The notes under the pieces: generated by a model
The model's database searches: none
Told to the model about the DNA's origin: nothing
What the model saw: the letters and a program-made list of their open reading frames with translations, nothing else
Assembly (NCBI GenBank): GCA_041946855.1
Contig: JBHGBE010000006.1
Span: forward strand, 16,999-80,998
Direction: 5' to 3'
Origin: Phycisphaerae bacterium
GTDB lineage: Bacteria; Planctomycetota; Phycisphaerae; SM23-33
Length of the DNA stretch: 64,000 bases
In this document: positions 1 through 64,000 of the stretch, in pieces
How positions within the stretch are numbered: position 1 is the stretch's first letter
Layout of the letters: each line of letters opens with the position of its first letter
Program-made: the position numbers and the translations under genes

Positions 1-509
1 GCCGTCACGGGCCGGCGCAACTGGTCCCGCAGGCCGTAGGGCAGCGCGTGGTAGACGGCCATCTGCGTATCGATCGCAGGCCTCGGCGGGTCGGTGGGGA
101 AGTTGGGCATGTTGCGGCAGAACGCGGCCGTCACCATAAGCCGCGATGTGTTGGTGTGGTCCTCCATGTAGTCCAGCGGCGAGGGCAGCAGCAGGACCCG
201 CGGCCGGACCTCGCGGACGATCGCGCAGAGCCTGGCCACCAGGCGCGGCTCGTAGTAGATCTGAATGTCATCGGCTAGCGGCGGGTGGAACGTCGCGCCC
301 AGCATCGCGGCCGCCTCCTGCGCCTCACGCGTCCGCGTGGCGATGGTCCGCTCGCGGTTCATCGTCACCGAGCCGCACGAGCCGTTGGCGATGTTCATGT
401 AGTGCAGCTCATACCCGGCGCGGCCGAGCAGCGCCAGCGTGCCGGCCATCATGAACTCGATGTCATCCGGATGGGCGGCGACGGCGAATGCAATCTTGTC
501 CTTGCTCAT
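1..509 (-). CDS. PIG-L/LmbE family deacetylase (partial, 3' end beyond window edge)
   Basis: Reverse translation from ATG (507-509) gives MSKDKIAFAVAAHPDDIEFMMAGTL..., the HPDD motif of LmbE-like deacetylases. The ORF runs off position 1, so it is absent from the supplied track. Confidence 0.7.
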   Translation of the reverse strand, partial: MSKDKIAFAVAAHPDDIEFMMAGTLALLGRAGYELHYMNIANGSCGSVTMNRERTIATRTREAQEAAAMLGATFHPPLADDIQIYYEPRLVARLCAIVREVRPRVLLLPSPLDYMEDHTNTSRLMVTAAFCRNMPNFPTDPPRPAIDTQMAVYHALPYGLRDQLRRPVT

Positions 510-564
510 AGCGCCCGGTTCCCGATCACCAACTCTCCACGCTCCACTCCCCACTCCCTACTCT

Positions 565-1602
565 CTACTTTTTCGCGCCTGTACCACGCGCAAGCGAAAC
601 CGGCTTGCCGGTCTTCACCGACTTCATCTCCGCCTCCACCGTCGCGACCGCGTCGACGGAGGATTCCGGCGGCACGCGGTCTGGCGCCTTGCCCTCCAGC
701 AGGCAGTCGATGAAGTACTTGATCTCGTTGGCGTAGGCGTCGCCTGCCGGCACCGTCTGCGGCTCGGGCTTCGCGCCGTTGCGGCAGACTACCAGCGTCG
801 GCGACTTGGACGAGTCGTACTCAACCGTCGCCTGCTCGAATTCGATGGTCGCGGCCATCGAGAACGGGTAACCGTCGTGGAACCACGCGCCCTCGGCCGT
901 CACCATGTCGATGTCCGCGAAGTCGTACCGGGCGATCACGTGCGACACGCCGCCGTCGGCCGTTACCGTGCCGGCCGCGCGGACGCGCGAGGGCTTGCCG
1001 AAGAACCACTGCGCCGTGTCCACGTCGTGTATGTGCATGTCCAGGGCGCAGTGCCCGCTCCGCTTGGAGTCGACGAACCAGTTCTCGAATCCCCATCGCG
1101 GCGTGCCGCCGATCCGCCGGAACGTCGCGCCGCGGACACGCCCATAGCGCTTGGAGTCGATCATCTCCTTGACCGCGACGTACTCCGGCCAGAACCGCAG
1201 GCAGTGGCCGATCATCAGGCCCCGGCCGGCCTTCTTCGCGGCCGCCAGCATGGAACTCGCCTCCTTGGCGGTGCGGGCCATGGGTTTCTCGCAGAAGACG
1301 TGCTTGCCGGCCTTCAGCGCCGCGACGGCCATCTCCGCGTGCAGGTACGTCGGCGTGACGATGACGATCAACTCCAGCGCGCTATCCGCGAGCATGTCCT
1401 CGAACCGCGTGTACTTCTTCGCCCCGCCCAGGTCCACGCGGCCCGCGCCCACGTCGATATTGCCGGCCGTCATCATGCCTTCAAGCCGGTGCGGCTGAAC
1501 GTCGCACACGGCCGCAAGCTCCGCATTGGGCAGCGTGCGGATGTTCTTCGCGTGCATCATCCCCAGGAAACCAAGACCGACTACTCCGACCTTCATAGGC
1601 AT
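565..1602 (-). CDS. Gfo/Idh/MocA family oxidoreductase
   Basis: N-terminal Rossmann motif MKVGVVGLGFLGMMHAKN and a conserved EKP motif (HVFCEKPMA); 345 aa. Confidence 0.85.
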   Translation of the reverse strand: MPMKVGVVGLGFLGMMHAKNIRTLPNAELAAVCDVQPHRLEGMMTAGNIDVGAGRVDLGGAKKYTRFEDMLADSALELIVIVTPTYLHAEMAVAALKAGKHVFCEKPMARTAKEASSMLAAAKKAGRGLMIGHCLRFWPEYVAVKEMIDSKRYGRVRGATFRRIGGTPRWGFENWFVDSKRSGHCALDMHIHDVDTAQWFFGKPSRVRAAGTVTADGGVSHVIARYDFADIDMVTAEGAWFHDGYPFSMAATIEFEQATVEYDSSKSPTLVVCRNGAKPEPQTVPAGDAYANEIKYFIDCLLEGKAPDRVPPESSVDAVATVEAEMKSVKTGKPVSLARGTGAKK

Positions 1603-1637
1603 CGCTTTCTCCAGTTCTCTTCAGAATTGTGGGTCAA

Positions 1638-1810
1638 GTGGAATGGCAGATTAGGAATGAGTAAGTGAGGAAGGAATGCCAAATGCTTGAATGTCAAATG
1701 CTCCGCGACCTGCGAGGCATGGCCCTCGCGTCCAGTACAGCCGATCCCATTTTGGCATTTGTGGATTTGCCATTCCGTCGTCATTTAGTCATTCCCAATT
1801 TGTCATTCGC
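1638..1810. repeat. Palindromic AT-enriched element built from GGAATG/CATTCC heptad units (family 1, copy A), with a central GCGAGG/CCTCGC hairpin
   Basis: Left arm GGAATGGCAGATTAGGAATGAG...AATGTCAAATGC is mirrored by right arm GCATTTGTGG...CATTCCCAATTTGTCATTCGC. It shares the ATTAGGAATGAG and AATTTGTCATTCGC motifs with the element at 29629-29768. Confidence 0.5.
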
Positions 1811-1811
1811 T

Positions 1812-2657
1812 TCATGGCATGATCTTCCTGATCCGCTCGGCCACCGTCCGCAGGAAAGTCATCTCATCGTCATCCGGCCCCGGGAACACCTCGGCTGTGA
1901 CCGGACCTTTGTAGCCCTGCCTGGCCAGCAGTGCAAGGCTCTCGGCCAGCGGCACGTCGCCGTCGAGGAGCTGGCAGAACCCGCTGACGTTGCCGACGGC
2001 CCGCTTGAAGTCCTTGACGTGGACCGCCTTGATCCGCCTTCCAAGGACCTTTATCCAGTGCTGCGGGTAGCCGGTCAGCCAGACGTTGCCCACGTCGAAA
2101 TACGAGCCCGCGCCCTTGCCCGCGGCGTCCACGAAGTCGCGGAACTCCAGCGGGCTGAGGAGGAACCGGTTCCAGACGTTCTCAAAGCATGCGAATACGC
2201 CGAGCTTCGCGGCCGCCTTTGCGACCTTGCGGGCGAAGGCCAGTGCGCGCTTGTGGCAATCGTCGTATGGCACGACCTCGCCGCCGGGCTTGAAGAACAC
2301 ATCCACCGCGCCCGGCAGGACGAGAAGAAACTTCGCGCCCAAGTCTCGCGTCACGCGAAGCGATTTGATGGTGATGTCGAGCGCCCGCTTGCGTGTCGCG
2401 GCGTCGGCGGATGCGGGGTTGGCGTCCCAAAGCAGGCCGCTGGCCGTGGAGGCGATCTTCATGCCCATCGACTTGGCGGCCGCGGAGATCTCGCGGCACT
2501 TGTCCGCCGGGGTGTCGGGCGTGATGTCGCCCTCGGCGGATACGCACAGTTCGATGCCCTCGAACCCGGCCGCCTTGGCCAGGCCGATCGCCTCGATCAC
2601 ATTCCGCTTGCCTGTCGCGCCATCACGAAATGCCCAGTAGCTTATCTGCGTGAACAT
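1812..2657 (-). CDS. Sugar phosphate isomerase/epimerase (xylose isomerase-like TIM barrel)
   Basis: 281 aa. The ...GFEGIELC..., ...HVKD... and ...EVFPGP... motifs resemble AP endonuclease 2/xylose isomerase-like TIM barrel proteins. Confidence 0.75.
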   Translation of the reverse strand: MFTQISYWAFRDGATGKRNVIEAIGLAKAAGFEGIELCVSAEGDITPDTPADKCREISAAAKSMGMKIASTASGLLWDANPASADAATRKRALDITIKSLRVTRDLGAKFLLVLPGAVDVFFKPGGEVVPYDDCHKRALAFARKVAKAAAKLGVFACFENVWNRFLLSPLEFRDFVDAAGKGAGSYFDVGNVWLTGYPQHWIKVLGRRIKAVHVKDFKRAVGNVSGFCQLLDGDVPLAESLALLARQGYKGPVTAEVFPGPDDDEMTFLRTVAERIRKIMP

Positions 2658-2672
2658 CGTCCAGCCTTTCTC

Positions 2673-3941
2673 TCATTCCTTTGCCGGAAGACTCAGAGGG
2701 TCCACGTCAAGGAGTTCCTTCGCCGTCTGCACCGCCAGTTCGACCAGCCGCTCTCCCTCTCCCTGTGCCAGCGGCGTCGTTGCCACCTCGTATCCGCCCC
2801 AGAGGAACTGGTTGGCCGTGGCGATGTAGCCCAGGTTGTCCGTAGCCTGGAAGAGGACGTAGGTCTTGAGGAACGGGCTGGACCACTTGAGGATCGCGCC
2901 CAGCTCCGCGACCGGCTCGCCCGGCATACCGACGAGCAGTATCGGCCCGATTCCCAGCAGGCTGACGGCCGTCTGGATTTCCGTCCGGCCCTGCTGGGCC
3001 CACCACGACAGGCCGCGCTGGTCCCTTCGCGGCAAGAGGTCGGCCGAGCGGCGGTCCTTGACCTTGAGCGTGATGGGCTTCCACGCGAAACGCAGGCGCG
3101 TGTCGTAATCGACAAGGACCGAATCGTAAGTCCGCGTGATGGCCAGGTCGCCGAGATTCGTGCCCATCTTCATCGCGCGGCTGAAGCCAGACTCGGGCAT
3201 CAGCGGATGGTTGTCGCCGGCCGCGCCGGTGGTCGTCAGGGCCATGCTGCCGGCGAATGTGTCCTCGATGGTCCGGCGAATCCAGCCCTGGAAATCGGCC
3301 GAGACCAGGTTTGACGAGTTGCCCACGCACAGCGGGTGCGACGTGTAGTTGGTCACCAGCGCCTTGTACTGGTTGCGCGATCCCGCGCGCCGGAAGGCGA
3401 CCACGCCCAACTCGCGGTCAACGTACTGGTCGGACAGCCCGGCGAGCTGCTTGTTGTCGGGGATGTACAGCCAGCGGCGGTCGGGGAAGATGTACCGCCG
3501 ATTCATGTTCTCGGCGGCGTAGCCGTAGTTGTAGTGCAGCGTACACTCCTCCGCGGAGGCCTTGGCGTCCTTGGCTGCCTGTGCGGACCAGACGGCCAGG
3601 CGCTCGTTGTAGTCCGGCCGCCAGATCTTGGTCGGCCCGGAGTTGAAGTGCTTCTTCCGCACCTCCGGCCCGCTGTGGACGTGCGTGGCGGTGATGAACA
3701 CCTGCTCGGCCGTCAGGCCCGTCGCGTCCGCGACCGCCTGGCGGACCTGGAGGTTGAACTCGGCCTCCAGCCCGATCAGGTCGAACGTCAGCAGGAACGC
3801 CTCCTTCCGGCCGTCGGAAAGGTACATGGCCGTCACGACGATGTCGTCGTGTACGCCCGCGTTAGGGTGGTCGGGCCCGTAGCCCGCGAGGTGGTGGCCA
3901 GGTTCCGGGTTGATGACTCGCCTGCCGACGCCGCAAAGCAT
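2673..3941 (-). CDS. Neutral/alkaline ceramidase-like hydrolase
   Basis: Start moved to Met36 (ATG 3939-3941), preceded by a perfect AAGGAG 7 nt upstream. The N-terminal region HHLAGYGPDHPNAGVHDDIVVTAMYL resembles the neutral ceramidase N-terminal domain. Confidence 0.55.
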   Translation of the reverse strand: MLCGVGRRVINPEPGHHLAGYGPDHPNAGVHDDIVVTAMYLSDGRKEAFLLTFDLIGLEAEFNLQVRQAVADATGLTAEQVFITATHVHSGPEVRKKHFNSGPTKIWRPDYNERLAVWSAQAAKDAKASAEECTLHYNYGYAAENMNRRYIFPDRRWLYIPDNKQLAGLSDQYVDRELGVVAFRRAGSRNQYKALVTNYTSHPLCVGNSSNLVSADFQGWIRRTIEDTFAGSMALTTTGAAGDNHPLMPESGFSRAMKMGTNLGDLAITRTYDSVLVDYDTRLRFAWKPITLKVKDRRSADLLPRRDQRGLSWWAQQGRTEIQTAVSLLGIGPILLVGMPGEPVAELGAILKWSSPFLKTYVLFQATDNLGYIATANQFLWGGYEVATTPLAQGEGERLVELAVQTAKELLDVDPLSLPAKE

Positions 3942-4081
3942 AGTCGCTCCTTTACAGACAAGGGAAAACCGCAACACGATAACGCGAGAAGGGGGGACAT
4001 GCCACTCTTTTGCCGCCGGGACCTGATGTCGCGGCAATACGCGCAATCAAGGCCCGGGACGTCGGCCGCCCGGCGGCGCTC

Positions 4082-6847
4082 TCACTTGCTCGGCTCCGCC
4101 GCGTCGACCTTCGCCGCCAGGTCGTACAGCTTCCTGGAGCGTTCCTGCCAGCCGGAAATCATGTACAAGTAGTAGCCGACCCAGCCGCCGTCGCTGTGCC
4201 AGTCGTGGATGCGCCAATAGGCGTCCATTGGCTGGAAGCCCTCCAGCGCGTGCGGCGACAGTCCCATCGCGATCGCGCGGTTGCGCTCGGCTATCATGTC
4301 CTTGCACCGCGCCGCCAGTTCCGGCGGGAGCTTCCCGCTTTCCAGCGCCCGCTCGACGGCGATTCGGGCCTCGCACTCCTCGACGCCCTCGCGGAGCATT
4401 TCGAAGCGGGCCGTGGCGACCGGACCATCGGGCCCCGGCCCCAGCATGGCGATCTTGATATTGAGGTTCCGCCAGTTGGCCTTGGGATATCGCTCGAAGA
4501 TGCGCCCTTCGGGCTCGCCCCTCTTGTTCTTTAGCACCGGCCAGAAGTCCGCGCCCCATCGGCCGAAGCCGCGCTGGTCGCCGCCGACGTTCATCTCGCC
4601 GATGAGCCGCGGGACGGTCAGCCGGCCGGACTCGGTGAAATCGCGCGCGAACTGCGCCATCAGCCGGCCGTTCTTCCAGCCCTGCCGGCTAGTGCCGTCG
4701 TACGAGATGAACCTCGGCGCCCACACCGCGACAGTGTACGCCACGGGCACGTCGTAGAGCTTGTCGCGATAGGGGTGGGCGGCGCTCGCCCACGGGACGC
4801 CCGGCAGCAGTTCCCTCCAGAGGCTGACTACCGCCGGCGTGGGTGCGGCATCGGTCGCGAGGCCCAGCGCCATGACCTTTTCCATCCCGCGCTTCTTCAT
4901 CCGCGCCATCAACTCCTCGGCCGGCAGCCGCCATAGTTCCTTCGCGCCGGCCTCGGAGTACTGCGGGAGCTGGAGCTTGGACGCCTTGTCGCCCTCCAGG
5001 ACAGTGACCTCCGGCCCTTTGCCCTTGTAGCCGAACCGGTCCTCGCGGACCTTTTCGCCCTCCAGCCTCTGCACCTCATCGCCAAACTGCCCGCCCTCCA
5101 GGAAGTTGTCCCACACGACGAAGCAGATCACCTTCGGCGGCCCCTGCTCCTTTGCGACCGTGTCCAGGTACTTCTCCATGACGGTGAAGTCATAGTTGTA
5201 CTTGCCGTCCGGCTGCCTGATCCATCGCACCATGGATTGCTCGTTGCCCAGGTTCGTCTCGGCGATGAGCGGAACGTAGCACGTGCTCGCGCCGATCTGT
5301 CCCGTCAGCCGGAGCGACTTGGCGATGAGTTTCCAATGGTCATCGGACCAGGGCTTCACCCCGTACTCCGAGGCGAGCGTGTCCGGCGACTGGATGAGCT
5401 CGACGAATGTGCGGTAGTCCTTCGGGTCGGGAAGCCTGAAACCTGAAACGCTTAGCTGCACCGGGACCGAAAAGGACTTCTCGTTCGCGGCGATGGTGAG
5501 CGTCCCACCGTACTGGCCGGGCTTCGCATCGGCCGGCACCTTCACCGTCACCCAGACCGGGACGACCGCGCCGGCGACTGGGGCGGGCTGTCCCGGCAGC
5601 GTCCGCACGGCCCCGGGATTGGGCTTTTTCGCGCGCACCGGGACTTCCGCGGGAGGCGACTCCAGCAGCGAATCGAACTTGTTGACATCAGTGGCCTTCC
5701 GGGGCAGGTCGGGAGCGGCGAACCGCAGCGCGACACTGCCGGCCGGGATGGATGCGCCGCCGGGCGCGGCCAGGTCCGTGATGCTTGCCTTGAGATTTCT
5801 CAGCGCGCTGTCGGCGCCGACCAGCACCTTTCCGGAAAACGTGCCATTGCGAGTTCCGGCTATCTGGATCGGCTTGAGCGGCTCATTCGGGTCGCCCCAG
5901 TCCACGTCCGTGTCTGTCGAGAGCAGGCTGGAATTCCAGACCCGTACCCCCGCGGACCTTGTCGCGTTGGGCACGAGGCCGTCCTTCCCCGAGGCCTCCA
6001 GCCGGGCCGAGTGCAGCCCGCACGTGTCCCATAGGAAGTAGGCCAGCCCGGAATCCGCCTTCATCGCCGCGACTTTTTCATATGCATCCTTGGGCATTGG
6101 GGCGCGGTGGAGCGATATCGCCAGGACATTTGTACCCTTTTTCAGCATGTCGGAGGGGACCTCGACCTCCACGCTTCGCAGCCGGAGCTTCAGCCGCTCG
6201 CTCTTGGAACCCTTACGGCCGTAACCTTCCGGCAGGCTCCCATCCTCCAGGAAGTACGCCTCGTGCGGATAGACCTCTGCCGGCGTCTGGGGTCCGAGCT
6301 GGCCATTCTTGGGCAGATGGTCGCGCAGCAGTTCCTTGCCGTTGACGAAGACGGCCACCCCGCCCCTGTAGGTCATCGAGAGCTTCAGTCCCTTGACCTT
6401 CGCGGGGTCATCGACGTGGAACCTCGCTCGCAGACACTCCTGCGCGACCGCCAGCGACCCGGCCTGGCAGTAGATGAACCCTACGTTCGCCCGCGCGCAT
6501 TCCTCCCAGTGGCTCCAGCTCGACAGGGGCGCGCCGACCAGCCGCACCCACTGAGAATCGTCGAACTGGGCCGATGTCCAGTCCTTCGGCGGCGCAGGCG
6601 TATTGCACGGAGCACCGATCTCCTTGAGCGTCTCGCCGTCGCTTACCACCGGCGTGCGCAGCGTCAAAAAGAACCGCCAGAAGCCGCTCGTGTCGAGGAC
6701 AACCGTTTGGCCCTGCTCCTGCGCCGCAGCTTGCGTGGCCGGCTTGCCGGCCGGGCCGCTCGCGGCCGGCGCGGCGATGCCGCATGTCGTTGCCGCAAGC
6801 AGCGCCACTGCCATCGTCAGTGCCCTGAATCCGCATCGCTCAAACAT
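4082..6847 (-). CDS. Large secreted hypothetical protein (~920 aa), possible glycoside-hydrolase-like fold
   Basis: Long ORF. Start placed at MFERCGFRALTMAVALLAATTCGIAAPAAS, giving a positively charged n-region, hydrophobic core and AxA-like cleavage site. No catalytic family recognised with certainty. Confidence 0.55.
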   Translation of the reverse strand: MFERCGFRALTMAVALLAATTCGIAAPAASGPAGKPATQAAAQEQGQTVVLDTSGFWRFFLTLRTPVVSDGETLKEIGAPCNTPAPPKDWTSAQFDDSQWVRLVGAPLSSWSHWEECARANVGFIYCQAGSLAVAQECLRARFHVDDPAKVKGLKLSMTYRGGVAVFVNGKELLRDHLPKNGQLGPQTPAEVYPHEAYFLEDGSLPEGYGRKGSKSERLKLRLRSVEVEVPSDMLKKGTNVLAISLHRAPMPKDAYEKVAAMKADSGLAYFLWDTCGLHSARLEASGKDGLVPNATRSAGVRVWNSSLLSTDTDVDWGDPNEPLKPIQIAGTRNGTFSGKVLVGADSALRNLKASITDLAAPGGASIPAGSVALRFAAPDLPRKATDVNKFDSLLESPPAEVPVRAKKPNPGAVRTLPGQPAPVAGAVVPVWVTVKVPADAKPGQYGGTLTIAANEKSFSVPVQLSVSGFRLPDPKDYRTFVELIQSPDTLASEYGVKPWSDDHWKLIAKSLRLTGQIGASTCYVPLIAETNLGNEQSMVRWIRQPDGKYNYDFTVMEKYLDTVAKEQGPPKVICFVVWDNFLEGGQFGDEVQRLEGEKVREDRFGYKGKGPEVTVLEGDKASKLQLPQYSEAGAKELWRLPAEELMARMKKRGMEKVMALGLATDAAPTPAVVSLWRELLPGVPWASAAHPYRDKLYDVPVAYTVAVWAPRFISYDGTSRQGWKNGRLMAQFARDFTESGRLTVPRLIGEMNVGGDQRGFGRWGADFWPVLKNKRGEPEGRIFERYPKANWRNLNIKIAMLGPGPDGPVATARFEMLREGVEECEARIAVERALESGKLPPELAARCKDMIAERNRAIAMGLSPHALEGFQPMDAYWRIHDWHSDGGWVGYYLYMISGWQERSRKLYDLAAKVDAAEPSK

Positions 6848-6933
6848 AAGGTTCACTTCTCTGCATCCTCCGCTGGTAAGGTCGAACAAGGGCCGGATAC
6901 GGCGGCGAGGCATTACGGGGGGCCGGGGTGCTG

Positions 6934-7785
6934 TCATGGGCCCGTGAATGGATAGACCTGGGACGGGTCCCACCCTATCAGATACTCCCTGGTGAACGAC
7001 GTGACATGGCCGTCCACCATCACGCCGTTGCACGAGCCGATGTGCGGCACCACCTGCGCCAGGTCCACACGCGATTGGAGCGAGCCGAAGAAGTAGAAGT
7101 TCCACCCCTTCACGTTAGGGTCGACGATGATGCACGTCCCGGATGGGTTCTTGAACCGGTTGATCTTGACGGCGTTCTTTGTGAACCTGCACCAGCCGGG
7201 CGGCGGCGCGTCGATCCAGTGGTCCTGGGGAAGAGGGTTGGTCGAGGTCTCGTAGTTGGTCGCGGGGTCCACCCAGTTCTGCATCCAGAACAGCCAGTGG
7301 GCGCCAGTCCCATAGTCGCCGTTGGGATTGACGATGCAGCTCCAGGTGTACTCGGAGATGTTCGCGTTTTTGATGCTGGGGCAGTCCATGCGGCGGCTGT
7401 ACCGATAGCGAGGCCAGTTCCGGTCGTAGTTGCCGTCGGCGGGCTGGCAGCCGATCGACTCGCCCCAGCCGTTGGAGGTAGTCGATCGCTTGGCGTCAGT
7501 GTCGAAATAGGGCTGGATGAAGTCCTCCCACCACCAGCACAGGCTTCCGCTGGCGTTGCTGACCCAGACTTCCAGCGGGGGCACGTATTCGATGTTGTCA
7601 TTGGCATAGACCTGCACGGCCGTGCCCATCTGCCTCTCGTTGTTCATGCAGATCACGCGGCGGGCCATCTCGCGGGCCTTGCTCAGCGACGGAACCAGTA
7701 TTGACAGCAGCAGCGCAATGATGGCGATGACGACGAGCAATTCGATCAGTGTGAAGCCGGCCAGGGCCTTGGCCTTCGTGTTCAT
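6934..7785 (-). CDS. DUF1559 domain protein with prepilin-type N-terminal cleavage/methylation domain (H-X9-DG family)
   Basis: [31 protein letters not shown]-terminus; GAGGTG Shine-Dalgarno 6 nt upstream. This family is highly expanded in Planctomycetota. Confidence 0.85.
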
Positions 7786-7966
7786 GCGCCACCTCGCGGC
7801 ACATCGACCATCATATCATGTGACACGGCCGGAACTGACGCCGCCATCTTCATATTGTCCCGCGGACTGGCGTTTTTGCAAGGACTTCCGCGAATTCGAG
7901 GCCTTGATTGTCCGCACGCGGTGGGGATATACTCCCAATCCGAAAGTTCCCCAGGAAGGAGCGCAG

Positions 7967-8458
7967 ATGCCGAAAGTCGAGTTCACCGTCGAGTCGCTCT
8001 CCCAGGTCGTCAGGGCGCAGGGCCTACAGGCCGCGCAGTCGCTTCTGGCCGAAAGGGCCGAGTCGTTGCGCGCGGAAAGGGCCAGGCACCAGCAGAGCAT
8101 TTCGGCGGCCGAGGAAGCTATCAAGGGGATCAACAGCCAGCTTGGCCAGCTTGAAACGCTGCTCATCGGCGGGGTCAAGAAGGCGTCGCAGGAGATGGGA
8201 ATCGTGCTGTCCGCCCCGCCCCGTATGCGGCCCAAGGCCCGGCACATCAAGCAGGCCGAGATTGCCGAGAAGGTCGTCGGATACTTGAAATCCGCCGGCG
8301 AGGGTGGCCTGCCCAAGAAGGCGATCATGGACCAGTTGGCCAAGGTGGACATGACCCCGGCGGAGGAGACGGTCACCAAGGCGCTGGCCGGTCTGATTGC
8401 GGCCGGGGCGGTCCTCCGGGAAGGCGAATCGCGAAGCACTCGCTACAGGGCCGTATAA
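7967..8458 (+). CDS. Hypothetical protein, coiled-coil with possible C-terminal winged-helix
   Basis: ATG preceded by AGGAAGGAG. The 5' part of the track ORF (7622-) overlaps the DUF1559 gene and was trimmed. Competing antisense ORFs exist. Confidence 0.45.
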   Translation: MPKVEFTVESLSQVVRAQGLQAAQSLLAERAESLRAERARHQQSISAAEEAIKGINSQLGQLETLLIGGVKKASQEMGIVLSAPPRMRPKARHIKQAEIAEKVVGYLKSAGEGGLPKKAIMDQLAKVDMTPAEETVTKALAGLIAAGAVLREGESRSTRYRAV

Positions 8459-8519
8459 GGGGGGACCCCAAACGCGAAGTATCGCATTTGGAGTCCCTTC
8501 GCGAGCATGGGAAGATCTC

Positions 8520-8539
8520 GCGGCGGCTTTGGCCGCCGC
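8520..8539 (+). terminator. GC-rich hairpin (GCGGCGGC-TTTG-GCCGCCGC) ~60 nt downstream of the 7967-8458 stop
   Basis: Perfect 8-bp stem seen in sequence. No U-tract follows, which is common in high-GC taxa. Confidence 0.3.
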
Positions 8540-8608
8540 CAAATGCACCTGCGGGGCGGCTCGCCTCGGATGACGCGGCCGCACCGTCCGGGACACGGAG
8601 ACAACACA

Positions 8609-9337
8609 ATGCGCCACGTCATCGTCTGTCTGCTCGCCGCAGTCCTCCTGATGGTCGTTATCGGGATCGTGCTTCAGTCGCATGCACAGACACCCGCCGC
8701 GCCGCCGGCCCTCGGCAAGGTCGAGGAGACGGTGCTGGGGGCTATGCAGGGCCTCAAGCCCATCTGGTCGTCGCTCTTTGTAAGCGAGGACCATTCGCAC
8801 ATGGCCTGCGCCGCGCAGAAGGGCAACAAGTGGTTGGTGGTTGTCGATGGGAAGGCCGGCCAGGAGTATGACGACATCATGAGGGGCTACCCCGTCCTGA
8901 GTCCCGACGGCAAGCGCGTGGCGTATCCCGCCCTACAAGGCAAGAAGTGGGTGATGGTGGTGGACGACAGGACCGGACCGGAGTGCGACGGCGTCTCAAA
9001 GGGCGCATCCATATTCAGTCCCGACGGCAAACGCGCGGCGTACCTGGTCCAGAAAGGGACCAAGTGGTCCGCCGTCGTGGATGGCAAGGCGGGACCGGAA
9101 TATGACGATGTCGCCTGGGGCTTCCCCGTCTTCAGCCCGGACAGCAAGCGCGTCGCGTATCCGGCCAGGAATGGCGAGAAGTGGCTGGTCGTCGTCGATG
9201 ACAAGCCGGGGCCCGAGTACGACGCCGTTCTGAGGAACACGCCGGCCTTCCGCGCCGACGGGACGCTGGAGTACCTGGCCATGAAGGGCGAATCACTCCT
9301 CCGCGTGAAGAGCCCGCCTGTGGAGGCCCCGAAGTAG
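8609..9337 (+). CDS. PD40/TolB-like beta-propeller repeat protein with N-terminal membrane anchor
   Basis: Start at MRHVIVCLLAAVLLMVV with GGAG 8 nt upstream. Four ~32-aa tandem repeats KW(L/V)VVVDxKxGxEYDxV...SPDGKRVAY contain the SPDGKR signature of PD40 repeats. Confidence 0.6.
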   Translation: MRHVIVCLLAAVLLMVVIGIVLQSHAQTPAAPPALGKVEETVLGAMQGLKPIWSSLFVSEDHSHMACAAQKGNKWLVVVDGKAGQEYDDIMRGYPVLSPDGKRVAYPALQGKKWVMVVDDRTGPECDGVSKGASIFSPDGKRAAYLVQKGTKWSAVVDGKAGPEYDDVAWGFPVFSPDSKRVAYPARNGEKWLVVVDDKPGPEYDAVLRNTPAFRADGTLEYLAMKGESLLRVKSPPVEAPK

Positions 9338-9611
9338 ACGCGAACTCCGCTCCACGCCACGCAAGGTTGGCGTCGAAAAGGGGTGGCCGCCGAATTTCGC
9401 TAACTGTCTCCAAACTGCCGTGTCAGTGACTATAGAGGAAGCTGCGAAGTAGCGGAAATCCGCTACTGGATTTCTCCGGCTTTCTAGCCATCGCCACTGC
9501 CGATGTTATAATTAGATTGATCATCCGATGCTCGCTGTGCCGGGCCTTGAGCGCTCGGCGGCAATTCGTGGGACCGGTTTCTTTGACCGAAAACGTGGGT
9601 GAGGACGGACC

Positions 9612-11033
9612 ATGAAAAAGGCATGGACAGCAGCAGTCTTCGTAACCGCGATGGGAATCCTGGCCTCGGTCGCCGGCGCGCAGACACGCCCGGCGGCCCG
9701 CACCGCCCAGGATGACAACACCGCGGCCATGGTAAAGGCGATCAACTCGGCACAAGACCCCTCCGCGGCCGTGCAGGCTTACGCCGACGCGATGGCGGGC
9801 GGCCGCAAGGACCTCAAGGTCCAGCGCGCCTACATCCGCAAGATGGTCGATCTCGGCTCGCCGGAGATGGCCTACTCGCAGGCGCTGACAATGGTGGCCC
9901 TGGACCCCAACAACGGCCTGGCCTGGGCCGTCATCGCCTACGTCTCGGCGCGAAAAGGCGAGGCGGCGGCCGCACTGTCGAACATCTCCCTGGCGGCACA
10001 GAACTTCCCGGATGATCCGTTCATCCAGCGGACGGCGGCCCAGCTCATCGCCTGGTACGACAGCAAGCCGCACCCCGAGCTTGCCGAGGGCGTCAAGCTC
10101 CTGGTCGCCCGGCTGCGGGCCCGCATGGTCAACATGCCCGTCTACGCGCAGGCGTACAAGGAGACGATGGCTGCGTACAACGAATTGACCAAACAGCAGG
10201 GCCAGCCGCCTGCCGCGTCGCAGCCCGCACAGGTCGCCGGCAACCAGGGGGTCGGCCCCGCCGGCCAGCAGCAGCCCGGTGACATGGGCATCGGCGGCTA
10301 TTACGGCTACCCCCTGTATCCGTTCTGGGGCGGGGGATGGGGCTGGCCGTGGTGGGGCGGAAATGACTTCTTTTTCCGTCACCACGGGCGTGACTGCGGC
10401 GCATGGAGCAGCATCTGGCTGGCCGACGGGAGCGTGATACCGTTCCGTGACGGCCAGACGATCCTCTTCAGCAACGGGCAGCCGTTCGCCGTCGTCGGAC
10501 CCAACGGCCGGTTCTGGGGCTGGGGCGATGGCGGGGGCCGATCGCACCACGGTGAAGGCAATCGCGATGGGCGCTCGCACGGTGGCGAGGGGAGTCACGG
10601 CGGGGCCGGCGCCGACACCAACGCCCTGAGCCCGGAGATGAACGTCGCCTCGGCGCGGTCGCACACGGCCGCGTCAGGCATGAACATACTCATCGGCAAC
10701 CACTCGGAGCCCAGGTCGAAACACAACGGCATCCTGTTCAGCGGCTCTTCCGGGTACCTGGCAATCCAGGTGAGAGACCCCTTCGGCCGCAGCCTGGGCG
10801 CTTCGGCATGGGGCCGCGCCGGGACGAGTCTCGGCCGCTCAAGCCAGGTGTTCAATTTCACCGGCTCGACCTTCGGCGGGCCATCGCGGACGATTAGCGC
10901 CGGCGCTGGCGTCGCGCCGAACATCGTTGCCGGTCGGATCGTCGGAGGCGGCTTTGGCGGCGTGCTGAACGCCACGCCCTCTATGACCGTTGGCGACGGT
11001 GGCTTTGCAGGCGGGCGATTGGGGGTCAGGTGA
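9612..11033 (+). CDS. Secreted protein with TPR-like domain and Gly/Trp-rich disordered C-terminus
   Basis: Signal peptide MKKAWTAAVFVTAMGILASVAGAQT. Its central domain is homologous to that of the convergent gene 11224-12855. C-terminal low-complexity region GGYYGYPLYPFWGGGWGWPWWGG...GRSHHGEGNRDGRSHGGEGSHGG. Confidence 0.6.
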   Translation: MKKAWTAAVFVTAMGILASVAGAQTRPAARTAQDDNTAAMVKAINSAQDPSAAVQAYADAMAGGRKDLKVQRAYIRKMVDLGSPEMAYSQALTMVALDPNNGLAWAVIAYVSARKGEAAAALSNISLAAQNFPDDPFIQRTAAQLIAWYDSKPHPELAEGVKLLVARLRARMVNMPVYAQAYKETMAAYNELTKQQGQPPAASQPAQVAGNQGVGPAGQQQPGDMGIGGYYGYPLYPFWGGGWGWPWWGGNDFFFRHHGRDCGAWSSIWLADGSVIPFRDGQTILFSNGQPFAVVGPNGRFWGWGDGGGRSHHGEGNRDGRSHGGEGSHGGAGADTNALSPEMNVASARSHTAASGMNILIGNHSEPRSKHNGILFSGSSGYLAIQVRDPFGRSLGASAWGRAGTSLGRSSQVFNFTGSTFGGPSRTISAGAGVAPNIVAGRIVGGGFGGVLNATPSMTVGDGGFAGGRLGVR

Positions 11034-11223
11034 TCTCAAGTCCTTGTTTCGCCCACGGCCGTCCTGTCTGACGCACCACCAGCGTCGGACCTACAGGCCT
11101 TCTCCGTCAGGCAACCTCGCCCGATCAGGAAGAAATTCGGGACAGGCACTAGTTTTCAGGTCAACATGGCCATCGGATCGCTCATTGCACTAGCTGCTCG
11201 ACTTAGGTGGCGCCAGGCTCGAA

Positions 11224-12855
11224 TTAGCGCCGGACCTGTTCGCCGATGGTCACTCGCATCTGCCTGGCCTCGGCGGCGGCCTTCGTGCGCGGGAACCGGG
11301 CGATGATGTCGTCCAGGAAGACGACGGCCTTGGCGTTCATGCCGTTGGATATGTACAGCTTGGCCAGCTCCATCTCCTGGCTCGCGTCGAACTCCGGGTC
11401 GACCGACAAGGCGGGGCGAGTCGTCACCGCGGCCAGCGGCTGCCGGGTCTCCAGCGTGATGACCCCGTCCACGGCCGGCGGGTCAAACAGGAACATCTGC
11501 TGGAGGCTGACCTTCGCCGGCTCCTTCATCCTGGCGATCTCGGCCTGCTTGTTCTTGATGGCGGAGGCCGCGGTCTGACCGCCGGCGTAGATGGCCTGCG
11601 CCTGGCCTTTCAGCAGGGCGATGGCCGCCTTCTCCTTGTCCACCATTGCGTTGTAGTCGGCGGCGGAATACAGCCTCGGATCGATGCTGTCGATGTTGTT
11701 CCGGTGGACCTCGATCTCGCCGAGGATCCGCCAGTAGTTTCCGGCCAGGTCGCTGAAGTTCTGCTGAAGGTTGTCCAGTTCCTGTTGAGCGGCGGCGAGC
11801 TTTCGCTGGTATTCCGCCTGGTCCTCGGCCTGCTGGCGGATGGCTGAGGCCATCTTCTCGTATCCCTGCGCGAAGCGCCCGGTCCTGGCCCAATCGCCGC
11901 GGGACTCATCGATGATCCGCCTTGTCTCGTCGGGCAGTGGCACCGGCGGCTTCTGGGCGTCGTACCATGCCAGTAGCTGTCCCACGTCGCTCTGCACGCC
12001 GGGGTCGGAGTGCCCCAGATCCAGGGCCTTCACCAACGCGGCCATGGCGGCGGGATAGTCGCCTCTCTTGGCCCAGCAGTAGCCGCAGACGGCCCAGCCG
12101 ATGGGATTGCCCTCATCCACCTGCGTGAGTGTCCTGGCGGCGTCGAGGGCCATCCGCGGCCGGCCTAGTTCAAGCATCCTCCGGACGAACGCGCGGTTCA
12201 TCGCGACGTTGCGAGGGGCGATTGCGTATGCGCGGTTGTAGGCGGCAAGGACGGTGGCGATGTCGCACTTCTCGATCAGTTCGATCATCTGCCGAAGGAC
12301 CGGATCATCAACGCTGACAGCGGCGGGCATGGAGGCGCGATGGATCGTCCGTTTGACGGCCGGGGCGTCAGGCCGTTGCTCGGGGGCAGGCTGCGGGGGA
12401 CGCACCGCGAGTTCGCCCACGCCGGCGGCGGGGGTCGGAGCGGGCGAAGGGAATAAGGGCACGGCCGGGATGGCAGGGGCGGCGGGCGTCGGCACAGCCA
12501 CGCGGTCAGCAAGCTGCGCCGCGGCGTTCCCATCGGCCACTGGCCTACTGTCTGCGGAGCGCGCACCTGCGGCCGTTGGAGACTGCGGCATGGCAAGTTG
12601 CGGCTGTGCAGCCGGCAGGACATCGTGATTGGGCGTGAGCGCCGCCGCGGGTTGATGCACGTCCCGCGCCGGCAGGATGTGCCAGAAGAGGACGACGGCC
12701 GCGACGGCCATCAACAGCGCCGTCAGGAAAAGCGCCATGATCCTTGGCAGCACCACGCGCTCGAAGCGCGCGAACTTGTAGGCGTCTTCATCGCCCGCGG
12801 TGCTCGCTTCCGCCGTAGCATCCGGATCGTTCATGGCGGGACTTCCGGTCATCAC
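11224..12855 (-). CDS. Membrane-anchored protein: Pro/Ala-rich linker, TPR-like domain (paralogous to 9612-11033), C-terminal coiled coil
   Basis: N-terminal TM helix IMALFLTALLMAVAAVVLFW. The shared domain ...RAFVRRMLELGRPRMA...GWAVCGYCWAKRGD...LLAWYDAQKP aligns with ...RAYIRKMVDLGSPEMA...AWAVIAYVSARKGE...LIAWYDSKP. A 4-nt ATGA overlap with the upstream gene indicates translational coupling. Confidence 0.6.
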   Translation of the reverse strand: MMTGSPAMNDPDATAEASTAGDEDAYKFARFERVVLPRIMALFLTALLMAVAAVVLFWHILPARDVHQPAAALTPNHDVLPAAQPQLAMPQSPTAAGARSADSRPVADGNAAAQLADRVAVPTPAAPAIPAVPLFPSPAPTPAAGVGELAVRPPQPAPEQRPDAPAVKRTIHRASMPAAVSVDDPVLRQMIELIEKCDIATVLAAYNRAYAIAPRNVAMNRAFVRRMLELGRPRMALDAARTLTQVDEGNPIGWAVCGYCWAKRGDYPAAMAALVKALDLGHSDPGVQSDVGQLLAWYDAQKPPVPLPDETRRIIDESRGDWARTGRFAQGYEKMASAIRQQAEDQAEYQRKLAAAQQELDNLQQNFSDLAGNYWRILGEIEVHRNNIDSIDPRLYSAADYNAMVDKEKAAIALLKGQAQAIYAGGQTAASAIKNKQAEIARMKEPAKVSLQQMFLFDPPAVDGVITLETRQPLAAVTTRPALSVDPEFDASQEMELAKLYISNGMNAKAVVFLDDIIARFPRTKAAAEARQMRVTIGEQVRR

Positions 12856-14270
12856 TTGCTCAAGAGCGGCTTGGTTTGCGGCGTGCGCGTCTCGGCCACC
12901 AGTATCGTGATCTCGAATGACTTCGCGCCCGTCTGCCTGAACCCCGGCAGGCCGCGCAGGTCCTCGTAGGCATCGGCCGCGGCGTTGGGGTACGGCCTGA
13001 ACTCGGGAAGGTAGGCGTGCTCCTGGCGGACCTTCTGGTCGGACTTGCGCAGCATCAGGTCCAGGTACGCCGGGCTTCCGCCGACCCTTGCTGACTCCGC
13101 CATCGCCTCGCTGCGGCCGGCCGTGAGGGCCTCACGCAGCGGCTGCCGCTCCGTCAGCGCGAAGTCGCGGGCCATGGCCTTCAGGACGGCGGCCTGCGGC
13201 GTGCCCGGCCCCCACAGCCGGCCGTCGCTGTTGATGGTATAGCTTGTGCCGGCCGGCGTCGTGATGCTGACGTAGCTGGGCTGTGAGTGGTCCACCACGA
13301 CCGGGGTGGGAAGCGGCATGCGCAGCTCGGCGTCTGGCGAAACGACATCAACGAGCCGAAGCGCCTGAAGCTGCCTGTCCGCCTCGGCCAGTTGAGTCGT
13401 CACGGACTCCGCCGTTTTCCGGGCGGCCTCGACGGCCTGCTCATCCACGGGCGAGCGCGTGCGGGCTTGCTCCAGTTCGCCGTCGGCCTTGATCTTCTGG
13501 GCCATAAGGTCAAGCACGCGGGCCTGCGCCTTGCGCATCTCCGGCGACAGCGGGGGCGCTGTCGGCTTCGTCGCCGCGGGCGCGGCGGGCTCCTGGGCGG
13601 CGTACTCCGGCGCAACGACTGTCACTGCGTTGGCCTGGGCACGCTGGACGGCCTTGCGGGCATCGTCGACGACCTGCTGGGCCGCCTTGAGGTCGGCGGC
13701 TGTCGCCTTTCTCGCTTGCACCATCGCGTAGACGTCGTCCAGATGGCTCAAAGCCAGGGACAATGCCAGGCTAGCGTTGGCAAGGCGCTCTACAGATGCC
13801 TCCTTCCTGTCCACGGGCGGGCGCGTCGCGGCCGCCTGCGCCGGCTGTGCTTCGGGAGGAGCGTCAGGCGCGCTGGCCGTTGCCGACGGCCCCCAAAGCC
13901 AGGGCTGGCGGACGACCTGCCCGGCGCGAAGCTCGGCGGTCCTGCCGGTTGCGGCGTCGATCACGAACTGCCGGCCGCCGACCTGCACGAAGGCCGAGCC
14001 GTAGGCCTGTTCGACGACGACCGGCCCGTTCATCGGCGCAAGCGGCGTCCGCCAGACGATGGCCTGGTTCATGTCCTCCGTCCTGCCTTCGGCTACCACC
14101 CAGCCGTTGGCCGTGGACACCGATATCCCGATGTTCGGCCAGGTGCCGCTCAGGCCTCCGGGGACAAACCCGAAGGGCGCGCCGGCAGCGACAGCCGACA
14201 GGCCCATCAACGCCAACAGCGAGACACTCACCGTCAACCAGTTCGTTTTTAGAGCGAGACCAAAGGGCAT
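12852..14270 (-). CDS. Secreted coiled-coil hypothetical protein
   Basis: Signal peptide MPFGLALKTNWLTVSVSLLALMGLSAVAAGA and a long Ala/Gln/Glu-rich coiled-coil region. Its stop overlaps the start of 11224-12855. Confidence 0.55.
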   Translation of the reverse strand: MPFGLALKTNWLTVSVSLLALMGLSAVAAGAPFGFVPGGLSGTWPNIGISVSTANGWVVAEGRTEDMNQAIVWRTPLAPMNGPVVVEQAYGSAFVQVGGRQFVIDAATGRTAELRAGQVVRQPWLWGPSATASAPDAPPEAQPAQAAATRPPVDRKEASVERLANASLALSLALSHLDDVYAMVQARKATAADLKAAQQVVDDARKAVQRAQANAVTVVAPEYAAQEPAAPAATKPTAPPLSPEMRKAQARVLDLMAQKIKADGELEQARTRSPVDEQAVEAARKTAESVTTQLAEADRQLQALRLVDVVSPDAELRMPLPTPVVVDHSQPSYVSITTPAGTSYTINSDGRLWGPGTPQAAVLKAMARDFALTERQPLREALTAGRSEAMAESARVGGSPAYLDLMLRKSDQKVRQEHAYLPEFRPYPNAAADAYEDLRGLPGFRQTGAKSFEITILVAETRTPQTKPLLSK

Positions 14271-14621
14271 GGCAAGTTCTCCTTACTCATGGCGAGTGAA
14301 CGGTCAAACTAATAAGACACGGCGTTCCGATGAACGTAGTGTTGCGCGCGGAAGAGCTGTTCCCAAAGACTGACTGAATTCCGATTCGGCGTTCGCGGAT
14401 GGGAGCACGGCAAGTGGAAGACGAGCGAGTCCGGCGGACAAAATCGCCGCAACGGGCGCCGACCATGCCGCCCCAGGCTCCAGCGATGCCCTTTGCCGGT
14501 CCTGTCATACCCGGTGCGCCTTGTGAACGGTCTTCGACCGGGGTCAATATGAGTCCGCCACGCTTACGTATTCTACGCGGCGGGCAATCGGCTTGTCATC
14601 AGAAAAATGCGTACGGTTCAA

Positions 14622-14708
14622 CTGGGGACTGTCCCGCCGTTTGGGACTGTCCCCAGTTGCCAGGCCACGGCAGCCGGGGACAGTCCCAAACGACGGGACA
14701 GTCCCGGG
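14622..14708. repeat. REP-like long hairpin element (GGGACTGTCCC family, copy 1)
   Basis: 31-bp arms GGGGACTGTCCCGCCGTTTGGGACTGTCCCC and GGGGACAGTCCCAAACGACGGGACAGTCCCGG are reverse complements with one mismatch, separated by a 21-nt loop. A near-identical element lies at 57251-57342. Confidence 0.6.
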
Positions 14709-14803
14709 CGATAAAGATACTTGCGGAACCGCGCCGATCATGGACAATCCGCCAAACGGGTCCCGCCGCACTCGGGGCTCGGCTCATCCGGGAGACATGT
14801 GTA

Positions 14804-15883
14804 ATGGCGTCGGACGATCAACTGGCAATCGACCTCCACGACGTCGCCAAGGTCTACCGCCGGAAGGTGCATGCCCTGCGCGGCATCAGCATGCAGGTAC
14901 ACACCGGCGAGATCTTCGGCCTGCTGGGTGCGAACGGGGCCGGCAAGACCACGCTTGTGAAGATCATGATGACCATCGTCCGCCCGACCCGTGCCCGCGG
15001 GACGCTGCTGGGAAGGCCCATCGGTTCCAAGCCCACGCTGGCGCAGGTCGGCTACCTGCCCGAGCACCACCGTTTCCCGCCGTACTTGAAGGCGAAGGAG
15101 GCGCTGGCATACTACGCGGCCCTGGCACGAGTGCCCCGAGCGCAGAGGAAGGTCCGCATCGCCGATCTCCTGGCCCGCGTGGGCATGGCCGAGTACGCCA
15201 ACGCGAGGATCGGCACGTTCTCCAAGGGCATGATGCAGCGGATCGGCCTGGCGCAGTCGATGCTGAACGATCCCCGGCTGATCCTGCTGGATGAGCCGAC
15301 CGACGGCGTCGACCCCATCGGCAGGCGCGACATCCGCAACTCACTGCTGGAGCTCAAGCTGCTGGGCAAGACCGTCTTCATCAACAGCCACCTGCTGAGC
15401 GAGGTGGAAATGATCTGCGACCGCGTGGCGATCCTCCACCAGGGCCTGGTGGTCCGGCAGGGGCGGATCGCGGACCTGACGCGGGACCGCTCGTACTACG
15501 AGATCGAGCTCCAGATTGACCCGGCGACGGCAAGGGAGGCCGTCACGGCCGCGCTGGGCTGCAACTTGGTCGATGCCGCCGGGCCTGCTGCCGTGCAGGG
15601 CGCGACGGCCGTAGGGGTCGGGCAACTTCCCGACGGGCGCCGGGTGGAGCTTGACGGTGCGTTCATCCGTCTGGCCGCCGGCGATGCAGCCGGAATACAA
15701 GGCATCATCGACGCTCTGCGTCGGGCCTCGCTGACCATAAAGGCGATCCGCCCCGTCCGGCAATCGCTGGAGGACTTCTTTATCCAGACCGTGGAGTCGC
15801 AGCCGACGGAAGCCCCCGGCCGTCCCAACAATGCGCCTCCGCCATACCTGCCGGCGTCGCCCGCGGCGGGAGGCCGGGCATGA
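14804..15883 (+). CDS. ABC transporter ATP-binding protein (ABC-2/exporter type)
   Basis: Walker A GANGAGKTT, signature FSKGMMQRIGLA, Walker B LILLDEPTDGVD. Start chosen at MASDDQ with GGGAGA upstream, because the track ORF extends through the REP element. Confidence 0.85.
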   Translation: MASDDQLAIDLHDVAKVYRRKVHALRGISMQVHTGEIFGLLGANGAGKTTLVKIMMTIVRPTRARGTLLGRPIGSKPTLAQVGYLPEHHRFPPYLKAKEALAYYAALARVPRAQRKVRIADLLARVGMAEYANARIGTFSKGMMQRIGLAQSMLNDPRLILLDEPTDGVDPIGRRDIRNSLLELKLLGKTVFINSHLLSEVEMICDRVAILHQGLVVRQGRIADLTRDRSYYEIELQIDPATAREAVTAALGCNLVDAAGPAAVQGATAVGVGQLPDGRRVELDGAFIRLAAGDAAGIQGIIDALRRASLTIKAIRPVRQSLEDFFIQTVESQPTEAPGRPNNAPPPYLPASPAAGGRA

Positions 15884-17085
15884 GCCAGACCCTCGCCATC
15901 TTCGTCGATCAATACCGCGCCCTGAAGGCGCGCAAGATGTTCTGGATCGTCCTGGCCATCTCCGGGCTGGTGGTCCTCGCGTTCGGCGCGATCGGCATAG
16001 ACGACAAGGGCATGACCATCCTGGGCTGGTCCATCGGGCTGGAGATGCTCAGCACGAGCCACATGACGCGGGCGTTCTTCTACAAGTCGCTGTTCAGCGG
16101 GCTGGGGATCGGGTTCTGGCTGAGCTGGCTGGCGGCGCTGCTGGCGCTGATCTCCACCGGCGGCATCTTCCCGGAGTTCATCTCGAGCGGGGCCATCGAC
16201 CTGACGCTCTCCAAGCCCATCAGCCGCATCCGCCTGTTCCTGACGCAGTACGTCGCGGGCCTGCTCTTCGTGACGCTCCAGGTGGGCATCTTCTGCTGTG
16301 CTAGCTTCCTGGTGCTGGGTCTGCGGGGGGGAGTGTGGGAACCGTGGCTGTTCCTGGCGGTGCCGCTGGTGGTGGCCTTCTTCAGCTTCCTGTTCTCGGT
16401 ATGCGTGCTCTTGGGCGTGTGGACGAGGTCTACCGTCGCCGCCATCCTGCTGACGCTGCTGTTCTGGTTCCTCCTGTACATCCTGAACACGGCCGACGCG
16501 GGCCTGTTGGTGTTCAAGGCGTCCATGGAGCAAGAGGCCGCCAGGTCCGACAAGCAGCTCCGGCGGGTCCAGGAGCAGATCCATCAGGCGGAAGGAGGGG
16601 AAGACGCGAGGACAGGAGGACAGGAAGAGCGGAGGACAGGATCATCGCATCCGGCTAGTCAGGCCTCCCTTCCTCCAGTCGTCCCGTCCTCCCGTCCAGC
16701 GTCGGCAGCCTCCGCCAGGCGCACGTCGGGCCCATCCGAGAGCATGGATTCCCTCAAGGCCAGGGAAGGCCGGCTCCAGCAGGAGCGGGATGAGCGTCTC
16801 GCTACCGCGGCCGCACTGGGCAAATGGAATCGCGTCATCTACTGGATCAAGACCTTCCTGCCCAAGACTTCCGAGACAGTCGCCCTGCTGGAGCGCGCGA
16901 TGGTAACGAAGGCCGACATGCCCGATCTTCCAAGAGCCAGTCCCGACGCGCCGGATCGCGGCGCCGAGGATGTGACCAAGGAGCTACAGGGCCGCTCGGT
17001 GGCCTGGGTGCTGGGGACGAGCCTGGCCTTCGAGGCCGTCATCCTCGCGCTGGCCTGTTTCATCTTCTGTAGACGCGACTACTGA
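15880..17085 (+). CDS. ABC-2 family transporter permease with long low-complexity cytoplasmic insert
   Basis: ATGA overlap with the preceding ATPase gene and multiple hydrophobic TM segments. The insert contains a GGAGGACA octamer tandem array at 16607-16642. Confidence 0.7.
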   Translation: MSQTLAIFVDQYRALKARKMFWIVLAISGLVVLAFGAIGIDDKGMTILGWSIGLEMLSTSHMTRAFFYKSLFSGLGIGFWLSWLAALLALISTGGIFPEFISSGAIDLTLSKPISRIRLFLTQYVAGLLFVTLQVGIFCCASFLVLGLRGGVWEPWLFLAVPLVVAFFSFLFSVCVLLGVWTRSTVAAILLTLLFWFLLYILNTADAGLLVFKASMEQEAARSDKQLRRVQEQIHQAEGGEDARTGGQEERRTGSSHPASQASLPPVVPSSRPASAASARRTSGPSESMDSLKAREGRLQQERDERLATAAALGKWNRVIYWIKTFLPKTSETVALLERAMVTKADMPDLPRASPDAPDRGAEDVTKELQGRSVAWVLGTSLAFEAVILALACFIFCRRDY

Positions 17086-17092
17086 CCCGGCC

Positions 17093-20000
17093 TCATTCGG
17101 AGGCGAACCCCCTGCGCATCGTGTTCTCCGCGATCGTGCGGGCGTCCATGAACTGAAGGAGGTAATCCGGCCCGCCGGCCTTCGCGCCCACGCCGGATAG
17201 CTTCAGCCCCCCGAATGGCTGACGGCCGACGATCGCGCCGACGATTGCGCGGTTGATGTAGAGGTTCCCGACCTGAAACTCCTGCCGGCATTTCTCAATC
17301 CGCGATGGGCTGCGGCTGAACACGCCTCCGGTCAGGGCGAACGGCGTCGAGTTGGCCAGCTCAACGGCCTGGTCAAAGTCCTCCACTCGCATGACGGCCA
17401 GGACCGGGCCGAAGATCTCCTCCTGCGCCAGTCGGCTTTGCGGGCTGATGCCGCCGACGACGGTGATCGGCGCGTAGAACCCATCGGCCGGCACGTAGGC
17501 TGGTGGAGTCTGGTACAGGATCGCCCCCTCCTGGCGGGCCAGCTCGACATATCGCATTACCTTGTCCCGTGCGGCTGCGGAGATGACCGGTCCAAGGAAG
17601 TTCGCCGGATTCTCGGGCGGCCCGACCCGCAGCGACCGCGCGGCCGGGATGAGCCGCTCGACGAATCGCTCATACACGTCGCCCAGCACAATGGCCCGCG
17701 AGCAGGCCGAGCACTTCTGCCCAGCGTAGCCGAACGCCGACTGGATGACGGCCGGCACCGCCTCGTCCAGGTCGGCGTCGTCGTCGATGATGATCGCGTT
17801 CTTGCCGCCCATCTCGGCGATGACTCGCTTGACGGCCGTCTGGCCTTCGCCGGTCCGCGCCGCCCGCTCGACGATCCGCAGGCCGACCTGCATTGAGCCC
17901 GTGAACGCGACCAGCGCGATTCGCGGATGGTCGATCAGGTAATCGCCGATGACCTCCCGCCTGCCGGGGATGAAGTTGAGCACGCCCGGCGGCAGCCCCG
18001 CCTCGCGTAAGATGTCGCACAGCAGCCGCCCGACCACGGGCGAGTGCTCCGACGGCTTGTACACTACGCAGTTGCCCGCCACGATGGCGGCCGCGCACAT
18101 GCCGCAACTGATCGCCAGCGGAAAGTTCCACGGCGCGATGACGGCCGCCACGCCCTTGGGCTGGTAGACGTACTCGTTCAGCTCGCCCGGCGAATCCCCA
18201 AGAAGCCAAGGGCCGCCCAGGCGGATCATCTGGCGGGCGTAGTACTCTAGGAAGTCGATAGCCTCGCACACATCCGCGCAGGCCTGGTTCCATTGCTTGC
18301 CCACCTCGAAGACCTGCCACGCGGCCAGTTCATATATGCGCTTTCGCGCGACTGCGGCCGCGCGGATGAGATGCTCGGCGCGATCGCGCGGCCGCACATC
18401 CCGCCAGGCGCGGAATGCCTCGTGCGCGGCACCGATGGCGGCATCGACCTCCTTGACGCCAGCCTGGCATATCCGGCCAACTATCTCGGCAGGACGGGCC
18501 GGGTTGACCGAGTCCCACAGGTCATCGGTGGCTACATCCTTTCCGCCGATGAAGAGCCTGTGCGTCCGGCCTAGCTGCTTACGCACCGCGGCCAGCGCGG
18601 CCGTGAATGCCTCGCGCACGACCGCGTGAGTGAAGTCCGCGGTCGGTTCGTTGCGGAAGGGCGGCAGATCATCGGTGTCCCGCGGCCGCTGTGCATCGGC
18701 CGGTTGTGGCGTGGGCCTCTGGCCCGCGCGTCTCGCGGCCGTCCCGGCCGCGATTTCCGCAGGCGAGACGCCTTCGGAACGCGCGGGCGAGACGCCCATG
18801 CCACTATTCTCCGATGCGTCCTTTGGCCGACTGACCTCGATCTCTTCCCGGCTCTCCTGCGCCTCCTCGACTGCCGTCCGCGGATCGGCCAATAGCCGCC
18901 GACGGAGGCCCTCATCCGCCTTCTGCGTGAATGTCTGCCGCAGGAACGATTCGTTGGACGTGTTCTCCAGCAGGCGGCGGATCAGGTACGCCATGCCCGG
19001 CAGCATCGCTCCGTGCGGACAATAGAGCCGCACCCTTCCGGCGAGCTTCAGGAGCGCCTTGCGGAACGGCTCGGCCATGCCGTGCAGCACCTGGAACTCG
19101 TACCGGTCCTCAGGCACGCCAAACTCGCGGGCCATCTCCATCACCGCGCTGGCCGTGCGGACGTTGTGCGTCCCGCAGGCCAAATGGCAGATGTCGCTGT
19201 GCCGCAGCAGCTTCTCGGCGTTGCGCTCGAACGATGCATCGGTCTGGGCCTTGACCGTGTAGACCGGCACGGGCCAGTTGTTCTGCCGCGCGATCACCAC
19301 CTCCTGGTCCCAGTACGCGCCCTTGACGAGGCGGATGGATATCCTCAGCCGCCGCTGCCGCGCCCAGGCGAGCAGGTCGTCGGTGTCGCGGTCCGTGTCC
19401 CGCAGATACGCCTGCACCGCCACGCCCAGGCGCGGGTAATCGCGAAACTCGCCGTCCTCGCGCAGCCGTCGATAGACCTCCAGCGTCAGGTCCTTGAGCC
19501 TGTACGCCTCCATGTCGATGCACATGAAGCCGCCGATGGCGACGACCTTGCGCCCGATCACCCGCAGCCGCTCCAGAATTCGCCCGGCCGATCCCTCGAA
19601 GTCCATCGCGCTGGCCTGTGAGTAGAGGGCCGACGGCTTGACGGAGACGTTGATCCGCGGCGCGTGGCCCCAGTCCAGGTCGCCCGCGCCGCCGCCCAGT
19701 GCCGGCCAGTCCTTCTGCGCCCCGGCCAGCTCATCCAGCAGCGCCAAGTACGTCGCGACGTACCGCTCGCTCTCATCCTCGCTGACCGTCGCCTCGCCCA
19801 GGACGTCCAGCGTGAACGCGAACCCATCCCGCCTCAGCGCCGTCAGGGCCGCTACCGTTTCGGCCGCATCCGCACCGACGATGAACTGCCGGGCCATGCC
19901 CTCGACCTGCCCGCGAATGGTCCTGCCGAGCACTCTCTCACCAAGTCCGCCCAGCAGGCCGGCCCCCGCCAGGCCGACTTTCAGGAACTCCGGCACGCCC

Positions 20001-20239
20001 TCCCGCCCCGCGAAGTACTCGTCCAGGTGGCGCGACAGCGACTGACTCGTCGCCAGCGCGGGCAGCACGTCGACGAACCGGAAGAGTTGAACCTTGAACG
20101 GCTCGTGCCTCATGCACCATTCGATGAGCTTGCCCGACCAGGTCGAGCGATTGAAGGCGGATGGGCGCTCGTCGCCGATGCAATCGAAGAACTCCATGCC
20201 TCGCGAGATGATCCGCTCATCAAGTCTGTTCCTGTCCAT
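17093..20239 (-). CDS. putA: Bifunctional proline dehydrogenase / L-glutamate gamma-semialdehyde (P5C) dehydrogenase
   Basis: 1048 aa. The N-terminal half is a proline dehydrogenase TIM barrel. The C-terminal aldehyde dehydrogenase has catalytic FGYAGQKCSACSR and EMGGKN motifs. An ~80-aa low-complexity linker joins the two halves. Confidence 0.85.
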   Translation of the reverse strand: MDRNRLDERIISRGMEFFDCIGDERPSAFNRSTWSGKLIEWCMRHEPFKVQLFRFVDVLPALATSQSLSRHLDEYFAGREGVPEFLKVGLAGAGLLGGLGERVLGRTIRGQVEGMARQFIVGADAAETVAALTALRRDGFAFTLDVLGEATVSEDESERYVATYLALLDELAGAQKDWPALGGGAGDLDWGHAPRINVSVKPSALYSQASAMDFEGSAGRILERLRVIGRKVVAIGGFMCIDMEAYRLKDLTLEVYRRLREDGEFRDYPRLGVAVQAYLRDTDRDTDDLLAWARQRRLRISIRLVKGAYWDQEVVIARQNNWPVPVYTVKAQTDASFERNAEKLLRHSDICHLACGTHNVRTASAVMEMAREFGVPEDRYEFQVLHGMAEPFRKALLKLAGRVRLYCPHGAMLPGMAYLIRRLLENTSNESFLRQTFTQKADEGLRRRLLADPRTAVEEAQESREEIEVSRPKDASENSGMGVSPARSEGVSPAEIAAGTAARRAGQRPTPQPADAQRPRDTDDLPPFRNEPTADFTHAVVREAFTAALAAVRKQLGRTHRLFIGGKDVATDDLWDSVNPARPAEIVGRICQAGVKEVDAAIGAAHEAFRAWRDVRPRDRAEHLIRAAAVARKRIYELAAWQVFEVGKQWNQACADVCEAIDFLEYYARQMIRLGGPWLLGDSPGELNEYVYQPKGVAAVIAPWNFPLAISCGMCAAAIVAGNCVVYKPSEHSPVVGRLLCDILREAGLPPGVLNFIPGRREVIGDYLIDHPRIALVAFTGSMQVGLRIVERAARTGEGQTAVKRVIAEMGGKNAIIIDDDADLDEAVPAVIQSAFGYAGQKCSACSRAIVLGDVYERFVERLIPAARSLRVGPPENPANFLGPVISAAARDKVMRYVELARQEGAILYQTPPAYVPADGFYAPITVVGGISPQSRLAQEEIFGPVLAVMRVEDFDQAVELANSTPFALTGGVFSRSPSRIEKCRQEFQVGNLYINRAIVGAIVGRQPFGGLKLSGVGAKAGGPDYLLQFMDARTIAENTMRRGFASE

Positions 20240-20304
20240 GTCGCGTGATCGTCCGGGGCTATCCTCAGCGTTGGCCCCGTAACATTATAAGCAGACGGAA
20301 TTTG

Positions 20305-20332
20305 TTGACGGCCCGCACCGGCCCGCTATACT
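20305..20332 (+). promoter_or_regulatory. Sigma70-like promoter TTGACG-16-TATACT upstream of the ACT-domain gene
   Basis: Hexamers at 20305-20310 and 20327-20332 with a 16-bp spacer, ~30 nt before ATG 20361, in a locally AT-richer patch. Confidence 0.4.
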
Positions 20333-20360
20333 GATGGCACACATCACAGGGAGACATGTC

Positions 20361-20783
20361 ATGGCACTGAAGATCAGCAAGGCTGACACGTGGGTGGCTG
20401 GTATCAAGGACGAGCCGGGCGGGCTGGCCGGCAAGCTGGAGGTCCTCAAGGCCGGCGGCGCGAACCTGGAGTTCGTGGTCGCCCGGCGCTCGCCCGACAA
20501 ACCCGGGACCGGCGTGGTGTTCGTCACGCCGATCAGGGGCGCCAAGCAGGTCCGCGCCGCGAAGAAGGCCGGCTTCGCCAGGTCGAGCAGCCTCCATACC
20601 GTCCGCATTCAGGGCCCGGACAAGCGCGGCATGGGCGCATGCCTGACCGGCGCACTGGCCGAGGCGGGCATCAACCTCCGCGGCCTGTCAGCCGGCGTCG
20701 TCGGCAAGCAGTTCATCATGCACCTTGCCTTCGACACGGCCGGCGCGGCCGCCAAGGCCGTTCGCGTCCTGAAGGCGCTATAG
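20361..20783 (+). CDS. ACT domain-containing protein (tandem ACT)
   Basis: MALKISKADTWVAGIKDEPGGLAGKLEVL... and ...RIQGPDKRGMGACLTGALAEAGINL, two ACT-like ligand-binding folds. GGGAGA Shine-Dalgarno upstream. Confidence 0.65.
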   Translation: MALKISKADTWVAGIKDEPGGLAGKLEVLKAGGANLEFVVARRSPDKPGTGVVFVTPIRGAKQVRAAKKAGFARSSSLHTVRIQGPDKRGMGACLTGALAEAGINLRGLSAGVVGKQFIMHLAFDTAGAAAKAVRVLKAL

Positions 20784-20793
20784 GCGCTATGAG

Positions 20794-20821
20794 TTGAAAC
20801 CCGTCCCGGTTCGTGTACAAT
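20794..20821 (+). promoter_or_regulatory. Sigma70-like promoter TTGAAA-16-TACAAT upstream of gene 20883-23213
   Basis: Hexamers at 20794-20799 and 20816-20821 with a 16-bp spacer. A GCGCGGC...CCGCGCGC hairpin follows in the leader. Confidence 0.4.
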
Positions 20822-20882
20822 CCGCCCCTTTCCGATAGTTGGCGCGGCCCAAATGCCGCGCGCACGGATAGAGAGGCGGACC

Positions 20883-23213
20883 ATGGCGATCGGATTCTGG
20901 ACTGAAGGCGTCTCAAAGACCTCAATCGGGCGCTTCGGCGGATATCGCGACGACTGTATCCCCTATGATGACGGCTACCTGACCTGCGGGGCGACGGCCG
21001 TCGACGTGTTCCTTGAGCGCCGCGACGACCTCAAGGAGGACCTGGGCCACTACCTGCTGCCGCCCAACTTCCGCCAGAAGACCCGTTCGACCTGGACGCT
21101 CAAGCGGTACGACTTCCGCCTGGCCAGCGGCGTCTCCCATTCGACTGTCTTCCGTTCACTGCTGTTCCCCGGCTTCCTGCACCGCGTCAAGACCGGCCGG
21201 TTCGAGTACTACTGGCGGCTGCGGAACTACGGCGCGACGGACCTGGTCCTTCCCCTGGCGGACGGCCTCAAGCACGTCCGCGGGACGGCCGGCTACGACC
21301 GCCAGCGAGACGGCGACCTGACGCGCCCGTGGGTGCTGTTCTACTTCTCCAGGTCGGCCATGCCGTTCGACTACCCGATGCTCCTGGTCTTCGACAAGCA
21401 GCCGGAGAAGATAGAGGTGTGGACGCACGAGTACCTCAAGGTCCACTTCAAGGACAGGAAGGCGACGGTAGTTCAGGTTCACCCGTTCGGGGCCCAGCGC
21501 CTCGACAAGGAGGCGACCAAGGCGTGGGCGGCCGGCCTGCCGGAGGATGTCGCCGCCAAGATGGATTTCTGGGCGGCCGCCGCGATGAACTACCCCGTGG
21601 CGTGCAAAGAGACCTACCGCGTCGATGAGAAGCAGGGCGTTGTCCGCATCCGCGACGAGTACAGCTACGAGCGGTCGAAGTGCGCATGGCCCGTCAAGCC
21701 TGTCGAGCTTGCGCCTCTGCCGCCGATCCTTGCCAACGCGCGGCACTGCGGCTATCCGGTCAAGATGAGCGGCAAGCTTCTGGAAAAGCTCTGCCCGACG
21801 TTCATGGGCTGGTACGAGGCCGTGCCGGGCTCGACCATCGAGTACGAGCTTCCGCTGTCGCGGTTCCGCAACCACGTGCTGGCGCCGATGATGGTCAAGA
21901 ACGACCCGACGGCCGACGAGGTGACCGCTAAGCTCACCGAATACCTGGAAAGCGGTGATTACCGCACGTTCGGCGGCGACGACCATTACGACCCCAGCAC
22001 CTCGCTCGACTCGCTGCACGACCTGCGAATCATGGCCTGGGCGCTCTGGTCAATCGATCCCGAGAAGCGCGCCAAGGTGCTGGAGTTGCTCACACGCGGC
22101 CTGGGCAACTTCGACTTCAAGGAGTTCCTCCGCTACAGGACGCCCGTCACCGGCACGCCGTGGGCCAGGCACAAGACGATCTTTGATTACCTGGGCGAGA
22201 TCGACTACGACATGGAGTGGTACAACGGCATGAACCTGGCCGGCCTGTGGGCGTGGGCGTATTTCGGCCAGGACCCCAAGGCCGATGAGTTCCTTCGCCG
22301 GCACTGGACGCTGGCCCAGGAGATCAACGCGTACTCGCTGGCCTACACCGACTGGGCGCAGCAGACCGCGTGGACATGCTGCCGCGGCGAGGCGACCTGG
22401 CTGGACGGCATCAACTACGCATACGAGGGGATGCTCGGCTACGCGGCCATGGCCCGCCGGCTGGGCAAGCGAAAGGATGCGCAGCTCGGCGACTATCTGG
22501 CGGCAAAGTGCGAGGCGTTCATCCACAACTGCTGGATGGGCAGCTCGTACGCGCAGGAGTTCTTCGCGTACGAAGGCGCGAAGCCCGGCTGCATGGGCGG
22601 GTTTTACGAGGGCCGCGGGCCGCGTTACGGCGAGGCCTCCGGCTGGCCGTGCGGCACGTACTCGTACTTCGTCCGCGAGGTCTTCATGCTCCTGAGCGAC
22701 CTGGGCTTGCAGGACGCGCTCCGGCAGGAGCTCGACAACTTCACGCGCAACTTCCCCAACTGGCGGACCGACCCGTACAGCTACGGCAAGGCCACGAACT
22801 ATCCGGGCAGCGATTACAGGCGGACCGTGCATCACTACTCGCTGGATCCGCGCCTGGCGGTCTGCGCGTTGGTCCTTGGCGAGGATGCGTCGAGTCTGCT
22901 CAAGCTCCAAGGCGCGCCGCTGACGGGGCCGGTGCTGGAGACGATGCTCGTGGCGATGGCCCCGCGCGTCCTCGTGCCGCGCGATGTGACGTTCCAGGGC
23001 TGCGTCTGGGACGCCGCCGCAAGGAAGCTTACCGTCACGCTGGCCGGCAAGGGCAGAACCACCATCGGGCTGGCCCACAGCGATGCGCCCTGCGCCGTGA
23101 GGGCAGACAAGCTGCTGACGACGGGCCAATCCCCCGGCCGGATGTGGTTCACGATCAAGCTGGCGGGAAGAACGGAGATTGTCTTTGAGTTCGGCTCCGG
23201 GCCTTCAACTTGA
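20883..23213 (+). CDS. Large cytoplasmic hypothetical protein (777 aa), possibly carbohydrate-active
   Basis: Start MAIGFWTEG with GAGAGG upstream and no signal peptide. Trp/Tyr-rich C-terminal half; no confident family assignment. Confidence 0.55.
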   Translation: MAIGFWTEGVSKTSIGRFGGYRDDCIPYDDGYLTCGATAVDVFLERRDDLKEDLGHYLLPPNFRQKTRSTWTLKRYDFRLASGVSHSTVFRSLLFPGFLHRVKTGRFEYYWRLRNYGATDLVLPLADGLKHVRGTAGYDRQRDGDLTRPWVLFYFSRSAMPFDYPMLLVFDKQPEKIEVWTHEYLKVHFKDRKATVVQVHPFGAQRLDKEATKAWAAGLPEDVAAKMDFWAAAAMNYPVACKETYRVDEKQGVVRIRDEYSYERSKCAWPVKPVELAPLPPILANARHCGYPVKMSGKLLEKLCPTFMGWYEAVPGSTIEYELPLSRFRNHVLAPMMVKNDPTADEVTAKLTEYLESGDYRTFGGDDHYDPSTSLDSLHDLRIMAWALWSIDPEKRAKVLELLTRGLGNFDFKEFLRYRTPVTGTPWARHKTIFDYLGEIDYDMEWYNGMNLAGLWAWAYFGQDPKADEFLRRHWTLAQEINAYSLAYTDWAQQTAWTCCRGEATWLDGINYAYEGMLGYAAMARRLGKRKDAQLGDYLAAKCEAFIHNCWMGSSYAQEFFAYEGAKPGCMGGFYEGRGPRYGEASGWPCGTYSYFVREVFMLLSDLGLQDALRQELDNFTRNFPNWRTDPYSYGKATNYPGSDYRRTVHHYSLDPRLAVCALVLGEDASSLLKLQGAPLTGPVLETMLVAMAPRVLVPRDVTFQGCVWDAAARKLTVTLAGKGRTTIGLAHSDAPCAVRADKLLTTGQSPGRMWFTIKLAGRTEIVFEFGSGPST

Positions 23214-23217
23214 GAAT

Positions 23218-23277
23218 CGAACATTGAGTGTTGATTATTGAATATTCAATATTCAATCAGCAATGCTCAATGTTCAA
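23218..23277. repeat. AT-rich heptad/palindromic element (family 2, copy D): TTGAATATTCAATATTCAAT...CAATGCTCAATGTTCAAG
   Basis: Lies between convergent stops at 23213 and 23320. Contains the perfect palindrome TTGAATATTCAA and a CAATGYT tandem heptamer. It is related to the element at 35688-35798. Confidence 0.45.
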
Positions 23278-23319
23278 GTTTCAGATTGCCTATGATGGCC
23301 CGATTGACTGTTCACGCGG

Positions 23320-24480
23320 TCATTTCGCTGAGAACTTGTAGATCGTCGTCGACCAGAATGTCTTCCCCGGCCGTAGCACCGTCGTTGGGAAGTTGGGGCG
23401 GTTTGGCGAGTCGGGGAAGTGCTGCGTCTCCAGGCAGAAGCCGTTTCGCCTGGCGTAGACGTGGCCGGCCTTGCCCTTGACCCCCGCAAGGAAGTTGCCC
23501 GAGTAGAACTGGATTCCCGGCTCCGTGGTGATGACCTCCATGATCCTTCCGGACTTGGGCTCGCACACGCGTGCGGCCAGGGACGGCGTCGGGTCGTCGG
23601 CGGGCCCGGCCGCGCCGCCGGGCTTGTTCAGCACGAAGTTGTGGTCGTAGCCCTTTCCGAAGCCCAACTGCTGGTCCGGCTGGTCGATCCGCTCGCCTAC
23701 CTTGTGCGGCGCGGTGAAGTCCAGCGGCGTGCCCTTGACGGGCTTGATCTCGCCCGTGGGGATCAGGTCGCCGTCGATGGGCGTGAAGTTGTCCGCGTTG
23801 ATCGTCAGCTCGTGGCCCAGGATGTCGCCCGATCCCTCGCCGGCCAGGTTGAAGTAGGCGTGGTTGGTCAGGTTGAGGACGGTGGGCTTGTCGGCCGTGG
23901 CGATGTAGCCGATCACCAGTTCGTTGGCGTCAGTCAGCGTGTAGAGCACCGTGACGGAAAGCGCGCCGGGGAAGCCCTCGTCGCCGTCGGGGCTGGTGTG
24001 CTTGAGCTCCAGCGACGGCCGGCCCCCGGCCTGGATGATGCACGCCGACCACACGGCCTTGTCGAAGCCCACCTTGCCCCCGTGCAAGACGTTCTCGCCC
24101 TTGGAGCCGGCCAAAACGCACTGCTTGCCGTCGAGCGTGAAACGCCCCTTTGCGATGCGGTTGGCGTACCGCCCGCAGATCGCGCCGAAGTAGGGGCTTT
24201 TCGTCGGGTAGTCCTCGAACCTGTCGAACCCCAGCACGATGTCGGCAAGCTTGCCATCGCGGTCAGGGGCCAGCAGCGAGACTATCGTGCCGCCGAAGTT
24301 GGTGATGGTGACCTTCATGCCGCCGGTGTTGGTCAGCGTGTAGAGGTCCACGGCCGTGCCATCCGCCGTCTTCCCGAACGGGGCCTTGGTGATTTCCATG
24401 GTCATTCTCTCCGCGGCGCATCCGGCCGTGAGCATCGCGATAATGCCCGCGACGGTTGATGTCGCCTGATGTGGTGTCAT
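23320..24480 (-). CDS. galM: Aldose 1-epimerase (galactose mutarotase), probable lipoprotein
   Basis: Catalytic-region motifs NHAYFNL and HGG...FDK. N-terminal lipobox-like AMLTAGCAA. Confidence 0.8.
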   Translation of the reverse strand: MTPHQATSTVAGIIAMLTAGCAAERMTMEITKAPFGKTADGTAVDLYTLTNTGGMKVTITNFGGTIVSLLAPDRDGKLADIVLGFDRFEDYPTKSPYFGAICGRYANRIAKGRFTLDGKQCVLAGSKGENVLHGGKVGFDKAVWSACIIQAGGRPSLELKHTSPDGDEGFPGALSVTVLYTLTDANELVIGYIATADKPTVLNLTNHAYFNLAGEGSGDILGHELTINADNFTPIDGDLIPTGEIKPVKGTPLDFTAPHKVGERIDQPDQQLGFGKGYDHNFVLNKPGGAAGPADDPTPSLAARVCEPKSGRIMEVITTEPGIQFYSGNFLAGVKGKAGHVYARRNGFCLETQHFPDSPNRPNFPTTVLRPGKTFWSTTIYKFSAK

Positions 24481-24551
24481 GCGGACACATACGATACAAT
24501 CTCGCGGCCATCGGGCCAAGGGCCTGCGGCAGTTATTGAAAGGAATCGTAT

Positions 24552-25373
24552 ATGGCGAGGACGAAACCGCGGATACTGGTGATCGGCGCCCACCCCGACG
24601 ACTGCGACCTCAGGGCCGGTGGGACGGCCGCCAAATGGGTCAAGGCCGGCTGCGTCGTGCGTTTCGTCGCCGCGACCAACGGGCAGAGCGGCCATCACGC
24701 CGATCCGCTGTCGACCGTCGTGCAGCGGAGGGCGGCCGAGGCGGCGGCGGCCGCGAAGGTCATCGGCGTCGAAAGCCAGGTGCTGCCCATCCCCTGCGGC
24801 CAGATGGAGCCCAACCTGTTCAATCGGTGGATGTTCATCCGCCTCATCCGCCAGTTCGCCCCGGACCTGATCCTGACGCACCGGCCCAACGACTACCACC
24901 CCGACCACCGCTACACGTCTCAGCTCGTGCAGGACTCGTCGTACCTGGTCCGCGTGCCGTATAACGCGCCGGAAGTGCCGGCCCTGCGGTACAGCCCCGT
25001 CATCGCGTATACGAGCGACAACTTCCGCAAGCCCTGCCCGTTCGAGGCCGACGTGGTCATCGACATCGACGACACCATCCGCGCCAAGATGGCGATGTTC
25101 CACCGCCACACCAGCCAGGCCTACGAGTGGGTACCGTGGATCGAGGGGTATCTCGACGAGGTGCCCAAGACGGAAAAGGCCCGGAAACAGTGGCTCTTCG
25201 ACAAGTGGGCGCCGCAGTCGGCGCACGTCGCCGAGCGGTTCCGCGACAAGCTCGTGGCCCGCTACGGCCCCAAGCGCGGCAAGGCCGTCAAGTACGCCGA
25301 GGCGTTCGAGGGCTGCGAGTACGGCGCGAGACTCGACGCCAAGGCAATCGATAGGTTCTTCGGGGGGTTGTGA
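24552..25373 (+). CDS. PIG-L/LmbE family deacetylase
   Basis: ILVIGAHPDDCDLRAGGTAAKW and ...HPDHRYTS motifs; AAGGAA Shine-Dalgarno upstream. Confidence 0.8.
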   Translation: MARTKPRILVIGAHPDDCDLRAGGTAAKWVKAGCVVRFVAATNGQSGHHADPLSTVVQRRAAEAAAAAKVIGVESQVLPIPCGQMEPNLFNRWMFIRLIRQFAPDLILTHRPNDYHPDHRYTSQLVQDSSYLVRVPYNAPEVPALRYSPVIAYTSDNFRKPCPFEADVVIDIDDTIRAKMAMFHRHTSQAYEWVPWIEGYLDEVPKTEKARKQWLFDKWAPQSAHVAERFRDKLVARYGPKRGKAVKYAEAFEGCEYGARLDAKAIDRFFGGL

Positions 25374-25387
25374 GTCACGGTGTCCTG

Positions 25388-25401
25388 AACGGATATCCGT
25401 T
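25388..25401. terminator. 14-bp perfect palindrome AACGGATATCCGTT between convergent stops (possible bidirectional terminator)
   Basis: Seen in sequence 9 nt after the feoA stop and 15 nt after the PIG-L stop. Confidence 0.3.
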
Positions 25402-25409
25402 GTGCGATT

Positions 25410-25715
25410 TCACTTGTGCTGCCAGTGGACGACGATCTTGGCGGCCAACTCCCTGTCAACGGTGAACTGGCTGTAGCCCACCTGGAAGACATAGGATGGG
25501 AACCGCCGAATCAGGCGGATATGTACGCCGGGGAGGATGCCGATGGCCATGAGCTTCTGTATCTCTCGGTGGTCGCTGGTGCTGAGGTAGGCGATGCTGC
25601 CCTCCGCGCCCAAGGGGGCGTCGGAGAGCGGACGGGCCTCCTCTATTGCGTCCTGGCCGGCTCGGCGGCAGCACTCGCCGGGCGGAACCGGCTTGTCAAC
25701 ACGTGGATTTGTCAT
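25410..25715 (-). CDS. feoA: FeoA family ferrous iron transport protein
   Basis: SH3-like FeoA domain ...LSTSDHREIQKLMAIGILPGVHIRLIRRFPSYVFQVGYSQFTVDRELAAKIVV. Confidence 0.65.
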   Translation of the reverse strand: MTNPRVDKPVPPGECCRRAGQDAIEEARPLSDAPLGAEGSIAYLSTSDHREIQKLMAIGILPGVHIRLIRRFPSYVFQVGYSQFTVDRELAAKIVVHWQHK

Positions 25716-25887
25716 GCCGACGCTGTCTCCATCTCCGGATCAGGCGGACAAGGCGCGTCTCACGCGGCGACTCATAGCCGCATCGCGGGCACTTGGCCTT
25801 GCGGCACCCGCCGAACACCGCGCATGCCGAGCACGCCCTGACGGCCGCCTCTTCGTCGAACTCATTTCCGCAGAAAGGGCATCTCAT
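25696..25887 (-). CDS. Small zinc-ribbon protein (63 aa), translationally coupled to feoB
   Basis: MRCPFCGNEF...CSACAVFGGCRKAKCPRCGYES: two CxxC pairs followed by an Arg-rich tail. Its ATG overlaps the feoB TGA (ATGA), and its 3' end overlaps the feoA start by 20 nt. Confidence 0.45.
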   Translation of the reverse strand: MRCPFCGNEFDEEAAVRACSACAVFGGCRKAKCPRCGYESPRETRLVRLIRRWRQRRHDKSTC

Positions 25888-27992
25888 AGGTGTATTCCCA
25901 GATTGCCCAGGGCGTCGAGCGCCAGGTTCAGCACGAACCCGACGCCGAATGCGAACACCGCGATGAACGCGGAGACCAGCAGCGTCATCCTCAGGCCGCG
26001 CTCCTTCCTCATCACCAGGAACTGCGCGATGCACGGTAGGAACAGCGTCAACGTGACGGCCGCCACTACGAGCTGGTTGCCCATCAGGAGGTCCTTCGTG
26101 TGCAGGTCGTACAGGCCGGCGATGCCGTAGTCGCGCCTGAAGAAGCCGAACAGGAACGCCTGTGCGGCCTGGCCGGGCAGGCCCAGCGCCTTGACTATCG
26201 GCGTCAGGCCGTTGATGACGATCTGGAACACGCCGCCCTCCGGCAGCAGGCCCCACCAGTCCAGCCGGCAGACCCAGATGATCGCGCTGGCGATGATGAA
26301 CAGCGGCAGCACCTCCTTGAAATACCAGACCATCCTCGTGTAGGTCTTGACCAGCACGTTTCCCACGCGCGGCAGGCGGAGAGGCGGAAGCTCCATGTAG
26401 AATGCCGGGCGCTCGCCAGGCATGAACTTCGCCGCCAAGAGCCCTGCCGCCAGGAACACGGCGGCTATCACGCCGGCCCAGACCGCCATCGCGGCCGGGT
26501 GGCCCTCCAGCAAGCCCAGTATCACGCCGATCTGCGCCGAGCACGGGACCGCCAGCGCCAGCAGGAACGTCGCGATGACCCGCTCGCGGCGTGTCTCGAG
26601 CGTCCGCGTGACCATCGTGGCCATGGTGTCGCAACCGAAGCCCAGCACCATCGGGATGACCGCACGGCCGTTGAGGCCGATCCGCTTGAACACGCGGTCA
26701 ACGAGCATCGCCAGCCGCGGCAGGTAGCCGCTGTCCTCCAGTATCGAGAACGCCAGGAAGAACGTGCCGACGATTGGGAAGACAATGGCGATGGCGTAGC
26801 GCAGGCCCAGCGTGATGATGCCGTAGTCGCCGCCGAAGAGGTCCCGCAGGATCGGCCAGGGGATGGTCGCGGCGGCCGTGCGGTCGATCCAGCCGCTGAC
26901 GTAGTCCTTGAACAGGCCCTCCAGTCCGTTGACCATCACGCCCGCGCCCAGGCCGCCGACGAACTTGTACAGCCCCAGGTAGAGCACCGCAAACAGTAGC
27001 GGCAGGCCCGTCCACGGGCTCATGCACAGCTCGCTCAGACGGTCGCGGAGCGTGTGCGAGCGGCGTGGGGGCAGCACGGCCGTGTCCTTCAGTATGCGGT
27101 CCACGCGGCCCTTGACGGCCATCGCCGTGTGATAGTGCGGCGTGTGGCGGAGGGCCATCGTCACGTCCCAGACGAGGCCCGACACGGCCGCCGCGTGGTC
27201 GTCGCCCGCCTCCTCGCGGAGCAACTGGCGCATCTCGTGATCGCCGTGGATGAGCAGGATCGCCCGCGTCCGCCGGCCGATCCCGTCGCCGTCGCCGACG
27301 TGCGGCTGGATCGCGGCGATGGCCTTTTCGATTACCGGGCCGTAATCGACCTTGAAGGAATTGCGGAATGCGGAATGCGGATTGCGGATTCCAGGAGGCG
27401 CAGACTGACTCCCAGGCAATCCGCATTCCGCATTCCGCATTCCGCAATCAGACCTGATTCTTCCGGCAAGTTCCGCCAATCCCTTGCCCGACGTGGCCAC
27501 GGTCGGCACGACTGGTATTCCGAGGGCCTTTTCCAGCGCGGCGCAGTCGATGCGGATGCCGGCCTCCTGGGCCTCGTCCCACATGTTCAGGGCCAGCACC
27601 ACTGGCAGGCCGGCCTCGACCAACTGAAGCGTCAAGCCCAGCATCCGCTCGATGCTCTTTGCGTCGATGACGTGTACGACGGCCGCGGGCGTCCGCCGCA
27701 GCAGGATCGACCGCGCCACTCGCTCCTCATCCGTGATCGGCAGCAGCGAGTACATGCCGGGCGTGTCGATGACCTCGGCGTCCAGCAGCCTGGAGCGGCC
27801 GCGTGATACCTCGACGGTCGTGCCGGGGTAATTGGATACCGTGACGTACCGGCCGGTAAGCCGGTTGAATAGCGCGCTCTTGCCGACGTTCGGGTTGCCG
27901 ACGATGAAGATGGCGCCCGCGCCAGCCTCGCTTGGAGGCCGGTGGGAATCGCCCGCGCCTTCCTTTTCAACAACCGCACCGATACGGCCCAT
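25884..27992 (-). CDS. feoB: Ferrous iron transporter FeoB
   Basis: G-domain motifs GNPNVGKSALFN, DTPG, NMWD, then a polytopic membrane domain. Start at MGRIGAVV with GGAG upstream. Confidence 0.85.
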   Translation of the reverse strand: MGRIGAVVEKEGAGDSHRPPSEAGAGAIFIVGNPNVGKSALFNRLTGRYVTVSNYPGTTVEVSRGRSRLLDAEVIDTPGMYSLLPITDEERVARSILLRRTPAAVVHVIDAKSIERMLGLTLQLVEAGLPVVLALNMWDEAQEAGIRIDCAALEKALGIPVVPTVATSGKGLAELAGRIRSDCGMRNAECGLPGSQSAPPGIRNPHSAFRNSFKVDYGPVIEKAIAAIQPHVGDGDGIGRRTRAILLIHGDHEMRQLLREEAGDDHAAAVSGLVWDVTMALRHTPHYHTAMAVKGRVDRILKDTAVLPPRRSHTLRDRLSELCMSPWTGLPLLFAVLYLGLYKFVGGLGAGVMVNGLEGLFKDYVSGWIDRTAAATIPWPILRDLFGGDYGIITLGLRYAIAIVFPIVGTFFLAFSILEDSGYLPRLAMLVDRVFKRIGLNGRAVIPMVLGFGCDTMATMVTRTLETRRERVIATFLLALAVPCSAQIGVILGLLEGHPAAMAVWAGVIAAVFLAAGLLAAKFMPGERPAFYMELPPLRLPRVGNVLVKTYTRMVWYFKEVLPLFIIASAIIWVCRLDWWGLLPEGGVFQIVINGLTPIVKALGLPGQAAQAFLFGFFRRDYGIAGLYDLHTKDLLMGNQLVVAAVTLTLFLPCIAQFLVMRKERGLRMTLLVSAFIAVFAFGVGFVLNLALDALGNLGIHL
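27356..27449. repeat. In-frame palindromic heptamer element inside feoB (GCGGAAT/GCGGATT arrays as 33-bp inverted arms)
   Basis: Left arm AATTGCGGAATGCGGAATGCGGATTGCGGATTCC is separated by a 22-nt spacer from right arm GGCAATCCGCATTCCGCATTCCGCATTCCGCAATC. It falls between the FeoB G-domain and helical domain. The repeat tracts encode DCGMRNAECG and PGIRNPHSAFRNS within the linker ...RSDCGMRNAECGLPGSQSAPPGIRNPHSAFRNS.... Confidence 0.6.
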
Positions 27993-28042
27993 CTTCGCAC
28001 TAACTCCGCAAGGCCCGCTCGTTTCCGCCGCGAGCCCTGAAC

Positions 28043-28579
28043 TCATTGGGTGGATTTGACGTCGGCGGGCCTGCGCATCTCGCGAACAGCGCCGGCGACG
28101 CACTTGCGGCACTCCCGCGGCCCTCGCGCCAGCCCGGACGTGCAATGCCGCCTGAATGCCTCCGTCCAGCTTTCGCCCGCGCGGGGGCAGTCGGCGACGA
28201 ACTCGCCGAAGAGCCTCAGCCGCTCCAGCACGGCCTCATCGACCGCGTGCTCCATCCGGCATGCGTTGGCCTCCGCCTCCTGGGCGTCGAGGCCCAGCAC
28301 GTCGCACAGGAAGCGCCGGATGTCGTAGTGGCGGCGGCTGACCTGCTCGGCCAGCTCCCCGCCGCGGTCGGTCAGCGTGACGAACTGATAGGGGTCGTAG
28401 TTGACCAGGCCGCGGGACGCCAGCGTCTTGAGCGCGGCCGTTACGGCCGGCATGCCAACCTTCAACTCGCGGGCGATGTCGCGGACCCTGGCGACGCGGT
28501 TCCGCCGCACCAGGAACAGGATCGCCTCGAGGTAGTCCTCCATTGAGGCCGTCAGACGCTTGGTCGCTGTTGCGTTCAT
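28043..28579 (-). CDS. DtxR/MntR family metal-dependent transcriptional regulator with Cys-rich C-terminus
   Basis: N-terminal wHTH MEDYLEAILFLVRRNRVARVRDIARELKVGMPAVTAALKTLASRGLV and a metal-binding region. It sits directly upstream of feoB on the same strand. Confidence 0.8.
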   Translation of the reverse strand: MNATATKRLTASMEDYLEAILFLVRRNRVARVRDIARELKVGMPAVTAALKTLASRGLVNYDPYQFVTLTDRGGELAEQVSRRHYDIRRFLCDVLGLDAQEAEANACRMEHAVDEAVLERLRLFGEFVADCPRAGESWTEAFRRHCTSGLARGPRECRKCVAGAVREMRRPADVKSTQ

Positions 28580-28661
28580 GGTCGATCTCGTAACTGTTTG
28601 TCCATGCTACCGTAACACAGGTGAGTTCAAGATCATGAACATTATGGCAGATATGGAATGA

Positions 28662-28671
28662 TATTGCAATA
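28662..28671. promoter_or_regulatory. 10-bp perfect palindrome TATTGCAATA in the AT-rich dtxR-feo upstream region (candidate operator)
   Basis: Located ~85 nt upstream of the dtxR ATG in the only strongly AT-rich patch of this intergenic region. Confidence 0.3.
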
Positions 28672-28698
28672 GAAAAACATCTTGCCGCCCATCATTCA

Positions 28699-29565
28699 CT
28701 ATTGCGGGAAGACCTTGATGGGCCTGAGAGACTTGCCATCCGCCGATGGCCTGGCGATAGCGATGAGTCGGCCGCCGGAATCGACAAGAGCAGCCTCGGA
28801 AGCCGAGGATTGTCCTTTGGGCATGGGGATAGGCTTGCCCAGCATGATAGCCGTGATTTCATCGGGGGAAAACGGGAACTTCGGCATGTCCGGCAGCGCC
28901 ATCAGCGGCGGAATCAGATCTCGCGCGATATCCAGCTTCGCAAGTTCGACGGCCGTGTCAAGGGTGAACAGCCCGATTCGCGTGCGAGTCAATTCGCTAC
29001 AGTATCCGCCGGCGCCCGTGATCCGGCCGATGTCGCGGGCGATGGCGCGGATGTAAGTCCCGCCGCCACACTGGACCTCGATCTCCAGACGCGGGTACTC
29101 GTACTTGAGCAGGTCGATCCGGCGAACCTCCACCGTCCGCGCCGCGGGCTGGACCGGCTTGCCCGCGCGGGCCAGCTTGTAGGCTCGCCGGCCGTCGATG
29201 TGAATGGCGCTGTGCGCAGGCGGGACTTGTTCGATGCTGCCGGTCAGGCGCAACAGTGCCGCGCGTATCTCATCCTCGGCCGGCGGCCGCGCGCCGGACG
29301 TTGGCGCGATCGGACCCTCCGGGTCGTCCGTCGCGCTGGTTGCCCCGAGCACGACGACCGCTCGGTAGCACTTGTGCTGGGCCTGGACGTAGTCCGCCAG
29401 CCGGCACGCCTGGCCCATGCACACCACGAGCACGCCGGTCGCGAACGGATCAAGCGTCCCCGCGTGGCCGACCTTGACGCCGCGCCCCGCGATTCGCCGC
29501 ACCGTCGCGACGACATCGTGGCTGGTCATGCCCGCTGGCTTGTTGACGTTCAAAAAGCCAAACAC
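28699..29565 (-). CDS. truB: tRNA pseudouridine(55) synthase
   Basis: LNVNKPAGMTSHDVV, HAGTLDPFATGVL (catalytic Asp) and a PUA-like C-terminus. Apparent GTG start. Confidence 0.85.
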   Translation of the reverse strand: MFGFLNVNKPAGMTSHDVVATVRRIAGRGVKVGHAGTLDPFATGVLVVCMGQACRLADYVQAQHKCYRAVVVLGATSATDDPEGPIAPTSGARPPAEDEIRAALLRLTGSIEQVPPAHSAIHIDGRRAYKLARAGKPVQPAARTVEVRRIDLLKYEYPRLEIEVQCGGGTYIRAIARDIGRITGAGGYCSELTRTRIGLFTLDTAVELAKLDIARDLIPPLMALPDMPKFPFSPDEITAIMLGKPIPMPKGQSSASEAALVDSGGRLIAIARPSADGKSLRPIKVFPQ

Positions 29566-29628
29566 GAGCTCAAGTTAGCAGGTGCCTGGCGGATTGTCGA
29601 ATTACTTCACGCGCGGGCGCCTTCACCC

Positions 29629-29768
29629 GCCAATGTCAAATTAGGAATGAGGAATGGCGAAAGAATCACAAGTGCACAGTGCCAAAATACCAGAACACGA
29701 CTGGTCCACTTGTCATTCAGGCCTTTGTAATTCCTTCGGCATTCACTCATTCCTAATTTGACATTCGC
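29629..29768. repeat. MITE-like element with ~33-bp terminal inverted repeats (family 1, copy B)
   Basis: Left end CAATGTCAAATTAGGAATGAGGAATGGCGAAAG pairs with right end CTTCGGCATTCACTCATTCCTAATTTGACATTCGC across ~70 bp of internal sequence. It shares motifs with 1638-1810. Confidence 0.55.
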
Positions 29769-29825
29769 TCCGCGCCTGAAACCGGATGGCGCTACGATAT
29801 CGGAGGTGGCTTCCCCTCGATGGCG

Positions 29826-30293
29826 TCATGTCGTCAGCGCGTGCTCCTGCACCTTGATCTTCTTGGGCCGGGCCGCCTCGCTCTTGGGCAGCGTGATGCA
29901 CAGAACGCCGTTCTCAACGGCCGCCTCGATCTTGTCCGAATCGACCGTGGACGGCAGCGTGATGTCCCGGCGGAAGTCGCCGTACCGGCGCTCGCTGTAG
30001 TAGTAGTTCTCGCCCTTCTCTTCCTTCTCCTGGTTCTTGCGGCCGGAGATGGTCAGGATGTTGCCCTCGATGGACAGTTCGATGTCCTCGGCCTTCATCC
30101 CGGGAACGTCAGCCTTCACCAGGTATTCGTCCCCGTGCTCAACGACGTCCAGGAGCGGCCACCAGGTACGACCCTCGAAGGTCGGCATTATGTCCCAGCC
30201 CTCGAAGAATCTGCTGAACAGGTCGCTCATGGCATCCTGGAACCCCGTCAGTGACCTGATGCCCGGCCTCTTGCTCAACGATGTGTCAGCCAT
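29826..30293 (-). CDS. Hsp20/alpha-crystallin family small heat shock protein
   Basis: Alpha-crystallin domain ...LVKADVPGMKAEDIELSIEGNILTISG...; AAGGAAGG Shine-Dalgarno upstream. Confidence 0.85.
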   Translation of the reverse strand: MADTSLSKRPGIRSLTGFQDAMSDLFSRFFEGWDIMPTFEGRTWWPLLDVVEHGDEYLVKADVPGMKAEDIELSIEGNILTISGRKNQEKEEKGENYYYSERRYGDFRRDITLPSTVDSDKIEAAVENGVLCITLPKSEAARPKKIKVQEHALTT

Positions 30294-30592
30294 AGTCTTA
30301 CCTTCCTTTCTTGCTATATGGCCTTTGACACGCCCTTCCCTTCGCTCTACTGTATTCTATGCACACGCCGTGCCACCTATTCGGGCTCGCCGGGCCATTC
30401 GCAAGTTTCGTGAGTTCAGAGAGTTGCGGCGGCGACTTTGCGGGCCGTCCTGCGGCGTGAACTGCCATTTCGACACTGCGGCCGGAAGGGGCTCAACCCC
30501 GAGCCCGCGCCAAGCCGATAACACAGTCTGCCGCCATGCCGCAGGTTGCCACCCGGCGGCGGTGTCTCGTGAACCGACAGCAGGAGCGTCGA

Positions 30593-31051
30593 ATGACCAG
30601 GTTCCGTGGTGACGTTGAGTTGCTGCCGCCCCGCGCGCGGTACTTCACGCCGCAGCAGGCGGGCCGCGCGCTGGTGCTCGTGCGGAGGATCGTCCAGGAC
30701 ATCGTCGGCGGCTACGGCCGGCTGGTGGATCTCCAGGAGACGCTCGAGGCGCTCCAGACCCGCCAGTCGCGGCAGGAGTGCGAGGCCGTCCGGCGCGAGC
30801 TGATCGCCACGATGGAGACGCTCCAGTCATGCCTGGAGGAGCTCGAAGAGGTCGGTGTGGAGCTTGTCGATTGGGCGCTGGGGATCGTCGAGTTCCCATG
30901 CCTCTGGAGCGGGCGCGAGATCCGCCTGACCTGGCAGCACGGCCAGGGCGGCGTCAGCCATTGGCGCGAGATCGGCGAAAGCCCCGCCTCCCGCCAGCCC
31001 ATCAGCACGCTCCTCATGGAGCAGATGGCGGGGGTCGGCGCGAGGAGATGA
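30593..31051 (+). CDS. DUF2203 family protein
   Basis: MTRFRGDVELLPPRARYFT... with the characteristic ...ELVDWALGIVEFPCLW... motif; AGGAG 7 nt upstream. Confidence 0.6.
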   Translation: MTRFRGDVELLPPRARYFTPQQAGRALVLVRRIVQDIVGGYGRLVDLQETLEALQTRQSRQECEAVRRELIATMETLQSCLEELEEVGVELVDWALGIVEFPCLWSGREIRLTWQHGQGGVSHWREIGESPASRQPISTLLMEQMAGVGARR

Positions 31052-31064
31052 GCACACGGAAACG

Positions 31065-31122
31065 GCAGAAGCGCCTGACGGCAAGCCAATCACGATGCTG
31101 GCTTGCCGTTAGGCGCTTCTGC
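31065..31122. terminator. 24-bp-stem hairpin between the convergent DUF2203 and flotillin genes (candidate bidirectional terminator)
   Basis: GCAGAAGCGCCTGACGGCAAGCCA-(10 nt)-TGGCTTGCCGTTAGGCGCTTCTGC, one mismatch, starting 14 nt after the stop at 31051. Confidence 0.5.
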
Positions 31123-31142
31123 CGTCTCCTCAGTTGGTAATT

Positions 31143-31186
31143 CGTCAATCGCAAATCGTCAATCGCAAATCGTCAATCGCCAATCT
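31143..31186. repeat. Tandem 14-nt (2x7) array TCGTCAATCGCAAA x3 abutting the flotillin stop codon
   Basis: Seen directly in sequence; reverse complement GATTGCGATTGACGA, GCGATTG heptamer family. Confidence 0.55.
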
Positions 31187-32815
31187 CTACACTTTCGGCT
31201 CCGCCGGCTTTGGCGGCGTGGGCCTGCCGGCGGATTGGGCGGCGGGAGGGGCGGGGGACCTGGGGCCGGCAGGCGTGCCGCCGCCGGACGGACCGGCGGG
31301 CGTGGCTGCGCCGGGCATATCGGCGGCTTCCGGGCCCTTGGCCACGTGGCCCAGGTAGCTTGGCAGGTCCAGTCCCACCTGCTTGGCCAGCTCGTGCAGC
31401 GGCGGCAGCACGCCCATGAGCTTCTTGCCCAGGCCGCTGAGGCCCGCCTGGCCGTCGGCGCCGCTGCCCGCGTCCCACACGACGATCTTGTCGATAGGCA
31501 GGTCCTGTATCGCCTGCGCCTGGATGTGCGCCACCTCGGGGAGCTTTTCGATGATGAGCAGGGCGGGGGCCAAGTGCGGGTCGCCGGCCGCGCGGACCAG
31601 GGCCATGTAGCCCGTCGCCTTGCCTTCGAGTATGGCCTGCTGGCCCTTGCCCTCGGCCGTCGCCTTGGCGAGTATCGCGGCCGCCTGGCCCTCGGCCACG
31701 CGGATGGCCTGCTCCTTCTGCGCGTCGGCCTCGATGACGATCCGCTTCCGTTGCGCATCGGCCGGCACGACGACCTCGGCGTTCAGCCGCGACGTTTCGC
31801 GGAGCGCGCGGGCGTCCTCGGCCTTCTTTTGCGCGGTCTCCTGCGCGACGCGAATGGCGCCGTCGGCCTCCTTCGCGGCCGACTCGCCCTTGTTGCGGGA
31901 CTCTTCCTCGGCCACCTTCTGGTCGGCGCGATAGCGGGCCTTGTTGGCGTTGGCGTTCGTCTCGGCCTGGACCGCCTCGGCGTCCAGCTTGGCGACCTGC
32001 TGTCGCTTGTTACGGGCGGCCGTCGCCTCGCCGATCTCGGCATCGGCCGTCGCCGCGGCGACCGCGACGCGCTGGTCCCTCTGCCGCTCGGCCACGCCTA
32101 TCTGGCCGCGCCGCTCCTGCTCGGACACGTCGATGTTGGCCTGCTGAACCGCCTCCGCCGCCGCCTTGCGGCCGATGGCCTTGATGTACCCCGACTCGTC
32201 CTCGATGTCCTTGATGTTGACGTTGATGACGGCCAGGCCGATCTTCTCGAGCTCCGTCGTGACGGCCTCGTTCACCTTTGCCATGAACGACTGCCGGTCG
32301 CGGTTGATGTCCTCGATCCGCATCGTCGCGATGACCGCGCGCATCTGCCCGATGATGATGTCCTGCGCCAGCGTCTGTATCTGCTGTGTTGAAAGCCCCA
32401 GGAGGCGGTGGGCGGCGTTCTGCATGATGCCTTCCTGGTTGGAGATGGCGGCCGTCACCGTCGTCGGCACGGTGACGCGGATGTTCTCCTGCGACAGGGC
32501 GTTGGTCAGCTCGATGGGCACGACGAACGGCTCCAGGTCCAGGTAGTCGTAGGCCTGAATGAGCGGCCACACGAACGTGGCGCCGCCGTGGATGCACCTG
32601 GCCGCCGTCCCTCCCCCCGTCTTGCCGTACTTGACGAGGATCTTGTTCGACGGGCATCGCTTGTACCGCTTGGCGATGGTGACGAAGATGACAATGACTA
32701 TAAGGGCGAGGATGATCGTCAGGATGATCCCGGCAGGAAGCCCGGAACCTGGCTCCTCCGGCGTCGGCTTCCTGATCTGCCCCAGCATCATCGCGAAACC
32801 AAGCAGTCCGTTCAT
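31187..32815 (-). CDS. Flotillin / SPFH (band 7) domain protein
   Basis: N-terminal TM segment, SPFH domain, long Ala/Glu-rich coiled coil and a Pro-rich C-terminus; classic partner of the upstream NfeD gene. Confidence 0.85.
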   Translation of the reverse strand: MNGLLGFAMMLGQIRKPTPEEPGSGLPAGIILTIILALIVIVIFVTIAKRYKRCPSNKILVKYGKTGGGTAARCIHGGATFVWPLIQAYDYLDLEPFVVPIELTNALSQENIRVTVPTTVTAAISNQEGIMQNAAHRLLGLSTQQIQTLAQDIIIGQMRAVIATMRIEDINRDRQSFMAKVNEAVTTELEKIGLAVINVNIKDIEDESGYIKAIGRKAAAEAVQQANIDVSEQERRGQIGVAERQRDQRVAVAAATADAEIGEATAARNKRQQVAKLDAEAVQAETNANANKARYRADQKVAEEESRNKGESAAKEADGAIRVAQETAQKKAEDARALRETSRLNAEVVVPADAQRKRIVIEADAQKEQAIRVAEGQAAAILAKATAEGKGQQAILEGKATGYMALVRAAGDPHLAPALLIIEKLPEVAHIQAQAIQDLPIDKIVVWDAGSGADGQAGLSGLGKKLMGVLPPLHELAKQVGLDLPSYLGHVAKGPEAADMPGAATPAGPSGGGTPAGPRSPAPPAAQSAGRPTPPKPAEPKV

Positions 32816-32875
32816 TTGTCTGTCCTTCCTTCAGTTGACAGCGACCGGTTTGTGTCCGGAATCCCAATCGTTACG

Positions 32876-33499
32876 CTACGCCGCCGAGTCATCCTTCTTG
32901 ACCTCGATCGTCACCGGGTCGAGTATGCGCGTCACCCTGATCTTCGTGCCGGCCGGCAGTGGGACGCCGTCCGCGGCCTTGGCCCGGATATGCGTCATCA
33001 CGCCGCTGACGGTGACGCGGACCTCGCCCGTGCCGCCGGCGGGGATGTCAAGGTAGACCGTCCCGCTGGTGTCCAGGCAGGAACCAAGGCGCGGGTTGCC
33101 CGACTCGGTCAGCCTTTGCATGAGGTAGAAGATGCCAGCCACGATCAGCCCGGCCGCCACGCCCCAGAGCGCCGCATACACCAGCGCCGGGGTCAGCGAC
33201 GCTCCGCCCTGGAGGTAGAGCGCACCGGCCCACGAGAACAGCGTGAAAAACGCCAGCACCGACCGGATGCTCAGGAGCTTGAAGGCCGCGACGCTCTCGT
33301 GCGCGTCGATGTTCGCGGTCTGGTCCAGGGCCGAGTGGTCCACGCCGGCATCGACCTGCGAGGTCACGTCGGCGCCGCCGTCGCCGCCCAAACCTATGAG
33401 GGCCGCGATGAGTTGCCATGCCAGAAAGACGCTGAAGAATATGGCCGCAATAAAGAACCACTGGTTCATACCCGTCAGGCTCGCCCACCATTCAACCAT
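32876..33499 (-). CDS. NfeD-like membrane protein (OB-fold C-terminus)
   Basis: Start moved to MVEWWASLTGMNQWFFIAAIFF (ATG 33497-33499). TM helices followed by a C-terminal beta-rich domain ...GTGEVRVTVSGVMTHIRAKA...; lies upstream of flotillin. Confidence 0.7.
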   Translation of the reverse strand: MVEWWASLTGMNQWFFIAAIFFSVFLAWQLIAALIGLGGDGGADVTSQVDAGVDHSALDQTANIDAHESVAAFKLLSIRSVLAFFTLFSWAGALYLQGGASLTPALVYAALWGVAAGLIVAGIFYLMQRLTESGNPRLGSCLDTSGTVYLDIPAGGTGEVRVTVSGVMTHIRAKAADGVPLPAGTKIRVTRILDPVTIEVKKDDSAA

Positions 33500-33804
33500 G
33501 GCTGCGCTCCCTATGTCTTGTCCGGCCCGGAGTTGACCGCCCATCGGGGCCGGCTGAGCAAGAGGATAATCACGCCCGCCGGCGGTTACAAGTCGCAAGA
33601 TGGACGATTTGCGACATGCCCCGAATGAGGGACCAGGGGTGAGCGACTAGCGACCAGGGGGTCTTGCGGGCGGGCTGGCTATTGAAGATTCGTCGGCCCC
33701 ATGGACCTGTATAATGGGTTTAACACAAACAGTGTCGGACGGTCCGTGCCAACTGCCCGCTAGCGCGGTCCGGCGTGGCGAGTTGAGAAAACGAGGGCTA
33801 TGAC

Positions 33805-35664
33805 ATGATCGACGCGCCATTCGTCTCGGCAGTGCTCCTCATGGCGGTCGCGGCAACGCCTACCCCGCCCGCGACTGCCCCCATAAAGGCCCCCGCGACG
33901 ATGCCCACTCGTGCGCCCATGGCGGCGCCCACCAAGTCCCCGACGCCGACTCCCGCAAAGGCATTGACGCCGACACCCGCGAGGACGCCGACACCCACAG
34001 CGGCGCCCACGCCCACGAAGGCGCCAGCGCCCGCGACCGCGTCGGCGCCAGCGACGAAGCTCACGCCGCCGTCAGCCGTCTTCGAGGGCCCGCCCGCCCC
34101 CGTTGCCGGGCAGATCGACCGCATCGTATTCGCCAAGCTCGCGTCGATGAAGATCCAGCCCGTCCTGTGCTCCGACGCGGTGTTCGTACGGCGCGCCTAC
34201 CTGGACATCACGGGGACGTTGCCGACGGCGAAGGAAGCCAGGGACTTCATCCAGGACCCCGACACCAAGGGCAAGCGCCGCGCACTGATCGACCGCCTGC
34301 TGGAGCGGGATGAGTACGCGGACTACTGGGCCATGAAGTGGGGCGACATACTGCGTATCAAGGCCGAGTTTCCCGTCAACCTGTGGCCCAACGCGGCACA
34401 GGCCTATCACCGCTGGGTCCGTTCGTCCATCGCGTCCAACAAGCCCTACGACAAGTTCGTCCGCGAGTTGCTCACCTCCAGCGGGAGCAACTTCCGCGTG
34501 GGCCCCGTCAACTTCTACCGGGCCATCCAGAACAGGACGCCCGACGGTATCACCGCGGCCGTCGCCCTCGCGTTCATGGGCTCGCGAGTGGATTCCTGGC
34601 CCAAGGACCGCCCGGCGGGCACGGCCGTCTTCTTTTCGCAGATAGGCTACAAGGCCACGCGCGAATGGAAGGAAGAAGACGTATTCTGGGACCCGCTCCA
34701 CACCGCCGTGCCGTACGTCAACGCGGCCGAGCAGCCCGCGCCGACGCCGGCCGTCATGCCAGCCACCGCGCCGGCGCTGCTGACGGCGATGTTCCCTGAT
34801 GGCACGACGGTCAAGCTGCCGACCGACCGCGACCCGAGGGAGGTCTTTGCAGACTGGCTCATCACCCCCAGGAATCCCTGGTTCACGCGGGCCATCGTCA
34901 ATCGCGTCTGGGCGTGGCTGATGGGGCGGGGCATCATCCACGAGCCGGATGACATCCGCGAGAACAATCCCCCCAGCAATCCCGAGCTGCTGGCCTATCT
35001 TGAGAAGGAGATGGCCGACGGCGGCTACGACATGAAGCGGCTCTACCGGCTGATCCTGAATTCCAGCACCTACCAGCTATCCTCCATGCCGCACGCGGGC
35101 ACTCCGCAGGCCGCCGCCCAGTTCGCGAGCTATCCGCTTCGCCGCATGGACGCCGAGGTGCTGATCGACGCGATCAACAAGATCACCGGCTCGACCGAAC
35201 TGTACACCAGCCCGATCCCCGAGCCGTTCACGTACATCCCCCAGAGCCAGCCGGCCGTCGCCATCCCCGATGGGAGCATCACCAGTCCCTTCCTGGCACT
35301 ATTCGGGCGGTCGGCGCGGGCCACGGGCATGGAGAACGAGCGGGACAATAAGCCGGTCCCGGCGCAATCACTGTACATGCTCAATTCGCTCCAGATTCAG
35401 CGGAAGCTGGAGACCGGTCCCAGGCTAAAGGCGCTCTTCGAGTCGCCGCGGAAGCCCTCTGACATGATAGAGGAGCTGTACCTCACGGTCCTTTCGCGCT
35501 TCCCGACCGCCGAGGAGGTCCGGATCGCGGAGGCGTACGGCCCGATCATGCAGCCGAACAAGAACGCCAGGCCGCCGACGGCCGTTCCGACCAAGAGACG
35601 AGAGGACTGGGTGGACATCACCTGGTCACTGATAAACAGCACTGAGTTCCTGTACAGGCATTGA
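33805..35664 (+). CDS. DUF1549/DUF1553 (PSCyt2/PSD1) domain protein with Pro/Thr/Ala-rich N-terminal linker
   Basis: DUF1549-like ...DYWAMKWGDILRIK... and DUF1553-like ...WLMGRGIIHEPDDIRENNPPSNPELLAYLE...; -10 element TATAAT at 33710-33715. Confidence 0.8.
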   Translation: MIDAPFVSAVLLMAVAATPTPPATAPIKAPATMPTRAPMAAPTKSPTPTPAKALTPTPARTPTPTAAPTPTKAPAPATASAPATKLTPPSAVFEGPPAPVAGQIDRIVFAKLASMKIQPVLCSDAVFVRRAYLDITGTLPTAKEARDFIQDPDTKGKRRALIDRLLERDEYADYWAMKWGDILRIKAEFPVNLWPNAAQAYHRWVRSSIASNKPYDKFVRELLTSSGSNFRVGPVNFYRAIQNRTPDGITAAVALAFMGSRVDSWPKDRPAGTAVFFSQIGYKATREWKEEDVFWDPLHTAVPYVNAAEQPAPTPAVMPATAPALLTAMFPDGTTVKLPTDRDPREVFADWLITPRNPWFTRAIVNRVWAWLMGRGIIHEPDDIRENNPPSNPELLAYLEKEMADGGYDMKRLYRLILNSSTYQLSSMPHAGTPQAAAQFASYPLRRMDAEVLIDAINKITGSTELYTSPIPEPFTYIPQSQPAVAIPDGSITSPFLALFGRSARATGMENERDNKPVPAQSLYMLNSLQIQRKLETGPRLKALFESPRKPSDMIEELYLTVLSRFPTAEEVRIAEAYGPIMQPNKNARPPTAVPTKRREDWVDITWSLINSTEFLYRH

Positions 35665-35687
35665 TGACGACGTTGGCAGTCAGGATG

Positions 35688-35798
35688 AAATACTCAATAA
35701 CCAATAAGCAATGTTCAATGTTCGGGTGCAAGAACACCTCCATCGTTGCACTTGTTCATTGGTCGTTGCTTGTTGAATATTGAATATTGGGTACTTGG
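35688..35798. repeat. AT-rich heptad/palindromic element (family 2, copy C) in the DUF1553-DUF1501 intergenic region
   Basis: CAATGTTCAATGTTC...(GTGCAA-loop-TTGCAC hairpin)...TTGAATATTGAATATTG, with mirror arms around the central hairpin. Confidence 0.5.
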
Positions 35799-35825
35799 AC
35801 ACGGGCCAGAGAGGAGAACGGTGCG

Positions 35826-37205
35826 ATGAACAGCGGCGAGAATCGCATTAACGGCAAGGGGATAACGCGGCGCGAAGCGATGCGCCTCGGTCTCTACGGC
35901 GCGGCCGGCGTGCTGACGGCGGGGAGCCTGGGCCGAGCATTGGCCGCCGGCCCGGAAACAAGGCCCACGACCGGCCCCGCGACAAAGCCCGCCGGCAAGG
36001 TCAAGGCCAAGTCGGTCATACAGGTCTTTCTGTGGGGCGGCATGTCGCACAACGACACGTGGGACCCCAAGCCCGATTCCGGCTACGAATACATGGGCGA
36101 GTTCGCCAAGGCCATCCCGACGAACGTGCCGGGCGTCGAGATCGGCCAGTTGTTCCCCGAACTGGCCAAGCAGGCCGACAAGTACTCCCTCATCCGCAGC
36201 ATGACCCACCGCAACAACGGCCACGAGACGGCCGCCTACCTGATGCAGACCGGCCACGCGCCCGGCGAGCGGCTGGCCTACCCGAGCATCGGGGCCGTGT
36301 TCGCGCTGTTCAAGGCCAAGGAGTACAAGGGCATCATCCCGCCCTACATCGTGCTGACCAGGCCGCAGGGACGGTTCTCCGAGGAAGGCTTCCTGGGGCC
36401 AAAGTACAAGCCCTTCGCCACCGGCAGCGATCCCAACGCCCAGCGGTTCGAGGTCGAGGGCGTCATCGCCAGGGGCATCAACGACGACCGCCAGAAGGCC
36501 CGGCGCGAACTGCTCGAGAAAATGAATACGATGGGCAGCGCGATGTCCGCCGACCCGCAAGTGGCCGCGGCCGAGGACGCCAAGAAGCAGGCATACGACC
36601 TCATCCTCGGCGCGGGCAGGGACGTCTTCGACCTGAACAAGGAGAAGAAGGAGTTGAGGGACCTCTACGGGCGACACACCTTCGGGCAGGAGTGCCTGGT
36701 GGCGAGGCGGCTGGTCGAGGCGGGCGTGCCCTACATCGTCATCAACTACCCCGGCGGCTGGGACACGCACAGCAACCACTTCGCGACCATGCGGCGGCAG
36801 TGCCCGCAACTGGACCAGGGCCTGGCGGCGCTCCTGGCGGACCTGAAGGACCACGGCCTGCTGGACACCACGATCGTCTGGTGCTCCGGCGAGTTCGGGC
36901 GCAGCCCTAAGATCGACTGGCAGCCGCCCTGGAACGGCGGGCGCAACCATTACGGCAACGTCTTCACCGTCCTGGTCGCGGGCGGCGGATTCAAGGGCGG
37001 GCAGATCGTCGGCTCCTCGGACGCCAAGGCCGAGGAGGTCAAGGACCGGCCCGTCTATCCCGTGGACCTGCTGGGCAGCATCTACACACTGGCCGGCATC
37101 GACACGACCGCCCGCCTCCCGCACCCGATGGGCATCGAGGCCCACGTCCTGCCGGCGGCGTCCGAGGGCGTCAAGTCGGCCGGGCTGCTGACCGAGATCA
37201 TGTAG
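35826..37205 (+). CDS. DUF1501 domain protein (sulfatase-like, Tat-secreted)
   Basis: Twin-arginine motif TRREAMRLGLYGAAGV. Conserved MTHRNNGHETAAYLMQTGH and ...GGWDTHSNHF... motifs; GAGGAG Shine-Dalgarno upstream. Confidence 0.85.
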   Translation: MNSGENRINGKGITRREAMRLGLYGAAGVLTAGSLGRALAAGPETRPTTGPATKPAGKVKAKSVIQVFLWGGMSHNDTWDPKPDSGYEYMGEFAKAIPTNVPGVEIGQLFPELAKQADKYSLIRSMTHRNNGHETAAYLMQTGHAPGERLAYPSIGAVFALFKAKEYKGIIPPYIVLTRPQGRFSEEGFLGPKYKPFATGSDPNAQRFEVEGVIARGINDDRQKARRELLEKMNTMGSAMSADPQVAAAEDAKKQAYDLILGAGRDVFDLNKEKKELRDLYGRHTFGQECLVARRLVEAGVPYIVINYPGGWDTHSNHFATMRRQCPQLDQGLAALLADLKDHGLLDTTIVWCSGEFGRSPKIDWQPPWNGGRNHYGNVFTVLVAGGGFKGGQIVGSSDAKAEEVKDRPVYPVDLLGSIYTLAGIDTTARLPHPMGIEAHVLPAASEGVKSAGLLTEIM

Positions 37206-37212
37206 AACCAAA

Positions 37213-37278
37213 AGGCGGAATGTAGAAGGCAGAAGGATAGAAGAAGGCAGAAGGCACAATGCAGAATTCAGAAGGCAC
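37213..37278. repeat. GCAGAAG/GGCGGAATG heptamer array immediately upstream of, and running into, the next gene's start
   Basis: AGGCGGAATGTAGAAGGCAGAAGGATAGAAGAAGGCAGAAGGCACAATGCAGAATTCAGAAGGCACAATG. Its imperfect reverse complement (CATTCTGCCTCTTGCATTTTGCC) lies in the signal-peptide coding region at 37326-37350. Confidence 0.5.
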
Positions 37279-37279
37279 A

Positions 37280-39562
37280 ATGACCAGGTCAGTAAAGGAC
37301 ATGCGGTATTCCCGCCGCCCACCCTTTGCCTTATGCATTCTGCCTCTTGCATTTTGCCTTTCTTTCCTGCTTCTTGGCCCCTCGACGGCCGGCGCGCAGG
37401 CCAGGCCCTATATCGGCTTCGTCTATCCGGCCGGCGGCCAGCAGGGGACCACTTTCCAGATAAGAATCGGCGGGCAGAACACCGACGGCGCCAGCGCGGT
37501 GATCGTCTCCGGCACAGGCGTCCACGCCAGGATCACGGAGTACTTCGGCAGACTGGGCAACCAGGAAATGTCGCTGATGCGGGAGCAACTTGGCGAGTTG
37601 CAGAAGGCTGCCAAGGCCGCCGCGGCCAAGTCCGGCACGTCCGGCAAGGCCGCTGCCCCGGGCATGATGGACTCCCCGCCGATGATGGCACAGCCCGGCA
37701 TGATGATGGACACGCCCGGCAAGTCCGGCCCATCCGGCGCGATGGAAGGCGAAGAGGGCAGGATCATGGCCAGGATTGAGAAACGCCTGGCCGAGTACGT
37801 CAACACGCCGGCCAGCGCCGCGATGTCCAGCCTGTCGTTCGTCGAGGTGACGATTGCGCCCGACGCCGCCCCCGGCCGGCGTGAGATCAGGCTGGTGACG
37901 CTCCGCGGAATCTCCAACCCGATGGTCTTCCACGTCGGCCAGGTTCCCGAGACCGCCCGCAAGCCGATGCTCTCGGCCAGCCTCCAGGTCCTTGGCAAGG
38001 AGGAATCCGCTCTCCGCAAGAGGCCGCCGGAGGAGGAGGAAGTCCGCATCGCCCTCCCATGCACCGCCAACGGGCAGATCGCCTCGGGCGAGGTGAACCG
38101 CTACCGCTTCGAGGCCCGCAAGGGGCAGCGGCTGCTGCTGTCCGTCGAGGGCCGCTCGCTGAATCCCTACATCGCCGACGCCGTTCCCGGCTGGTTCCAG
38201 CCGATCCTGTCGGTCTGCGACGCCGACGGCAAGGAAATGGCGTTCTGCGACGACTATCGCTTCAAGCCCGACCCAGTCATCTTCTTCGAGGCGCCCAAGG
38301 ACGGCCAGTACGTGGCCAGCATCATCGACGCCATCTATCGCGGCCGTGAGGACTTCGTCTACCGCCTCACCATCGGCGAGTTGCCGTTCGTGACGGGCAT
38401 CTTCCCTTTAGGCGGCAAGGCGGGGGAACTGCCGAAGATCGAGATGACCGGCTGGAACATCGACAAGGCAGTGCTGACCCAGCCTCCAAAGGACGCCGGG
38501 CCGGGAATCCACTACGTCACCGCGAGCAAGGGCGGCCTCGTCTCCAACCGCCTGCCCTTCGCCGTCGACACGCTGCCCGAAATCTTCGAGAGGGAGCCCA
38601 ACAACAGCGTCTCGGCCGCGCAGAAGGTGACGTTGCCCGTCATCGTCAACGGGCGCATCGACCGCCCGGACGACTGGGACGTGTTCCAGTTCACCGGCCA
38701 GGCCGGGGACACGGTGGTCGCGGAGGTCATCGCCCGCCGGCTGGAGTCGCCGCTGGATTCGGTGCTGGAGCTGACCGACGCGACGGGCAAGGTGCTCGCG
38801 ATGAACGACGACCACGAGGACCCCGAAGCGGGCGTCAACACGCACGACGCCGATTCGTACCTGATGTTCAAGCTGCCGGCCGATGGGACCTATTACATCC
38901 GCCTGGGCGACACCGACCGCAACGGCGGCCCGGAGTACGCCTACCGGCTGCGGATCAGCCAGCCGCGGCCGGATTTCTCGCTGTTCGCCGTGCCGACAAG
39001 CGCCGCCATGGCCGCCAAGGGCAGCGCCTACCTCAAGGTAGTGGCCGTTCGCAAGGACGGCTTCATGGGTCCCATCACGCTGAACTTCAAGGACCTGCCC
39101 GGCGGGTTCACGGCGACGGCAGGCTCGGTCCCCAAGGGCGCGACGGCCGGGAACATGAGCCTGAAGACCACGCTGGCGGCCACGACCCAGCCGGTCAACC
39201 TGACTGTGGAAGGCAAGGCGAAGTTCGGCCAGGTTGACCTCTCGCACGAGGCCCTGCCCGCGGAAGACCGCATGCAGGCATTCCTCTGGCGGCACCTGGT
39301 GCCCGCCGAGGACCTGAAGGTGCTGGTCTACGACCCCGCCTATTCGCCCCCGCCTAAGCGGGTCCCCCCACCCAGGCCGGTCCAGACCAGGCCAGCCTCC
39401 ACGCAAACCAGACCGGCGCCCGCCTCAGGCGCGGCCAAGCCAAGATTCTCCAAGCGCGAGGTCGCCGGACTCATCCGCCAGCTCAAGTGGCTCTACGAGG
39501 AGGGACTGATCACGGATGGCTTCTACGGCCGCAAAATGGCCGAGTGCGAAGCCGCGGAATGA
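37280..39562 (+). CDS. Secreted protein with pre-peptidase C-terminal (PPC)-like beta domains
   Basis: Signal peptide ...MRYSRRPPFALCILPLAFCLSFLLLGPSTAGAQA, so the start is ambiguous between 37259, 37280 and 37301. PPC-like segment REPNNSVSAAQKVTLPVIVNGRIDRPDDWDVFQF. Confidence 0.55.
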   Translation: MTRSVKDMRYSRRPPFALCILPLAFCLSFLLLGPSTAGAQARPYIGFVYPAGGQQGTTFQIRIGGQNTDGASAVIVSGTGVHARITEYFGRLGNQEMSLMREQLGELQKAAKAAAAKSGTSGKAAAPGMMDSPPMMAQPGMMMDTPGKSGPSGAMEGEEGRIMARIEKRLAEYVNTPASAAMSSLSFVEVTIAPDAAPGRREIRLVTLRGISNPMVFHVGQVPETARKPMLSASLQVLGKEESALRKRPPEEEEVRIALPCTANGQIASGEVNRYRFEARKGQRLLLSVEGRSLNPYIADAVPGWFQPILSVCDADGKEMAFCDDYRFKPDPVIFFEAPKDGQYVASIIDAIYRGREDFVYRLTIGELPFVTGIFPLGGKAGELPKIEMTGWNIDKAVLTQPPKDAGPGIHYVTASKGGLVSNRLPFAVDTLPEIFEREPNNSVSAAQKVTLPVIVNGRIDRPDDWDVFQFTGQAGDTVVAEVIARRLESPLDSVLELTDATGKVLAMNDDHEDPEAGVNTHDADSYLMFKLPADGTYYIRLGDTDRNGGPEYAYRLRISQPRPDFSLFAVPTSAAMAAKGSAYLKVVAVRKDGFMGPITLNFKDLPGGFTATAGSVPKGATAGNMSLKTTLAATTQPVNLTVEGKAKFGQVDLSHEALPAEDRMQAFLWRHLVPAEDLKVLVYDPAYSPPPKRVPPPRPVQTRPASTQTRPAPASGAAKPRFSKREVAGLIRQLKWLYEEGLITDGFYGRKMAECEAAE

Positions 39563-39841
39563 GACGCCTGCGCGGTCAGTCCGCCCGATACTTCGACGAG
39601 TTCCTGATTCAGGCGCAGACGCACTCGCCCTCAGAAACCACTTTCGCACTCTTGCACCTGTCCTCCCGGGCCCGAAGTGCCGCCTTGCCCGCGCGGGCGT
39701 CGGCGCAAGACACCGTCCCATCGCAGGCCGCACGGCCGTGAAGCTCCAGCACCCTCGACGCGTCGTGCATGAGGACGATCCGCGTGTTTGCCGCGCAGTA
39801 GCCCCCAGGGCGGCGCGTGCGCGGAATTTCTCCTTTTTCCA

Positions 39842-39868
39842 TTGCTTCGTTGTTTGGCGAAGTATAAT
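39842..39868 (+). promoter_or_regulatory. Sigma70-like promoter TTGCTT-15-TATAAT for the metalloid island
   Basis: Located in an AT-rich patch ~30 nt upstream of the DGC gene ATG (39898), whose Shine-Dalgarno is AGGAGA. Confidence 0.4.
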
Positions 39869-39897
39869 AATAGCGGCAATGGACATAGGAGAAAGCC

Positions 39898-40278
39898 ATG
39901 GCGAATTGCTCATGCGGCCCTGACGCCCGGAAGACGGTCCTGATCTACGCCTGTTCCGGCGGGGCCAACGTCGCCGAGATCGCGGACAAGGCCGCCCGCG
40001 AGCTGATGTTCGGCGGCTGCGGGTCGATGTTCTGCCTGGCCGGACTTGGCGCCGGCATACAGGGCATGATCCAGACGGCCAAGGACGCGGACGTGAATCT
40101 GGTGATCGACGGCTGCCCGATGGACTGCGCGAGGAAAGTCTTCGAGAAGGCCGGCATTGCCAACTACCGCTATGTCAAGGTGACCGACTTGGGCATCGAG
40201 AAGGCAAAGGGCGTCCGGGCCACGGATGAACAGGTCGCCAAGGTCGTGGCCAAGGTCAAGGAAGTTCTGGCCGGGTAG
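39898..40278 (+). CDS. DGC domain zinc-binding protein
   Basis: MANCSCGPD...LVIDGCPMDCARK: Cys pattern and the DGC signature. Confidence 0.65.
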   Translation: MANCSCGPDARKTVLIYACSGGANVAEIADKAARELMFGGCGSMFCLAGLGAGIQGMIQTAKDADVNLVIDGCPMDCARKVFEKAGIANYRYVKVTDLGIEKAKGVRATDEQVAKVVAKVKEVLAG

Positions 40279-40290
40279 AGGCATGGCCCG

Positions 40291-41112
40291 ATGAGCATGG
40301 GCGCATTAGTTGGCACGTTCCCGCGGCGCGGCGAGTTCGACAAGGCCAGGGCATGCCTGGACGCGCTGGGTCTGCCGCATGAGGTGATCTCGCCTGATCC
40401 CGCGTACTCCAGCGTCGGCGTGCCATCGCTCGCGCTGGATCAGGAGGCCCACAAGACGCTCTATGCAAGGTATCCGAACGCCTTCACCTGCTCGGGTTGG
40501 GTGGACTACCGGCCGGTCAAGGCCGCTGTTCCCGCCGAAGCCCCAAAGACCTACCTCGACGATGTGTTCGGCACTGCTGCGATCATGGTCCTGGCCCCAT
40601 GCGTGGCGGACACGGCGAAGATCCGCCTGATCGCCCACATATCGGGCGACCTGACCGAGGTCTTCCCCTACATGAACGCCGTGATGCGCGAGGCATCCTA
40701 CAACAAGGCCGGACCGACGTTCACGTTCATGGACGGCTACAGGATGGTCTCCGTATACCCGCGCCGGATCGCCGTCGCCAAGGCCGATGACATCGTGGAC
40801 GGCTGGCGAGTGCTGGAGGCCCTTCGCCGGAGGGCCAACGAGACCTGGCAGGCGCGAGCCGGTATCGAGCCATCCTACGAGATGCGCGAGAAGCCGCCGG
40901 CTCTGGAGATATTCAGACGCCTGCCCCGGACCAACTGCCGCTCGTGCGGCGAGCAGACCTGCCTGGCGTTCGCGGTCCGCGTCTACATGGGCGAGTTGCC
41001 GGCCGTGAGGTGCAGGCCGGTCTTCGTCGGGGAATTCCGACACCTGAAGGATGCACTGGTGGAGATATGCGCCGGCCTGGGCGTCGAGACTTCCGCGGCT
41101 GTAACAGGATGA
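40291..41112 (+). CDS. Putative Fe-S cluster-binding protein (C-terminal CX2CX4CX16C motif)
   Basis: C-terminal NCRSCGEQTCLAFAVRVYMGELPAVRC matches the 4-Cys Fe-S domain spacing exactly. The N-terminal region has no assignable family. Confidence 0.5.
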   Translation: MSMGALVGTFPRRGEFDKARACLDALGLPHEVISPDPAYSSVGVPSLALDQEAHKTLYARYPNAFTCSGWVDYRPVKAAVPAEAPKTYLDDVFGTAAIMVLAPCVADTAKIRLIAHISGDLTEVFPYMNAVMREASYNKAGPTFTFMDGYRMVSVYPRRIAVAKADDIVDGWRVLEALRRRANETWQARAGIEPSYEMREKPPALEIFRRLPRTNCRSCGEQTCLAFAVRVYMGELPAVRCRPVFVGEFRHLKDALVEICAGLGVETSAAVTG

Positions 41113-41143
41113 GCAAGGAAATCGACCATCTACGGAGAAGCTG

Positions 41144-41377
41144 ATGAAGAAGCTACAGATACTGGGAACGGGCTGCCCCAAGTGCAAGAAGCTGGCCGAG
41201 AACGCCGAGGCGGCGGCAAAGGCGATGGGCATCCAGTACACGATCGAGAAGGTCACGGACATCAACGAGATCATGAAGTTCGGCGTGATGATGACGCCCG
41301 CCCTGGCCGTGGACGGGGTGGTGAAGGTCGTGGGCAGGGTCCCCGACTCCGAGGCGATCAAGGCGATGCTCGGATAG
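41144..41377 (+). CDS. Small thioredoxin-family protein (redox-active disulfide protein 2-like, CPKC)
   Basis: 76 aa MKKLQILGTGCPKCKKLAENAE...; GGAGAAG Shine-Dalgarno upstream. Confidence 0.75.
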   Translation: MKKLQILGTGCPKCKKLAENAEAAAKAMGIQYTIEKVTDINEIMKFGVMMTPALAVDGVVKVVGRVPDSEAIKAMLG

Positions 41378-41394
41378 GTCCGTGGCCGCCAGGC

Positions 41395-41847
41395 ATGATG
41401 GCCAACAAGGAAAGGATTTCGGAAATGAGAAGATGGCTGCGAGAGCATGGATGCCTGTTCACGCTGTTTGCCCTGGCGGGCCTGTCCGGGCTGCTGGGGA
41501 CAGGTTGCCAGCAGGCCCAGACATCGAACCTGACATACCAGCCCACTGGCACGCCGCGTCTGGTGGAGCTTGGCACGGCCGCCTGCATCCCCTGCGCGTT
41601 GATGCGGCCGGGCCTGGACGAACTGAAGGCGCAGTACGCCGGGCGGCTTGAGGTGGAGGTCATCGACACGCTGTACGACCCCGGCGCGAAGACGCAGTAC
41701 AAGGCCCCCTTCTGCGCAACGCAGATATACATTGCGGCGTCGGGCAAGGAGCTGTACCGCCACGTCGGCTATGCGTCCAAGGAGGAGATACTTGCGAACT
41801 GGCGGCGACTGGGCGTGGACCTGACTGCTCCGCCGCCGCGGCAATAG
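41395..41847 (+). CDS. Thioredoxin-like lipoprotein (CIPC active site)
   Basis: Lipobox LLGTGC, then ...LVELGTAACIPCALMRPGLDELKAQYAGRLEVEVIDT... thioredoxin fold. Confidence 0.65.
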   Translation: MMANKERISEMRRWLREHGCLFTLFALAGLSGLLGTGCQQAQTSNLTYQPTGTPRLVELGTAACIPCALMRPGLDELKAQYAGRLEVEVIDTLYDPGAKTQYKAPFCATQIYIAASGKELYRHVGYASKEEILANWRRLGVDLTAPPPRQ

Positions 41848-41997
41848 CGGGTGCAGGCAGTGTCACAGACGATGCTCAGCCAGTGTCCTTGCAGCGGCGG
41901 CGGCGCGGGCGGGGCCGCCGCGTGGCTCGCCCTGGCCGTGGGCCTGGGCGCGTGGCTGCTCGTCCGATACGTCTGGAACAAGGAAGGTGCTTCAGTC

Positions 41998-43275
41998 ATG
42001 GGCAAGATCGGAAAGATCGCAATTGTCGTCCTGTTGGCTGTTGTGGTTGTCGCCATCGTCGTGATGAAGAACAGCGGCCCTTCGGCGCCGCCCGCGCAGG
42101 CGCCCGTCCAAGCAGCCGGGCTGCCACGCCTGGTCGACCTTGGCTCCACCACATGCATCCCGTGCAAGATGATGGCCCCGGTCCTGGAGGAATTGGCAAG
42201 AGAATACGCCGGCCGGATGCGGGTTGAGTTCATCAATGTCCAGGAGAACCCCGACGCGGCCAAGCCCTACGGCATCAAGCTGATCCCCACCCAGGTGTTC
42301 TACGACGCCTCCGGCGCGGAGATAGACCGCAACGAGGGCTTCATCTCCAAGGAGGACATCCTGGCGAGGTTCGGGGCGAAGGGAATTCTGTTCGCCGCCC
42401 CGCCTCCGGCCGCCTCCCAGCCGGCCGACGCTCCGGCCTTTGAGCGGCTTGAGCCCGCCCAGGCGGATACACGGGCCAAGGACGCCATCTGCTTCATGTG
42501 CGACCGCGATATCTCCCCCAAGACGCTGGTGGTCGTCAGGAGCGACAAGGGCGACGTCCGCCTGTGCGGCCCGCACTGCTTCTTCATCATGTACTCCTGC
42601 CTGACGGAGGACAAGACGGGCCTTGAGAAGAAGGTCTCCGTCACCGATTGGGCGACGGGCAAGCTGGTTGCGGCGACGGAGGCGACCTACCTCTACGGCC
42701 TGGACGCCGGGACAGGCCGTCCGACGATCAGAGCGTTCGCGGAAAAGGACGCCGCCGGCGCGGAGCTGAAGGCGTCGGGCGGCAGCCTGATCGGCTGGCA
42801 AGTGCTGCGGGACAAGGAACTGGAGAACCGTTGCGGGTTCTGCGATCGCGCCTGCTACCCGGCCGATTCGGCGAAGGTCACGGTCGGCGGCCTGAGCACG
42901 CTCGGATGCTGCTCGCACTGCGCGCTAGGCGTGGCCGCCCGTACGGGCAAGGACATCGAGGTCCACGAGCGGGACCGCCTGACCGGCGAAGAGATCGTCG
43001 TGAAGACCGCCGACGGCGGCGTGGCCTCGATCCAGCCGGCCACGGCCGTCGCGTGGTTCGGCCTGCGCAAAGGCGCGGACGGCAAGTTCGCGTCGGCAGG
43101 CTGCTTCCACCAGGGCTTCTTCGTCAACGCGGACAACCTGAGAAAGTGGGTCGAACAGAATCCATTGGAGACCGGCAGGCTTATCACCATACAGCAGGCA
43201 TTGGCCGACAAGATGAAGCTTACCGCCCAGCAGATTCAGAAGGCGTGCAAGATCGGCCAGTGCGCCCCCAAGTAG
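41998..43275 (+). CDS. Membrane-anchored thioredoxin-domain protein fused to two TRASH/YHS-like metal-binding domains
   Basis: TM anchor, Trx fold with CIPC (LVDLGSTTCIPCKMMAPVLEELAREYAGRMRV). Then CFMC-x21-CGPHC and CGFC-x21-CCSHC, each matching C-x2-C-x19-22-C-x3-C. AAGGAAGG Shine-Dalgarno upstream. Confidence 0.65.
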   Translation: MGKIGKIAIVVLLAVVVVAIVVMKNSGPSAPPAQAPVQAAGLPRLVDLGSTTCIPCKMMAPVLEELAREYAGRMRVEFINVQENPDAAKPYGIKLIPTQVFYDASGAEIDRNEGFISKEDILARFGAKGILFAAPPPAASQPADAPAFERLEPAQADTRAKDAICFMCDRDISPKTLVVVRSDKGDVRLCGPHCFFIMYSCLTEDKTGLEKKVSVTDWATGKLVAATEATYLYGLDAGTGRPTIRAFAEKDAAGAELKASGGSLIGWQVLRDKELENRCGFCDRACYPADSAKVTVGGLSTLGCCSHCALGVAARTGKDIEVHERDRLTGEEIVVKTADGGVASIQPATAVAWFGLRKGADGKFASAGCFHQGFFVNADNLRKWVEQNPLETGRLITIQQALADKMKLTAQQIQKACKIGQCAPK

Positions 43276-43314
43276 GCATCAACGGACCGAAACGCGAAGA
43301 AAGCGAGCAAGACA

Positions 43315-44256
43315 ATGAGAGTATTCAGCATCACGACGGCGTTCCTGGCCCTGGGAGTTCTGTGCGCTCAGGCTGCCGACAAGCCCGCGGCGGCTCCGGC
43401 GCCTGCGGCCGCGTCGCAGCCGGCGTCCGTCAACGACGCCTACCCCGAACTTGCCACAAGCGGCCTGACCTTCTCCCGGCTTGCCGACCTTCCCAAGGGC
43501 ACGCTCCTGAAGGCGGGCGACATGACAATCACGGACAAGCAGATCGCCGACGAGATCGCCAAGGCGCCGAAGGATGTCCAGGACCAGCTCAGGAAGAACG
43601 CCTTCTTCCTCCTGGAGCAGATGGCGACCAAGGCCCTGCTGCTCAAGGAGGCCAAAGCCGATGCGGGCAAGGAACCGGCGGCGGGCGACGACAGCACCCT
43701 CATCCAGGGCTACCTGGGCAAGCTGGCGGACAAGGTGAAGATCAGCGACGGCGAAGTCTCGGAGTTCTACAAGAACAATAAGGACGCCGTGGGCGGCGCC
43801 GAGCTGGACAAGGTCAAGCCCCAGATCGTCCAGTACCTGCGCCAGGAGAAGGCCCAAGTGCTGATCTGGCAGCACGTCAAGGCCCTGGGGCAGCGCACGG
43901 CCATCGAGGTCTCGGCGGCGTGGGCCAAGGAGCAGGCCGTGCTTGCCAAGGACAACCCCGTGGACAAGGCCCGCGCCAGCGGCAGGCCGTCGCTCGTGGA
44001 CTTCGGCTCCAAGGGCTGCAAGCCCTGCGACATGCTCGCCCCGATCCTGGCGACGCTCAAGACAAGGTACGAGGGCAAGGCCAACGTTCTGTTCGTGTCT
44101 GTGGTCGAGGAGCGGATACTGGCCGCGCGCTACGGGATCAGCTCGATTCCCGTCCAGGTCTTCTACGACAAGGACGGTAAGGAAGTATCCCGCCACGTGG
44201 GATTCTACCCGCAGGAGGAAATCGAGAAGGAGATGGCCAAGCTCGGAGTGAAGTAG
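43315..44256 (+). CDS. Periplasmic thioredoxin-like protein (CKPC) with N-terminal chaperone-like domain
   Basis: Signal peptide MRVFSITTAFLALGVLCAQAAD and a C-terminal Trx fold ...LVDFGSKGCKPCDMLAPILATLKTRYEGKANVLFV.... Confidence 0.65.
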   Translation: MRVFSITTAFLALGVLCAQAADKPAAAPAPAAASQPASVNDAYPELATSGLTFSRLADLPKGTLLKAGDMTITDKQIADEIAKAPKDVQDQLRKNAFFLLEQMATKALLLKEAKADAGKEPAAGDDSTLIQGYLGKLADKVKISDGEVSEFYKNNKDAVGGAELDKVKPQIVQYLRQEKAQVLIWQHVKALGQRTAIEVSAAWAKEQAVLAKDNPVDKARASGRPSLVDFGSKGCKPCDMLAPILATLKTRYEGKANVLFVSVVEERILAARYGISSIPVQVFYDKDGKEVSRHVGFYPQEEIEKEMAKLGVK

Positions 44257-44955
44257 ATGGAGCAGCTCTTCACAACCCTGACCCGTGCCGTCGAGGGCGC
44301 GCCGGCGATAGCCCTGGGCGCTTCCTTCATCTGGGGCATACTGAGCATACTTCTCAGTCCGTGCCATCTGTCGAGCATCCCGCTGATTGTCGGGTTCATC
44401 GACCAGCAGGGGCGGGTCTCTCCGCGAAGGGCGTTCGGCATATCCGGCCTGTTCGCCGTTGGGATTCTCATCACGATCGCGGCGATCGGCGCGGTCACGG
44501 CCGCCGCCGGGCGGATGATGGGCGATGTCGGCCGGTACGGCAACTATGTCATCGCGGGGCTCTTCTTCCTCGTCGGCCTGGTCCTGCTGGATGTGATCCC
44601 CATGCCATTTTCCGGCCCCGGCGCGGTGGGCCTGAAGCGCAAGGGGTTTTTGGCCGCCTTCATCCTTGGCCTGGTGTTCGGCGTGGCCCTGGGCCCATGC
44701 ACTTTCGCGTACATGGCGCCGATGCTGGGCGTCACCTTCAAGCTGGCGGCGGCGAATGTGGTGTATGGGGTCGCCCTGCTGGCCGCCTACGGCGTGGGAC
44801 ACTGCTCGGTGATCGTCCTGGCCGGCACATCGACCGGCTGGGTGCAGAAGTACCTGAACTGGAATGAGAAGTCCAGGGGCGCGGTCATCCTCAAGAAGGT
44901 CTGCGGCCTGCTGGTGCTGGCCGGCGGGGTGTACCTGATATACGTGGCCGGATGA
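44257..44955 (+). CDS. ccdA: Cytochrome c-type biogenesis protein CcdA / DsbD-like transmembrane electron transporter
   Basis: Polytopic membrane protein with two conserved Cys (...LLSPCHLSSIPL... and ...ALGPCTFAYMAPML...). Its start abuts the preceding stop. Confidence 0.8.
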   Translation: MEQLFTTLTRAVEGAPAIALGASFIWGILSILLSPCHLSSIPLIVGFIDQQGRVSPRRAFGISGLFAVGILITIAAIGAVTAAAGRMMGDVGRYGNYVIAGLFFLVGLVLLDVIPMPFSGPGAVGLKRKGFLAAFILGLVFGVALGPCTFAYMAPMLGVTFKLAAANVVYGVALLAAYGVGHCSVIVLAGTSTGWVQKYLNWNEKSRGAVILKKVCGLLVLAGGVYLIYVAG

Positions 44956-44982
44956 GCCTGGGTTGAGTCGAGGAATGCAGTA

Positions 44983-46533
44983 ATGATCAGTTGGAAGACG
45001 GAATGGAAGAAGCTGCTGGCCATCGTGGTTGTGTTCCTGGCCTTCCTCTGGCTTCCGCTGGGCTGGAGCCGTTTTGACAACGCGGTCACGGAGGCACTGG
45101 CCCTGGCCAAGTGGTACGCCCAGGAGCACGTTCTGCTGTGCCTGGTGCCTGCCTTCTTCATCGCCGGCGCTATCGGCGTGTTCGTCAGCCAGGCTTCCGT
45201 GATGAAGTACCTTGGGGCCAGGGCCAACAAGGTGATGGCCTACGGCGTGGCGGGCGTATCAGGCACGATCCTGGCCGTCTGCTCCTGCACCGTCCTTCCG
45301 CTGTTCACGGGCATCTATCGCATGGGGGCCGGATTGGGCCCCGCCATCGCGTTCCTCTACTCCGGGCCGGCCATCAGCGTCCTGGCCATTGTGCTCACCG
45401 CCCGGATTCTCGGCCCGGAGCTGGGCATCGCCCGCGCCGTCGGGGCCGTCAGCTTCAGCGTCATCATCGGCCTGGCCATGCACTTCATCTACCGCAAGGA
45501 GGAGATCCAGAAGGCCAACGGGCAGATGGCCATGCCGGAACCGGAGGTCAAGCGCCCGCTGTGGCAGAACGCGGCATTCTTCGCCGCCCTGGTGGGCATC
45601 CTCGTCTTCGCCAACTGGGCCAGGCCCGCTGAAGTTCGCGTAACGGTCATCGACCACCACGGCGACTCGACCACCTACGGGGGGATCATCGAGCGACAGG
45701 ACGAAGGCTCGATCCAGCTACGAGGCTACGTGCAGGCAAGCGCCGGCTTGTCGGCGGCGGCAGTATTCGAGATCCCGCGGGCCGGCGCCGCGGTCGAACC
45801 GGCGGGGGGGGCTTGGTGGGCCCTATTCCACGCCAAGTGGTTCATCACCGGCGCTCTGGCGGCTGCATTAGGGCTTATTCTGGTCTTCTGGTTCGGCCTG
45901 AGATGGTGGAAGGTCGCCGCGGCCGGCCTGCCGGCGGCGGTCCTTGCGGTCATCCTGCCCACTGACGGCCTTATGGTGATGGTCCCCTTCGCCGCGGCGG
46001 TCCTGGGGCTGTCGGCAATCACCAGCACCGACAAGGGCGAGGCAGGCGAGTGGTTCGCCTCCACGTGGGCCTTCGCCAAACAGATAATGCCTTTGCTGCT
46101 CGTGGGTGTGCTGGTCGCGGGGTTCCTGCTGGGGCGGGTTGGCAAGGAAGGCATTATCCCCAGCCAATACGTGCGGATGCTCGTCGGCGACAAGCCGGAC
46201 ACGTTCCTGTCCATGACCGCCCTGGCCGGCGGCTCGTCGGAGGCGTTCATCCGGACGATCTGGCCGGTCTGGACGAACTTCTTCGCCTCGGTCTTCGGGG
46301 CGTTCATGTACTTCGCCACGTTGACCGAGGTGCCGATCGTCCAGGGCCTGATCGGCTCGGGCATGGGCAAGGGGCCGGTCCTGGCGCTGCTGCTGTCGGG
46401 CCCGAGCCTGTCGCTGCCGAGCATGCTGGTGATCGCCAGCGTGCTGGGCGCCAGGAAGACGGCGGTCTATGTGACGCTGGTGATCGTCCTGTCCACGGCG
46501 GCCGGGATGATCTTCGGCGCGGTCTGGGGTTAG
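44983..46533 (+). CDS. ArsP-like permease (DUF318/PF03773) with ~120-aa internal insertion
   Basis: Conserved ...AVCSCTVLPLF... Cys motif in the N-terminal repeat and ...GGSSEAFIRTIWPVW... C-terminal repeat. An extra TM-containing insert separates the two halves. Confidence 0.65.
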   Translation: MISWKTEWKKLLAIVVVFLAFLWLPLGWSRFDNAVTEALALAKWYAQEHVLLCLVPAFFIAGAIGVFVSQASVMKYLGARANKVMAYGVAGVSGTILAVCSCTVLPLFTGIYRMGAGLGPAIAFLYSGPAISVLAIVLTARILGPELGIARAVGAVSFSVIIGLAMHFIYRKEEIQKANGQMAMPEPEVKRPLWQNAAFFAALVGILVFANWARPAEVRVTVIDHHGDSTTYGGIIERQDEGSIQLRGYVQASAGLSAAAVFEIPRAGAAVEPAGGAWWALFHAKWFITGALAAALGLILVFWFGLRWWKVAAAGLPAAVLAVILPTDGLMVMVPFAAAVLGLSAITSTDKGEAGEWFASTWAFAKQIMPLLLVGVLVAGFLLGRVGKEGIIPSQYVRMLVGDKPDTFLSMTALAGGSSEAFIRTIWPVWTNFFASVFGAFMYFATLTEVPIVQGLIGSGMGKGPVLALLLSGPSLSLPSMLVIASVLGARKTAVYVTLVIVLSTAAGMIFGAVWG

Positions 46534-46638
46534 GCCGCGACCTCGTCGCGCAAGGCCCCAGCAGCGGCCGGCGCCGGCGCGGCGGCCTTCGTATAATGGT
46601 CCTGGGTTTGTTCAACGTGATCATGTGAGACTATCGAG

Positions 46639-47805
46639 ATGGCACAGGGCAACGTTCGTCGCATCTTCAGGTTAGCTTGGAAGCTGGCGCTGATAGCGGC
46701 CATCGCCGGCGCAGTTGTGTACTACGTTCGCTTTCGCCCCGTGCCGGTAAAGGCATTCGTCGTCAAGGCGGACACCGTGCAATCGGAGGTCATGGGCACC
46801 GGCGTGCTGGACGCCCGCACGAAGATCACGATCAGCTCCAAGATCACCGGCCGGATCGCGTCACTGGGCGCTGACCAGAACGATCCGGTGTCCAAGGACA
46901 TGCTCCTGGCGACGCTGGACGACAGCGATCTGCGCCAGCAAGTGGAGATGGCCACCGCAAGCCTGGAGGCCACCAAGGCGTCCCTTGTACGAGTCGAAGC
47001 CGACATCGCCCGCGCTCAAGCCGTCCTGACCCAGGCACGGTTGGACCATGACCGTTCATCGGAACTGCTCCAGAAGCATGTCGCCTCAAAGGATGAGGTG
47101 GACAAGGCCAAGGAGGCGCTCGATGTTGCCCAGGCGGGGCTCGACAGCAGCAAGGCCGCCAAGGTTGAAGCGGAGCACCAGGTGGTGACGGCCGAGCGGA
47201 CGCTCAAGTATCAGCAGGCGTGCCTGGCGTACACCAGGATCCTCTGTCCGGTGGACGATGGCTTGGTGACTTTCCGCTACCGCGAGGTCGGGGACATCGT
47301 GGTTCCGGGCACCGCCATCATGGACGTGGTGTGCCTAAAGGAAATGTGGGTATCGGCCTGGGTGGATGAATCCGCGTCGGGCGCTCTGGCCGTCGGCCAG
47401 CCTGTCCGCGTGGTCTTCCGTTCGGAGCCCCAGAAGTCATATTCCGGCCAGGTCGCCCGTCTGGCAAAACAGACCGACCGCGAGACACGCGAGTTCCTGG
47501 TGGATGTCAGCGTGAAGGAATTGCCCAGGAACTGGTCGGTCGGCCAGAGGGCCGAGGTCTATATACAGACTGCCTCGAAGGCTGACGCCCTGGCCATCCC
47601 GCAGCAGGTGCTCCTCTGGCGCGACGGAAAGCCCGGCGTGTTCGTCGATGACGGCGGCAAGGCATTGTATCAGGAAGTCGGCCTGGGCCTCAAGGGGCGG
47701 GAGAGTGTCGAAGTCCTGCGCGGGTTGAACATCGGCCAGGCGGTCGTGACCGCCGCCGACGGGGACAACAGCAAGCTGACGGATGGGCGGGCGATCCAGC
47801 GATGA
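46639..47805 (+). CDS. Efflux transporter periplasmic adaptor subunit (HlyD/MacA family)
   Basis: TM anchor, coiled-coil hairpin and beta-barrel/lipoyl motifs; its stop overlaps the next start. Confidence 0.8.
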   Translation: MAQGNVRRIFRLAWKLALIAAIAGAVVYYVRFRPVPVKAFVVKADTVQSEVMGTGVLDARTKITISSKITGRIASLGADQNDPVSKDMLLATLDDSDLRQQVEMATASLEATKASLVRVEADIARAQAVLTQARLDHDRSSELLQKHVASKDEVDKAKEALDVAQAGLDSSKAAKVEAEHQVVTAERTLKYQQACLAYTRILCPVDDGLVTFRYREVGDIVVPGTAIMDVVCLKEMWVSAWVDESASGALAVGQPVRVVFRSEPQKSYSGQVARLAKQTDRETREFLVDVSVKELPRNWSVGQRAEVYIQTASKADALAIPQQVLLWRDGKPGVFVDDGGKALYQEVGLGLKGRESVEVLRGLNIGQAVVTAADGDNSKLTDGRAIQR

Positions 47806-49013
47806 ACCTGGCCCTCAAGGACATCAAGCACAATTTCGGGCGCTTCGCGCTGACGGCCATCGGCATCGGCCTGCTGCTCATGCTGGTCATGGGCATGGGC
47901 GGCATCTATCGCGGCCTTGTGGACGACGCCACGCTGCTGGTCAACCGCATCGGGGCAGACCTTTGGGTGGTGCAGAAGGAAACTCGCGGCCCGTTCACCG
48001 AGCTGTCCCGCATCCCCGCCAATATGGAAGACCGCGTGAGGGCAGTGCCCGGGGTGTTATTATCCAACGACTTTGTCTCCTACACCATCCAGCGCGAGCA
48101 AGGAGGCCGGACATTGCGGATGACGGTCCAAGGGCTTTCCTGGCCGCAGGACAAGGGAGCGTGGCTTCCTCTGGTCGCCGGGCGCGGACTGGCACAGGCC
48201 CACTACGAGATGATCGCGGATAGGTCGCTGGGCCTGCCCCTCGGAACTCGCATGGTGTTGGGGAAGGACACCTACACGGTCGTGGGTATCACGCGCAACA
48301 TGGCGTCCACCGCCGGCGACTCGATGATCTTCGTCACGTTGGCCGATTCCCAGGCCATCCAATACGACCAGTCCGGGGAGGCCGTGCGCCTGGAGCGGGA
48401 GGCACGGAAGGTCCGTGCCTCTGATTTTGATCCGGGCAGGATCGAACCGGGGATTCTGGACCGAGCGGCCGGGCCATCTTCGGGAATCCCCGCTCTGGGG
48501 CCGCCCCCCGTCAGCGCGGTGGTGGTGAAGGTAGCGCCGGGGGCAAACGCGGCCCAGGTGGCGGCCGCGATCGCCTCCTGGCCCGATGTCTCCGTCTACA
48601 CCGCCGACGCCCAGAAGCAGCTCCTGGTCAGCGGCATGGTGGACAAGTCCAGGCGGCAACTGGCCCTGTTCCGGGGGCTGCTCATCATCGTTTCGGCCAT
48701 CATCATGGCCCTGATCCTCTACACGCTCACCCTGGACAAGATACACGACATCGCGGTGCTCAAGCTCATGGGCGCCCGAAACCTTGTCGTCGTCAACCTG
48801 ATCCTCCAGCAGGCGCTGCTGCTGGGGACCATCGGCTACGGGATCGCCTACGGCATCGGCCAGTGGGTCTTCCCGGTCTTTCCTCGGCGCGTGCTGATCC
48901 TGGATGAGGACCTGTGGCTGCTGGCGGGGATCGTGCTGGGTATCTCCGTGCTGGCCAGCATGCTTGGCATCTGGCGGGCCATGAAGGTCCGGCCCAACGA
49001 GGTGATCGCCTGA
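47802..49013 (+). CDS. ABC transporter permease, FtsX/MacB-like
   Basis: MNLALKDIKHNFGRFALTAIGIGLL..., a large periplasmic domain and a C-terminal 3-TM FtsX fold. ATGA overlaps on both sides. Confidence 0.8.
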   Translation: MNLALKDIKHNFGRFALTAIGIGLLLMLVMGMGGIYRGLVDDATLLVNRIGADLWVVQKETRGPFTELSRIPANMEDRVRAVPGVLLSNDFVSYTIQREQGGRTLRMTVQGLSWPQDKGAWLPLVAGRGLAQAHYEMIADRSLGLPLGTRMVLGKDTYTVVGITRNMASTAGDSMIFVTLADSQAIQYDQSGEAVRLEREARKVRASDFDPGRIEPGILDRAAGPSSGIPALGPPPVSAVVVKVAPGANAAQVAAAIASWPDVSVYTADAQKQLLVSGMVDKSRRQLALFRGLLIIVSAIIMALILYTLTLDKIHDIAVLKLMGARNLVVVNLILQQALLLGTIGYGIAYGIGQWVFPVFPRRVLILDEDLWLLAGIVLGISVLASMLGIWRAMKVRPNEVIA

Positions 49014-49723
49014 TGGTCGAAACAGCCAATTGTCTGGCCGTCGAGGCGTCGGGCCTGACGAAGGTCTACGGCAGCGGGAACACAGAGGTGCAGGCCCTGC
49101 GCGGAGTGGATCTGTGCCTGGCGCGAGGAGAGGTCATCGCCCTGCTGGGTCCCAGCGGCGCGGGCAAGAGCACGCTCCTGACCGTCATCGGCCTGGTCAG
49201 CGAACCGACCGCCGGCCGGATCGCCATGGAAGGCAAGCCGGTGGTCACCGATGGCCGGTTCGTCGTCGACGTGCGGACATTCCGCCGGAGGCACATGGGC
49301 TTCGTGTTCCAGAAGGCCAACCTCATTCCGTTCCTTACGGCCGCCGAGAACGTCCGCGTGGCGATGGAGATCAACGACCAGTCGCCACGGGCGGCACGGC
49401 GCAGGGCGATGGAATTGCTGGAGTACCTGGGCGTGGCGGACCGCGCCGACCATTACCCCAACACGCTCTCCGGCGGGCAGCAGCAGCGAGTGGCCGTGGC
49501 GCGGGCGCTGGCCAACCAGCCCGGCCTTATCCTGGCCGACGAGCCGACGGCCGCCCTGGACAGCGTGCGCGGCCGGCAGGTCATGGAGCTGTTTCGCAAG
49601 GTTGCCCACGAGCGGCAGTCGGCGGTCCTGGTGGTCACGCACGATCACAGGGCCCTGGACGTGTTCGACCGGACGCTGGAGATGGAGGACGGGCTGATTC
49701 ACGGAAAGGCGGCCACAGTTTAG
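49013..49723 (+). CDS. ABC transporter ATP-binding protein (MacB/LolD-like)
   Basis: Walker [10 protein letters not shown], signature [15 protein letters not shown], Walker [12 protein letters not shown]. Confidence 0.85.
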
Positions 49724-49754
49724 TGCAGTCGCCGGGAAGATCTGAGAAAGAACG

Positions 49755-50153
49755 ATGAAAGCCAAGGCGGAGATTGATGCCGGAGTTTGCGGGTTCAAGA
49801 CCATCGCCGTTGCCACCTGCGACGACGAGCAGCACGTGAGGATCGACATTTACAGCGGGTGCGAGAAGGTCCGCGCCATGGCCGCTTCGTTGAAGGACAA
49901 TGGAGCGGTTGACGCGTACCAGGAGATCGGCCCGGCTGGGCGGAGCGTCGTGCTGAGCGCGGCCAAAGAGGCGCTCAAAGGCTGCTGCGCCGCGTGCGCG
50001 GCCCCGGTGGGCGTGTTCAAGGCGATGCAGGTCGCGGCCGGTTTGGCGCTTCCCAAGGACATCAGCATCGGACTCAGCAAAGTCGCGGACGAGTCCGGCG
50101 CGGACGCCTCCCGCGCCTGTTCCGGGGGCGTGCCCGAAGCCGGGAGGCAATGA
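49755..50153 (+). CDS. Small Cys-rich hypothetical protein
   Basis: 132 aa with 11 Cys (GVCGFK, VATCDDE, SGCEK, KGCCAACAAP, RACSGG). Its stop overlaps the arsR start. Confidence 0.45.
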   Translation: MKAKAEIDAGVCGFKTIAVATCDDEQHVRIDIYSGCEKVRAMAASLKDNGAVDAYQEIGPAGRSVVLSAAKEALKGCCAACAAPVGVFKAMQVAAGLALPKDISIGLSKVADESGADASRACSGGVPEAGRQ

Positions 50154-50512
50154 TGCGCGAAGTGATGGCGATAACGAAGGCCCTGGCCGATGAGAGCCGA
50201 TCGCGGATCGTGATGTTTCTCCGCGGCGGCGAGATGTGCGTCTGCCAGATCGTCGAGATGCTGCGCCTGGCCCCCTCCACTGTCTCCAAGCACCTGGACA
50301 TCCTATACCGGTCCGGGCTTGTCGAATCGCGCAAGCAGGGCCTTTGGGTCTACTACGGCCTGAGCGGCAAGCCCACGCCTTGCGTGAAGAAGGCGCTCGC
50401 GTGGCTCACGTCGTGCCTGGCGGACGACCCGCGGACGGCCGAGGATGACCGCCGTAGGAAGGCCGTCATGAAGATCGACAAGGAGAAGCTCTGCTGCCGG
50501 TATCGAGGCTGA
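50150..50512 (+). CDS. arsR: ArsR/SmtB family transcriptional regulator (As(III)-responsive type)
   Basis: ...GEMCVCQIVEMLRLAPSTVSKHLDILYRSGLV...: wHTH with the CVC metalloid-binding site. GGGAGG Shine-Dalgarno. Confidence 0.8.
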   Translation: MMREVMAITKALADESRSRIVMFLRGGEMCVCQIVEMLRLAPSTVSKHLDILYRSGLVESRKQGLWVYYGLSGKPTPCVKKALAWLTSCLADDPRTAEDDRRRKAVMKIDKEKLCCRYRG

Positions 50513-50526
50513 TTGCGAGGAATTGG

Positions 50527-50982
50527 ATGTCCGGCAAACTGAAGATTCTGTTCCTCTGCACCGGCAACTCCTGCCGAAGCCAGATGGCCGAGGGCTGGGC
50601 CCGCGCCTTGAAGGGCGACGTGATCGAGCCATCCTCGGCCGGAATCGAGGCATTCGGCCTCCATCCCCTGGCCGTCAAAGTGATGGCGGAGGCGGGAGTG
50701 GACATCTCGCGCCAGCGATCCAAGAACGTCGCGGAACTGGCCGAGGTCCCTTTCGATTACGTCGTCACCGTCTGCGGCCACGCGAACGAGTCGTGCCCCG
50801 CGTGGCTCGGACGGAAGGCCCGCGTCGTCCACGTCGGCTTCGACGACCCGCCGACGCTGGCGATGCACGCCAAATCCGAGGAAGAGGCCCTCGGCCACTA
50901 TCGCCGCGTGCGCGATGAGATCAAGGCGTTCATCCTCACGCTGCCGGGTGCGTTGAAACCCAACAAGGAGCGCAAGCTATGA
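50527..50982 (+). CDS. arsC: Arsenate reductase, LMW-PTP family (thioredoxin-coupled)
   Basis: P-loop [13 protein letters not shown] and downstream Cys pair [10 protein letters not shown]. Confidence 0.85.
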
Positions 50983-52115
50983 CCGAAGGTATCGCCAGGA
51001 AACTCTCCTTCCTCGACCGCTTCCTGACCCTGTGGATCTTCCTCGCGATGGCCGCCGGCGTGCTGCTTGGCTACGTCGCCCCGGCCGTCGGCGACTGGAT
51101 CGGCTCGCTCAAGCCCGAAGGCTCGCAGACCAGCATCCCCATCGCCGCGGGCCTCATCCTGATGATGTACCCGCCCCTGGCAAAGGTGAAGTACGAGGAG
51201 CTCGGCGACGTCTTCCGCAACGTCAAGGTCCTGGCCCTCTCGCTCCTCCAGAACTGGGTCATCGGCCCGATCCTGATGTTCGCCCTGGCCATCGCCTTTC
51301 TGCACGGCAGGCCGGCGTTCATGATCGGCCTGATCATGATCGGCCTGGCCCGCTGCATCGCCATGGTCATCGTCTGGAACGAGCTGGCCGAAGGCGACAC
51401 CGAGTACGCCGCCGGCCTTGTCGCCTTCAACTCGATCTTCCAGGTCTTCTTCTACAGCGTCTACGCCTGGCTGTTCATCACCGTCCTGCCGCCGATGCTC
51501 GGCTTGGCGGGCGCCGACACCTCCGCCATCACCATCGGCCAGATCGCCAAGAGCGTCTTGACCTACCTGGGCGTGCCGTTCCTGGCCGGCATGCTCACGC
51601 GGCTTGTGCTCGTCAAGGCCAAGGGCAAGGCCTGGTATCACGGCCGGTTCATCCCCAAGATCAGCCCGATCACGCTCGTCGCCCTGCTCTTCACCATCGT
51701 GGTCATGTTCTCGATGCAGGGCCGCAAGATTATCGACCGCCCCGGCGACGTGCTGCTGATCGCACTGCCGCTACTGATCTATTTCGTAGTCATGTTCCTG
51801 TCGAGCTTCTGGATGAGCTGGAAGGCCGGCGCCGGCTACGCGCGGAGCGCGACGCTGTCCTTCACGGCCGCCAGCAACAACTTCGAGCTGGCCATCGCCG
51901 TGGCCGTCGGCGTCTTCGGCATCCACCACGGCGCGGCGTTCGCGGCCGTCATCGGCCCGCTCGTCGAAGTGCCGGTCCTCATCGGCCTGGTGAACGTGAG
52001 CCTGTGGCTCAAGCGCAGGTGGTTCGCCGGCGAGGCCGCCCAGATCCAGGGCGTCGGTGCGTGCGCCACCGGCGGCCGGCCCATCCTCAATAGAGACAAA
52101 GTTCCAGAGCAATGA
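50979..52115 (+). CDS. acr3: Arsenite efflux transporter, ACR3 family
   Basis: 10-TM BART-superfamily sequence with ...[22 protein letters not shown]...; ATGA overlap with arsC. Confidence 0.85.
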
Positions 52116-52140
52116 ACCAGCAAGTTGAAGGAGCCACGAA

Positions 52141-52992
52141 ATGACAGAGCTCAACGCCCACGAAGTCGTCAAGAACGCCTACGCCGAGGTCGCCCGCAGG
52201 CAGTCATCCTGCTGCGGACCGAGCAAGTCCTGTTGCGACGACAGAAAGCCCTACACCGTGCCAGATCATCCCGTGCCGGAGTCGGAGCTGGGCCTGTCGT
52301 GCGGGAACCCGCTGGCCTTCGGGCACATCAAGCCCGGCGACGTGGTGCTGGACCTGGGCAGCGGGGCCGGCAAGGATGTCTTCCTGGCCGCTCAGAAGGT
52401 GGGCGACGCCGGCCGTGCCATCGGCGTGGACATGACGCCCGAGATGCTCGTCCTGGCCCGCAAGAACGCCGTCAAGTTCTTCGCGACCACCGGCCTGGCC
52501 AACGTCGAGTTCCGCCAGGGGCAGATCGAGTCCCTGCCCGTGGACGATGGCTCGGTGGACGTGGTGATCTCCAACTGCGTCATCAACCTCTCGCCCGACA
52601 AGCCGCGGGTCTTCCGCGAGGTGCATCGCGTCCTCAAGTCCGGCGGCCGAATGGTCGTCAGCGACATCGTGCTCAACCGGCCGCTGCCGGAGGCCGCCCG
52701 CGAAGACGCCGACCTGTACTCTTCCTGCATCGGCGGGGCGCTGCTGCGCGATGACTACCTCGCGGCCGTCCGCGCCGCCGGGTTCGTCAGAGTGGAAGTG
52801 CTGTCCGACACGACGTACGGTGCCTCGCGTGCGAACGTGGCGTGCAACGATCCCATCCTCGCCGCCGCGACCGGCGGGAACGACTCGGCCTGTGGCGACA
52901 CGGCCGGCGACACGTCCGCTGGCGACAAGGCCGCCCCGGCCGATGCCTTGGCCGGCGTCGCGGCCAGCATCACCGTACTGGCCGTGAAATGA
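52141..52992 (+). CDS. arsM: Arsenite S-adenosylmethionine methyltransferase
   Basis: N-terminal Cys pairs SSCCGPSKSCCDD, SAM motif VLDLGSGAGKDVF, catalytic Cys in VISNCVINL. Confidence 0.85.
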   Translation: MTELNAHEVVKNAYAEVARRQSSCCGPSKSCCDDRKPYTVPDHPVPESELGLSCGNPLAFGHIKPGDVVLDLGSGAGKDVFLAAQKVGDAGRAIGVDMTPEMLVLARKNAVKFFATTGLANVEFRQGQIESLPVDDGSVDVVISNCVINLSPDKPRVFREVHRVLKSGGRMVVSDIVLNRPLPEAAREDADLYSSCIGGALLRDDYLAAVRAAGFVRVEVLSDTTYGASRANVACNDPILAAATGGNDSACGDTAGDTSAGDKAAPADALAGVAASITVLAVK

Positions 52993-53276
52993 TGGCCGTG
53001 TCGCTCGTAGTGTGCTCATGGATTGCACATACCGGACAACGCAGGCAATGTTAAAAGGCGTGTGTCGGGAAACATGCGCAGAAAAAACAGCATACACAAG
53101 ATGTTAATCTGGAGGATTCAAGCGTTTCCAGCTTGTGATGTAACATCTTGTGATATAATAGGTTAGATGTAATAAGCGAACAGCCGAAAATCGCCCGCGC
53201 CGAAAAAGGGTCGTTTTGCAGGACAAACCCATTTTTTGAAAATCCGTCAATTTGGCAGGTCGTGCGGGCGGCGGGC
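52993..53276. other. Strongly AT-rich (~40% GC) intergenic island with a 12-bp inverted repeat CACAAGATGTTA / TAACATCTTGTG
   Basis: Lies between the convergent arsM and top6B stops, in sharp compositional contrast to the ~67% GC flanks. Confidence 0.5.
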
Positions 53277-54959
53277 CTACATTTTCCGGCTGTGTTCCAG
53301 GACGTGCTTCAGATCGGCACAGACTTTGTTCACCTGGCGGTCCTTCAGTTCCAGGATGTCGCGCAGCGCCTCGCCGATCGCGGGGATGTATTTCTCGATG
53401 TAGGACCGTTTCTTCATCTCATCGTGGATGCGGACGGTCTTACGGATGTGAGTGCCGAGCTTCCGGCCGCACTCCTGGAGCGCCAGCCGGATTTCCTTCA
53501 GGATTTCCGGGTAGGACGCGATGGCCTCCTTCGACTCGCTGGTGAACGGCACCCAGACGCTGGCCATGTGGACGACCACGGTCAGCGGTCCCTCGGGCAG
53601 AGCGCCGCGAGCCTGCGTGATGCCGTACTGCCGCCAGTTGAGCGTGACCACCGACTTGTAGATGGAGCACGCCGACTGCTGATATAGCAGCGGCACGCGG
53701 TTGGCGAAGCGGATGAGCTTGGCGAGTTCGGAAGTCTCCTCTTCGTCATCGGCGGCGACGGCCGGCGCGGCGGCGGGGGCCTCGGCGCCGTTGCCGTTGG
53801 CCTCCCGGTCCTGATCTTCCGGCGAGTTGCCGGCCGTCTTCGCGCCGGCGGACTTCGCGCCGGCCGTTGCGGTCTGGGAATCTTCCGGCTGCTCCGGTTT
53901 GCCGTATGCGATGGCGGCCTCGATGATGAACGGGTTTCCGCGGTAGACGGCCGGGCTGCGGCTGGTGGCCACGTAGAACTCGGCCTCGACCACCTGCTTC
54001 AGTCCGCCGATGAGCTGCTCCTCGCCGATGGGCACGACGCAGTCGGTTGATGGCGCCATGATCCGCGTCTGCTGTATCGCGTTGTAGATCGCGCGGGCCT
54101 CCTCGCCGCCCAGGCGTGATGGCCGCTGGTCGGGGGAGAGATTCGCCTTCTGGCAGACCTCCAGCGCCACGCGCGGCGAGACGCGGGAGAACTCGCTCGA
54201 CAGGAAGTGGCGGAGCGTGCGGCTGCGGCTGTCGGTGAGCATCTTGATGAGCACGCCCAGCTCGATTCCGTGCGGGTGCGGGCGGATGGCCTTTGGCGGC
54301 GGCGGCAGCGATTTGTGGCTGGCCTCGTACCTGTCCGCCCGGCTGTCGGGCGCGTGGTAGACCAGCGTGACGTGCGGGTTGGCGATGGCCGTCTGCTGGA
54401 GGTAGTCATCCACGCTCTGCCGGCCGCGCTGATACTTGGCCTCAAGCTCGATCTCGACGCGCGTGCCGTGGGGCACGTCCCAATCGACCTGGTCTTCCTT
54501 GATGACGTCGGGCGTGTTGCGGCTGGTGTCGATCTGGAGCTCGCAGTAGAGGGCCTTGCCTCGCGGGTTGTGTCGCGAGGTGATGCGGACCGGCCGGCCG
54601 GTGGTCAGCAGGCCGTACATGCCCGCGGCCGAGATGCCGATGCCCTGCTGGCCGCGGCTCATCCGCAGGCGGTGGAACTTCGAGCCGTAGAGCAAGCGGC
54701 CGAAGATGTTGGGGATTTCCTTGCGGACGATGCCGGGGCCGTTGTCCTGGACGATGACCTTGAAGTGCGTCTCGTCGAGCTGCTCGATCCAGATCTCGAC
54801 GGCCGGCAGGATGCCGGCCTCCTCGCAGGCGTCGAGCGAGTTGTCGACGGCCTCCTTCACGGTGGTCAGGAGCGCCTTGCGGGGATTGTCGAAGCCGAGC
54901 AGGTGGCGGTTCTTGGCGAAGAACTCGCTGACGGAGATGTTCCGCTGTGCCTTGGCCAT
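53277..54959 (-). CDS. top6B: DNA topoisomerase VI subunit B (alternative upstream ATG at 55206-55208 would give a 644-aa ORF)
   Basis: GHKL/Bergerat ATPase motifs (EAVDNSLDA, DNGPGI, GQQGIGISAAGMYG), H2TH and transducer domains. Start chosen at MAKAQRNISVSEFF to match the archaeal Top6B N-terminus (…SPAEFF…). The upstream 250 nt are packed with heptamer repeats. Confidence 0.75.
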   Translation of the reverse strand: MAKAQRNISVSEFFAKNRHLLGFDNPRKALLTTVKEAVDNSLDACEEAGILPAVEIWIEQLDETHFKVIVQDNGPGIVRKEIPNIFGRLLYGSKFHRLRMSRGQQGIGISAAGMYGLLTTGRPVRITSRHNPRGKALYCELQIDTSRNTPDVIKEDQVDWDVPHGTRVEIELEAKYQRGRQSVDDYLQQTAIANPHVTLVYHAPDSRADRYEASHKSLPPPPKAIRPHPHGIELGVLIKMLTDSRSRTLRHFLSSEFSRVSPRVALEVCQKANLSPDQRPSRLGGEEARAIYNAIQQTRIMAPSTDCVVPIGEEQLIGGLKQVVEAEFYVATSRSPAVYRGNPFIIEAAIAYGKPEQPEDSQTATAGAKSAGAKTAGNSPEDQDREANGNGAEAPAAAPAVAADDEEETSELAKLIRFANRVPLLYQQSACSIYKSVVTLNWRQYGITQARGALPEGPLTVVVHMASVWVPFTSESKEAIASYPEILKEIRLALQECGRKLGTHIRKTVRIHDEMKKRSYIEKYIPAIGEALRDILELKDRQVNKVCADLKHVLEHSRKM

Positions 54960-54997
54960 CTGCTCGGCCGTGGCGAAGGGGCGCTTGGCCGGCAGGT

Positions 54998-55122
54998 CGG
55001 ATTGTGGATGGCGGATTGCGGATTGCGGATTGATCGCCTGGACGGCCGGCGGAGCTTTCGCGGCGGGCTTGCCCGGCTTGGCCGGAGGCGATTTCGGATT
55101 TCGGATTTCGGATTTCGGATTG
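54998..55122. repeat. Two tandem CGGATT(G/T) heptamer arrays (x5 and x4.5) in the top6B / GT2 divergent region
   Basis: TCGGATTGTGGATGGCGGATTGCGGATTGCGGATTGA (54998-55034) and CGATTTCGGATTTCGGATTTCGGATTTCGGATTG (55089-55122). The unit is identical to the feoB-internal element. Confidence 0.6.
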
Positions 55123-55346
55123 CCCGCCGCAAGCGCTTTGGCGGCCCTCTTGTCGGCCCTTGGTCCCTCGTCGCTAGTCCCTAGTCGCTTACTTGGCTTC
55201 TTGGCCATCCGTGGCGTCCCTGATGTTGAAGGTCTGCACATCAACTTCCAGCGTAATCTATGCGGTTTGCACCCGGCCGTCAAGCGATGGCAATTGCGGT
55301 CCGCCTGGAGGTTTTCACGCCCGCCGGTGCGCGGTATCATGTGCTA

Positions 55347-56078
55347 ATGGCCGAAGGCCCCAGCGCGAAACCTGCCGCGCCATTCGACGTGTCGCTCAGC
55401 GTGTTCTTCCCCTGCTACAACGAGCAGGACAACGTCGAGCGGGTGACGCGCGCGGCCGTCGAGGCGCTCGACCGCCTGGTGAGGGACTGGGAGATCATCA
55501 TCGTCGATGATGGCTCGAAGGACCACACGGGCAAGATCGCCGACCGTCTTGCCGCCGAGGACAAGCGAATCCGCGTCGTCCATCACAGCCCCAACAAAGG
55601 CTACGGCATGGCGCTGCGGAGCGGCTTCGCGGCCGCGACCAAGCCGCACGTCTTCTACACCGACGGCGACGGCCAGTTCGACATGAACGAACTGGAAAAG
55701 CTCCTGGAGAGAATGGGCCAGGCCGACATCATCAGCGGCTACCGGCGCAACCGCCAGGACAACCTGCTCCGCAGGATCAACGCGAAGTGCTGGGGCTGGC
55801 TGGTGCAGCGGATGCTCAAGTTCCGCTGCCGCGACGTCGACAGCGCGTTCAAGCTATACAAGCGGGAGATGTTCGACCGCATGACGCTCAAGTCGACCGG
55901 GGCGCTTATCGACGCGGAGGTGCTGGCGCGGGCCACGCGGCTGGGGTACACGATAGCGACCGTGCCGGTCACGCACCTGCCGCGCAAGGCGGGCAAGCAG
56001 ACCGGGGCCAACATCAGGGTCATCCTCCGGGCGTTCAAGGAACTGCTCAAGCTTCGCAAGGACATCATGCGTTCGTAG
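55347..56078 (+). CDS. Glycosyltransferase family 2 (polyprenol-phosphate sugar transferase-like)
   Basis: VSLSVFFPCYNEQDNV, IIVDDGSKD, DGDGQ (DxD-type) motifs. Confidence 0.8.
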   Translation: MAEGPSAKPAAPFDVSLSVFFPCYNEQDNVERVTRAAVEALDRLVRDWEIIIVDDGSKDHTGKIADRLAAEDKRIRVVHHSPNKGYGMALRSGFAAATKPHVFYTDGDGQFDMNELEKLLERMGQADIISGYRRNRQDNLLRRINAKCWGWLVQRMLKFRCRDVDSAFKLYKREMFDRMTLKSTGALIDAEVLARATRLGYTIATVPVTHLPRKAGKQTGANIRVILRAFKELLKLRKDIMRS

Positions 56079-56159
56079 CGCCGCCGTGAGGCGGCAGGCT
56101 GTGGGCCGCGCAATGCCCTTACGGGCACACTACCAGCAACCACGGGCGATAACATTGGT

Positions 56160-56188
56160 TTGAGAATGGGCGACTTTTCCGCTAGACT
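56160..56188 (+). promoter_or_regulatory. Sigma70-like promoter TTGAGA-17-TAGACT upstream of the PpiC gene
   Basis: Hexamers at 56160-56165 and 56183-56188. Preceded by the CGCCGCC-GTGA-GGCGGC hairpin after the GT2 stop. Confidence 0.35.
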
Positions 56189-56292
56189 AGATAATTCCGC
56201 GAACGTCTGATGCGCTTGTGCGCGTGCGGGAGAAGCGGAGTCCGAGCCCCCGGCCGTGCGGCCGATGGGCGCAATGAACAAGGAGTCTTCTG

Positions 56293-57246
56293 GTGAAGTC
56301 AGCCTCGATTGTCCTATCGGCCATTGTCGCATTGTCGCTGCCGGCCTACCTGGCGGCACAGGATGCCCCCAAGCCGTCGACCGCCCCGACGACGGCCTCG
56401 AAGCCCGCCGGCACGCCCGTCGTCATGGCGACCGTCGGCGAGGCGAAGATCATGTCCGACCGCGTGGACAAGATCTTCACGATGATCAATCCCAACAAGG
56501 ACATCCCGGCCGACAAGGTCCAGACCGTGCGCGACGCCATCCTGGGCAAGATGATCATGCAGGAGCTGGCGCGGGTCTACGTCACCGCGAAGAAGATCGA
56601 GGTCGGCGACGCCGACATGAAGGAGCAGAAGGACGCCATCGCCAAGCAGGCGGCGCAGCTTGGCGTGACGGTCGAGAAGTTCATGGACGACAACGCCATC
56701 ACGCCGGGGATGCTTCACGACGAGGCCTGCCTCAAGAAGATGGTCAGGGAGACGACCACCAAGGAGAAGGTGGACGCCTACATCAAGGCGCACCCCGACT
56801 ACTTCGACGGCACGAAGGTCAAGGCCAGCCACATCCTGGTCAAGGTCGAGCCCTCCGACTCCACCGAGGTCCAGAAGAAGGCCCTGGCGAAGATCAAGGA
56901 CATCGCCGCGAAGCTCAAGTCCGGCGAGATCAAGTTCGAGGACGCGGCCAGGCAGTTCAGCGACTGCCCCTCGAAGGACAAGGGCGGCGACCTCGGCGAG
57001 TTCACGTTCGAGCGGATGGTGCCGCAGTTCTCCATCAAGGCGTTCGCGACGGGCGTCGGCGACACGTCGGACATCGTCCGCACTCAGTTCGGCTTCCACA
57101 TCATCAAGGTCACCGACCGCAAGGCGGGAAAGGACGCTCCGGGCGATGAGGCCGCGGCAGCCGCCAAGAACGCGATGATCTCGGATGCGGAGACGGCAAT
57201 CTTCGAGCTGGGCATGACTACCTGCCCGATAGTCATCAACAAGTAG
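56293..57246 (+). CDS. PpiC-type peptidyl-prolyl cis-trans isomerase (SurA/PrsA-like), secreted
   Basis: GTG start with AAGGAG 7 nt upstream, signal peptide, and the parvulin motif ...ASHILVKV...GGDLGEF...GFHIIKV.... Confidence 0.8.
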   Translation: MKSASIVLSAIVALSLPAYLAAQDAPKPSTAPTTASKPAGTPVVMATVGEAKIMSDRVDKIFTMINPNKDIPADKVQTVRDAILGKMIMQELARVYVTAKKIEVGDADMKEQKDAIAKQAAQLGVTVEKFMDDNAITPGMLHDEACLKKMVRETTTKEKVDAYIKAHPDYFDGTKVKASHILVKVEPSDSTEVQKKALAKIKDIAAKLKSGEIKFEDAARQFSDCPSKDKGGDLGEFTFERMVPQFSIKAFATGVGDTSDIVRTQFGFHIIKVTDRKAGKDAPGDEAAAAAKNAMISDAETAIFELGMTTCPIVINK

Positions 57247-57250
57247 AGTA

Positions 57251-57342
57251 CCGGGGACTGTCCCGTCGTCTGGGACTGTCCCCAGTTGTTATTCCCGAGG
57301 GTAACCGGGAGCAGTCCCACACTGCGGGACGGTCCCCGACGG
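57251..57342. repeat. REP-like long hairpin element (GGGACTGTCCC family, copy 2) between convergent stops
   Basis: CCGGGGACTGTCCCGTCGTCTGGGACTGTCCCC-AGTTG...-CCGGGAGCAGTCCCACACTGCGGGACGGTCCCCGACGG. Same arms and same AGTTG loop start as copy 1 at 14622-14708. Confidence 0.6.
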
Positions 57343-57351
57343 CCAGCGTTT

Positions 57352-58443
57352 CTATTGCGTGAGCAGGACCGCGTCGGCGGCCGATGCCAGGAGCGTGACT
57401 GCCTGGCCCTCCGCAGGCGGGATGCCCGCGCCGGCCAACTGCGACACGCGCCAGATCGCGCCATTTGCCAGCCGACAGGTGAACTGGCGAATTTCGCCAA
57501 GATAGGTCGCCGAGACTATCGTCGCGGGCAGGCGGCACTCCGCGCCTGCCCCGGCGCCGTCGGCCGAGGCCGAGATGCTCAACCGCTCCGGCCTGATACA
57601 GACGGTGACCGGCGCTCCAACCGCTAGAGGCTTCTCTGACGCCGCAGCCAGCCTGCCGACAGGCGTTTCCACGACGGCCCGGCCGCCCGCGGTTTCGCTG
57701 ATTCGCCCGTCGATGAAGTTCGCCTCGCCCAGGAAGTCGGCAACGAACCGCGTGGCGGGACGGTCGTAGAGCTCCTGCGGCGGGCCGGACTGTATGATCC
57801 GCCCGGCGTTCATCACGGCGATGCGGTCGGCCATCGAAAGCGCCTCTTTCTGGTCGTGAGTAACGTACACGGCCGTCATGCCGGCCGCCTTGACAAGCTG
57901 CCGCAGCTCGTGACGCATATGGAGGCGGAGGCGGGCGTCGAGGTTCGACAGCGGCTCATCCAGCAGGAGGCACCGCCCCCTGGCCGCCAGCGCGCGGGCA
58001 AGCGCCACGCGCTGCTGCTGCCCGCCGGAAAGCTGGCTTGGCTTGCGCCGTGCGAAGTCGGCCATCTGCACCAGCGCCAGGTTCTCCGTGGCGACCCTTC
58101 TCCGCTCGTCGCGGCCAAGGCCCTGCATCTTGGGTCCGAATTCCACGTTCTGCCCGACTGTCATGTGCGGCCAAAGGGCGTAGTTCTGGAAGACCATTGC
58201 CGTGCGGCGCCGCTCGACGCTCAGGCCCGTAACGTCGTCGTCGTCGAAGTAGACCCGTCCGCCCGACGGCTCGACCAGCCCTGCGATTATACGCAGGAGC
58301 GTCGTCTTGCCGCAGCCGCTGGGACCAAGCAGGAAGAAGAACTCGCCGGAGACGATGTCAAGGCTGACGCCGTCCACCGCGCGGACCGCCCCGGCGGCCG
58401 AGGGGTAGAGCTTGCTGATGTTGTCCAGCCGTATGTCGGTCAT
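57352..58443 (-). CDS. ABC transporter ATP-binding protein (Fe3+/polyamine importer type with C-terminal TOBE domain)
   Basis: Walker [36 protein letters not shown], and a C-terminal MOP/TOBE-like domain. Start at MTDIRLDN. Confidence 0.85.
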   Translation of the reverse strand: MTDIRLDNISKLYPSAAGAVRAVDGVSLDIVSGEFFFLLGPSGCGKTTLLRIIAGLVEPSGGRVYFDDDDVTGLSVERRRTAMVFQNYALWPHMTVGQNVEFGPKMQGLGRDERRRVATENLALVQMADFARRKPSQLSGGQQQRVALARALAARGRCLLLDEPLSNLDARLRLHMRHELRQLVKAAGMTAVYVTHDQKEALSMADRIAVMNAGRIIQSGPPQELYDRPATRFVADFLGEANFIDGRISETAGGRAVVETPVGRLAAASEKPLAVGAPVTVCIRPERLSISASADGAGAGAECRLPATIVSATYLGEIRQFTCRLANGAIWRVSQLAGAGIPPAEGQAVTLLASAADAVLLTQ

Positions 58444-58448
58444 TATCA

Positions 58449-58493
58449 ATTGCAGATTGTAGATTGCAGATTGCAGATTGGCATACTGCAATC
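58449..58493. repeat. GCAGATT heptamer array (x4) filling the permease-ATPase intergenic gap
   Basis: ATTGCAGATTGTAGATTGCAGATTGCAGATTG plus inverted partner GCATACTGCAATC, within the 53 nt between stop 58497 and ATG 58443. Confidence 0.6.
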
Positions 58494-58496
58494 ACG

Positions 58497-60254
58497 TCAT
58501 GCTCGGAATATGGCCCCAAGCTTCTTGCCGAGAAGCGCCGAGGCCAACGCCATCGTTCCACCCAGCAGCACCATGCCGTACACGCCCAGGGCCGAGGCCA
58601 TGTTGACGGCCTCGCGGTTGCCGCTGGTGGCGAGGATGTATATCTGCTTGGTGATCGGGTAGTCGTCGCTGACTTGGGCCAGGATCAACGAGTCGCTCAC
58701 CTCCAGCACAGCGAACGAGAACGTCAGCACGGCCGCCGCCACGATGTTGGCCAGCACCAGCGGCGCCGTGATCCGAGCCACCGCCATGAACTTCGATGCG
58801 CCGAGATTCCTGGCCGCCTCTTCCAGCGATGTGGGCACTTGCTCAAGCCCGGCCGAGATGCTCCGCACCGCGAACGGCAGCCTGCGGACGGAATACGCGA
58901 TCACGATGATTACCAGAGGGTCGCGCGCCGGCCCGATGGATTGGAGCCACGTCCCCGGCGCGGTCAGTGCGACATAGCCGGCGGCCAGGATCAGCCCCGG
59001 CACGGCCAGCGGCAGCATCGTCAGCCCGTCGAGAGTGTTCCGGCCGGGGATGCGCGAACGGACGATCAGCCACGCCGCCGCCGCGCCCATCAGCAGGTCG
59101 ACGGCCGTCGCCAGGCCGGCGTATCGAAGGCTATTGACGATGGACTGATGCGTCTCGTCGCTGGTCAGCGTGTCCCGAAGGTACTGGAGCGTGTACTTCG
59201 ACGGCAGGATGGTCCCCGACCATTCGCCGGACACCGCGTTGAGGACCACGCCGATGTGCGGCACCAGCGCCAGCAGCGTCACTGTGCCAAACAGGGCCCA
59301 GGCCGCGAGCGTAGCGCCCGCACCAAGCGTGCGACTCTGCGCCGCTACAGTGGCCTTCGACGACTCCGCCGCGGCTGACCGGCCGAAGAGGAACTTGCCG
59401 ACGATGTAAAGGCCCACCGCCGAAGAGAGCATGATGAACACCAGGCTGAACGTACGCGGGCTCATGTCGGCCCCGGCCAGCTCCTTGAACAGGCGTACGG
59501 GCGTCAAGGCCTCGTAACCCATGATGAGCGGCGTGCCCAGGTCCGTGAACGCCCAGATGAAGACGATCGTTCCGCCAGCGAACAGGCCCGGCCGCATCAG
59601 CGGCAGTGTGATGCGGAAGAACGTCCGCAAGGGCGACGCGCCCAGGTTCCTGGCCGCCTGCGAGTATGCCGGGTCTATGTTGGCCAGCGCGGCCGAGGCG
59701 TTGAGGTAGAGAATGGGAAACAGGTGCAGCGACTGGAGGATGACCGTTCCCCAGAAGCCGCTCTCCAGCCAGTCGGGCGGGGGCGATGCGCCGTAAAGCT
59801 GGACCAGGCCCAGCTTGTCGAGGATGCGGTTGAGGACGCCGTACTGGGCCAGCAGGCCCTTCATCGACAGCGCGCCGACGAACGGCGGCAGGATCAGCGG
59901 CACCAGCACAGCCAGCGACAGGAAGCCTTGCCCGCGGAAGCTGCACTTTGCCCGCAGCATCGCCAGCGGAATGGCGATAACCATCGAGAGGATTGTCGTG
60001 CATGAAGCCAGCACCAGGCCGTTGGCGAGCTCCCGTAGCAGAATCCGGTTGGTGACTACCCGGCGCATCCATTCAAGGCTCGGCCGGCCGGCAAAGGTAA
60101 ACGCCTGGGCGATGGCCAGGCCGATGGGGACGATCAGGAACAGCACGAGCAGGACGATCAGGAATGATGAACCGGCCAGCGGCAGCGGTCGGAGCCGCCC
60201 GCGGAGGTCGGCCAGACCTGGTGCGTCTTTTCGAAGAAGGTCGCTCGGCGTCAC
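58497..60254 (-). CDS. ABC transporter permease, two fused domains (iron(III)/thiamine-type)
   Basis: 585 aa, 12 TM segments, two EAA-like loops (...AARNLGASPLRTFFRITLPLMRPGL... and ...AARNLGASKFMAVARITAPL...). GTG start 3 nt after the substrate-binding-protein stop. Confidence 0.85.
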   Translation of the reverse strand: MTPSDLLRKDAPGLADLRGRLRPLPLAGSSFLIVLLVLFLIVPIGLAIAQAFTFAGRPSLEWMRRVVTNRILLRELANGLVLASCTTILSMVIAIPLAMLRAKCSFRGQGFLSLAVLVPLILPPFVGALSMKGLLAQYGVLNRILDKLGLVQLYGASPPPDWLESGFWGTVILQSLHLFPILYLNASAALANIDPAYSQAARNLGASPLRTFFRITLPLMRPGLFAGGTIVFIWAFTDLGTPLIMGYEALTPVRLFKELAGADMSPRTFSLVFIMLSSAVGLYIVGKFLFGRSAAAESSKATVAAQSRTLGAGATLAAWALFGTVTLLALVPHIGVVLNAVSGEWSGTILPSKYTLQYLRDTLTSDETHQSIVNSLRYAGLATAVDLLMGAAAAWLIVRSRIPGRNTLDGLTMLPLAVPGLILAAGYVALTAPGTWLQSIGPARDPLVIIVIAYSVRRLPFAVRSISAGLEQVPTSLEEAARNLGASKFMAVARITAPLVLANIVAAAVLTFSFAVLEVSDSLILAQVSDDYPITKQIYILATSGNREAVNMASALGVYGMVLLGGTMALASALLGKKLGAIFRA

Positions 60255-60257
60255 GGC

Positions 60258-61604
60258 TTACTTGGCGATGGCCTCGTACTTGTCGCGGAAGAACTTCGTC
60301 CAGTCCGTGGCGATGGTGTCAGCCTGGGCCTTATCCGCAAGCTGGGCGACGACCTGGAGGACCTTCTCGCGAGTGTTGACGTTGTCGGGAAGGCGATTGA
60401 ACTCATCGACCAGGGACTTGTCGAAGTTGCTGTCGATGATCTTCTTGCGGGCCTTCTTGATGCCGTCGCGGTTATCGATGGCGGCCGTGCGGACAAGCAG
60501 ATTCAGCACGTCGCCGCGCGACTGCTTCATTTGCGAGTCCAGCTTCATGCCGGCGGAAAGCTCGTATGGGTTCACGATCCAGTTGAGCATCTGGCCCTTG
60601 TGCAGCCAGTAGAAGTCCTTGCGGATGGGCTGACGTCCAAGCTCCTTGTTTGCCGGGCCTCCTGGCGAGCCGGGCTTGAGCGCCCACAGGCACTGGCCCT
60701 GGTCGGACATCACGAAGTCCACAAACCCCTGGGCAAGCTCTGGGTGCGGCGGGTCTCTCAGGATCGCGATAGGGTCGGGCGTGAACGCGGTCTGGTTCTT
60801 CGGACGGACGAACACGAGCTTGTCCGGCAGGGCGGCCACGCGCGTCTCGCCGTAGAAGTCGATGCACGCGGCTATGGCGGCCTCGCCGGTTTCCGGGGCC
60901 TTGGCGGCCTCGGATGCGCTGGGGTAGAACTTCTTGGTGTTGCCCATGATGGCCATGAGGCGCGCCCAGCCGTCGGGCCAGTCCTTGCCAGACTGCACGA
61001 CCATCTCGTACGCCACGGCCGCCGAGCCGCTCAGCGTCGGGTCGGCCAGCGTGATCATGTCGTAGAACTGCGGGCCGCCCAAGTCATCCCAGGTCTGGGG
61101 CGGGGCGATGCCGCGCCTGCTGAGGAGTTCCTTGTTGTAGAGAAAACCGAATGCGCTGAGGCACGTGCCGACCCAGTTGCCTGTCGCGTCGTAGAGCTGC
61201 ACGCCGCCCAGCTCCTGCGGGACGTTGTCAGTCACATCCTTGGGCAGCTTGAGCGGCGCAAGTAGCTTCAGGTCCGCCAGCCGCTGGAAGTTCTGGTCGC
61301 CGCCGCCCCAGATGATATCGACGCCCGGCGAAGAGCCGCCGCTGTAGGCGTTGACGATGTAGGTGAGGATCTGGTTCGAGCCGCCGCCCACGTCGCGCCA
61401 TTCGATGTCCACCTGCCTGCCGGTCTTGTCCTTGTAGAACTTGCCGAAGGCGGCCTCGAACTCCTTCTTGATGTCGTTGTTGTGCGGGCTGATGACCACC
61501 AGCTTGTCGCCCGCGGCCGCGGCCTTGTTCCTGCAACCGGCCGCGAATGCGGCGCACGCCACCAACAAGACCGATGCAGTCAGAAGTGAGATCGCCTGTT
61601 TCAT
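60258..61604 (-). CDS. ABC transporter substrate-binding lipoprotein (family 1 extracellular solute-binding)
   Basis: Lipobox LLVACAAFAAGC and periplasmic binding fold; first gene of the minus-strand SBP-permease-ATPase operon. Confidence 0.8.
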   Translation of the reverse strand: MKQAISLLTASVLLVACAAFAAGCRNKAAAAGDKLVVISPHNNDIKKEFEAAFGKFYKDKTGRQVDIEWRDVGGGSNQILTYIVNAYSGGSSPGVDIIWGGGDQNFQRLADLKLLAPLKLPKDVTDNVPQELGGVQLYDATGNWVGTCLSAFGFLYNKELLSRRGIAPPQTWDDLGGPQFYDMITLADPTLSGSAAVAYEMVVQSGKDWPDGWARLMAIMGNTKKFYPSASEAAKAPETGEAAIAACIDFYGETRVAALPDKLVFVRPKNQTAFTPDPIAILRDPPHPELAQGFVDFVMSDQGQCLWALKPGSPGGPANKELGRQPIRKDFYWLHKGQMLNWIVNPYELSAGMKLDSQMKQSRGDVLNLLVRTAAIDNRDGIKKARKKIIDSNFDKSLVDEFNRLPDNVNTREKVLQVVAQLADKAQADTIATDWTKFFRDKYEAIAK

Positions 61605-61607
61605 GGT

Positions 61608-62123
61608 CTATATCCCCATGTCCGCCTTGGTCAGCAAGGCGCTGAACTCGTAGCCGGCGGCCGTCACGTTCTCCCGCGCGCCTTCCATGCGGTCTATGAC
61701 GAAGACCAGGCGCGTGATGTTCGCGCCGGCCTGTTTGAGCGTCGCGGCGGCCTCCAGGGCTGCGCCGGCCGTCGTGCCGATGTCCTCCACCAGCAGGACT
61801 CGCTTGCCGGCCACGGGCGTGCCCTCGATGAGCTTGCCCGTGGCGTATTCCTTCCTGGCCTTGCGGACCAGGGCAAAGGGCTTGCCGCACGCCATCGATG
61901 CGGCCGCCGCCAAGGCTATCGCGCCAAGCTCGGGTCCGGCGATCACCTCCGCGTCGCAGGCGAATGCCGCCAGGCGCTTGCCAAGCTCCGCCAGTATGTC
62001 CGGCTGAGTCTCGAACAGGTACTTGTCCAGGTAGTACTTGCTCCGCCTGCCGGAACGCAGGACGAAGTCGCCTTCCAGGTACGCCGCCTGCTTGATCCGC
62101 CTGGCGAGTTCCGCAGTTTCCAT
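61608..62123 (-). CDS. pyrE: Orotate phosphoribosyltransferase
   Basis: PRPP-binding motif VLLVEDIGTTAGA. Start at METAELARRI. TAG lies 3 nt before the next ATG. Confidence 0.85.
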   Translation of the reverse strand: METAELARRIKQAAYLEGDFVLRSGRRSKYYLDKYLFETQPDILAELGKRLAAFACDAEVIAGPELGAIALAAAASMACGKPFALVRKARKEYATGKLIEGTPVAGKRVLLVEDIGTTAGAALEAAATLKQAGANITRLVFVIDRMEGARENVTAAGYEFSALLTKADMGI

Positions 62124-62184
62124 GTGGTCGCTCCTGCGGCACATTAGACGCGGCGACCGCAGGGGATGCAAGACCTTGGTGAAG

Positions 62185-62270
62185 GGACTGGGGGCGAGCG
62201 ACTGGCGACTAGGAGGACCGAACGCTTGGCCACTGACCTCGATCGCCTAGTCGCTAGTCCCTCATCCGTC
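62185..62270. repeat. GCGACTR heptamer / GGGACTAGCGACTAGG palindromic element (family 3) in the pyrE / lepB divergent region
   Basis: AGGGACTGGGGGCGAGCGACTGGCGACTAGG...CCTAGTCGCTAGTCCCT. Related copies at 33629-33662 (GAGCGACTAGCGACCAGGGGG) and 55160-55195 (CGTCGCTAGTCCCTAGTCGC). Confidence 0.5.
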
Positions 62271-62329
62271 CCTCTCCTCATGCGAATTTGCTTGGCCCGG
62301 CCGTCGCCGTCCGCTATCCTTCGGGGTTC

Positions 62330-64000
62330 ATGGGTAAGGCCAACGTCAAGACGTCCAGGGACATCCAGACGGACTACAACGCCGTCCGCGACATGGTCGA
62401 AAGCATCTGGATCGCCATTGTCCTGGCGTTCGTCCTGCGGGCGTTCTTCATCGAGGCGTTCATAATCCCGACCGGCTCGATGGCCCCGCGGCTGATGGGC
62501 GAGCACTGGGACCTTCAGTGCCCCTCCTGCGGGTACGAATACGCCTACGGCTGGCCCTCGAACATCCCGCAGCCTCCTCGCAGCCAGAAGCGCATCCCCG
62601 AAGGCGCCCGCTGCCCTAACTGCGGCTTCACGTACACCAACCGCCAGACGGGGAGCAAGGAGCAGTTCGTCAACGCCGGCGACCGCGTCCTGGTGATGAA
62701 GTACCTCTACGACTTCCGAGACCCCCAGCCGTGGGACGTGGTGGTCTTCCGCAACCCACAGAACAACCGCGAGAACTACATCAAGCGCCTTGTCGGCCTG
62801 CCCGGCGAGAGCATCGAGATCGTCCACGGGGACATATTCTACAAGTCCGGCCCTCCGGACAGCAGTGATCCCTGGCGGATCCGGCGCAAGCCCAAGAAGG
62901 CCCAGGACGCCATGTGGCAGGTCGTGTTCGACAACGACTACCGCCCGGCCGACGATCCCTCAGGCAAGGGCTGGGGCAAGCCCACCGGCGAGTGGGACCT
63001 GGCCAAGTTTGACGGGAGGCGGTTCGAGTTCGCGGGCACGCGGGAAGGCACGATTGAGTTCATGGCCGACGAAAGCGCCTTCCTCCCTCGGTACGGCTAC
63101 AACCTCCCAAGGAGCGAGAGGGACTTCATCGACGATGTTCGGGACATCTGCACGGACCTGAAGCTGGCCGTCACTTTCGTCCCCAAGGCTGAGGACGCCA
63201 GGGTCAGCCTGGAACTGTCGAGCTTCGAGGACCGCTTCCGCGCCGAGGTCGGCGCGGACGGCACGATCGCCGTCAAGCACTCGCCCCGGCTCGATGGGGA
63301 TGAATGGGAGACTTGGCCGGCCAAGGGGATCGAGCGGATGGCCGTCGGGCGCGGGCATGAGATCGCCCTGACCAACGTCGATTTCCGCCTCACACTGTGG
63401 GTGGACGACAAGCCGGTCTTCGAGAGCACTGACGATCAATACCCGCACGCCACGAACGCCCACGACTATCTGACGGCCAGGATGGCCGACGCATCCCGTA
63501 CGGCCGTGCCCAGACCGGAGGTGCGAATCGGCGCATCCGGCGGCGCGAGCGAGCTGCTCCATGTCAGGCTCATGCGCGATGTTTACTACACCTCCGGCCG
63601 GACCGACTCGATCAGCGACACCGCGCTGTGTGAGTTCGCGAAGGATCTGGGCGCGAGGCCCGGAGAGCCGGGCTGGGGTTCGATGGGCAACCCGATCTAC
63701 CTGGAGCGCCATCCGGAGGACAAGGATCTCGACCCGTTCTTCGTGCTGGGGGACAACAGCCCGCAGAGCCTGGATGGGCGGTGCTGGACGAAGGCCGCGC
63801 CGACGCTCAGGTTATGGAAGCATCCGGACTGGAATCATGCCGAGATGAAGCCGAGTCAGAATCGGGAGGATGCGCTATACGAGCTTGGGACCGTGCCCCG
63901 GTACAACTTGACCGGCAGGGCGCTGTTCGTCTACTGGCCCAGCGGCTTTCGCATCCCCGGTCTGGAAGGCTTGCCCATCATCCCCAACGTCGGTAGGATG
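62330..64000 (+). CDS. lepB: Signal peptidase I with internal zinc-ribbon insertion (partial, continues beyond window end)
   Basis: TM anchor IWIAIVLAFVLRAFFIEAFIIPTGSMAP (catalytic Ser), ...NYIKRLVGLPGE... (Lys box), ...VLGDNSPQSLDGR.... CPSCGYEY...CPNCGFTY insert after the Ser box. No stop codon before 64000. Confidence 0.8.
   Translation, partial: MGKANVKTSRDIQTDYNAVRDMVESIWIAIVLAFVLRAFFIEAFIIPTGSMAPRLMGEHWDLQCPSCGYEYAYGWPSNIPQPPRSQKRIPEGARCPNCGFTYTNRQTGSKEQFVNAGDRVLVMKYLYDFRDPQPWDVVVFRNPQNNRENYIKRLVGLPGESIEIVHGDIFYKSGPPDSSDPWRIRRKPKKAQDAMWQVVFDNDYRPADDPSGKGWGKPTGEWDLAKFDGRRFEFAGTREGTIEFMADESAFLPRYGYNLPRSERDFIDDVRDICTDLKLAVTFVPKAEDARVSLELSSFEDRFRAEVGADGTIAVKHSPRLDGDEWETWPAKGIERMAVGRGHEIALTNVDFRLTLWVDDKPVFESTDDQYPHATNAHDYLTARMADASRTAVPRPEVRIGASGGASELLHVRLMRDVYYTSGRTDSISDTALCEFAKDLGARPGEPGWGSMGNPIYLERHPEDKDLDPFFVLGDNSPQSLDGRCWTKAAPTLRLWKHPDWNHAEMKPSQNREDALYELGTVPRYNLTGRALFVYWPSGFRIPGLEGLPIIPNVGRM

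Follow-up and report, generated by a model that had tools for sequence, protein, structure and literature searches.

An ars cluster variant with an exported thioredoxin relay and a thioredoxin-TRASH/MerB-like fusion in a Phycisphaerae bacterium

Layout and regulatory sequences of the cluster

Positions 39842-52992 of the analysed window (the whole 64-kb stretch of Phycisphaerae bacterium DNA) are occupied by a 13-kb ars cluster of 16 ORFs with coding-type GC3, all on the + strand and referred to here as g1 to g16. They encode, in this order, a DGC protein, an Fe-S protein, thioredoxin folds, CcdA, ArsP, a pump adaptor with its MacB-type permease and ATPase, and DUF6951, followed by arsR-arsC-acr3-arsM. 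Domains were assigned by Pfam and NCBIfam profile searches of the cluster ORFs, which confirmed the families named in the initial annotation: DGC, FeS, four thioredoxin folds, CcdA, ArsP, the pump, ArsR, ArsC, Acr3 and ArsM. The limits given there were also right, with a TTGCTT hexamer starting at 39842 and the arsM stop codon ending at 52992; its 17 genes became 16 in our count, a 17th appearing only when codons 1-42 of g5 are treated as an ORF of their own. Packing on the one strand is indeed tight (intergenic distances from -4 to +39 nt), but the overlapping or abutting boundaries originally described are interrupted by a 105-nt gap between g8 and g9. The label of composite island found no support, as the GC content was 0.653 in the cluster and 0.654 in the whole window, and no mobility genes were found on its flanks. 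The four thioredoxin-fold proteins (g3 to g6) carry the motifs CPKC, CIPC, CIPC and CKPC, and one of them is cytoplasmic, without a signal sequence, while the other three have a signal or anchor.

Upstream of g1, a putative regulatory region (39827-39894, + strand) consists of an AT-rich patch, with a GC content of 0.40 at 39825-39897 against 0.65 overall. It contains TTGCTT (39842-39847) and, after a 15-nt spacer, TATAAT (39863-39868), and a 19-nt inverted repeat flanks this promoter-like patch (arms at 39827-39845 and 39876-39894, 89% complementary), its second arm spanning the GGAGAAA ribosome-binding site of g1. A sigma-70 consensus scan reported no + strand site, the hexamer pair having been missed because of its 15-nt spacer. 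A second, perfect TATAAT (46583-46588, + strand) overlaps a GC-rich hairpin (46552-46589) within the g8/g9 gap. No T-run follows this hairpin, and the element is possibly an internal promoter or a processing site; such a promoter might divide g1-g8 from g9-g16. The single AT-rich upstream promoter initially annotated therefore agrees with the patch, but one promoter for the whole cluster is plausible at most, since the scan was blank and a second TATAAT lies in the gap.

Proteins encoded in the cluster

The cytoplasmic DGC-domain protein g1 (39898-40278, 126 aa; PF08859, 104 bits) had no NCBIfam match and no PDB sequence match, and its Cys6, 19, 46, 73 and 77 are invariant in 37-38 of 38 homologues. 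It is no diguanylate cyclase, the DGC domain being PF08859. In g2 (40291-41112, 273 aa), an N-terminal TBP-like-fold domain is joined to a C-terminal CFeSP-type [4Fe-4S] domain (PF04060) with cysteines C216, C219, C224 and C241. The small cytoplasmic thioredoxin-like protein g3 (41144-41377, 77 aa, CPKC) belongs to the MTH895/ArsE family ("redox-active disulfide protein 2"; TIGR00412, 108 bits, cutoff 62; PF13192), and its CxxC is retained in 65 of 66 homologues. The thioredoxin fold g4 (41395-41847, 150 aa, CIPC), exported or anchored, matches PF00085 weakly and is a paralogue of the g5 thioredoxin domain (83.6 bits to g5); its N-terminus reads as a hydrophobic segment ending in LLGTGC. Two related loci, L084 and L085, have unannotated ORFs of 124-146 aa in the slot corresponding to g4, a likeness that is positional.

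The product of g5 (41872-43275, 467 aa) is a membrane-anchored, predicted periplasmic thioredoxin fusion. Its N-terminal QCPCSGG tail is followed by two TM helices (14-35 and 42-67), a thioredoxin domain (86-169, C95-IP-C98), a TRASH/NosL-like domain (around 195-317; C207-x2-C210, 21 residues, C232-x3-C236), a TRASH/MerB-like domain (around 318-457; C321-x2-C324, 21 residues, C346, C347-x2-C350, plus C411) and a C-terminal C459-x4-C464 tail. The predicted topology is of two TM helices and then high-confidence soluble domains, the first helix being lost if the alternative start at 41998 (Met43) were used. The second TRASH domain retains the MerB fold and both catalytic cysteines, and the catalytic Asp99 of MerB is a Cys in 56 of 56 homologues of g5; the MerB-site cysteines and the CxxxxC tail are all invariant across phyla. 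Scores against the NCBIfam MerB models were 25-29 bits (cutoffs 193-200), and NosL was also matched weakly. MerB is cytoplasmic, whereas the MerB-like domain of g5 is predicted to be exported. TRASH, NosL and MerB constitute a related metal-binding fold group, and the Cys4 sites of TRASH domains classically bind zinc (PMC4999995). Homologues of g5 bear the PGAP label "organomercurial lyase", and the TRASH/MerB-like fusion had gone unremarked in the first reading of the cluster.

The exported protein g6 (43315-44256, 313 aa) ends in a thioredoxin domain with CKPC (PF00085, 46 bits); its Sec signal reads as ending AQA/AD, and its helical N-terminal domain has a faint PPIase-chaperone similarity, with Rotamase_2 under threshold. 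The CcdA-type DsbD-family membrane protein g7 (44257-44955, 232 aa; PF02683, 40.8 bits, threshold 27.1) has both transmembrane redox cysteines, C36 and C148, and a further conserved pair, C183 and C216; they are kept in 57-60 of 60 homologues, both redox cysteines in all 60. CcdA and DsbD pass electrons to periplasmic thioredoxin-like proteins. Against the ArsG model g7 scored 43.9 bits (cutoff 200); true ArsG-type proteins of related loci reached 271 bits. The ArsP_1-family permease g8 (44983-46533, 516 aa; PF03773, 203.6 bits) contains the invariant motif C100-S-C102, and a large insertion separates its two halves; C53, C100 and C102 are retained in 50-52 of 52 homologues. Its best NCBIfam matches, SO_0444 (Cu/Zn efflux) and SaoE, were both under cutoff, and PF03773 also covers Cu/Zn exporters.

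Beyond the gap lie a periplasmic adaptor or membrane-fusion protein (g9, 46639-47805; TIGR01730, 165 bits, cutoff 94.9; HlyD_3/HlyD_D23), a MacB-type (type VII ABC) permease with periplasmic core and FtsX (g10, 47802-49013; PF12704, 52 bits; PF02687, 42 bits) and, as a separate polypeptide, an ABC ATPase of the DevA/LolD/MacB class (g11, 49013-49723; PF00005, 124 bits; 231 bits to the DevA family, under cutoff), with overlaps of 4 nt (g9/g10) and 1 nt (g10/g11). Adaptor, permease and ATPase agree with the MacAB-type pump first annotated as tripartite, but no outer-membrane factor gene was found within the cluster. The small Cys-rich g12 (49755-50153; PF22263, 92.6 bits) is a DUF6951 protein, missed in the first reading, of 132 aa against the usual 110 aa; this family is linked to ars genes, in ArsR-DUF6951-Acr3 operons and between ArsR and ArsC in loci L038 and L046. 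The ArsR/SmtB repressor g13 (50150-50512, start at 50150 or 50153; NF033788, 86 bits, cutoff 55), of the type preceding ArsC/Acr3 in other loci, shows by inspection a CVC in the DNA-binding region and, at its C-terminus, a pair of cysteines (CC). It is followed by g14 (50527-50982), a thioredoxin-coupled (LMW-PTP type) ArsC arsenate reductase with Cys10, Cys82 and Cys89 conserved on alignment to 1jl3 (E 1.8e-30; 134 bits to TIGR02691, under the 174-bit cutoff), by the Acr3 arsenite efflux permease g15 (50979-52115; TIGR00832, 440.8 bits, cutoff 282.8) and by g16 (52141-52992), the As(III) S-adenosylmethionine methyltransferase ArsM (NF008823, 287.3 bits, cutoff 263), in which a CC close to the N-terminus and the motifs SCGNP, SNCVINL and SSCIGGA can be read.

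Conservation of the cassette in related loci

Linkage was counted in 33 related loci whose flanks each extended for 4 kb or more, and in a wider set of 81 loci. Beside the g5 homologue of the 33 loci we found ArsR in 30, a small g3-type thioredoxin in 30, CcdA in 28 and ArsP in 27 (82-91%), and the neighbourhood survey thus excluded a random association. ArsC, Acr3 or ArsM lay near the g5 homologue in 20 of the 33 (61%; acr3 in 17, ArsC in 14), and about 40% of the well-flanked loci, including the closest relatives L084 and L085, had none of the three in reach. The gene order of the cassette is shuffled among its hosts, dozens of species-level genomes of Planctomycetota, Verrucomicrobiota and other phyla. 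The coupling of a CcdA and exported-thioredoxin relay to ArsP, Acr3, ArsM and ArsC, as first proposed, is therefore real and conserved in many genomes under rearranged orders.

Homologues of g6 stand immediately 3' of the g5 homologue in 13 loci (median gap 4 nt), and 55% of the related loci have a g1 homologue, separated from that of g5 by a median of 23 nt. Beside the exported thioredoxin, CcdA-type proteins (62 loci) and ArsG-type proteins (10 loci) never occur together and replace each other. MacB-type pump genes are present in about a fifth of the loci, and in the Verrucomicrobiota loci L048, L051 and L052 they lie between the g5 homologue and CcdA. The only metal-specific genes recurring near the cassette in the 81 loci were ars genes; none of merA, merT, merP, merR, copA, copZ or P-type ATPases recurred. 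RND pumps occur in 9 loci and a Tat-signal FMN_red flavoprotein in 28 of 81. The ArsRs heading the cassette in other loci carry CVC and PCx7C thiolate motifs; this cassette-type ArsR, the flavoprotein and ArsG are all absent from the 64-kb window. Accessory genes in related loci encode OsmC, Redoxin/AhpC-TSA and AhpD-like proteins of thiol or peroxide redox. Two cassettes (L087 and L088) are devoid of the MerB-like domain yet retain exported thioredoxins and a DsbD-family protein, and the relay must therefore have at least one other client.

A proposed envelope arm and its alternatives

The gene set had initially been taken as not a described ars architecture, but its basic parts were previously noticed in ars operons, with close relatives described in 2019 (ArsEFG) and 2022 (the SAO locus). 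The cluster is a variant and not a new kind, distinguished by its thioredoxin-TRASH/MerB fusion. The NCBIfam names "MTH895/ArsE", for the small thioredoxin family, and "ArsG", for a DsbD-type family, derive from arsEFG as described by Chen et al. 2019; PMC9144182, which cites that work, also states that ArsE and ArsF confer organoarsenical resistance. ArsG takes the place of CcdA in the 10 loci mentioned, whereas CcdA is found here. In the 2010 survey of Castillo and Saier, arsC was present in 7 of 8 operons of such type, and the thioredoxins and CcdA were proposed to serve arsenate reductase (PMC2963123).

Our best explanation, tentative and a little short of probable, is an ArsR-controlled ars cluster with a cytoplasmic arm and an envelope arm, the latter holding a periplasmic thiolate site reduced to capture trivalent arsenicals. 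Judging by family membership, ArsC would reduce arsenate and ArsM would methylate arsenite, and Acr3 and the ArsP-family permease would deliver trivalent inorganic and organic arsenicals to the periplasm, with g3 and g1 as putative cysteine-rich permease partners. Electrons from a cytoplasmic thioredoxin-type donor would reach the exported thioredoxin domains of g4, g5 and g6 through g7. As(III) favours tri-thiolate sites, and the second TRASH/MerB-like domain of g5 resembles a MerB "active site" turned all-cysteine; its reduced thiolates may capture periplasmic As(III)/RAs(III), shielding periplasmic dithiols. In loci with a MacB-type pump, this cluster included, the pump could possibly take the bound arsenical for expulsion from the periplasm. 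The periplasmic arsenate reduction suggested initially found no support, the sole arsenate reductase being the cytoplasmic thioredoxin-type ArsC. In favour of this explanation are the scores of Acr3, ArsM and ArsR above curated cutoffs, the predicted topology, the conserved linkage under shuffled gene orders with ars genes as the sole recurring metal-specific neighbours, the pump genes placed between the g5 homologue and CcdA in Verrucomicrobiota, the mutual replacement of CcdA-type and ArsG-type proteins, and the thiolate motifs of the ArsRs that head the cassette in other loci. Several observations speak against it: a structural zinc could be enough to account for the four TRASH cysteines, the relay persists in L087 and L088 without the MerB-like domain, CVC-type ArsR sensors are not arsenic-specific, PF03773 includes Cu/Zn exporters and about 40% of the well-flanked loci have no ArsC/Acr3/ArsM, the pump is limited to about 20% of loci and lacks a linked outer-membrane factor gene, and the window is without an ArsR of the cassette type, while g8 and g9 are separated by a possible internal promoter.

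Among the alternatives, a role in thiol protection or repair only, which the first reading had also put forward, is unlikely but deserves serious consideration. The relay, chaperone-like g6 included, would restore periplasmic dithiols (e.g. apocytochromes, Dsb/Ccm) attacked by exported trivalent arsenicals, and the C-terminal domains of g5 would be zinc-stabilised client-binding or structural modules. The retention of the relay in L087 and L088, the accessory thiol/peroxide redox genes and the classical zinc occupancy of TRASH Cys4 sites (PMC4999995) are consistent with it, but it leaves unexplained the invariance across phyla of the MerB-active-site cysteines and CxxxxC tail, the joining of a MerB fold to a thioredoxin, and the periplasm-facing MacB pump inserted within the module. 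We consider improbable an organoarsenical chemistry in the envelope, either ArsEFG-like reduction (of nitro groups or pentavalent organoarsenicals, via the relay and, elsewhere, the Tat-exported flavoprotein) or oxygen-independent C-As protonolysis by the MerB-like domain. The ArsE family membership of g3, the substitution of ArsG (271 bits) for CcdA in 10 loci, the flavoprotein in 28 of 81 and the organoarsenical resistance conferred by ArsE and ArsF (PMC9144182) point to the former, and the oxygen-free cleavage of carbon-metal bonds by MerB, with fold and both catalytic cysteines retained, to the latter; yet the proton-donating Asp99 is Cys in all 56 homologues, flavoprotein and ArsG are absent from the window, and ArsM of the same operon makes the bond that a lyase would cleave.

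A similarly low probability attaches to the view that the module serves a different thiophilic metal (Hg, Cu, Cd, Zn), with g5 as a NosL/MerB-type copper or mercury handler and g8 as a Cu/Zn-type exporter, and is placed beside ars genes only through shared ArsR-type sensors. The PGAP name and weak NosL match of g5, the SO_0444 and SaoE matches of g8, the roughly 40% of loci without nearby canonical ars genes and the RND pumps in 9 loci would fit such a module, but mer and cop genes do not recur in the 81 loci, against ArsC/Acr3/ArsM in 61% of the well-flanked ones, g5 scores far below the MerB cutoffs and lacks Asp99, and MerB is cytoplasmic while the g5 domain is predicted exported. That the thioredoxins and CcdA feed electrons to cytoplasmic ArsC (and ArsM), as Castillo and Saier suggested, and have no periplasmic role is very improbable: g14 is of the thioredoxin-coupled type and arsC was frequent in their survey, but three of the four thioredoxin folds have export signals or anchors, CcdA is a transmembrane conduit, ArsC is nearby in only 14 of 33 loci, and the authors themselves noted the inconsistency (PMC2963123). 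Chance juxtaposition of unrelated operons, to which the 105-nt gap with its possible internal promoter and the lack of an adjacent arsRC-acr3-arsM in the closest relative L084 might point, is already refuted by the linkage survey, as the gene set recurs in differing orders in dozens of species-level genomes of several phyla, and acr3, which we estimate to be expected in well under 1% of random 20-kb windows, was observed in 17 of the 33 loci.

Organization of the arsenic cluster

Maps of third-position GC and open reading frames revealed 16 genes on the + strand between positions 39898 and 52992 (g1 to g16, in map order), all on one strand as the initial annotation had stated but numbering one fewer than the 17 it counted; its gene list proved essentially correct in HMM searches against Pfam and NCBIfam. 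The spacing between neighbouring genes ranged from -4 to +39 nt, with the sole exception of a 105-nt gap between g8 and g9. The last four genes form a canonical arsR-arsC-acr3-arsM operon, recognized by curated models together with catalytic and sensing cysteines: g13 is an ArsR with a CVC motif and a C-terminal CC pair (86 bits vs 55), g15 is Acr3 (441 bits vs 283) and g16 is ArsM (287 bits vs 263). The product of g14, a thioredoxin-type ArsC, scored under the ArsC equivalog cutoff (134 vs 174), and its Cys10, Cys82 and Cys89 aligned to 1jl3 with an E value of 1.8e-30.

Two transport functions precede this operon. The 516-aa product of g8 belongs to the ArsP_1 family (PF03773, 203.6 bits) and carries a CSC motif, C100-S-C102, invariant in 52/52 homologues. 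The curated models nearest to it were Cu/Zn SO_0444 (100 bits vs 300) and SaoE (94 vs a cutoff of 325), and no other Sao model was matched, which places the cluster outside the SAO family of loci. Two arsP types, possibly of differing function, have been distinguished (PMC6205960, PMC2963123). When g8 was searched by tblastn against plasmids, a single type of match was obtained, a minimal unit of ArsR, redox-active disulfide protein 2 and permease on a Leptolinea plasmid. Genes g9-g11 encode a membrane-fusion adaptor, a permease with MacB periplasmic core and FtsX domains, and an ABC ATPase (PF12704, PF02687, PF00005, TIGR01730). These are components of the tripartite MacAB-type pump originally proposed, but no outer-membrane factor gene was found between 39.8 and 53.0 kb or among the annotated flanking genes; one could lie elsewhere in the genome.

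Of the remaining genes, g1 encodes a DGC-domain protein with a Cys-rich, putative metal-binding fold; PF08859 was its sole match and no GGDEF domain was present, so that a diguanylate cyclase was discarded. g2 carries a CFeSP-type 4Fe-4S domain preceded by a TBP-like-fold domain, for which fold searches returned nothing more specific than the generic TBP-like fold. The 77-aa cytoplasmic thioredoxin-like protein g3 (CPKC) is a member of the MTH895/ArsE family, scoring 108 bits against TIGR00412 (cutoff 62) and retaining the CxxC. g4 is an anchored thioredoxin (CIPC), and g6 carries a signal peptide and has its thioredoxin domain (CKPC) at the C terminus. g7 is a CcdA-type DsbD_TM protein (PF02683, 40.8 bits, threshold 27.1) and not ArsG (NF040495, 43.9 bits vs a 200-bit cutoff); its cysteines C36 and C148, one in each of two transmembrane segments, were kept in 60/60 homologues, and from family and cysteines g7 is predicted to be an electron conduit of the CcdA/DsbD_TM type.

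The small Cys-rich protein g12 (49755-50153) consists of a DUF6951 domain, here with a 22-aa C-terminal extension that overlaps arsR. DUF6951 recurs in minimal ArsR-DUF6951-Acr3 operons of two loci (L089, 7001-7333; L090, 592-924) and sits between ArsR and ArsC in two others (L038, L046). This seems to be a hitherto undescribed protein linked to ars genes, and it might serve Acr3 as an arsenite chaperone. Searches of PDB sequences with g1 and g12 gave no match.

A predicted periplasmic thioredoxin fused to TRASH/MerB-like domains

The most distinctive product of the cluster is g5 (41872-43275, 467 aa), in which a membrane-anchored thioredoxin is fused to two TRASH/NosL/MerB-like domains. Residues 335-444 matched Pfam PF03243 (MerB) with 63.8 bits against a 27-bit gathering threshold, and the fold of the MerB catalytic core is present, but the curated NCBIfam MerB models were missed by a wide margin (NF033555, 29.4 vs 200; NF009710, 25.4 vs 193). 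The MerB triad Cys96/Asp99/Cys159, stated to be important (PMC8261052), is incomplete: Cys96 and Cys159 correspond to C347 and C411, but the Asp99 position is occupied by Cys350, which was invariant in 56/56 g5 homologues. Unlike cytoplasmic MerB and MerB2, the domain is preceded by two transmembrane helices and a thioredoxin domain and has a predicted periplasmic location, with a CcdA gene nearby and no mer operon around it; no mer genes recurred near g5 homologues in 81 loci. Membership of g5 among the mercury-resistance proteins was rejected on the grounds of the Cys at Asp99, the missed NCBIfam cutoffs and the missing mer context.

The TRASH motif has been defined as CX2C-X19-22-CX3C (Ettema 2003, as cited in PMC8261052), and g5 contains two, each with a 21-residue spacer (C207/C210/C232/C236 and C321/C324/C346/C350). 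The two C-terminal domains share register weakly (BLAST E 0.07, hhalign E 0.015), which is weak support for an internal duplication. g5 fell below the 24-bit gathering threshold of the NosL family PF05573 (19.9 bits); two of its homologues carry a precomputed match to that family. A library search, made independently of genomic context, placed the C-terminal half in a compact family of 133 clusters at 50% identity. The first 42 codons (41872-41997) extend the N terminus in frame and add a QCPCSGG motif and one more transmembrane helix; they are kept in many Phycisphaerae homologues and missing from others. They encode either a periplasmic Cys tail peculiar to the lineage or a mini-ORF of their own, and in the latter case could be the 17th gene of the initial annotation.

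The NCBI pipeline labels three g5 homologues (P0022, P0085 and P0093) 'organomercurial lyase', likely a systematic misannotation. A first Planctomycetes 'merB' MAG has been reported (PMC9948709). With Cys in place of the catalytic Asp99 and an arsenic context, g5-type proteins may be miscounted in PF03243-based merB surveys, and merB tallies obtained with Pfam models may be too high in anoxic, PVC-rich habitats. An evolutionary path from TRASH to MerB has been proposed from structures; with intact TRASH Cys4 motifs within a MerB fold, g5 is a candidate for, and may be, a living intermediate on it.

Recurrence of the gene set in other genomes

Relatives of g5 were found in at least 589 stretches when one genome per species was scanned, some covering the thioredoxin part alone. 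The best 80 of these came from Planctomycetota (Phycisphaerae, Sedimentisphaerales, Pirellulales, Brocadiaceae), Verrucomicrobiota, Lentisphaerae, Hydrogenedentota, Riflebacteria, Sumerlaeota and Armatimonadota. Every locus retrieved was annotated with the 16 proteins of the window cluster, which revealed a recurrent same-strand cassette composed of ArsR, ArsP, a small thioredoxin, an optional DGC protein, the g5 homologue, an optional g6-like thioredoxin and CcdA, often adjoined by ArsR-ArsC-Acr3-ArsM. The coupling of a redox relay to ars genes, as originally noticed, was therefore borne out by the neighbourhood survey as a conserved gene set in varied order. Linkage was counted in the 33 loci that had 4 kb or more on each flank, among which ArsR and the small thioredoxin were each present in 30, CcdA in 28, ArsP in 27, DGC in 18, one or more of ArsC, Acr3 and ArsM in 20, and pump genes in 6-8. 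In Verrucomicrobiota, the g5 homologue and CcdA are separated by the pump genes. Clusters of the same kinds also hold homologues of g2 and g12. Some cassettes have no MerB-like domain and retain two exported thioredoxins with a DsbD-family protein.

Other families recurring among the unlabelled ORFs were an FMN_red flavoprotein, true ArsG (271 bits), AhpD-like proteins and RND pumps. The distribution of the DsbD-superfamily proteins was informative: beside the exported thioredoxin fusion, a CcdA-type protein (DsbD_TM) was encoded in 62 and an ArsG-type protein (DsbD_2; NF040495, 270.9 bits) in 10 of the 81 loci, and the two never co-occurred. They therefore seem to substitute for each other, which suggests that both perform one job; given this mutual exclusivity, the assignment of ArsG as an efflux permease deserves re-examination.

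The closest relatives of the window locus (78% identity) possess the cassette with no arsRC-acr3-arsM genes adjacent to it, and their cassette starts with a distinct type of ArsR (CVC + PCx7C) that is absent from the window. In one of them (L084, 8777-9253), the slot of g2 is filled by a gene with a TrmO_N (YaeB-like) domain, which was also found in L025, L059 and a cassette with no MerB-like domain (L088, 7522-8004), and elsewhere adjoins a g2 homologue, which places a tRNA-methyltransferase-like fold within an arsenic cassette. The flavodoxin-like FMN_red protein, of about 235 aa, bears a twin-arginine export signal (for example L001, 12184-12885; L085, 8007-8726; L087, 10644-11339). It was encoded in 28/81 loci, the RR motif being present in 28/29 copies, and is not encoded in the window; for such a flavoprotein, which would be periplasmic, no electron donor is obvious. 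Small proteins resembling AhpD/CMD, which carry a CxxC motif and end in Cys-rich tails (CCPG...KKCCG), occurred in one Verrucomicrobiota locus (L039, 7249-7590) and 7 others from this phylum, and NCBIfam ties them to AhpD domains fused to ArsM in selenoprotein variants.

Possible function and relation to known systems

Judging from family membership, ArsR would sense, ArsC reduce and ArsM methylate in the cytoplasm, and Acr3 and the ArsP-family permease would send trivalent species to the periplasm. CcdA would hand reducing equivalents to the exported thioredoxin domains, and that of g5 would keep the adjoining all-cysteine TRASH/MerB-like site and CxxxxC tail reduced. The reduced site would capture thiophilic As(III) or RAs(III), and the MacB-type pump would remove the captured arsenical from the periplasm, after a hand-off from g5 that we purely infer. 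We tentatively favour this arrangement, an ars cluster with CcdA-fed periplasmic thiolate capture of arsenicals and removal by a MacB-type pump, at somewhat less than an even chance of being correct, every functional step of the envelope arm being one that we infer. In the CcdA-ResA/CcmG/TlpA and TlpA-ScoI/PcuC relays, a DsbD-family conduit serves an anchored periplasmic thioredoxin, and the metal-binding cysteines of the client stay reduced; MacAB-TolC and DevBCA type VII ABC pumps draw their substrates from the periplasm, and CusF is a periplasmic binder feeding the trans-envelope CusCBA. The envelope arm would parallel TlpA-ScoI in its thioredoxin-kept metallochaperone and CusF-CusCBA in its binder feeding a pump, the latter being a working analogy drawn from the position of g5 beside a trans-envelope pump. 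It differs from TlpA-type relays in that the client is fused to the thioredoxin and that there are three parallel thioredoxins, and its setting is not the assembly of cytochromes or oxidases but arsenic resistance. The adaptor, MacB_PCD/FtsX permease and ATPase are those of MacAB-TolC and DevBCA, but the ATPase is a separate polypeptide and no outer-membrane factor gene is linked.

The main rival is that the exported thiol proteins serve protection or repair only; cassettes without the MerB-like domain exist and OsmC, AhpD and peroxiredoxin genes accompany cassettes, both in favour of this explanation, which we nevertheless consider unlikely. An enzymatic transformation of organoarsenicals, ArsEFG-like or by C-As protonolysis, is improbable given the replacement of MerB Asp99 in g5. 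A module for another soft metal is likewise a poor prospect; when the unlabelled ORFs of the related loci were clustered, mer, cop and P-type ATPase genes were not among the families that recurred. Electron supply to ArsC, the idea put forward in 2010, appears very improbable. The varying gene order among the loci speaks for selection on the set of genes and against synteny by descent; chance juxtaposition is scarcely credible. In a bolder reading, the MerB-derived all-cysteine domain of g5 might be a dedicated arsenical handler, serving as a thiolate chaperone of As(III)/MAs(III) or even as a C-As lyase that needs no oxygen, reduced via a CcdA/ArsG-type conduit and feeding the MacB-type pump, an identification that we hold to be doubtful. 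Were it true, arsenic detoxification would gain a periplasmic, trans-envelope arm and the 'ArsG permeases' would be transmembrane electron conduits. Nothing supported the periplasmic arsenate reduction suggested in the initial annotation, the observation of which was confirmed in substance, with corrections, and the interpretation in part.

The ArsEFG system of Shewanella putrefaciens 200, reportedly the subject of work by Chen, Zhang and Rosen in 2019, has to our knowledge no MerB-like protein. It resembles the present cluster in having a DsbD-superfamily membrane protein in an ars context, g3 falls in the 'MTH895/ArsE' family, and true ArsG stands in for CcdA in 10 related loci. However, ArsG has been described as an efflux permease and not as an electron conduit, g7 is not ArsG, and the window has no ArsF-like or flavoprotein gene. 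In NCBIfam, the family of the small thioredoxin now bears the name of ArsE and a DsbD_2 family that of ArsG, and ArsE, ArsF and ArsG have been cited as organoarsenical resistance genes (PMC9144182). The claim that this was not a described ars architecture had to be withdrawn: the basic architecture has been noted since 2010, the ArsE and ArsG families are named, and the SAO locus is similar. The 2010 work (Castillo & Saier, PMC2963123) found the same three redox gene families within ars operons, in most cases together with arsC and frequently with arsP, and its authors also raised transmembrane electron movement by CcdA; it covered just 8 instances, left the function open and says nothing of a MerB/TRASH-like fusion, DGC, a MacB-type pump, DUF6951 or a PVC-wide distribution. 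The SAO locus, found in anaerobes (Haft & Gwadz 2022, bioRxiv 10.1101/2022.07.06.499078), shares a MerB-like protein, a CSC-motif ArsP-family exporter (SaoE), a small thioredoxin-like protein (SaoT) and a DsrE-like Cys protein (SaoD, comparable to DGC), and its function was, as here, deduced from genomics alone. In contrast, its SaoL is a cytosolic selenoprotein keeping Cys/Asp/Sec at the MerB site, its ABC system is for uptake, with binding proteins, instead of MacB-type export, and it has no CcdA, exported thioredoxins or ars genes.

The basic parts, CcdA and thioredoxins in ars operons, were already known; apparently new here are the g5 fusion, its distribution, the pump, the flavoprotein and the CcdA/ArsG exclusivity. 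Our literature search retrieved no report of a periplasmic thioredoxin-TRASH/MerB-like fusion as a conserved partner of CcdA or ArsG, of its wide distribution in PVC and neighbouring phyla, or of a recurrent MacB-type pump, Tat-exported flavoprotein or CcdA/ArsG exclusivity in this context. Reviews of ars systems cover cytoplasmic and inner-membrane steps only, and the word 'periplasm' is absent from one of them (PMC6205960). The CcdA and thioredoxin genes of ars operons have been unexplained since 2010, and the g5 fusion offers them a concrete periplasmic client and, with it, a testable hypothesis.

Control regions and flanking genes

A non-coding stretch of 335 nt precedes g1 and is AT-rich over its final 70 nt (GC 0.40), where TTGCTT and TATAAT are separated by 15 nt; the start originally given for the cluster, 39842, is the first base of this TTGCTT. 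These -35/-10-like hexamers are bracketed by a 19-nt inverted repeat (39827-39845/39876-39894; 89% complementary, arms 30 nt apart) that overlaps the g1 ribosome-binding site, a candidate operator or a candidate 5' structure occluding that site. The AT-rich promoter region first proposed is real as a patch and could plausibly be the only promoter, but a perfect TATAAT is also present in the g8/g9 gap, where it is overlapped by a GC-rich hairpin (46552-46589). This element might act as an internal promoter or in RNA processing or stability, and so divide the cluster into two expression units. No 8-mer was shared on either strand by the 39.8-kb and 46.6-kb regulatory regions that could mark a common operator, no known RNA element was detected between 39.4 and 53.4 kb at E values up to 0.1, and promoter and terminator scans gave counts not above those in shuffled sequence. 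The region upstream of g1 had no nucleotide similarity to that of the close relative L084, and an ArsR pseudogene there, which would have accounted for the absent cassette-type ArsR, was dismissed after tblastn gave no match.

The cluster has a GC content of 0.653, compared with 0.654 for the window (65%), and no mobility genes were annotated on its flanks. By composition and mobility genes, the term 'island', in the sense of recent horizontal transfer, is therefore unsupported. The flanking genes (PSCyt2/PSD1, DUF1501, PPC and topoisomerase VI-B) are typical of planctomycetes. Upstream (33805-39562) lie genes for a PSCyt2/PSD1 (DUF1549/DUF1553) protein, a DUF1501 protein and a 767-aa PPC-domain protein; the PSCyt2/PSD1-DUF1501 pair, widespread in planctomycetes and of unknown function, also adjoins the cassette in the related locus L001, at about 18.7-21.4 kb. 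Downstream, the cluster is bounded by a gene convergent to arsM on the - strand (53277-55340), encoding a 687-aa topoisomerase VI-B-like protein with transducer and GHKL ATPase domains (PF09239, 181 bits). Topoisomerase VI-B is chiefly archaeal and eukaryotic, and a bacterial copy in a Phycisphaerae MAG may merit attention.

Follow-up and report, generated by a model that had tools for sequence, protein, structure and literature searches.

In the TlpA–ScoI/CoxB and CcdA–ResA/CcmG relays, an exported thioredoxin anchored in the membrane maintains in reduced form those cysteines of its client, a chaperone or an apoprotein, that serve as metal ligands. ArsD, encoded in ars operons, is a cytoplasmic As(III) metallochaperone that serves the ArsA ATPase, and the ArsR/SmtB regulators respond to many metals. 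Genes for CcdA, thioredoxin and small thioredoxins in ars operons have been noted since 2010, without explanation (PMC2963123). Kaur and Subramanian traced the NosL/MerB fold back to a duplication of TRASH-like treble clefs, placed it in the TRASH family and derived the MerB active site from an old Zn site (PMC4999995). In holo-NosL, Zn(II) is bound at C59-x2-C62...C88-x3-D92 (SdNosL), and NosL shows strict conservation of the Cu(I) ligands Met64 and Met145 (PMC8457098), while the field screens for MerB by three residues, Cys96, Asp99 and Cys159 (R831 numbering; PMC12484752). The SAO system proposed by Haft et al. comprises the MerB-like SaoL, the ArsP-family SaoE and the small thioredoxin-like SaoT (bioRxiv 10.1101/2022.07.06.499078). 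Our literature search turned up no account of the fusion reported here, and none of ars islands that encode a MerB-like protein.

The window (the whole 64-kb stretch of DNA analysed) encodes a protein predicted from its sequence to consist of three extracytoplasmic modules, thioredoxin, NosL-like and MerB-like in that order, tethered by a transmembrane segment. Its features are as follows, with residues counted from the ATG at 41998, which gives a 425-aa product ending with the open reading frame at 43275:

41872..43275, + strand: whole gene in its probable full form, an open reading frame of 467 aa plus stop
41872..41997, + strand: in-frame N-terminal extension (MLSQCPCSGGG, a hydrophobic helix at about 41914-41970 and a basic loop)
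42010..42066, + strand: predicted transmembrane signal-anchor, hydrophobic, residues 5-23
42118..42363, + strand: thioredoxin domain, active site C53-I-P-C56 at 42154-42165
42463..42801, + strand: NosL-like domain, residues 156-268, with Cys4 module 1 and H193
42832..43227, + strand: MerB-like domain, residues 279-410, with Cys4 module 2, C305, C369 (43102-43104), H307 and H371
43246..43263, + strand: C-terminal tail cysteine pair C417-x4-C422 (ACKIGQCAPK), invariant in 54/54 orthologues

The true start probably lies upstream of 41998, at ATG 41872. The form spanning 41872..43275 has the same sequence as database protein P0001 (467 aa), whereas GenBank, under MFB3890935.1 ('organomercurial lyase', 474 aa), puts the start at GTG 41851. 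The extension adds 42 codons, including a CPC motif at 41884-41892; locus L001 and 12 of the 52 orthologous loci conserve it in frame and free of stops, and it is absent from L002 and L003, where stop codons occupy its position. AF2 places helices at 13-35 and 42-67 of the long form, and by the positive-inside rule the extension would give a two-transmembrane hairpin with both the CPC motif and the body of the protein on the outer side. At the position of the anchor, orthologues carry a transmembrane anchor, a cleavable signal peptide or a lipobox, and we predict the protein to be exported and membrane-tethered. An earlier note on this DNA had proposed a membrane-anchored thioredoxin with a CIPC active site, and this description holds: residues 5-23 are hydrophobic, and Pfam Thioredoxin matches residues 41-122 (E=9e-14) with CIPC as the CxxC motif, placing the domain among the thioredoxins.

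The two modules of the form C-x2-C-x21-C-x3-C that the earlier note described are present exactly as given, at C165-x2-C168-x21-C190-x3-C194 (42490-42579, with H193 in the same stretch) and C279-x2-C282-x21-C304-x3-C308 (42832-42921). Each fits the TRASH motif C-x2-C-x19-22-C-x3-C. Of 200,000 shuffles of this 16-Cys protein, 0.22% contained one or more matches to that motif and 0.0015% (1.5e-5) contained two or more. Conservation of the cysteines, which had been named as a check, was scored in 54 orthologues of 53-78% identity. Module 2 is kept in all 54 (C279, C282, C304 and C308), as are C305, C369, C417 and C422, while module 1 is kept in 47-54 of them (C165 and H193 in 54/54, C168 in 51/54, C190 in 50/54, C194 in 47/54, with His instead of C194 in five), such that a few orthologues have a degenerate Cys4 site in domain 1; C286 is poorly kept (24/54). 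The tail that carries C417 and C422 is probably flexible, because AF2 pLDDT is below 50 over the last 12 residues, and the tail pair is missing from distant homologues that have no thioredoxin domain.

The label 'TRASH-type' attached to these modules is apt for their Cys4 spacing and fold lineage but probably not for a free-standing domain. When the 47-residue modules and the single domains were scanned in isolation, neither TRASH (PF08394) nor YHS (PF04945) gave a match at E<=10, and across the 47 family members neither model matched at E<=0.01, in scans where HMMER filters could mask very weak matches. The models show knuckle, hairpin and helix elements at the modules, and each module appears to be the first treble clef of a NosL/MerB-like domain of about 115-130 residues. 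TRASH/YHS treble-clef domains (Ettema et al. 2003; Pfam clan CL0175) share the exact spacing of both modules but are units of about 40 residues, whereas here the motif appears to sit inside a larger, duplicated domain. The label is nonetheless close, because the NosL/MerB fold itself derives from TRASH-like treble clefs (PMC4999995).

For domain 1, the best fold match is the copper chaperone NosL (PF05573; 7OG7, 2HQ3), which is likewise exported and membrane-attached and has the ligand pattern C-x2-C...C-x3-(D/C) in common with it. Against a PF05573 cut-off of 24 bits, the whole protein scores 20.2 and the isolated domain 23.8; 22 of 47 family members match at E<=0.01, and a PDB sequence search with the domain-1 profile returned insignificant LIM-like matches and no NosL, which was found by fold only. 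As judged from motif and fold, C165, C168, C190 and C194 correspond to the NosL Zn ligands, with Cys in place of the fourth ligand, Asp; module 2 has this ligand pattern too. Unlike in NosL, the domain is joined to a thioredoxin and stands in tandem with a domain of the MerB type, and the genes at 33.8-57.2 kb include no members of nosZ, nosD, nosF or nosY-type families. The fold match raises the possibility of a NosL-like Cu(I) chaperone for the assembly of an exported copper enzyme, which would agree with copper binding by the MerB D99S mutant (bioRxiv 10.1101/2022.07.06.499078) and with a nearby permease whose nearest curated family is Cu/Zn efflux. We consider this very improbable: both modules have Arg or Gly, rather than the Cu ligand Met64 (PMC8457098), two positions past the second Cys, no nos or other cuproenzyme genes occur in the cluster at 39.9-53 kb, and the neighbourhood is one of ars genes.

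The C-terminal domain is homologous by sequence and fold to MerB (PF03243; R831b 3F0P/3F2G; Bacillus MerB2 5C17), with a Pfam score of 64 bits against a cut-off of 27 over residues 293-402. In a phmmer alignment to MerB2 and a MAFFT alignment with 11 MerB representatives, C305 corresponds to Cys96, C369 to Cys159 and C308 to the position of Asp99. The Cys96/Asp99 mapping rests on these two alignments because an hhalign comparison between the family and one R831b MerB sequence, its numbering checked at C96, D99, C117 and C159, matched weakly and over the C-terminal half only (E=0.006). By the three-residue screen (PMC12484752), the equivalents of the Hg-binding Cys96 and Cys159 are present, whereas the catalytic Asp99 is replaced by Cys in 54/54 orthologues. 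Conversely, MerB lost its Cys4 site, which is completed here by the C279-x2-C282 knuckle and C304, and the MerB N-terminal helical region has no counterpart. Scores for the NCBIfam MerB models fall far under cut-off (NF033555, 29.6 vs 200; PRK13239, 25.7 vs 193), as does that for SaoL (NF040728, 14.9 bits vs 140). MerB is also a cytoplasmic protein of the mer operon; here, orthologues carry export signals, the domain is fused to a thioredoxin and a NosL-like domain, and the neighbouring genes encode thioredoxins, CcdA and ars functions. On these features, we describe the protein as not a canonical MerB or organomercurial lyase, and the GenBank name is probably an over-annotation.

That name would be justified if the protein were a true carbon–metal bond lyase acting outside the cytoplasm, in which C305 and C369 would bind the metal, C308, H307 or H371 would supply the proton and the thioredoxin would recycle or release the product held by the thiolates. 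Consistent with such a lyase are the Pfam MerB scores, well over cut-off in 47/47 family members, the invariance of both metal-binding (nucleophile) cysteines, the Ser that natural MerB2 has at position 99 and the parallel with the SAO trio, proposed for organometallic chemistry (bioRxiv 10.1101/2022.07.06.499078). We nevertheless regard it as distinctly unlikely, since one of the three defining MerB residues (PMC12484752) and the helical region are missing, the NCBIfam scores are low, MerB works in the cytoplasm in partnership with MerA, and the context is ars, not mer; a crude pattern scan of the window yielded nothing credible for MerA redox, HMA, MerT or HgcA motifs. The absence of the key acid residue and the ars-island setting in anaerobes make a metal(loid)-handling thiol protein likelier than a lyase.

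The gene lies in a same-strand cluster whose other members bear on what the thiols might do:

39898..40278, + strand: Cys-rich DGC-domain protein, first gene of the cluster (Pfam DGC, E=4e-30)
41144..41377, + strand: Trx3, a 77-aa thioredoxin-like protein with CPKC and no export signal (Pfam Thioredoxin_3, E=1e-27)
41395..41847, + strand: exported thioredoxin-fold protein with CIPC, probably a lipoprotein (weak Pfam Thioredoxin match; from sequence and start codon)
43315..44256, + strand: exported protein, SurA/PPIase-like (chaperone) at its N terminus and thioredoxin with CKPC at its C terminus (Pfam Thioredoxin, E=5e-12)
44257..44955, + strand: CcdA/DsbD-type membrane thiol-disulfide electron transporter (Pfam DsbD_TM, 40.8 bits vs cut-off 27.1)
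44983..46533, + strand: ArsP_1-family permease with C-S-C in a membrane helix (Pfam PF03773, E=5e-60)
50144..52992, + strand: arsR, LMWP-type arsC, acr3 and arsM, downstream on the same strand (Pfam and NCBIfam)
about 50144-50512, + strand: arsR (Pfam/NCBIfam)
50527-50982, + strand: LMWP-type arsC (Pfam/NCBIfam)
50979-52115, + strand: acr3 (440.8 bits vs cut-off 282.8)
52141-52992, + strand: arsM (287.3 bits vs cut-off 263)

Several of these partners recur across the family. Trx3, a member of the MTH895/ArsE family (NCBIfam TIGR00412, 108 bits vs cut-off 62), is found upstream of the fusion gene in 44 of 47 loci, and CcdA downstream in 35/44, with 71-80% identity in nearly all; the DGC gene is nearby in 29 of 46 loci, and a permease homologue lies upstream in 25 of 41. 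The best NCBIfam matches of the permease, the SO_0444 Cu/Zn efflux family and SaoE, are both under cut-off, and it has no match to verified ArsP. CcdA carries two Pro-Cys motifs (LSPCH and LGPCT), and at the level of genes the components of a CcdA-dependent relay are in place, namely a CcdA with two membrane-embedded cysteines and an exported thioredoxin partner. The resemblance to the TlpA and CcdA–ResA relays extends to the anchored exported thioredoxin (C-(V/I)-P-C), the adjacent CcdA-type transporter and a likely Cys-rich metal-site client. Unlike in those relays, reductase and client are here joined in one polypeptide, the locus also encodes a dedicated small thioredoxin of the cytoplasm, and the genes lie in an arsenic island, apparently under ArsR control. 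The earlier note had passed over the CcdA and small-thioredoxin partners, and within the protein itself C305, C369, the invariant C-x4-C tail and the homology to MerB.

The same operon suggests another role, that of an exported disulfide reductase or isomerase, akin to the Scs or TlpA systems, whose Cys-rich domains would be Zn-stabilised recognition modules without cargo and which, together with the SurA-like and lipoprotein thioredoxins, would mend or shield thiol proteins outside the cytoplasm, such as apocytochromes c, under arsenite or metal stress. Three exported thioredoxin-fold proteins and CcdA are encoded in this one operon, and one of the three is fused to a chaperone-like SurA region (Rotamase_2, E=4.5e-4, 21.4 bits, under the 27-bit cut-off); the His that replaces C194 in five orthologues fits a structural Zn site, and the Cys-rich site of NosL is mainly structural (PMC8457098). 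However, such a reductase would leave unexplained the invariance of C305 and C369 and of the flexible tail pair, both NosL and MerB hold metal at this site, and the SurA-like thioredoxin stands between the fusion gene and ccdA in only 16 of 47 loci. We therefore consider this role unlikely.

The four genes from arsR to arsM bear out the 'ars island' setting of the earlier note. Of 53 orthologous loci, 27 have one or more of arsC, acr3 and arsM, as do 9 of the 15 that extend for 8 kb or more to either side; canonical ars genes are absent from roughly half of the loci, many of these being short contigs. Planctomycetota, Verrucomicrobiota and other lineages, most of them anaerobic, share this context, often with an ArsR, and the ArsR that adjoins the module in L001 and L002 has a C-V-C motif. 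A search for an ArsR operator common to 39563-39900 and the arsR upstream region gave one GC-rich 11-mer and no convincing palindrome, so that co-regulation within the window is suggested only by gene order and by the adjacency of arsR elsewhere. Around the distant homologues without a thioredoxin domain (P0158, P0260) were mostly hypothetical proteins and transposases, which say little about function, and the distant homologue locus L086 has a MacB/ABC pair nearby.

Among described arsenic and organometal systems, ArsD offers a functional analogy only, in that both have a vicinal Cys pair plus a nearby third Cys (C304-C305-x2-C308 here), the arrangement of S3 As(III) sites; no relationship of sequence or fold to ArsD was detected. 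The SAO system has the same trio of component types, and the permease in the window matches the SaoE model weakly, but SaoL is a cytosolic, unfused CU-motif selenoprotein of about 210 aa, whereas the protein here is exported and fused, and SAO occurs in Firmicutes and others rather than in Planctomycetota-Verrucomicrobiota-type lineages. The fused domains match NosL and MerB models only, in keeping with the earlier statement that the protein corresponds to neither ArsD nor ArsC. An arsenate reductase was considered and rejected on the same grounds, a separate LMWP-type arsC being present. Of the 'chaperone-reductase' that the note had envisaged, the thiol metal or metalloid chaperone is the best reading, and the arsenic 'reductase' lacks support; the thioredoxin more plausibly keeps the protein's own thiols reduced than reduces arsenic.

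We tentatively favour, at somewhat less than even confidence, an exported protein that binds and hands off a soft metal or metalloid, probably As(III), and is kept reduced by a Trx3–CcdA–thioredoxin relay. In this binding and hand-off protein, C305, C308 and C369 would form an all-thiolate site in the MerB-like domain, adjoined by the flexible Cys-x4-Cys tail, and both domains would keep the ancestral TRASH-type Cys4 site, presumably occupied by Zn. Reducing equivalents would flow from cytoplasmic Trx3 through CcdA to the tethered thioredoxin domain with its CIPC motif, which in turn would maintain, outside the cytoplasm, the reduced state of the eight cysteines that are invariant in the MerB-like domain and tail. 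The reduced thiols could then bind a thiophilic metal or metalloid; going by gene context, As(III), a trivalent organoarsenical or Sb(III) would be the likeliest. This cargo would be sequestered, or possibly passed to an exporter (the ArsP-family permease or a MacB-type pump), such that exported thiol proteins are protected, and expression of the module would be part of the ArsR-controlled arsenic response. The protein would thus act as a thiol metallochaperone in the manner of NosL or ArsD, carrying its own TlpA-like reductase. A highly doubtful variant is that the MerB-like domain, with its all-thiolate site (Cys at the Asp99 position) and fused reductase, is an O2-independent lyase or detoxifier of trivalent organoarsenicals or organoantimonials; if so, its organoarsenical substrate would likely be methylarsenite, exported by the ArsP-family permease or coming from neighbouring cells, and it would fill in anaerobes the role that O2-dependent ArsI and ArsH have in aerobes.

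Databases name hundreds of proteins of this family 'organomercurial lyase' or 'thioredoxin 1'; they come from Planctomycetota, Verrucomicrobiota, Lentisphaerota, Hydrogenedentota and other lineages. Since family proteins do not have Asp99, merB surveys by domain match alone would overestimate the potential for methylmercury degradation in anoxic sediments. For the thioredoxin relay of ars operons, the fused Cys-rich domains are an obvious client in cis, and such a client suggests a thiol-based defence outside the cytoplasm against arsenic or another soft metal. With a full Cys4 site and the MerB nucleophile pair in one domain, the family looks like a living intermediate between a TRASH zinc finger and MerB, lending direct sequence support to the proposed route from zinc finger through NosL to MerB and offering a natural scaffold in which to study how a structural metal site turned catalytic.

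The gene at 41872-43275 encodes an exported thioredoxin joined to NosL-like and MerB-like domains, and it belongs to a metagenome-assembled genome of the Phycisphaerae (Planctomycetota), where the surrounding cluster runs on a single strand:

39898-40278, +, cysteine-rich DGC-domain protein (PF08859, E = 4e-30), heading the cluster
40291-41112, +, Fe-S-domain protein, 273 aa
41144-41377, +, small thioredoxin (Trx_3)
41395-41847, +, exported thioredoxin, probable lipoprotein
41872-43275, +, thioredoxin-NosL/MerB-like fusion (target)
43315-44256, +, SurA-like thioredoxin
44257-44955, +, CcdA
44983-46533, +, ArsP_1-family permease
46639-47805, +, HlyD-type adaptor
47802-49013, +, MacB-type permease
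49013-49723, +, ABC ATPase
49755-50153, +, DUF6951 protein (Pfam, E = 2e-26)
~50144-50512, +, ArsR
50527-50982, +, LMWP-type ArsC
50979-52115, +, ACR3
52141-52992, +, ArsM

An AT-rich, promoter-like stretch (TTGCTT...TATAAT) lies at about 39840-39880, directly upstream of the DGC gene; no ArsR operator was identified in the window. The nearest curated families to the permease are Cu/Zn efflux and SaoE, both under cut-off, and the permease does not count as a verified ArsP. The exported SurA-like protein joins a chaperone region resembling SurA/PPIase to a thioredoxin domain (CKPC), itself an unusual combination, and the DUF6951 ORF (132 aa, cysteine-rich, with a GCCAACAAP stretch) is part of the arsenic island, placed between the ABC ATPase and arsR, its 3' end overlapping the likely arsR start (about 50144). 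Just upstream of the cluster are a PSCyt2/PSD1 (DUF1549/DUF1553) protein (33805-35664, +) and a large secreted pre-peptidase C-terminal domain protein (37259-39562, +); the PSCyt2/PSD1 pair is typical of Planctomycetota and thus fits the Phycisphaerae assignment. At 53277-55340 (-), this bacterial genome encodes a Topo VI B-like protein, a 687-aa ORF with a GHKL ATPase and a topoisomerase VI B transducer domain (E = 1e-53).

Read from ATG 41998, which is residue 1 in our numbering unless stated otherwise, the target ends at 43275 on the + strand and has 425 aa, comprising a hydrophobic anchor (residues 5-23), a thioredoxin domain (41-122, C53-I-P-C56; Pfam E = 9e-14, PDB thioredoxins E = 4e-17), a NosL-like domain 1 (156-268) and a MerB-like domain 2 (279-410). 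The start is ambiguous among ATG 41998, ATG 41872 and GTG 41851, the last being the choice of the GenBank entry (MFB3890935.1, 'organomercurial lyase'). Starting at ATG 41872 adds 42 in-frame codons (MLSQCPCSGGG and a hydrophobic helix), kept in 12 of 52 orthologous loci (the window and 11 others), which contribute a C-(P)-C motif together with a second hydrophobic helix; in several orthologues with a single anchor (L013, L015, L028, L052) a CC pair stands right after that anchor instead, and a membrane-proximal Cys pair therefore recurs in two arrangements. The basic interhelix loop and the positive-inside rule suggest that this pair would lie at the outer membrane face in both. Orthologue N-termini bear an export signal, whether a transmembrane anchor, a cleavable signal peptide or a lipobox (L036, L050, L053).

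The earlier note had described two TRASH-type Cys4 domains behind the thioredoxin, and both patterns are exact in the sequence (C165-x2-C168-x21-C190-x3-C194 and C279-x2-C282-x21-C304-x3-C308), a double occurrence reached in only 1.5e-5 of trials with shuffles of the protein. The note's observation thus holds, and its reading of the protein as an As(III)/metal chaperone-reductase is supported in part. The TRASH/YHS domain check that it proposed gave zero model matches, either to the isolated modules (E <= 10) or to any of 47 family members (E <= 0.01). NosL and MerB have, however, been placed within the TRASH family in a published classification, and the MerB active site has been argued to reuse an ancestral zinc site (PMC4999995 and supplements). 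In holo-NosL of Shewanella denitrificans, C59-x2-C62...C88-x3-D92 ligate Zn(II), and C62, M64 and M145 ligate Cu(I) (PMC8457098). Both target modules reproduce the Zn-ligand pattern, except that Cys stands where NosL has Asp. The motif therefore exists and shares ancestry with an established metal site, and it most probably identifies the opening treble clef of a NosL/MerB-like domain rather than a separate TRASH domain. When the two domains were compared as profiles, the C-x2-C and C-x3-C columns lined up (E = 0.006), which would fit two copies of one domain type. Pfam NosL scores 20-24 bits on residues 156-268 (cut-off 24) and matches 22 of the 47 members, and MerB matches all 47. That the protein is a NosL-like Cu(I) chaperone appears very improbable.

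Pfam MerB reaches 64 bits on residues 293-402 (cut-off 27), and GCCSHCALG lines up with MerB (Y)AMCAIDALG in two agreeing alignments (phmmer to MerB2; MAFFT with R831b MerB and 11 MerB representatives). These place C305 at MerB Cys96, C308 at Asp99 and C369 at Cys159, the last also in one further alignment. We consider a true carbon-metal lyase distinctly unlikely: the field accepts a sequence as MerB on Cys96, Asp99 and Cys159 (PMC12484752), whereas position 99, Asp in typical MerBs and Ser in MerB2, is Cys in all 54 target orthologues; scores of the NCBIfam MerB models fall far under their cut-offs, and the MAFFT alignment showed no counterpart of the MerB N-terminal helical region. Its deposited name, 'organomercurial lyase', thus probably over-annotates the protein. 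Unlike MerB, the target keeps C279, C282 and C304, and so holds a full ancestral Cys4 site together with the MerB cysteine pair. C417-x4-C422, also invariant in the 54 orthologues, lies on a C-terminal tail that is modelled with low confidence and is presumably flexible.

A word-index search returned many relatives, all from metagenomic assemblies and named 'organomercurial lyase', 'thioredoxin 1' or nothing. A scan of species-representative genomes gave at least 588 related stretches, and the full-length protein occurs in about 50 of the 80 loci kept, from Planctomycetota (Pirellulales, Sedimentisphaerales, Phycisphaerae, Anaerohalosphaeraceae, Tepidisphaeraceae, Brocadiaceae), Verrucomicrobiota, Lentisphaerota/Victivallales, Hydrogenedentota, Armatimonadota and Aegiribacteria. 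Searching 1.84 billion cluster representatives with the NosL-plus-MerB-like part gave only 133 matches (E <= 1e-3), including shorter two-domain proteins without thioredoxin (24-32% identity) that retain C-x2-C...C-C-P-H-C in both domains and the Cys159 equivalent. A sparse set of exported two-domain proteins with these features (database proteins P0134, P0136, P0151, P0158, P0162, P0172, P0176, P0188) may be the ancestral form of the fusion; the gene contexts of this set were uninformative.

Across 53 orthologous loci, with denominators varying per neighbour, linkage to Trx_3 and CcdA is conserved and linkage to ArsR or ars genes is frequent:

Trx_3, upstream, 44/47
CcdA, downstream, 35/44
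DGC-domain protein, nearby, 29/46
ArsP-family permease, upstream, 25/41
ArsR, upstream, 20/40
SurA-like thioredoxin, between target and ccdA, 16/47
any of arsC, acr3, arsM, 27/53 (9/15 where at least 8 kb lies on both sides)

At loci L001 and L002, the ArsR adjoining the module has a C-V-C motif. A parallel trio of MerB-like protein, ArsP-family transporter and small thioredoxin-like protein occurs in the SAO system (Haft). The HlyD/MacB/ABC set (46639-49723 in the window) adjoins the module in about 6-9 of the 53 loci (besides the window, L038, L039, L046-L048 and L027), and a MacB/ABC pair follows a distant thioredoxin-less homologue (L086, 3126-5040); such a set may export whatever the target binds. 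Only 2 of the 53 loci have a homologue of the Fe-S-domain protein. In the window its sole domain is a C-terminal PF04060 ('putative Fe-S cluster', also present in the gamma subunit of the corrinoid/Fe-S protein), its first 200 residues giving zero matches; at L002 (13772-15333) genes for an MtrA-like (corrinoid-type) protein and an ArsM-like methyltransferase come after the module. Together these hint at corrinoid-linked methyl chemistry in the module's neighbourhood.

We propose, as quite possible though short of probable, that CcdA would relay electrons from Trx_3 to the tethered CIPC thioredoxin, and that this domain would maintain the Cys sites in reduced form. Structural Zn would occupy the Cys4 positions, by likeness to NosL, and a soft metal or metalloid would be held by C305, C308 and C369, perhaps with a bridging Cys, H307 and H371, and shuttled by the tail and membrane-proximal Cys pairs. 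The rival reading, a dedicated disulfide reductase with a zinc-stabilised recognition module, seems unlikely. Given the gene context (ArsR, ars genes), As(III), trivalent organoarsenicals or Sb(III) would be the likeliest cargo. Within the literature searched, we found no paper describing this fusion. The target is a new variant in the NosL/MerB (TRASH-derived) superfamily, exported, thioredoxin-fused and with Cys replacing the catalytic Asp, and its family is lodged in the arsenic islands of Planctomycetota-Verrucomicrobiota-type bacteria, most of them anaerobes.

Follow-up and report, generated by a model that had tools for sequence, protein, structure and literature searches.

Heptanucleotide arrays, probably translated, in the N-terminal tail region of topoisomerase VI subunit B from a Phycisphaerae bacterium

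Introduction

Where does translation of the gene for DNA topoisomerase VI subunit B (top6B) begin in this Phycisphaerae bacterium, and what is to be made of the tandem heptanucleotide repeats that crowd the 5′ region of the gene? Two ATG codons on the minus strand, in frame with one another, could serve as the start: ATG1 at 55206–55208, which opens the peptide MAKKPSKRLG..., and an internal ATG at 54957–54959 (MAKAQRNISVSEFF), which specifies Met84 of the longer product. An earlier note on this DNA, which placed both codons correctly, offered two alternatives. Either translation begins at the upstream ATG, in which case the repeats code for a basic N-terminal tail of low complexity, or the repeats lie in a promoter and 5′ untranslated region (UTR) shared with the divergent family-2 glycosyltransferase (GT2) gene. 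In the first case a change of one repeat unit would shift the reading frame, which the note called a ‘classic phase-variation architecture’. All coordinates below refer to the window, the whole 64-kb stretch of DNA that was analysed.

Results

The start codon of top6B

The top6B coding sequence, read from ATG1 to its stop codon, occupies 53277–55208 on the minus strand and specifies 643 amino acids. Is it a genuine Top6B? The Pfam domains HATPase_c (1.4e-09), HATPase_c_3 and Topo-VIb_trans (1.2e-53) were all detected, which gives a GHKL (Bergerat) ATPase domain with the Topo VI-B transducer domain after it. The Top6B of Methanosarcina mazei (2q2e_B) matches it with E=3.4e-145 over residues 80–633. 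The 643-residue form is identical (100%) to an NCBI protein from a metagenome-assembled genome (P0001, ‘DNA topoisomerase VI subunit B’, Phycisphaerae bacterium), and the NCBI annotation likewise starts at ATG1. In the window no gene follows top6B on the same strand; its 3′ neighbour is a convergent, methyltransferase-like open reading frame (ORF) on the opposite strand.

What distinguishes the two start codons? We turn first to the homologues. Among the best 120 (65–77% identity), 113 carry a tail of 30–215 residues (median 74) ahead of the core. These tails usually begin with MAKK, MAKR or MAKS, consist to a median of 68% of K, R, A and P, and have a median net charge of about +16. They are followed by a conserved motif, (Y/F)ATAE(S/T/Q)MAKAQRxISVSEFF, within which A81, E82 and M84 are invariant in an alignment of 40 planctomycetal sequences. 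The M. mazei protein aligns from residue 80 of the query onwards (TAEQMAKAQ against IAEELAKKQ), with a leucine at the position of Met84. AlphaFold2, run with the 40-sequence alignment, places the first helix at residues 81–89; residues 1–85 have pLDDT values below 50 and no predicted secondary structure. The internal ATG is thus simply a conserved methionine inside the first helix, and not the start codon. Six of the 120 homologues are annotated with a start at MAKxQR, a short form that may reflect gene calling or truncation.

The segments between the two ATGs that lie outside the arrays, namely MAKKPS…, the inter-array segment PPAKPGKPAAKAPPAVQ and DLPAKRPFATAEQ, share a single frame. In the Top6B frame the third codon position is G or C in 13 of 13 codons of 54960–54997 and in a fraction of 0.84 between the arrays; the value for 55122–55208, 0.69, is uninformative. 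An open frame of 83 codons would arise by chance at this GC content with a probability estimated at roughly 12%.

Candidate promoters point the same way. Within 54800–55500 we found two sigma-70-like sites where 0.1 was expected; both fall within the 140 nt that separate ATG1 from the GT2 start, one in each direction. The first (minus strand, 55255–55283, TTGACG-17 nt-TAGATT) lies about 45 nt upstream of ATG1. The second (plus strand, 55312–55340, TTTTCA-17 nt-TATCAT) faces the GT2 gene (plus strand, 55348–56078; probable start MAEGPSAKP), in which Pfam Glycos_transf_2 begins at residue 47 of the longest ORF. Both are candidates by virtue of consensus match only.

Might the arrays nevertheless occupy a long 5′ UTR? 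Were translation to begin at Met84, they could serve a post-transcriptional regulator as binding sites or spacers, a role that has been proposed for the TAACTGA repeats of Beggiatoaceae and for the heptamers of Nostoc, where heptamer repeats near start codons influenced the expression of recF/recO (bioRxiv 10.1101/2022.06.06.494920). Elsewhere in the window arrays do end 0–30 nt before start codons (58448–58482, ahead of an ABC ATPase gene; 37212–37277; 535–571). Moreover, archaeal Top6B starts only about four residues before the equivalent of residue 80, and there are the six homologues annotated with the short start. However, the conserved ATAE and the first helix both reach upstream of Met84, the three tail-like segments outside the arrays are in frame with MAKK, and the array nearest to the internal ATG does not abut it, ending 38 nt before it. 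Both promoter-like sites precede ATG1, with the arrays downstream of them. The second alternative of the earlier note, a regulatory region shared with GT2, found no support. Nor does the RNA of the top6B 5′ region show significant structure: its z-score is −0.76, and 22 of 100 shuffled sequences fold at least as well. We consider a role in a 5′ UTR improbable.

Taken together, the homologue tails, the conservation and helix upstream of Met84, and the promoter-like sites upstream of ATG1 place all three arrays inside the coding sequence, where they would be translated. The comparative evidence thus supports ATG1 as the start of translation, and with it the first of the earlier alternatives, the upstream start followed by a basic, low-complexity tail.

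The basic N-terminal tail

The tail-coding region (minus strand, 54960–55208) corresponds to residues 1–83 and carries three heptamer arrays in frame. How well does the resulting peptide resemble the tails of the homologues? The arrays encode 31 residues (KRLGTSDEG, NPKSEIRNPKS and NPQSAIRHPQS), of which 35% are K, R, A or P, against 76% of the 46 residues that remain when they are removed. Judged by composition, the array-encoded peptides are odd insertions into an otherwise typical, predicted-disordered tail. Binding of DNA by this tail is putative.

Three heptamer arrays

Array 1 (54998–55032; unit CGGATTG, in mRNA sense CAATCCG) was called by Tandem Repeats Finder (TRF) with a period of 7, 5.0 copies and 85% matches. 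It consists of three perfect and two degenerate units and encodes NPQSAIRHPQS. Array 2 (55090–55121; unit GATTTCG or, in another register, CGGATTT; mRNA sense AATCCGA) has 4.6 copies of period 7 with 100% matches, a perfect tract of 32 nt that encodes NPKSEIRNPKS. The earlier count of 5 and 4.5 CGGATTK units agrees closely with these values, and the peptides that it had given, NPKSEIRNPKS and IRHPQS, are correct translations. Array 3 (55163–55189; unit GTCCCTA/GTCGCTA, mRNA sense TAGCGAC/TAGGGAC) was called by TRF at 55163–55186, with 3.4 copies of period 7 and 82% matches; TRF alternatively calls it with a period of 14, 1.9 copies and 92% matches. It encodes approximately KRLGTSDEG. All three arrays thus have at least three head-to-tail 7-nt copies, as in the short tandemly repeated repetitive (STRR) elements of cyanobacteria, and they lie 20–210 nt downstream of ATG1; none comes closer than 38 nt to the Met84 codon that follows them.

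Could such repeats have arisen by chance? The dimer CGGATTKCGGATT, with at most one mismatch, occurs eight times in the 64-kb window against 0.18 expected, a number reached in none of 100 shuffles; within the window these matches are confined to top6B and feoB. A sliding-window scan for periodicity, with composition-preserving shuffles as the control, detected seven strong regions of period 7 and none of the other periods from 4 to 13, while the shuffled sequences gave none. A second threshold gave the same result for these 64 kb of the genome. The word GCGACTAG taken alone is not significantly enriched in the window (4 found, 1.38 expected). The earlier note had singled it out as a GCGACTA motif of a third family; it is of interest only as part of a real family of heptamer arrays, that of the 3.4-copy array 3, whose unit recurs at 33628–33660 and 62190–62262. 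Related units are thus present at unlinked loci, CGGATTK in feoB and top6B, and TAGCGAC/TAGGGAC at 33.6, 55.2 and 62.2 kb.

How can a coding sequence carry a repeat whose unit is not a multiple of three? Since 7 mod 3 = 1, three consecutive units run through all three codon phases, so that every frame of an array encodes the same seven-residue repeat, circularly permuted. The sequence of the top6B units is, furthermore, free of stop codons on both strands in all six frames. The arrays are therefore harmless to read through, provided that their total length keeps the frame.

Does top6B vary in phase?

We simulated one unit more and one unit fewer in either array. Each such change shifts the frame and leads to a stop after 111 or 257 codons, whereas a paired change (−1 in one array, +1 in the other) or a change of three units restores full-length Top6B. 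Mechanically, then, the ‘classic phase-variation architecture’ of the earlier note holds good: a unit that is not a multiple of 3 sits in the 5′ part of a coding sequence, and one unit more or less puts top6B out of frame.

Is this a contingency locus? Slipped-strand mispairing would have to toggle Top6B between an in-frame, ON state and an OFF state, either frameshifted or tail-less by way of re-initiation at Met84, leaving the population heterogeneous. Array 2 offers a perfect tract of 4.6 units. In Haemophilus influenzae heptanucleotide tracts within ORFs have been associated with frameshifts (PMC2651432), and a GT2 gene of Pasteurella contains a long NPQSAIR-coding tract. But the tracts of H. 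influenzae that are proposed or shown to vary have 6–38 units and belong to adhesin or receptor genes (PMC2651432), against perfect runs of 3 and 4.6 units here; a long, pure tract is absent.

Contingency loci typically encode surface structures, uptake receptors or restriction-modification systems. top6B encodes a housekeeping enzyme and belongs to none of these classes. Arrays are also found in feoB and in many spacers, and no explanation specific to one gene is needed. Neither the 120 homologues nor the 120 metagenomic loci included a frameshifted orthologue, and a start at Met84 would cut into a conserved helix. Phase variation of top6B is thus unsupported, and we hold a contingency locus to be about as improbable as the role in a 5′ UTR.

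A more elaborate version can be imagined, in which the two same-sense arrays constitute a slippage-tunable module at a recurrent junction target. Single slips would switch topoisomerase VI off or remove its tail, compensating slips would re-code the 19 inter-array residues into another basic peptide (LRPSRASPPRKLRRPSRRS), and the whole would be part of a genome-wide regulatory layer of heptamers. Were this so, a core enzyme of DNA topology would be heterogeneous within the population. Of all the readings considered here we give this one the least credence.

Other arrays in the window

How common are heptamer arrays in this genome? With the weaker ones included (TRF and direct reading), the window contains about 13, roughly one per 5–6 kb. 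About eight lie in spacers and five inside two coding sequences, a division drawn from a small sample and from predicted gene starts. Direct arrays lie in spacers at 535–571, 31142–31185, 33628–33660, 37212–37277 and 58448–58482. That at 37212–37277 terminates at a start codon; that at 58448–58482, AGATTGC in 4.6 copies, takes up about 35 nt of a 45-nt spacer and ends 5 nt before the ATG of the ABC ATPase gene. Inverted arrays lie in spacers at about 23190–23280 and as a pair at 62190–62215 and 62246–62262.

The remaining coding arrays form an inverted pair within feoB (27358–27394 and 27414–27452; units CGGAATG/CGGATTG). It is translated in frame (…CGMRNAECGLPGSQSAPPGIRNPHSAFRN…) and lies exactly where the G domain gives way to the cytosolic helical domain: Pfam FeoB_N covers residues 109–258 and FeoB_Cyto 298–385, and the alignments of the FeoB G domain with PDB entries end at …GKGLAELAGRI. 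From this interdomain pair and the arrays of the Top6B tail we conclude that the genome tolerates coding heptamer arrays in those parts of a protein that form a linker or tail.

The inverted pairs have strongly folding predicted hairpins, at −69.9 (the feoB pair), −47 and −38 kcal/mol. Are they the remains of mobile elements? An origin from MITEs or other mobile elements is not supported; beyond the repeat units themselves, the loops and flanks have no 9-mers in common.

Relatives and distribution of the units

Do the relatives of this bacterium carry the arrays too? The closest other sequences have 81% nucleotide identity (in metagenomes) and 77% protein identity, none of them being conspecific. 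Eight GTDB loci (50–60% identity), together with the contig that carries the nearest homologue (P0002, 77%), amount to about 140 kb, in which no period-7 arrays were detected. A scan of metagenomes anchored on the conserved ISVSEFFAKNRH-coding DNA yielded 120 top6B loci, 818 kb in total. Strong period-7 arrays are present at only three of these loci, six arrays in all, with units GTCGAGT, GCGGATY, GTAGCCG, GGATGAG and CAACTGA. Since the relatives are almost devoid of arrays, the heptamer process is patchy and lineage-specific.

At the position of the tail itself the relatives are nearly bare. None of the 120 metagenomic loci has a strong array in the Top6B tail, and about 110 of the 113 homologue tails lack one; orthologues without repeats, which the earlier note had listed as evidence against its proposal, are thus largely the rule.

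There are two exceptions, one of them probable. At locus L010 (66.5% GC), whose protein P0064 has 65% identity, HATAE is directly preceded by a degenerate array with the units CAATCGA AGATCAC AAATCAA AAATCAA GAATCGG, and the same contig has an inverted pair of CGGATTT/CGGATTG units, as in this window. The protein P0041 has the heptamer-like tail peptide QSEIESRKSKI ahead of ATAE and, judged by that peptide, probably also carries a heptamer-derived array at the junction of tail and core. Neither is among the closest relatives. It would seem that the junction has been colonised more than once where the heptamer process is active, through permissiveness or as a hotspot, and these two cases hint that the site is more than passively permissive.

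How widely are the units themselves distributed? CGGATTK is present on other Phycisphaerae contigs too (L010 and L051). A search of protein databases with NPKSEIR/NPQSAIR returned 157 matches, nearly all of those listed being short hypothetical ORFs. The matches named by organism span many phyla, among them Acidobacteriota, Bordetella hinzii, Stagnimonas, Verrucomicrobia, Chitinophaga, Desulfobulbaceae and Sumerlaeia. Many bear the JGI label ‘major type 1 subunit fimbrin (pilin)’, apparently an annotation artefact. In the GT2 glycosyltransferase of Pasteurella aerogenes, the gene referred to above, the NPQSAIR-coding tract lies within the coding sequence. As the same encoded repeats recur across many phyla, GCGGATT-type heptamer arrays are a recurrent simple sequence repeat (SSR) of bacteria and no invention of planctomycetes.

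Discussion

What, then, accounts for the arrays of top6B? The explanation that we think likely, as a whole, combines a start at ATG1, a disordered basic tail, and three translated arrays that are passengers, derived from a lineage-specific, genome-wide repeat process. Started at ATG1, Top6B would have a disordered tail rich in K, A and P ahead of its GHKL ATPase core, as in nearly all planctomycetal Top6B. The three short arrays would lie inside the DNA that encodes this tail and would be translated with the protein. They would be local products of a process, peculiar to the lineage but active throughout its genome, that makes tandem 7-nt repeats; the simplest such process would be replication slippage that favours 7-nt units, along the lines proposed for other bacteria. 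Three conditions would let the arrays persist in top6B: the tail accepts almost any hydrophilic sequence, the units contain no stop codon in any frame, and the net length of the insert keeps the frame. One point tells against this explanation: array 2 is perfect over 32 nt, so that it is either young or being maintained, and slippage must take place to some extent. We infer both the origin of the arrays by slippage and the absence of a dedicated regulatory role.

Could the arrays instead be functional cis-elements of a genome-wide system, as sites for a DNA- or RNA-binding protein or as hairpins? Those of top6B and feoB would then do double duty, for example by causing transcription or translation to pause between domains. 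Several observations are consistent with this. A small number of related units that contain AATC are found again at many loci and on the other Phycisphaerae contigs; the inverted pairs would form very stable hairpins; the arrays are positioned at the boundaries of genes and at the junctions of domains or tails, and those at the junction of the Top6B tail and core are found in at least two lineages. On the other hand, the units are diverse and their orientation with respect to the neighbouring gene is inconsistent, the arrays of top6B are direct repeats that form no structure, and the inverted pairs share nothing in their loops and flanks other than the units. A candidate binding protein was not identified, and the presence of the same units in unrelated phyla is more readily reconciled with a mutational bias than with a specific system. 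We therefore judge cis-elements unlikely, if somewhat less so than the post-transcriptional and contingency roles considered above. On present evidence the locus reveals no new regulatory mechanism.

How do these arrays compare with known heptamer repeats? An excess of heptameric SSRs has been described for the STRR sequences of cyanobacteria (Calothrix/Nostoc), for GGGAATC in Xanthomonas and for GGGGA(T/C)T in Nostoc (PMC4692102, citing Mrazek 2007). Repeats of the latter types occur as inverted pairs and turn over fast between close relatives, and the excess has been attributed to a slippage bias tied to the footprint of DNA polymerase (PMC4692102). The top6B locus behaves like these families. 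The units are 7 nt in tandem, mostly in 2–6 copies; period 7 alone is enriched; several related units coexist in one genome; some arrays form inverted, hairpin-capable pairs; and copy number as well as sequence changes quickly from one relative to the next (cf. PMC4692102). The arrays of those families are mostly intergenic; of the small sample in the window, about eight of 13 lie in spacers. The differences lie in the units, in the host lineage, Phycisphaerae, and in translation, 5 of the approximately 13 arrays in the window being translated in two conserved genes. In contrast to the repeats of Xanthomonas and Nostoc, none of the units in this window (CGGATTG/T, TAGCGAC, TTGAATA, AAGGCAG, among others) is a G-tract motif. 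An explanation by G-quadruplexes, such as has been given for those two genera, is inapplicable to units that, as read from their sequence, contain no G-tracts.

The TAACTGA repeats of Beggiatoaceae, cyanobacteria and Bacteroidetes offer a second comparison. Most of these end just upstream of start codons, with a minority in ORFs, at the peripheries of proteins (MacGregor 2015, PMC4679880). Here too there are direct heptamer repeats of 2–6 copies, a minority of them in ORFs outside defined domains, and the array at 58448–58482 ends a few nucleotides before a start codon, in the place of a Shine–Dalgarno sequence. That arrangement is not found at top6B, where the arrays lie downstream of the start codon. 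Moreover, every forward frame of TAACTGA runs into stop codons, which makes it unreadable in that direction, whereas the units here are free of stops in six frames. The weakly similar unit CAACTGA was seen in one relative only (L108).

With the heptanucleotide tracts of H. influenzae (in the hmw1A/hmw2A promoters, and AACAACC in a TonB-dependent receptor gene; PMC2651432) the arrays share a 7-nt unit in or near the 5′ end of a gene, where one unit more or less alters the frame or the promoter spacing. There the likeness ends. Those tracts are long, vary between strains and belong to surface or uptake genes of host-adapted bacteria, whereas ours have 3–4.6 perfect units and belong to the gene of a topoisomerase. 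In the literature that we searched, which was covered incompletely, we found no report of heptamer repeats in Planctomycetota or Phycisphaerae.

Why should a few short repeats matter? For annotation, the start of top6B would be fixed at 55208, and an apparent regulatory region of 390 nt would disappear. More than 150 short database ORFs named ‘hypothetical’ or ‘fimbrin’ consist of the same units, yet repeat-derived peptides such as NPKSEIRNPKS, although they can be spurious ORFs, can also form a genuine part of a conserved protein. The poorly understood excess of heptamer SSRs is extended to Planctomycetota, and the tail of Top6B and the interdomain linker of FeoB provide natural examples of the accommodation of non-triplet repeats in coding DNA. 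The more interesting threads are, to our minds, how dense and how varied the heptamer arrays of this lineage are, how FeoB and Top6B accommodate them in frame, and the basic tail conserved in planctomycetal Top6B.

That tail deserves a last word. The planctomycetal Top6B resembles the archaeal and plant proteins (M. mazei 2q2e; Sulfolobus shibatae 1mu5/2zbk) in its GHKL ATPase and transducer domains. Unlike the solved archaeal structures, it would add a disordered, histone-H1-like N-terminal tail, rich in K, A and P, with DNA binding as its putative function. Elsewhere in the Top6B of this genome there is a low-complexity insertion at residues 439–492.

Top6B and its gene neighbourhood

The top6B gene (53277–55208) encodes a protein with an N-terminal tail (residues 1–83) and a low-complexity insertion (residues 439–492), both of which are predicted to be disordered. 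Is such a tail peculiar to this protein? Across the window's own Top6B and its best homologues (P0001–P0120), a histone-H1-like tail rich in K, A and P proved almost universal in planctomycetal Top6B, with a median length of 74 aa and a median net charge of about +16. The solved archaeal Top6B structures, on the other hand, are without it.

The gene appears to be monocistronic. A methyltransferase-like ORF, encoded on the other strand, converges on its 3' end, and its other neighbour is a divergent GT2 glycosyltransferase. No top6A adjoins top6B within 52141–56078 of the window, nor does one lie next to top6B on L009, the contig of the closest homologue.

Heptamer arrays elsewhere in the window

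How are the other arrays placed with respect to genes? Upstream of an ABC-transporter ATPase gene, an AGATTGC array of 4.6 units (58448–58482; CAATCTG in the mRNA sense) fills some 35 of the 45 nt between the stop of the preceding gene and the ATG, which follows the end of the array by 5 nt. No obvious Shine-Dalgarno sequence precedes this ATG in the spacer. The layout is identical to that of the TAACTGA repeats of Beggiatoa, which often lie just upstream of start codons (PMC4679880). Two purine-rich heptamer arrays, AAGGCAG and, in the mRNA sense, GGAGTGG (37212–37277 and 535–571), span the interval from one gene's stop to the next gene's start, or nearly so, and Shine-Dalgarno-like GGAG/AAGG motifs recur within them.

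Some other arrays are associated with hairpins. About 12 degenerate TTGAATA/TTCAATA units (23190–23280) between two convergent genes make up an AT-rich palindromic hairpin, predicted at −37.6 kcal/mol, which may serve as a bidirectional terminator. At 31050–31185, also between convergent genes, a long near-perfect hairpin (about 31050–31125) is directly followed by a CAATCGC/AAATCGT array of six units. Arrays of the TAGCGAC/TAGGGAC family, which is present in the Top6B tail as well, occur at 33628–33660 and at 62190–62262; the latter is an inverted pair in a divergent intergenic region (predicted −47 kcal/mol). The feoB ORF (25884–28235, minus strand) contains CGGAATG/CGGATTG arrays arranged as an inverted pair (27358–27452), which is read in frame between the G domain and the helical domain of FeoB; as RNA, the pair is predicted to form a mid-gene hairpin of about −70 kcal/mol. 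Only one repeat pair of this kind in the window is built from units other than heptamers: two period-8 arrays in inverted orientation, GAGGACAG x4 at 16608–16641 and CCTCCCGT x4 at 16664–16697, with a predicted hairpin of about −57 kcal/mol.

The same units in other sequences

More than 150 short database ORFs (P0121–P0240 among them) consist largely of NPQSAIR/NPKSEIR repeats, and those with organism names represent many phyla. Many carry the JGI label 'major type 1 subunit fimbrin (pilin)', apparently a mis-annotation of heptamer arrays that has been propagated. In a GT2 glycosyltransferase of [Pasteurella] aerogenes (P0125, P0137), at least 5.5 NPQSAIR repeats, or at least 16 heptamer units, lie inside the CDS and follow the GT2 motif conserved at the N-terminus; this is plausibly a true contingency locus built from the NPQSAIR-encoding unit. 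Arrays of the CGGATTK/GCGGATY units seen in the window also occur on other Phycisphaerae contigs, L010 (12041–12133, arranged as an inverted pair) and L051 (10750–10785). A further Phycisphaerae contig, L108, carries CAACTGA x4 (5725–5760), a unit one base different from the TAACTGA of Beggiatoa.
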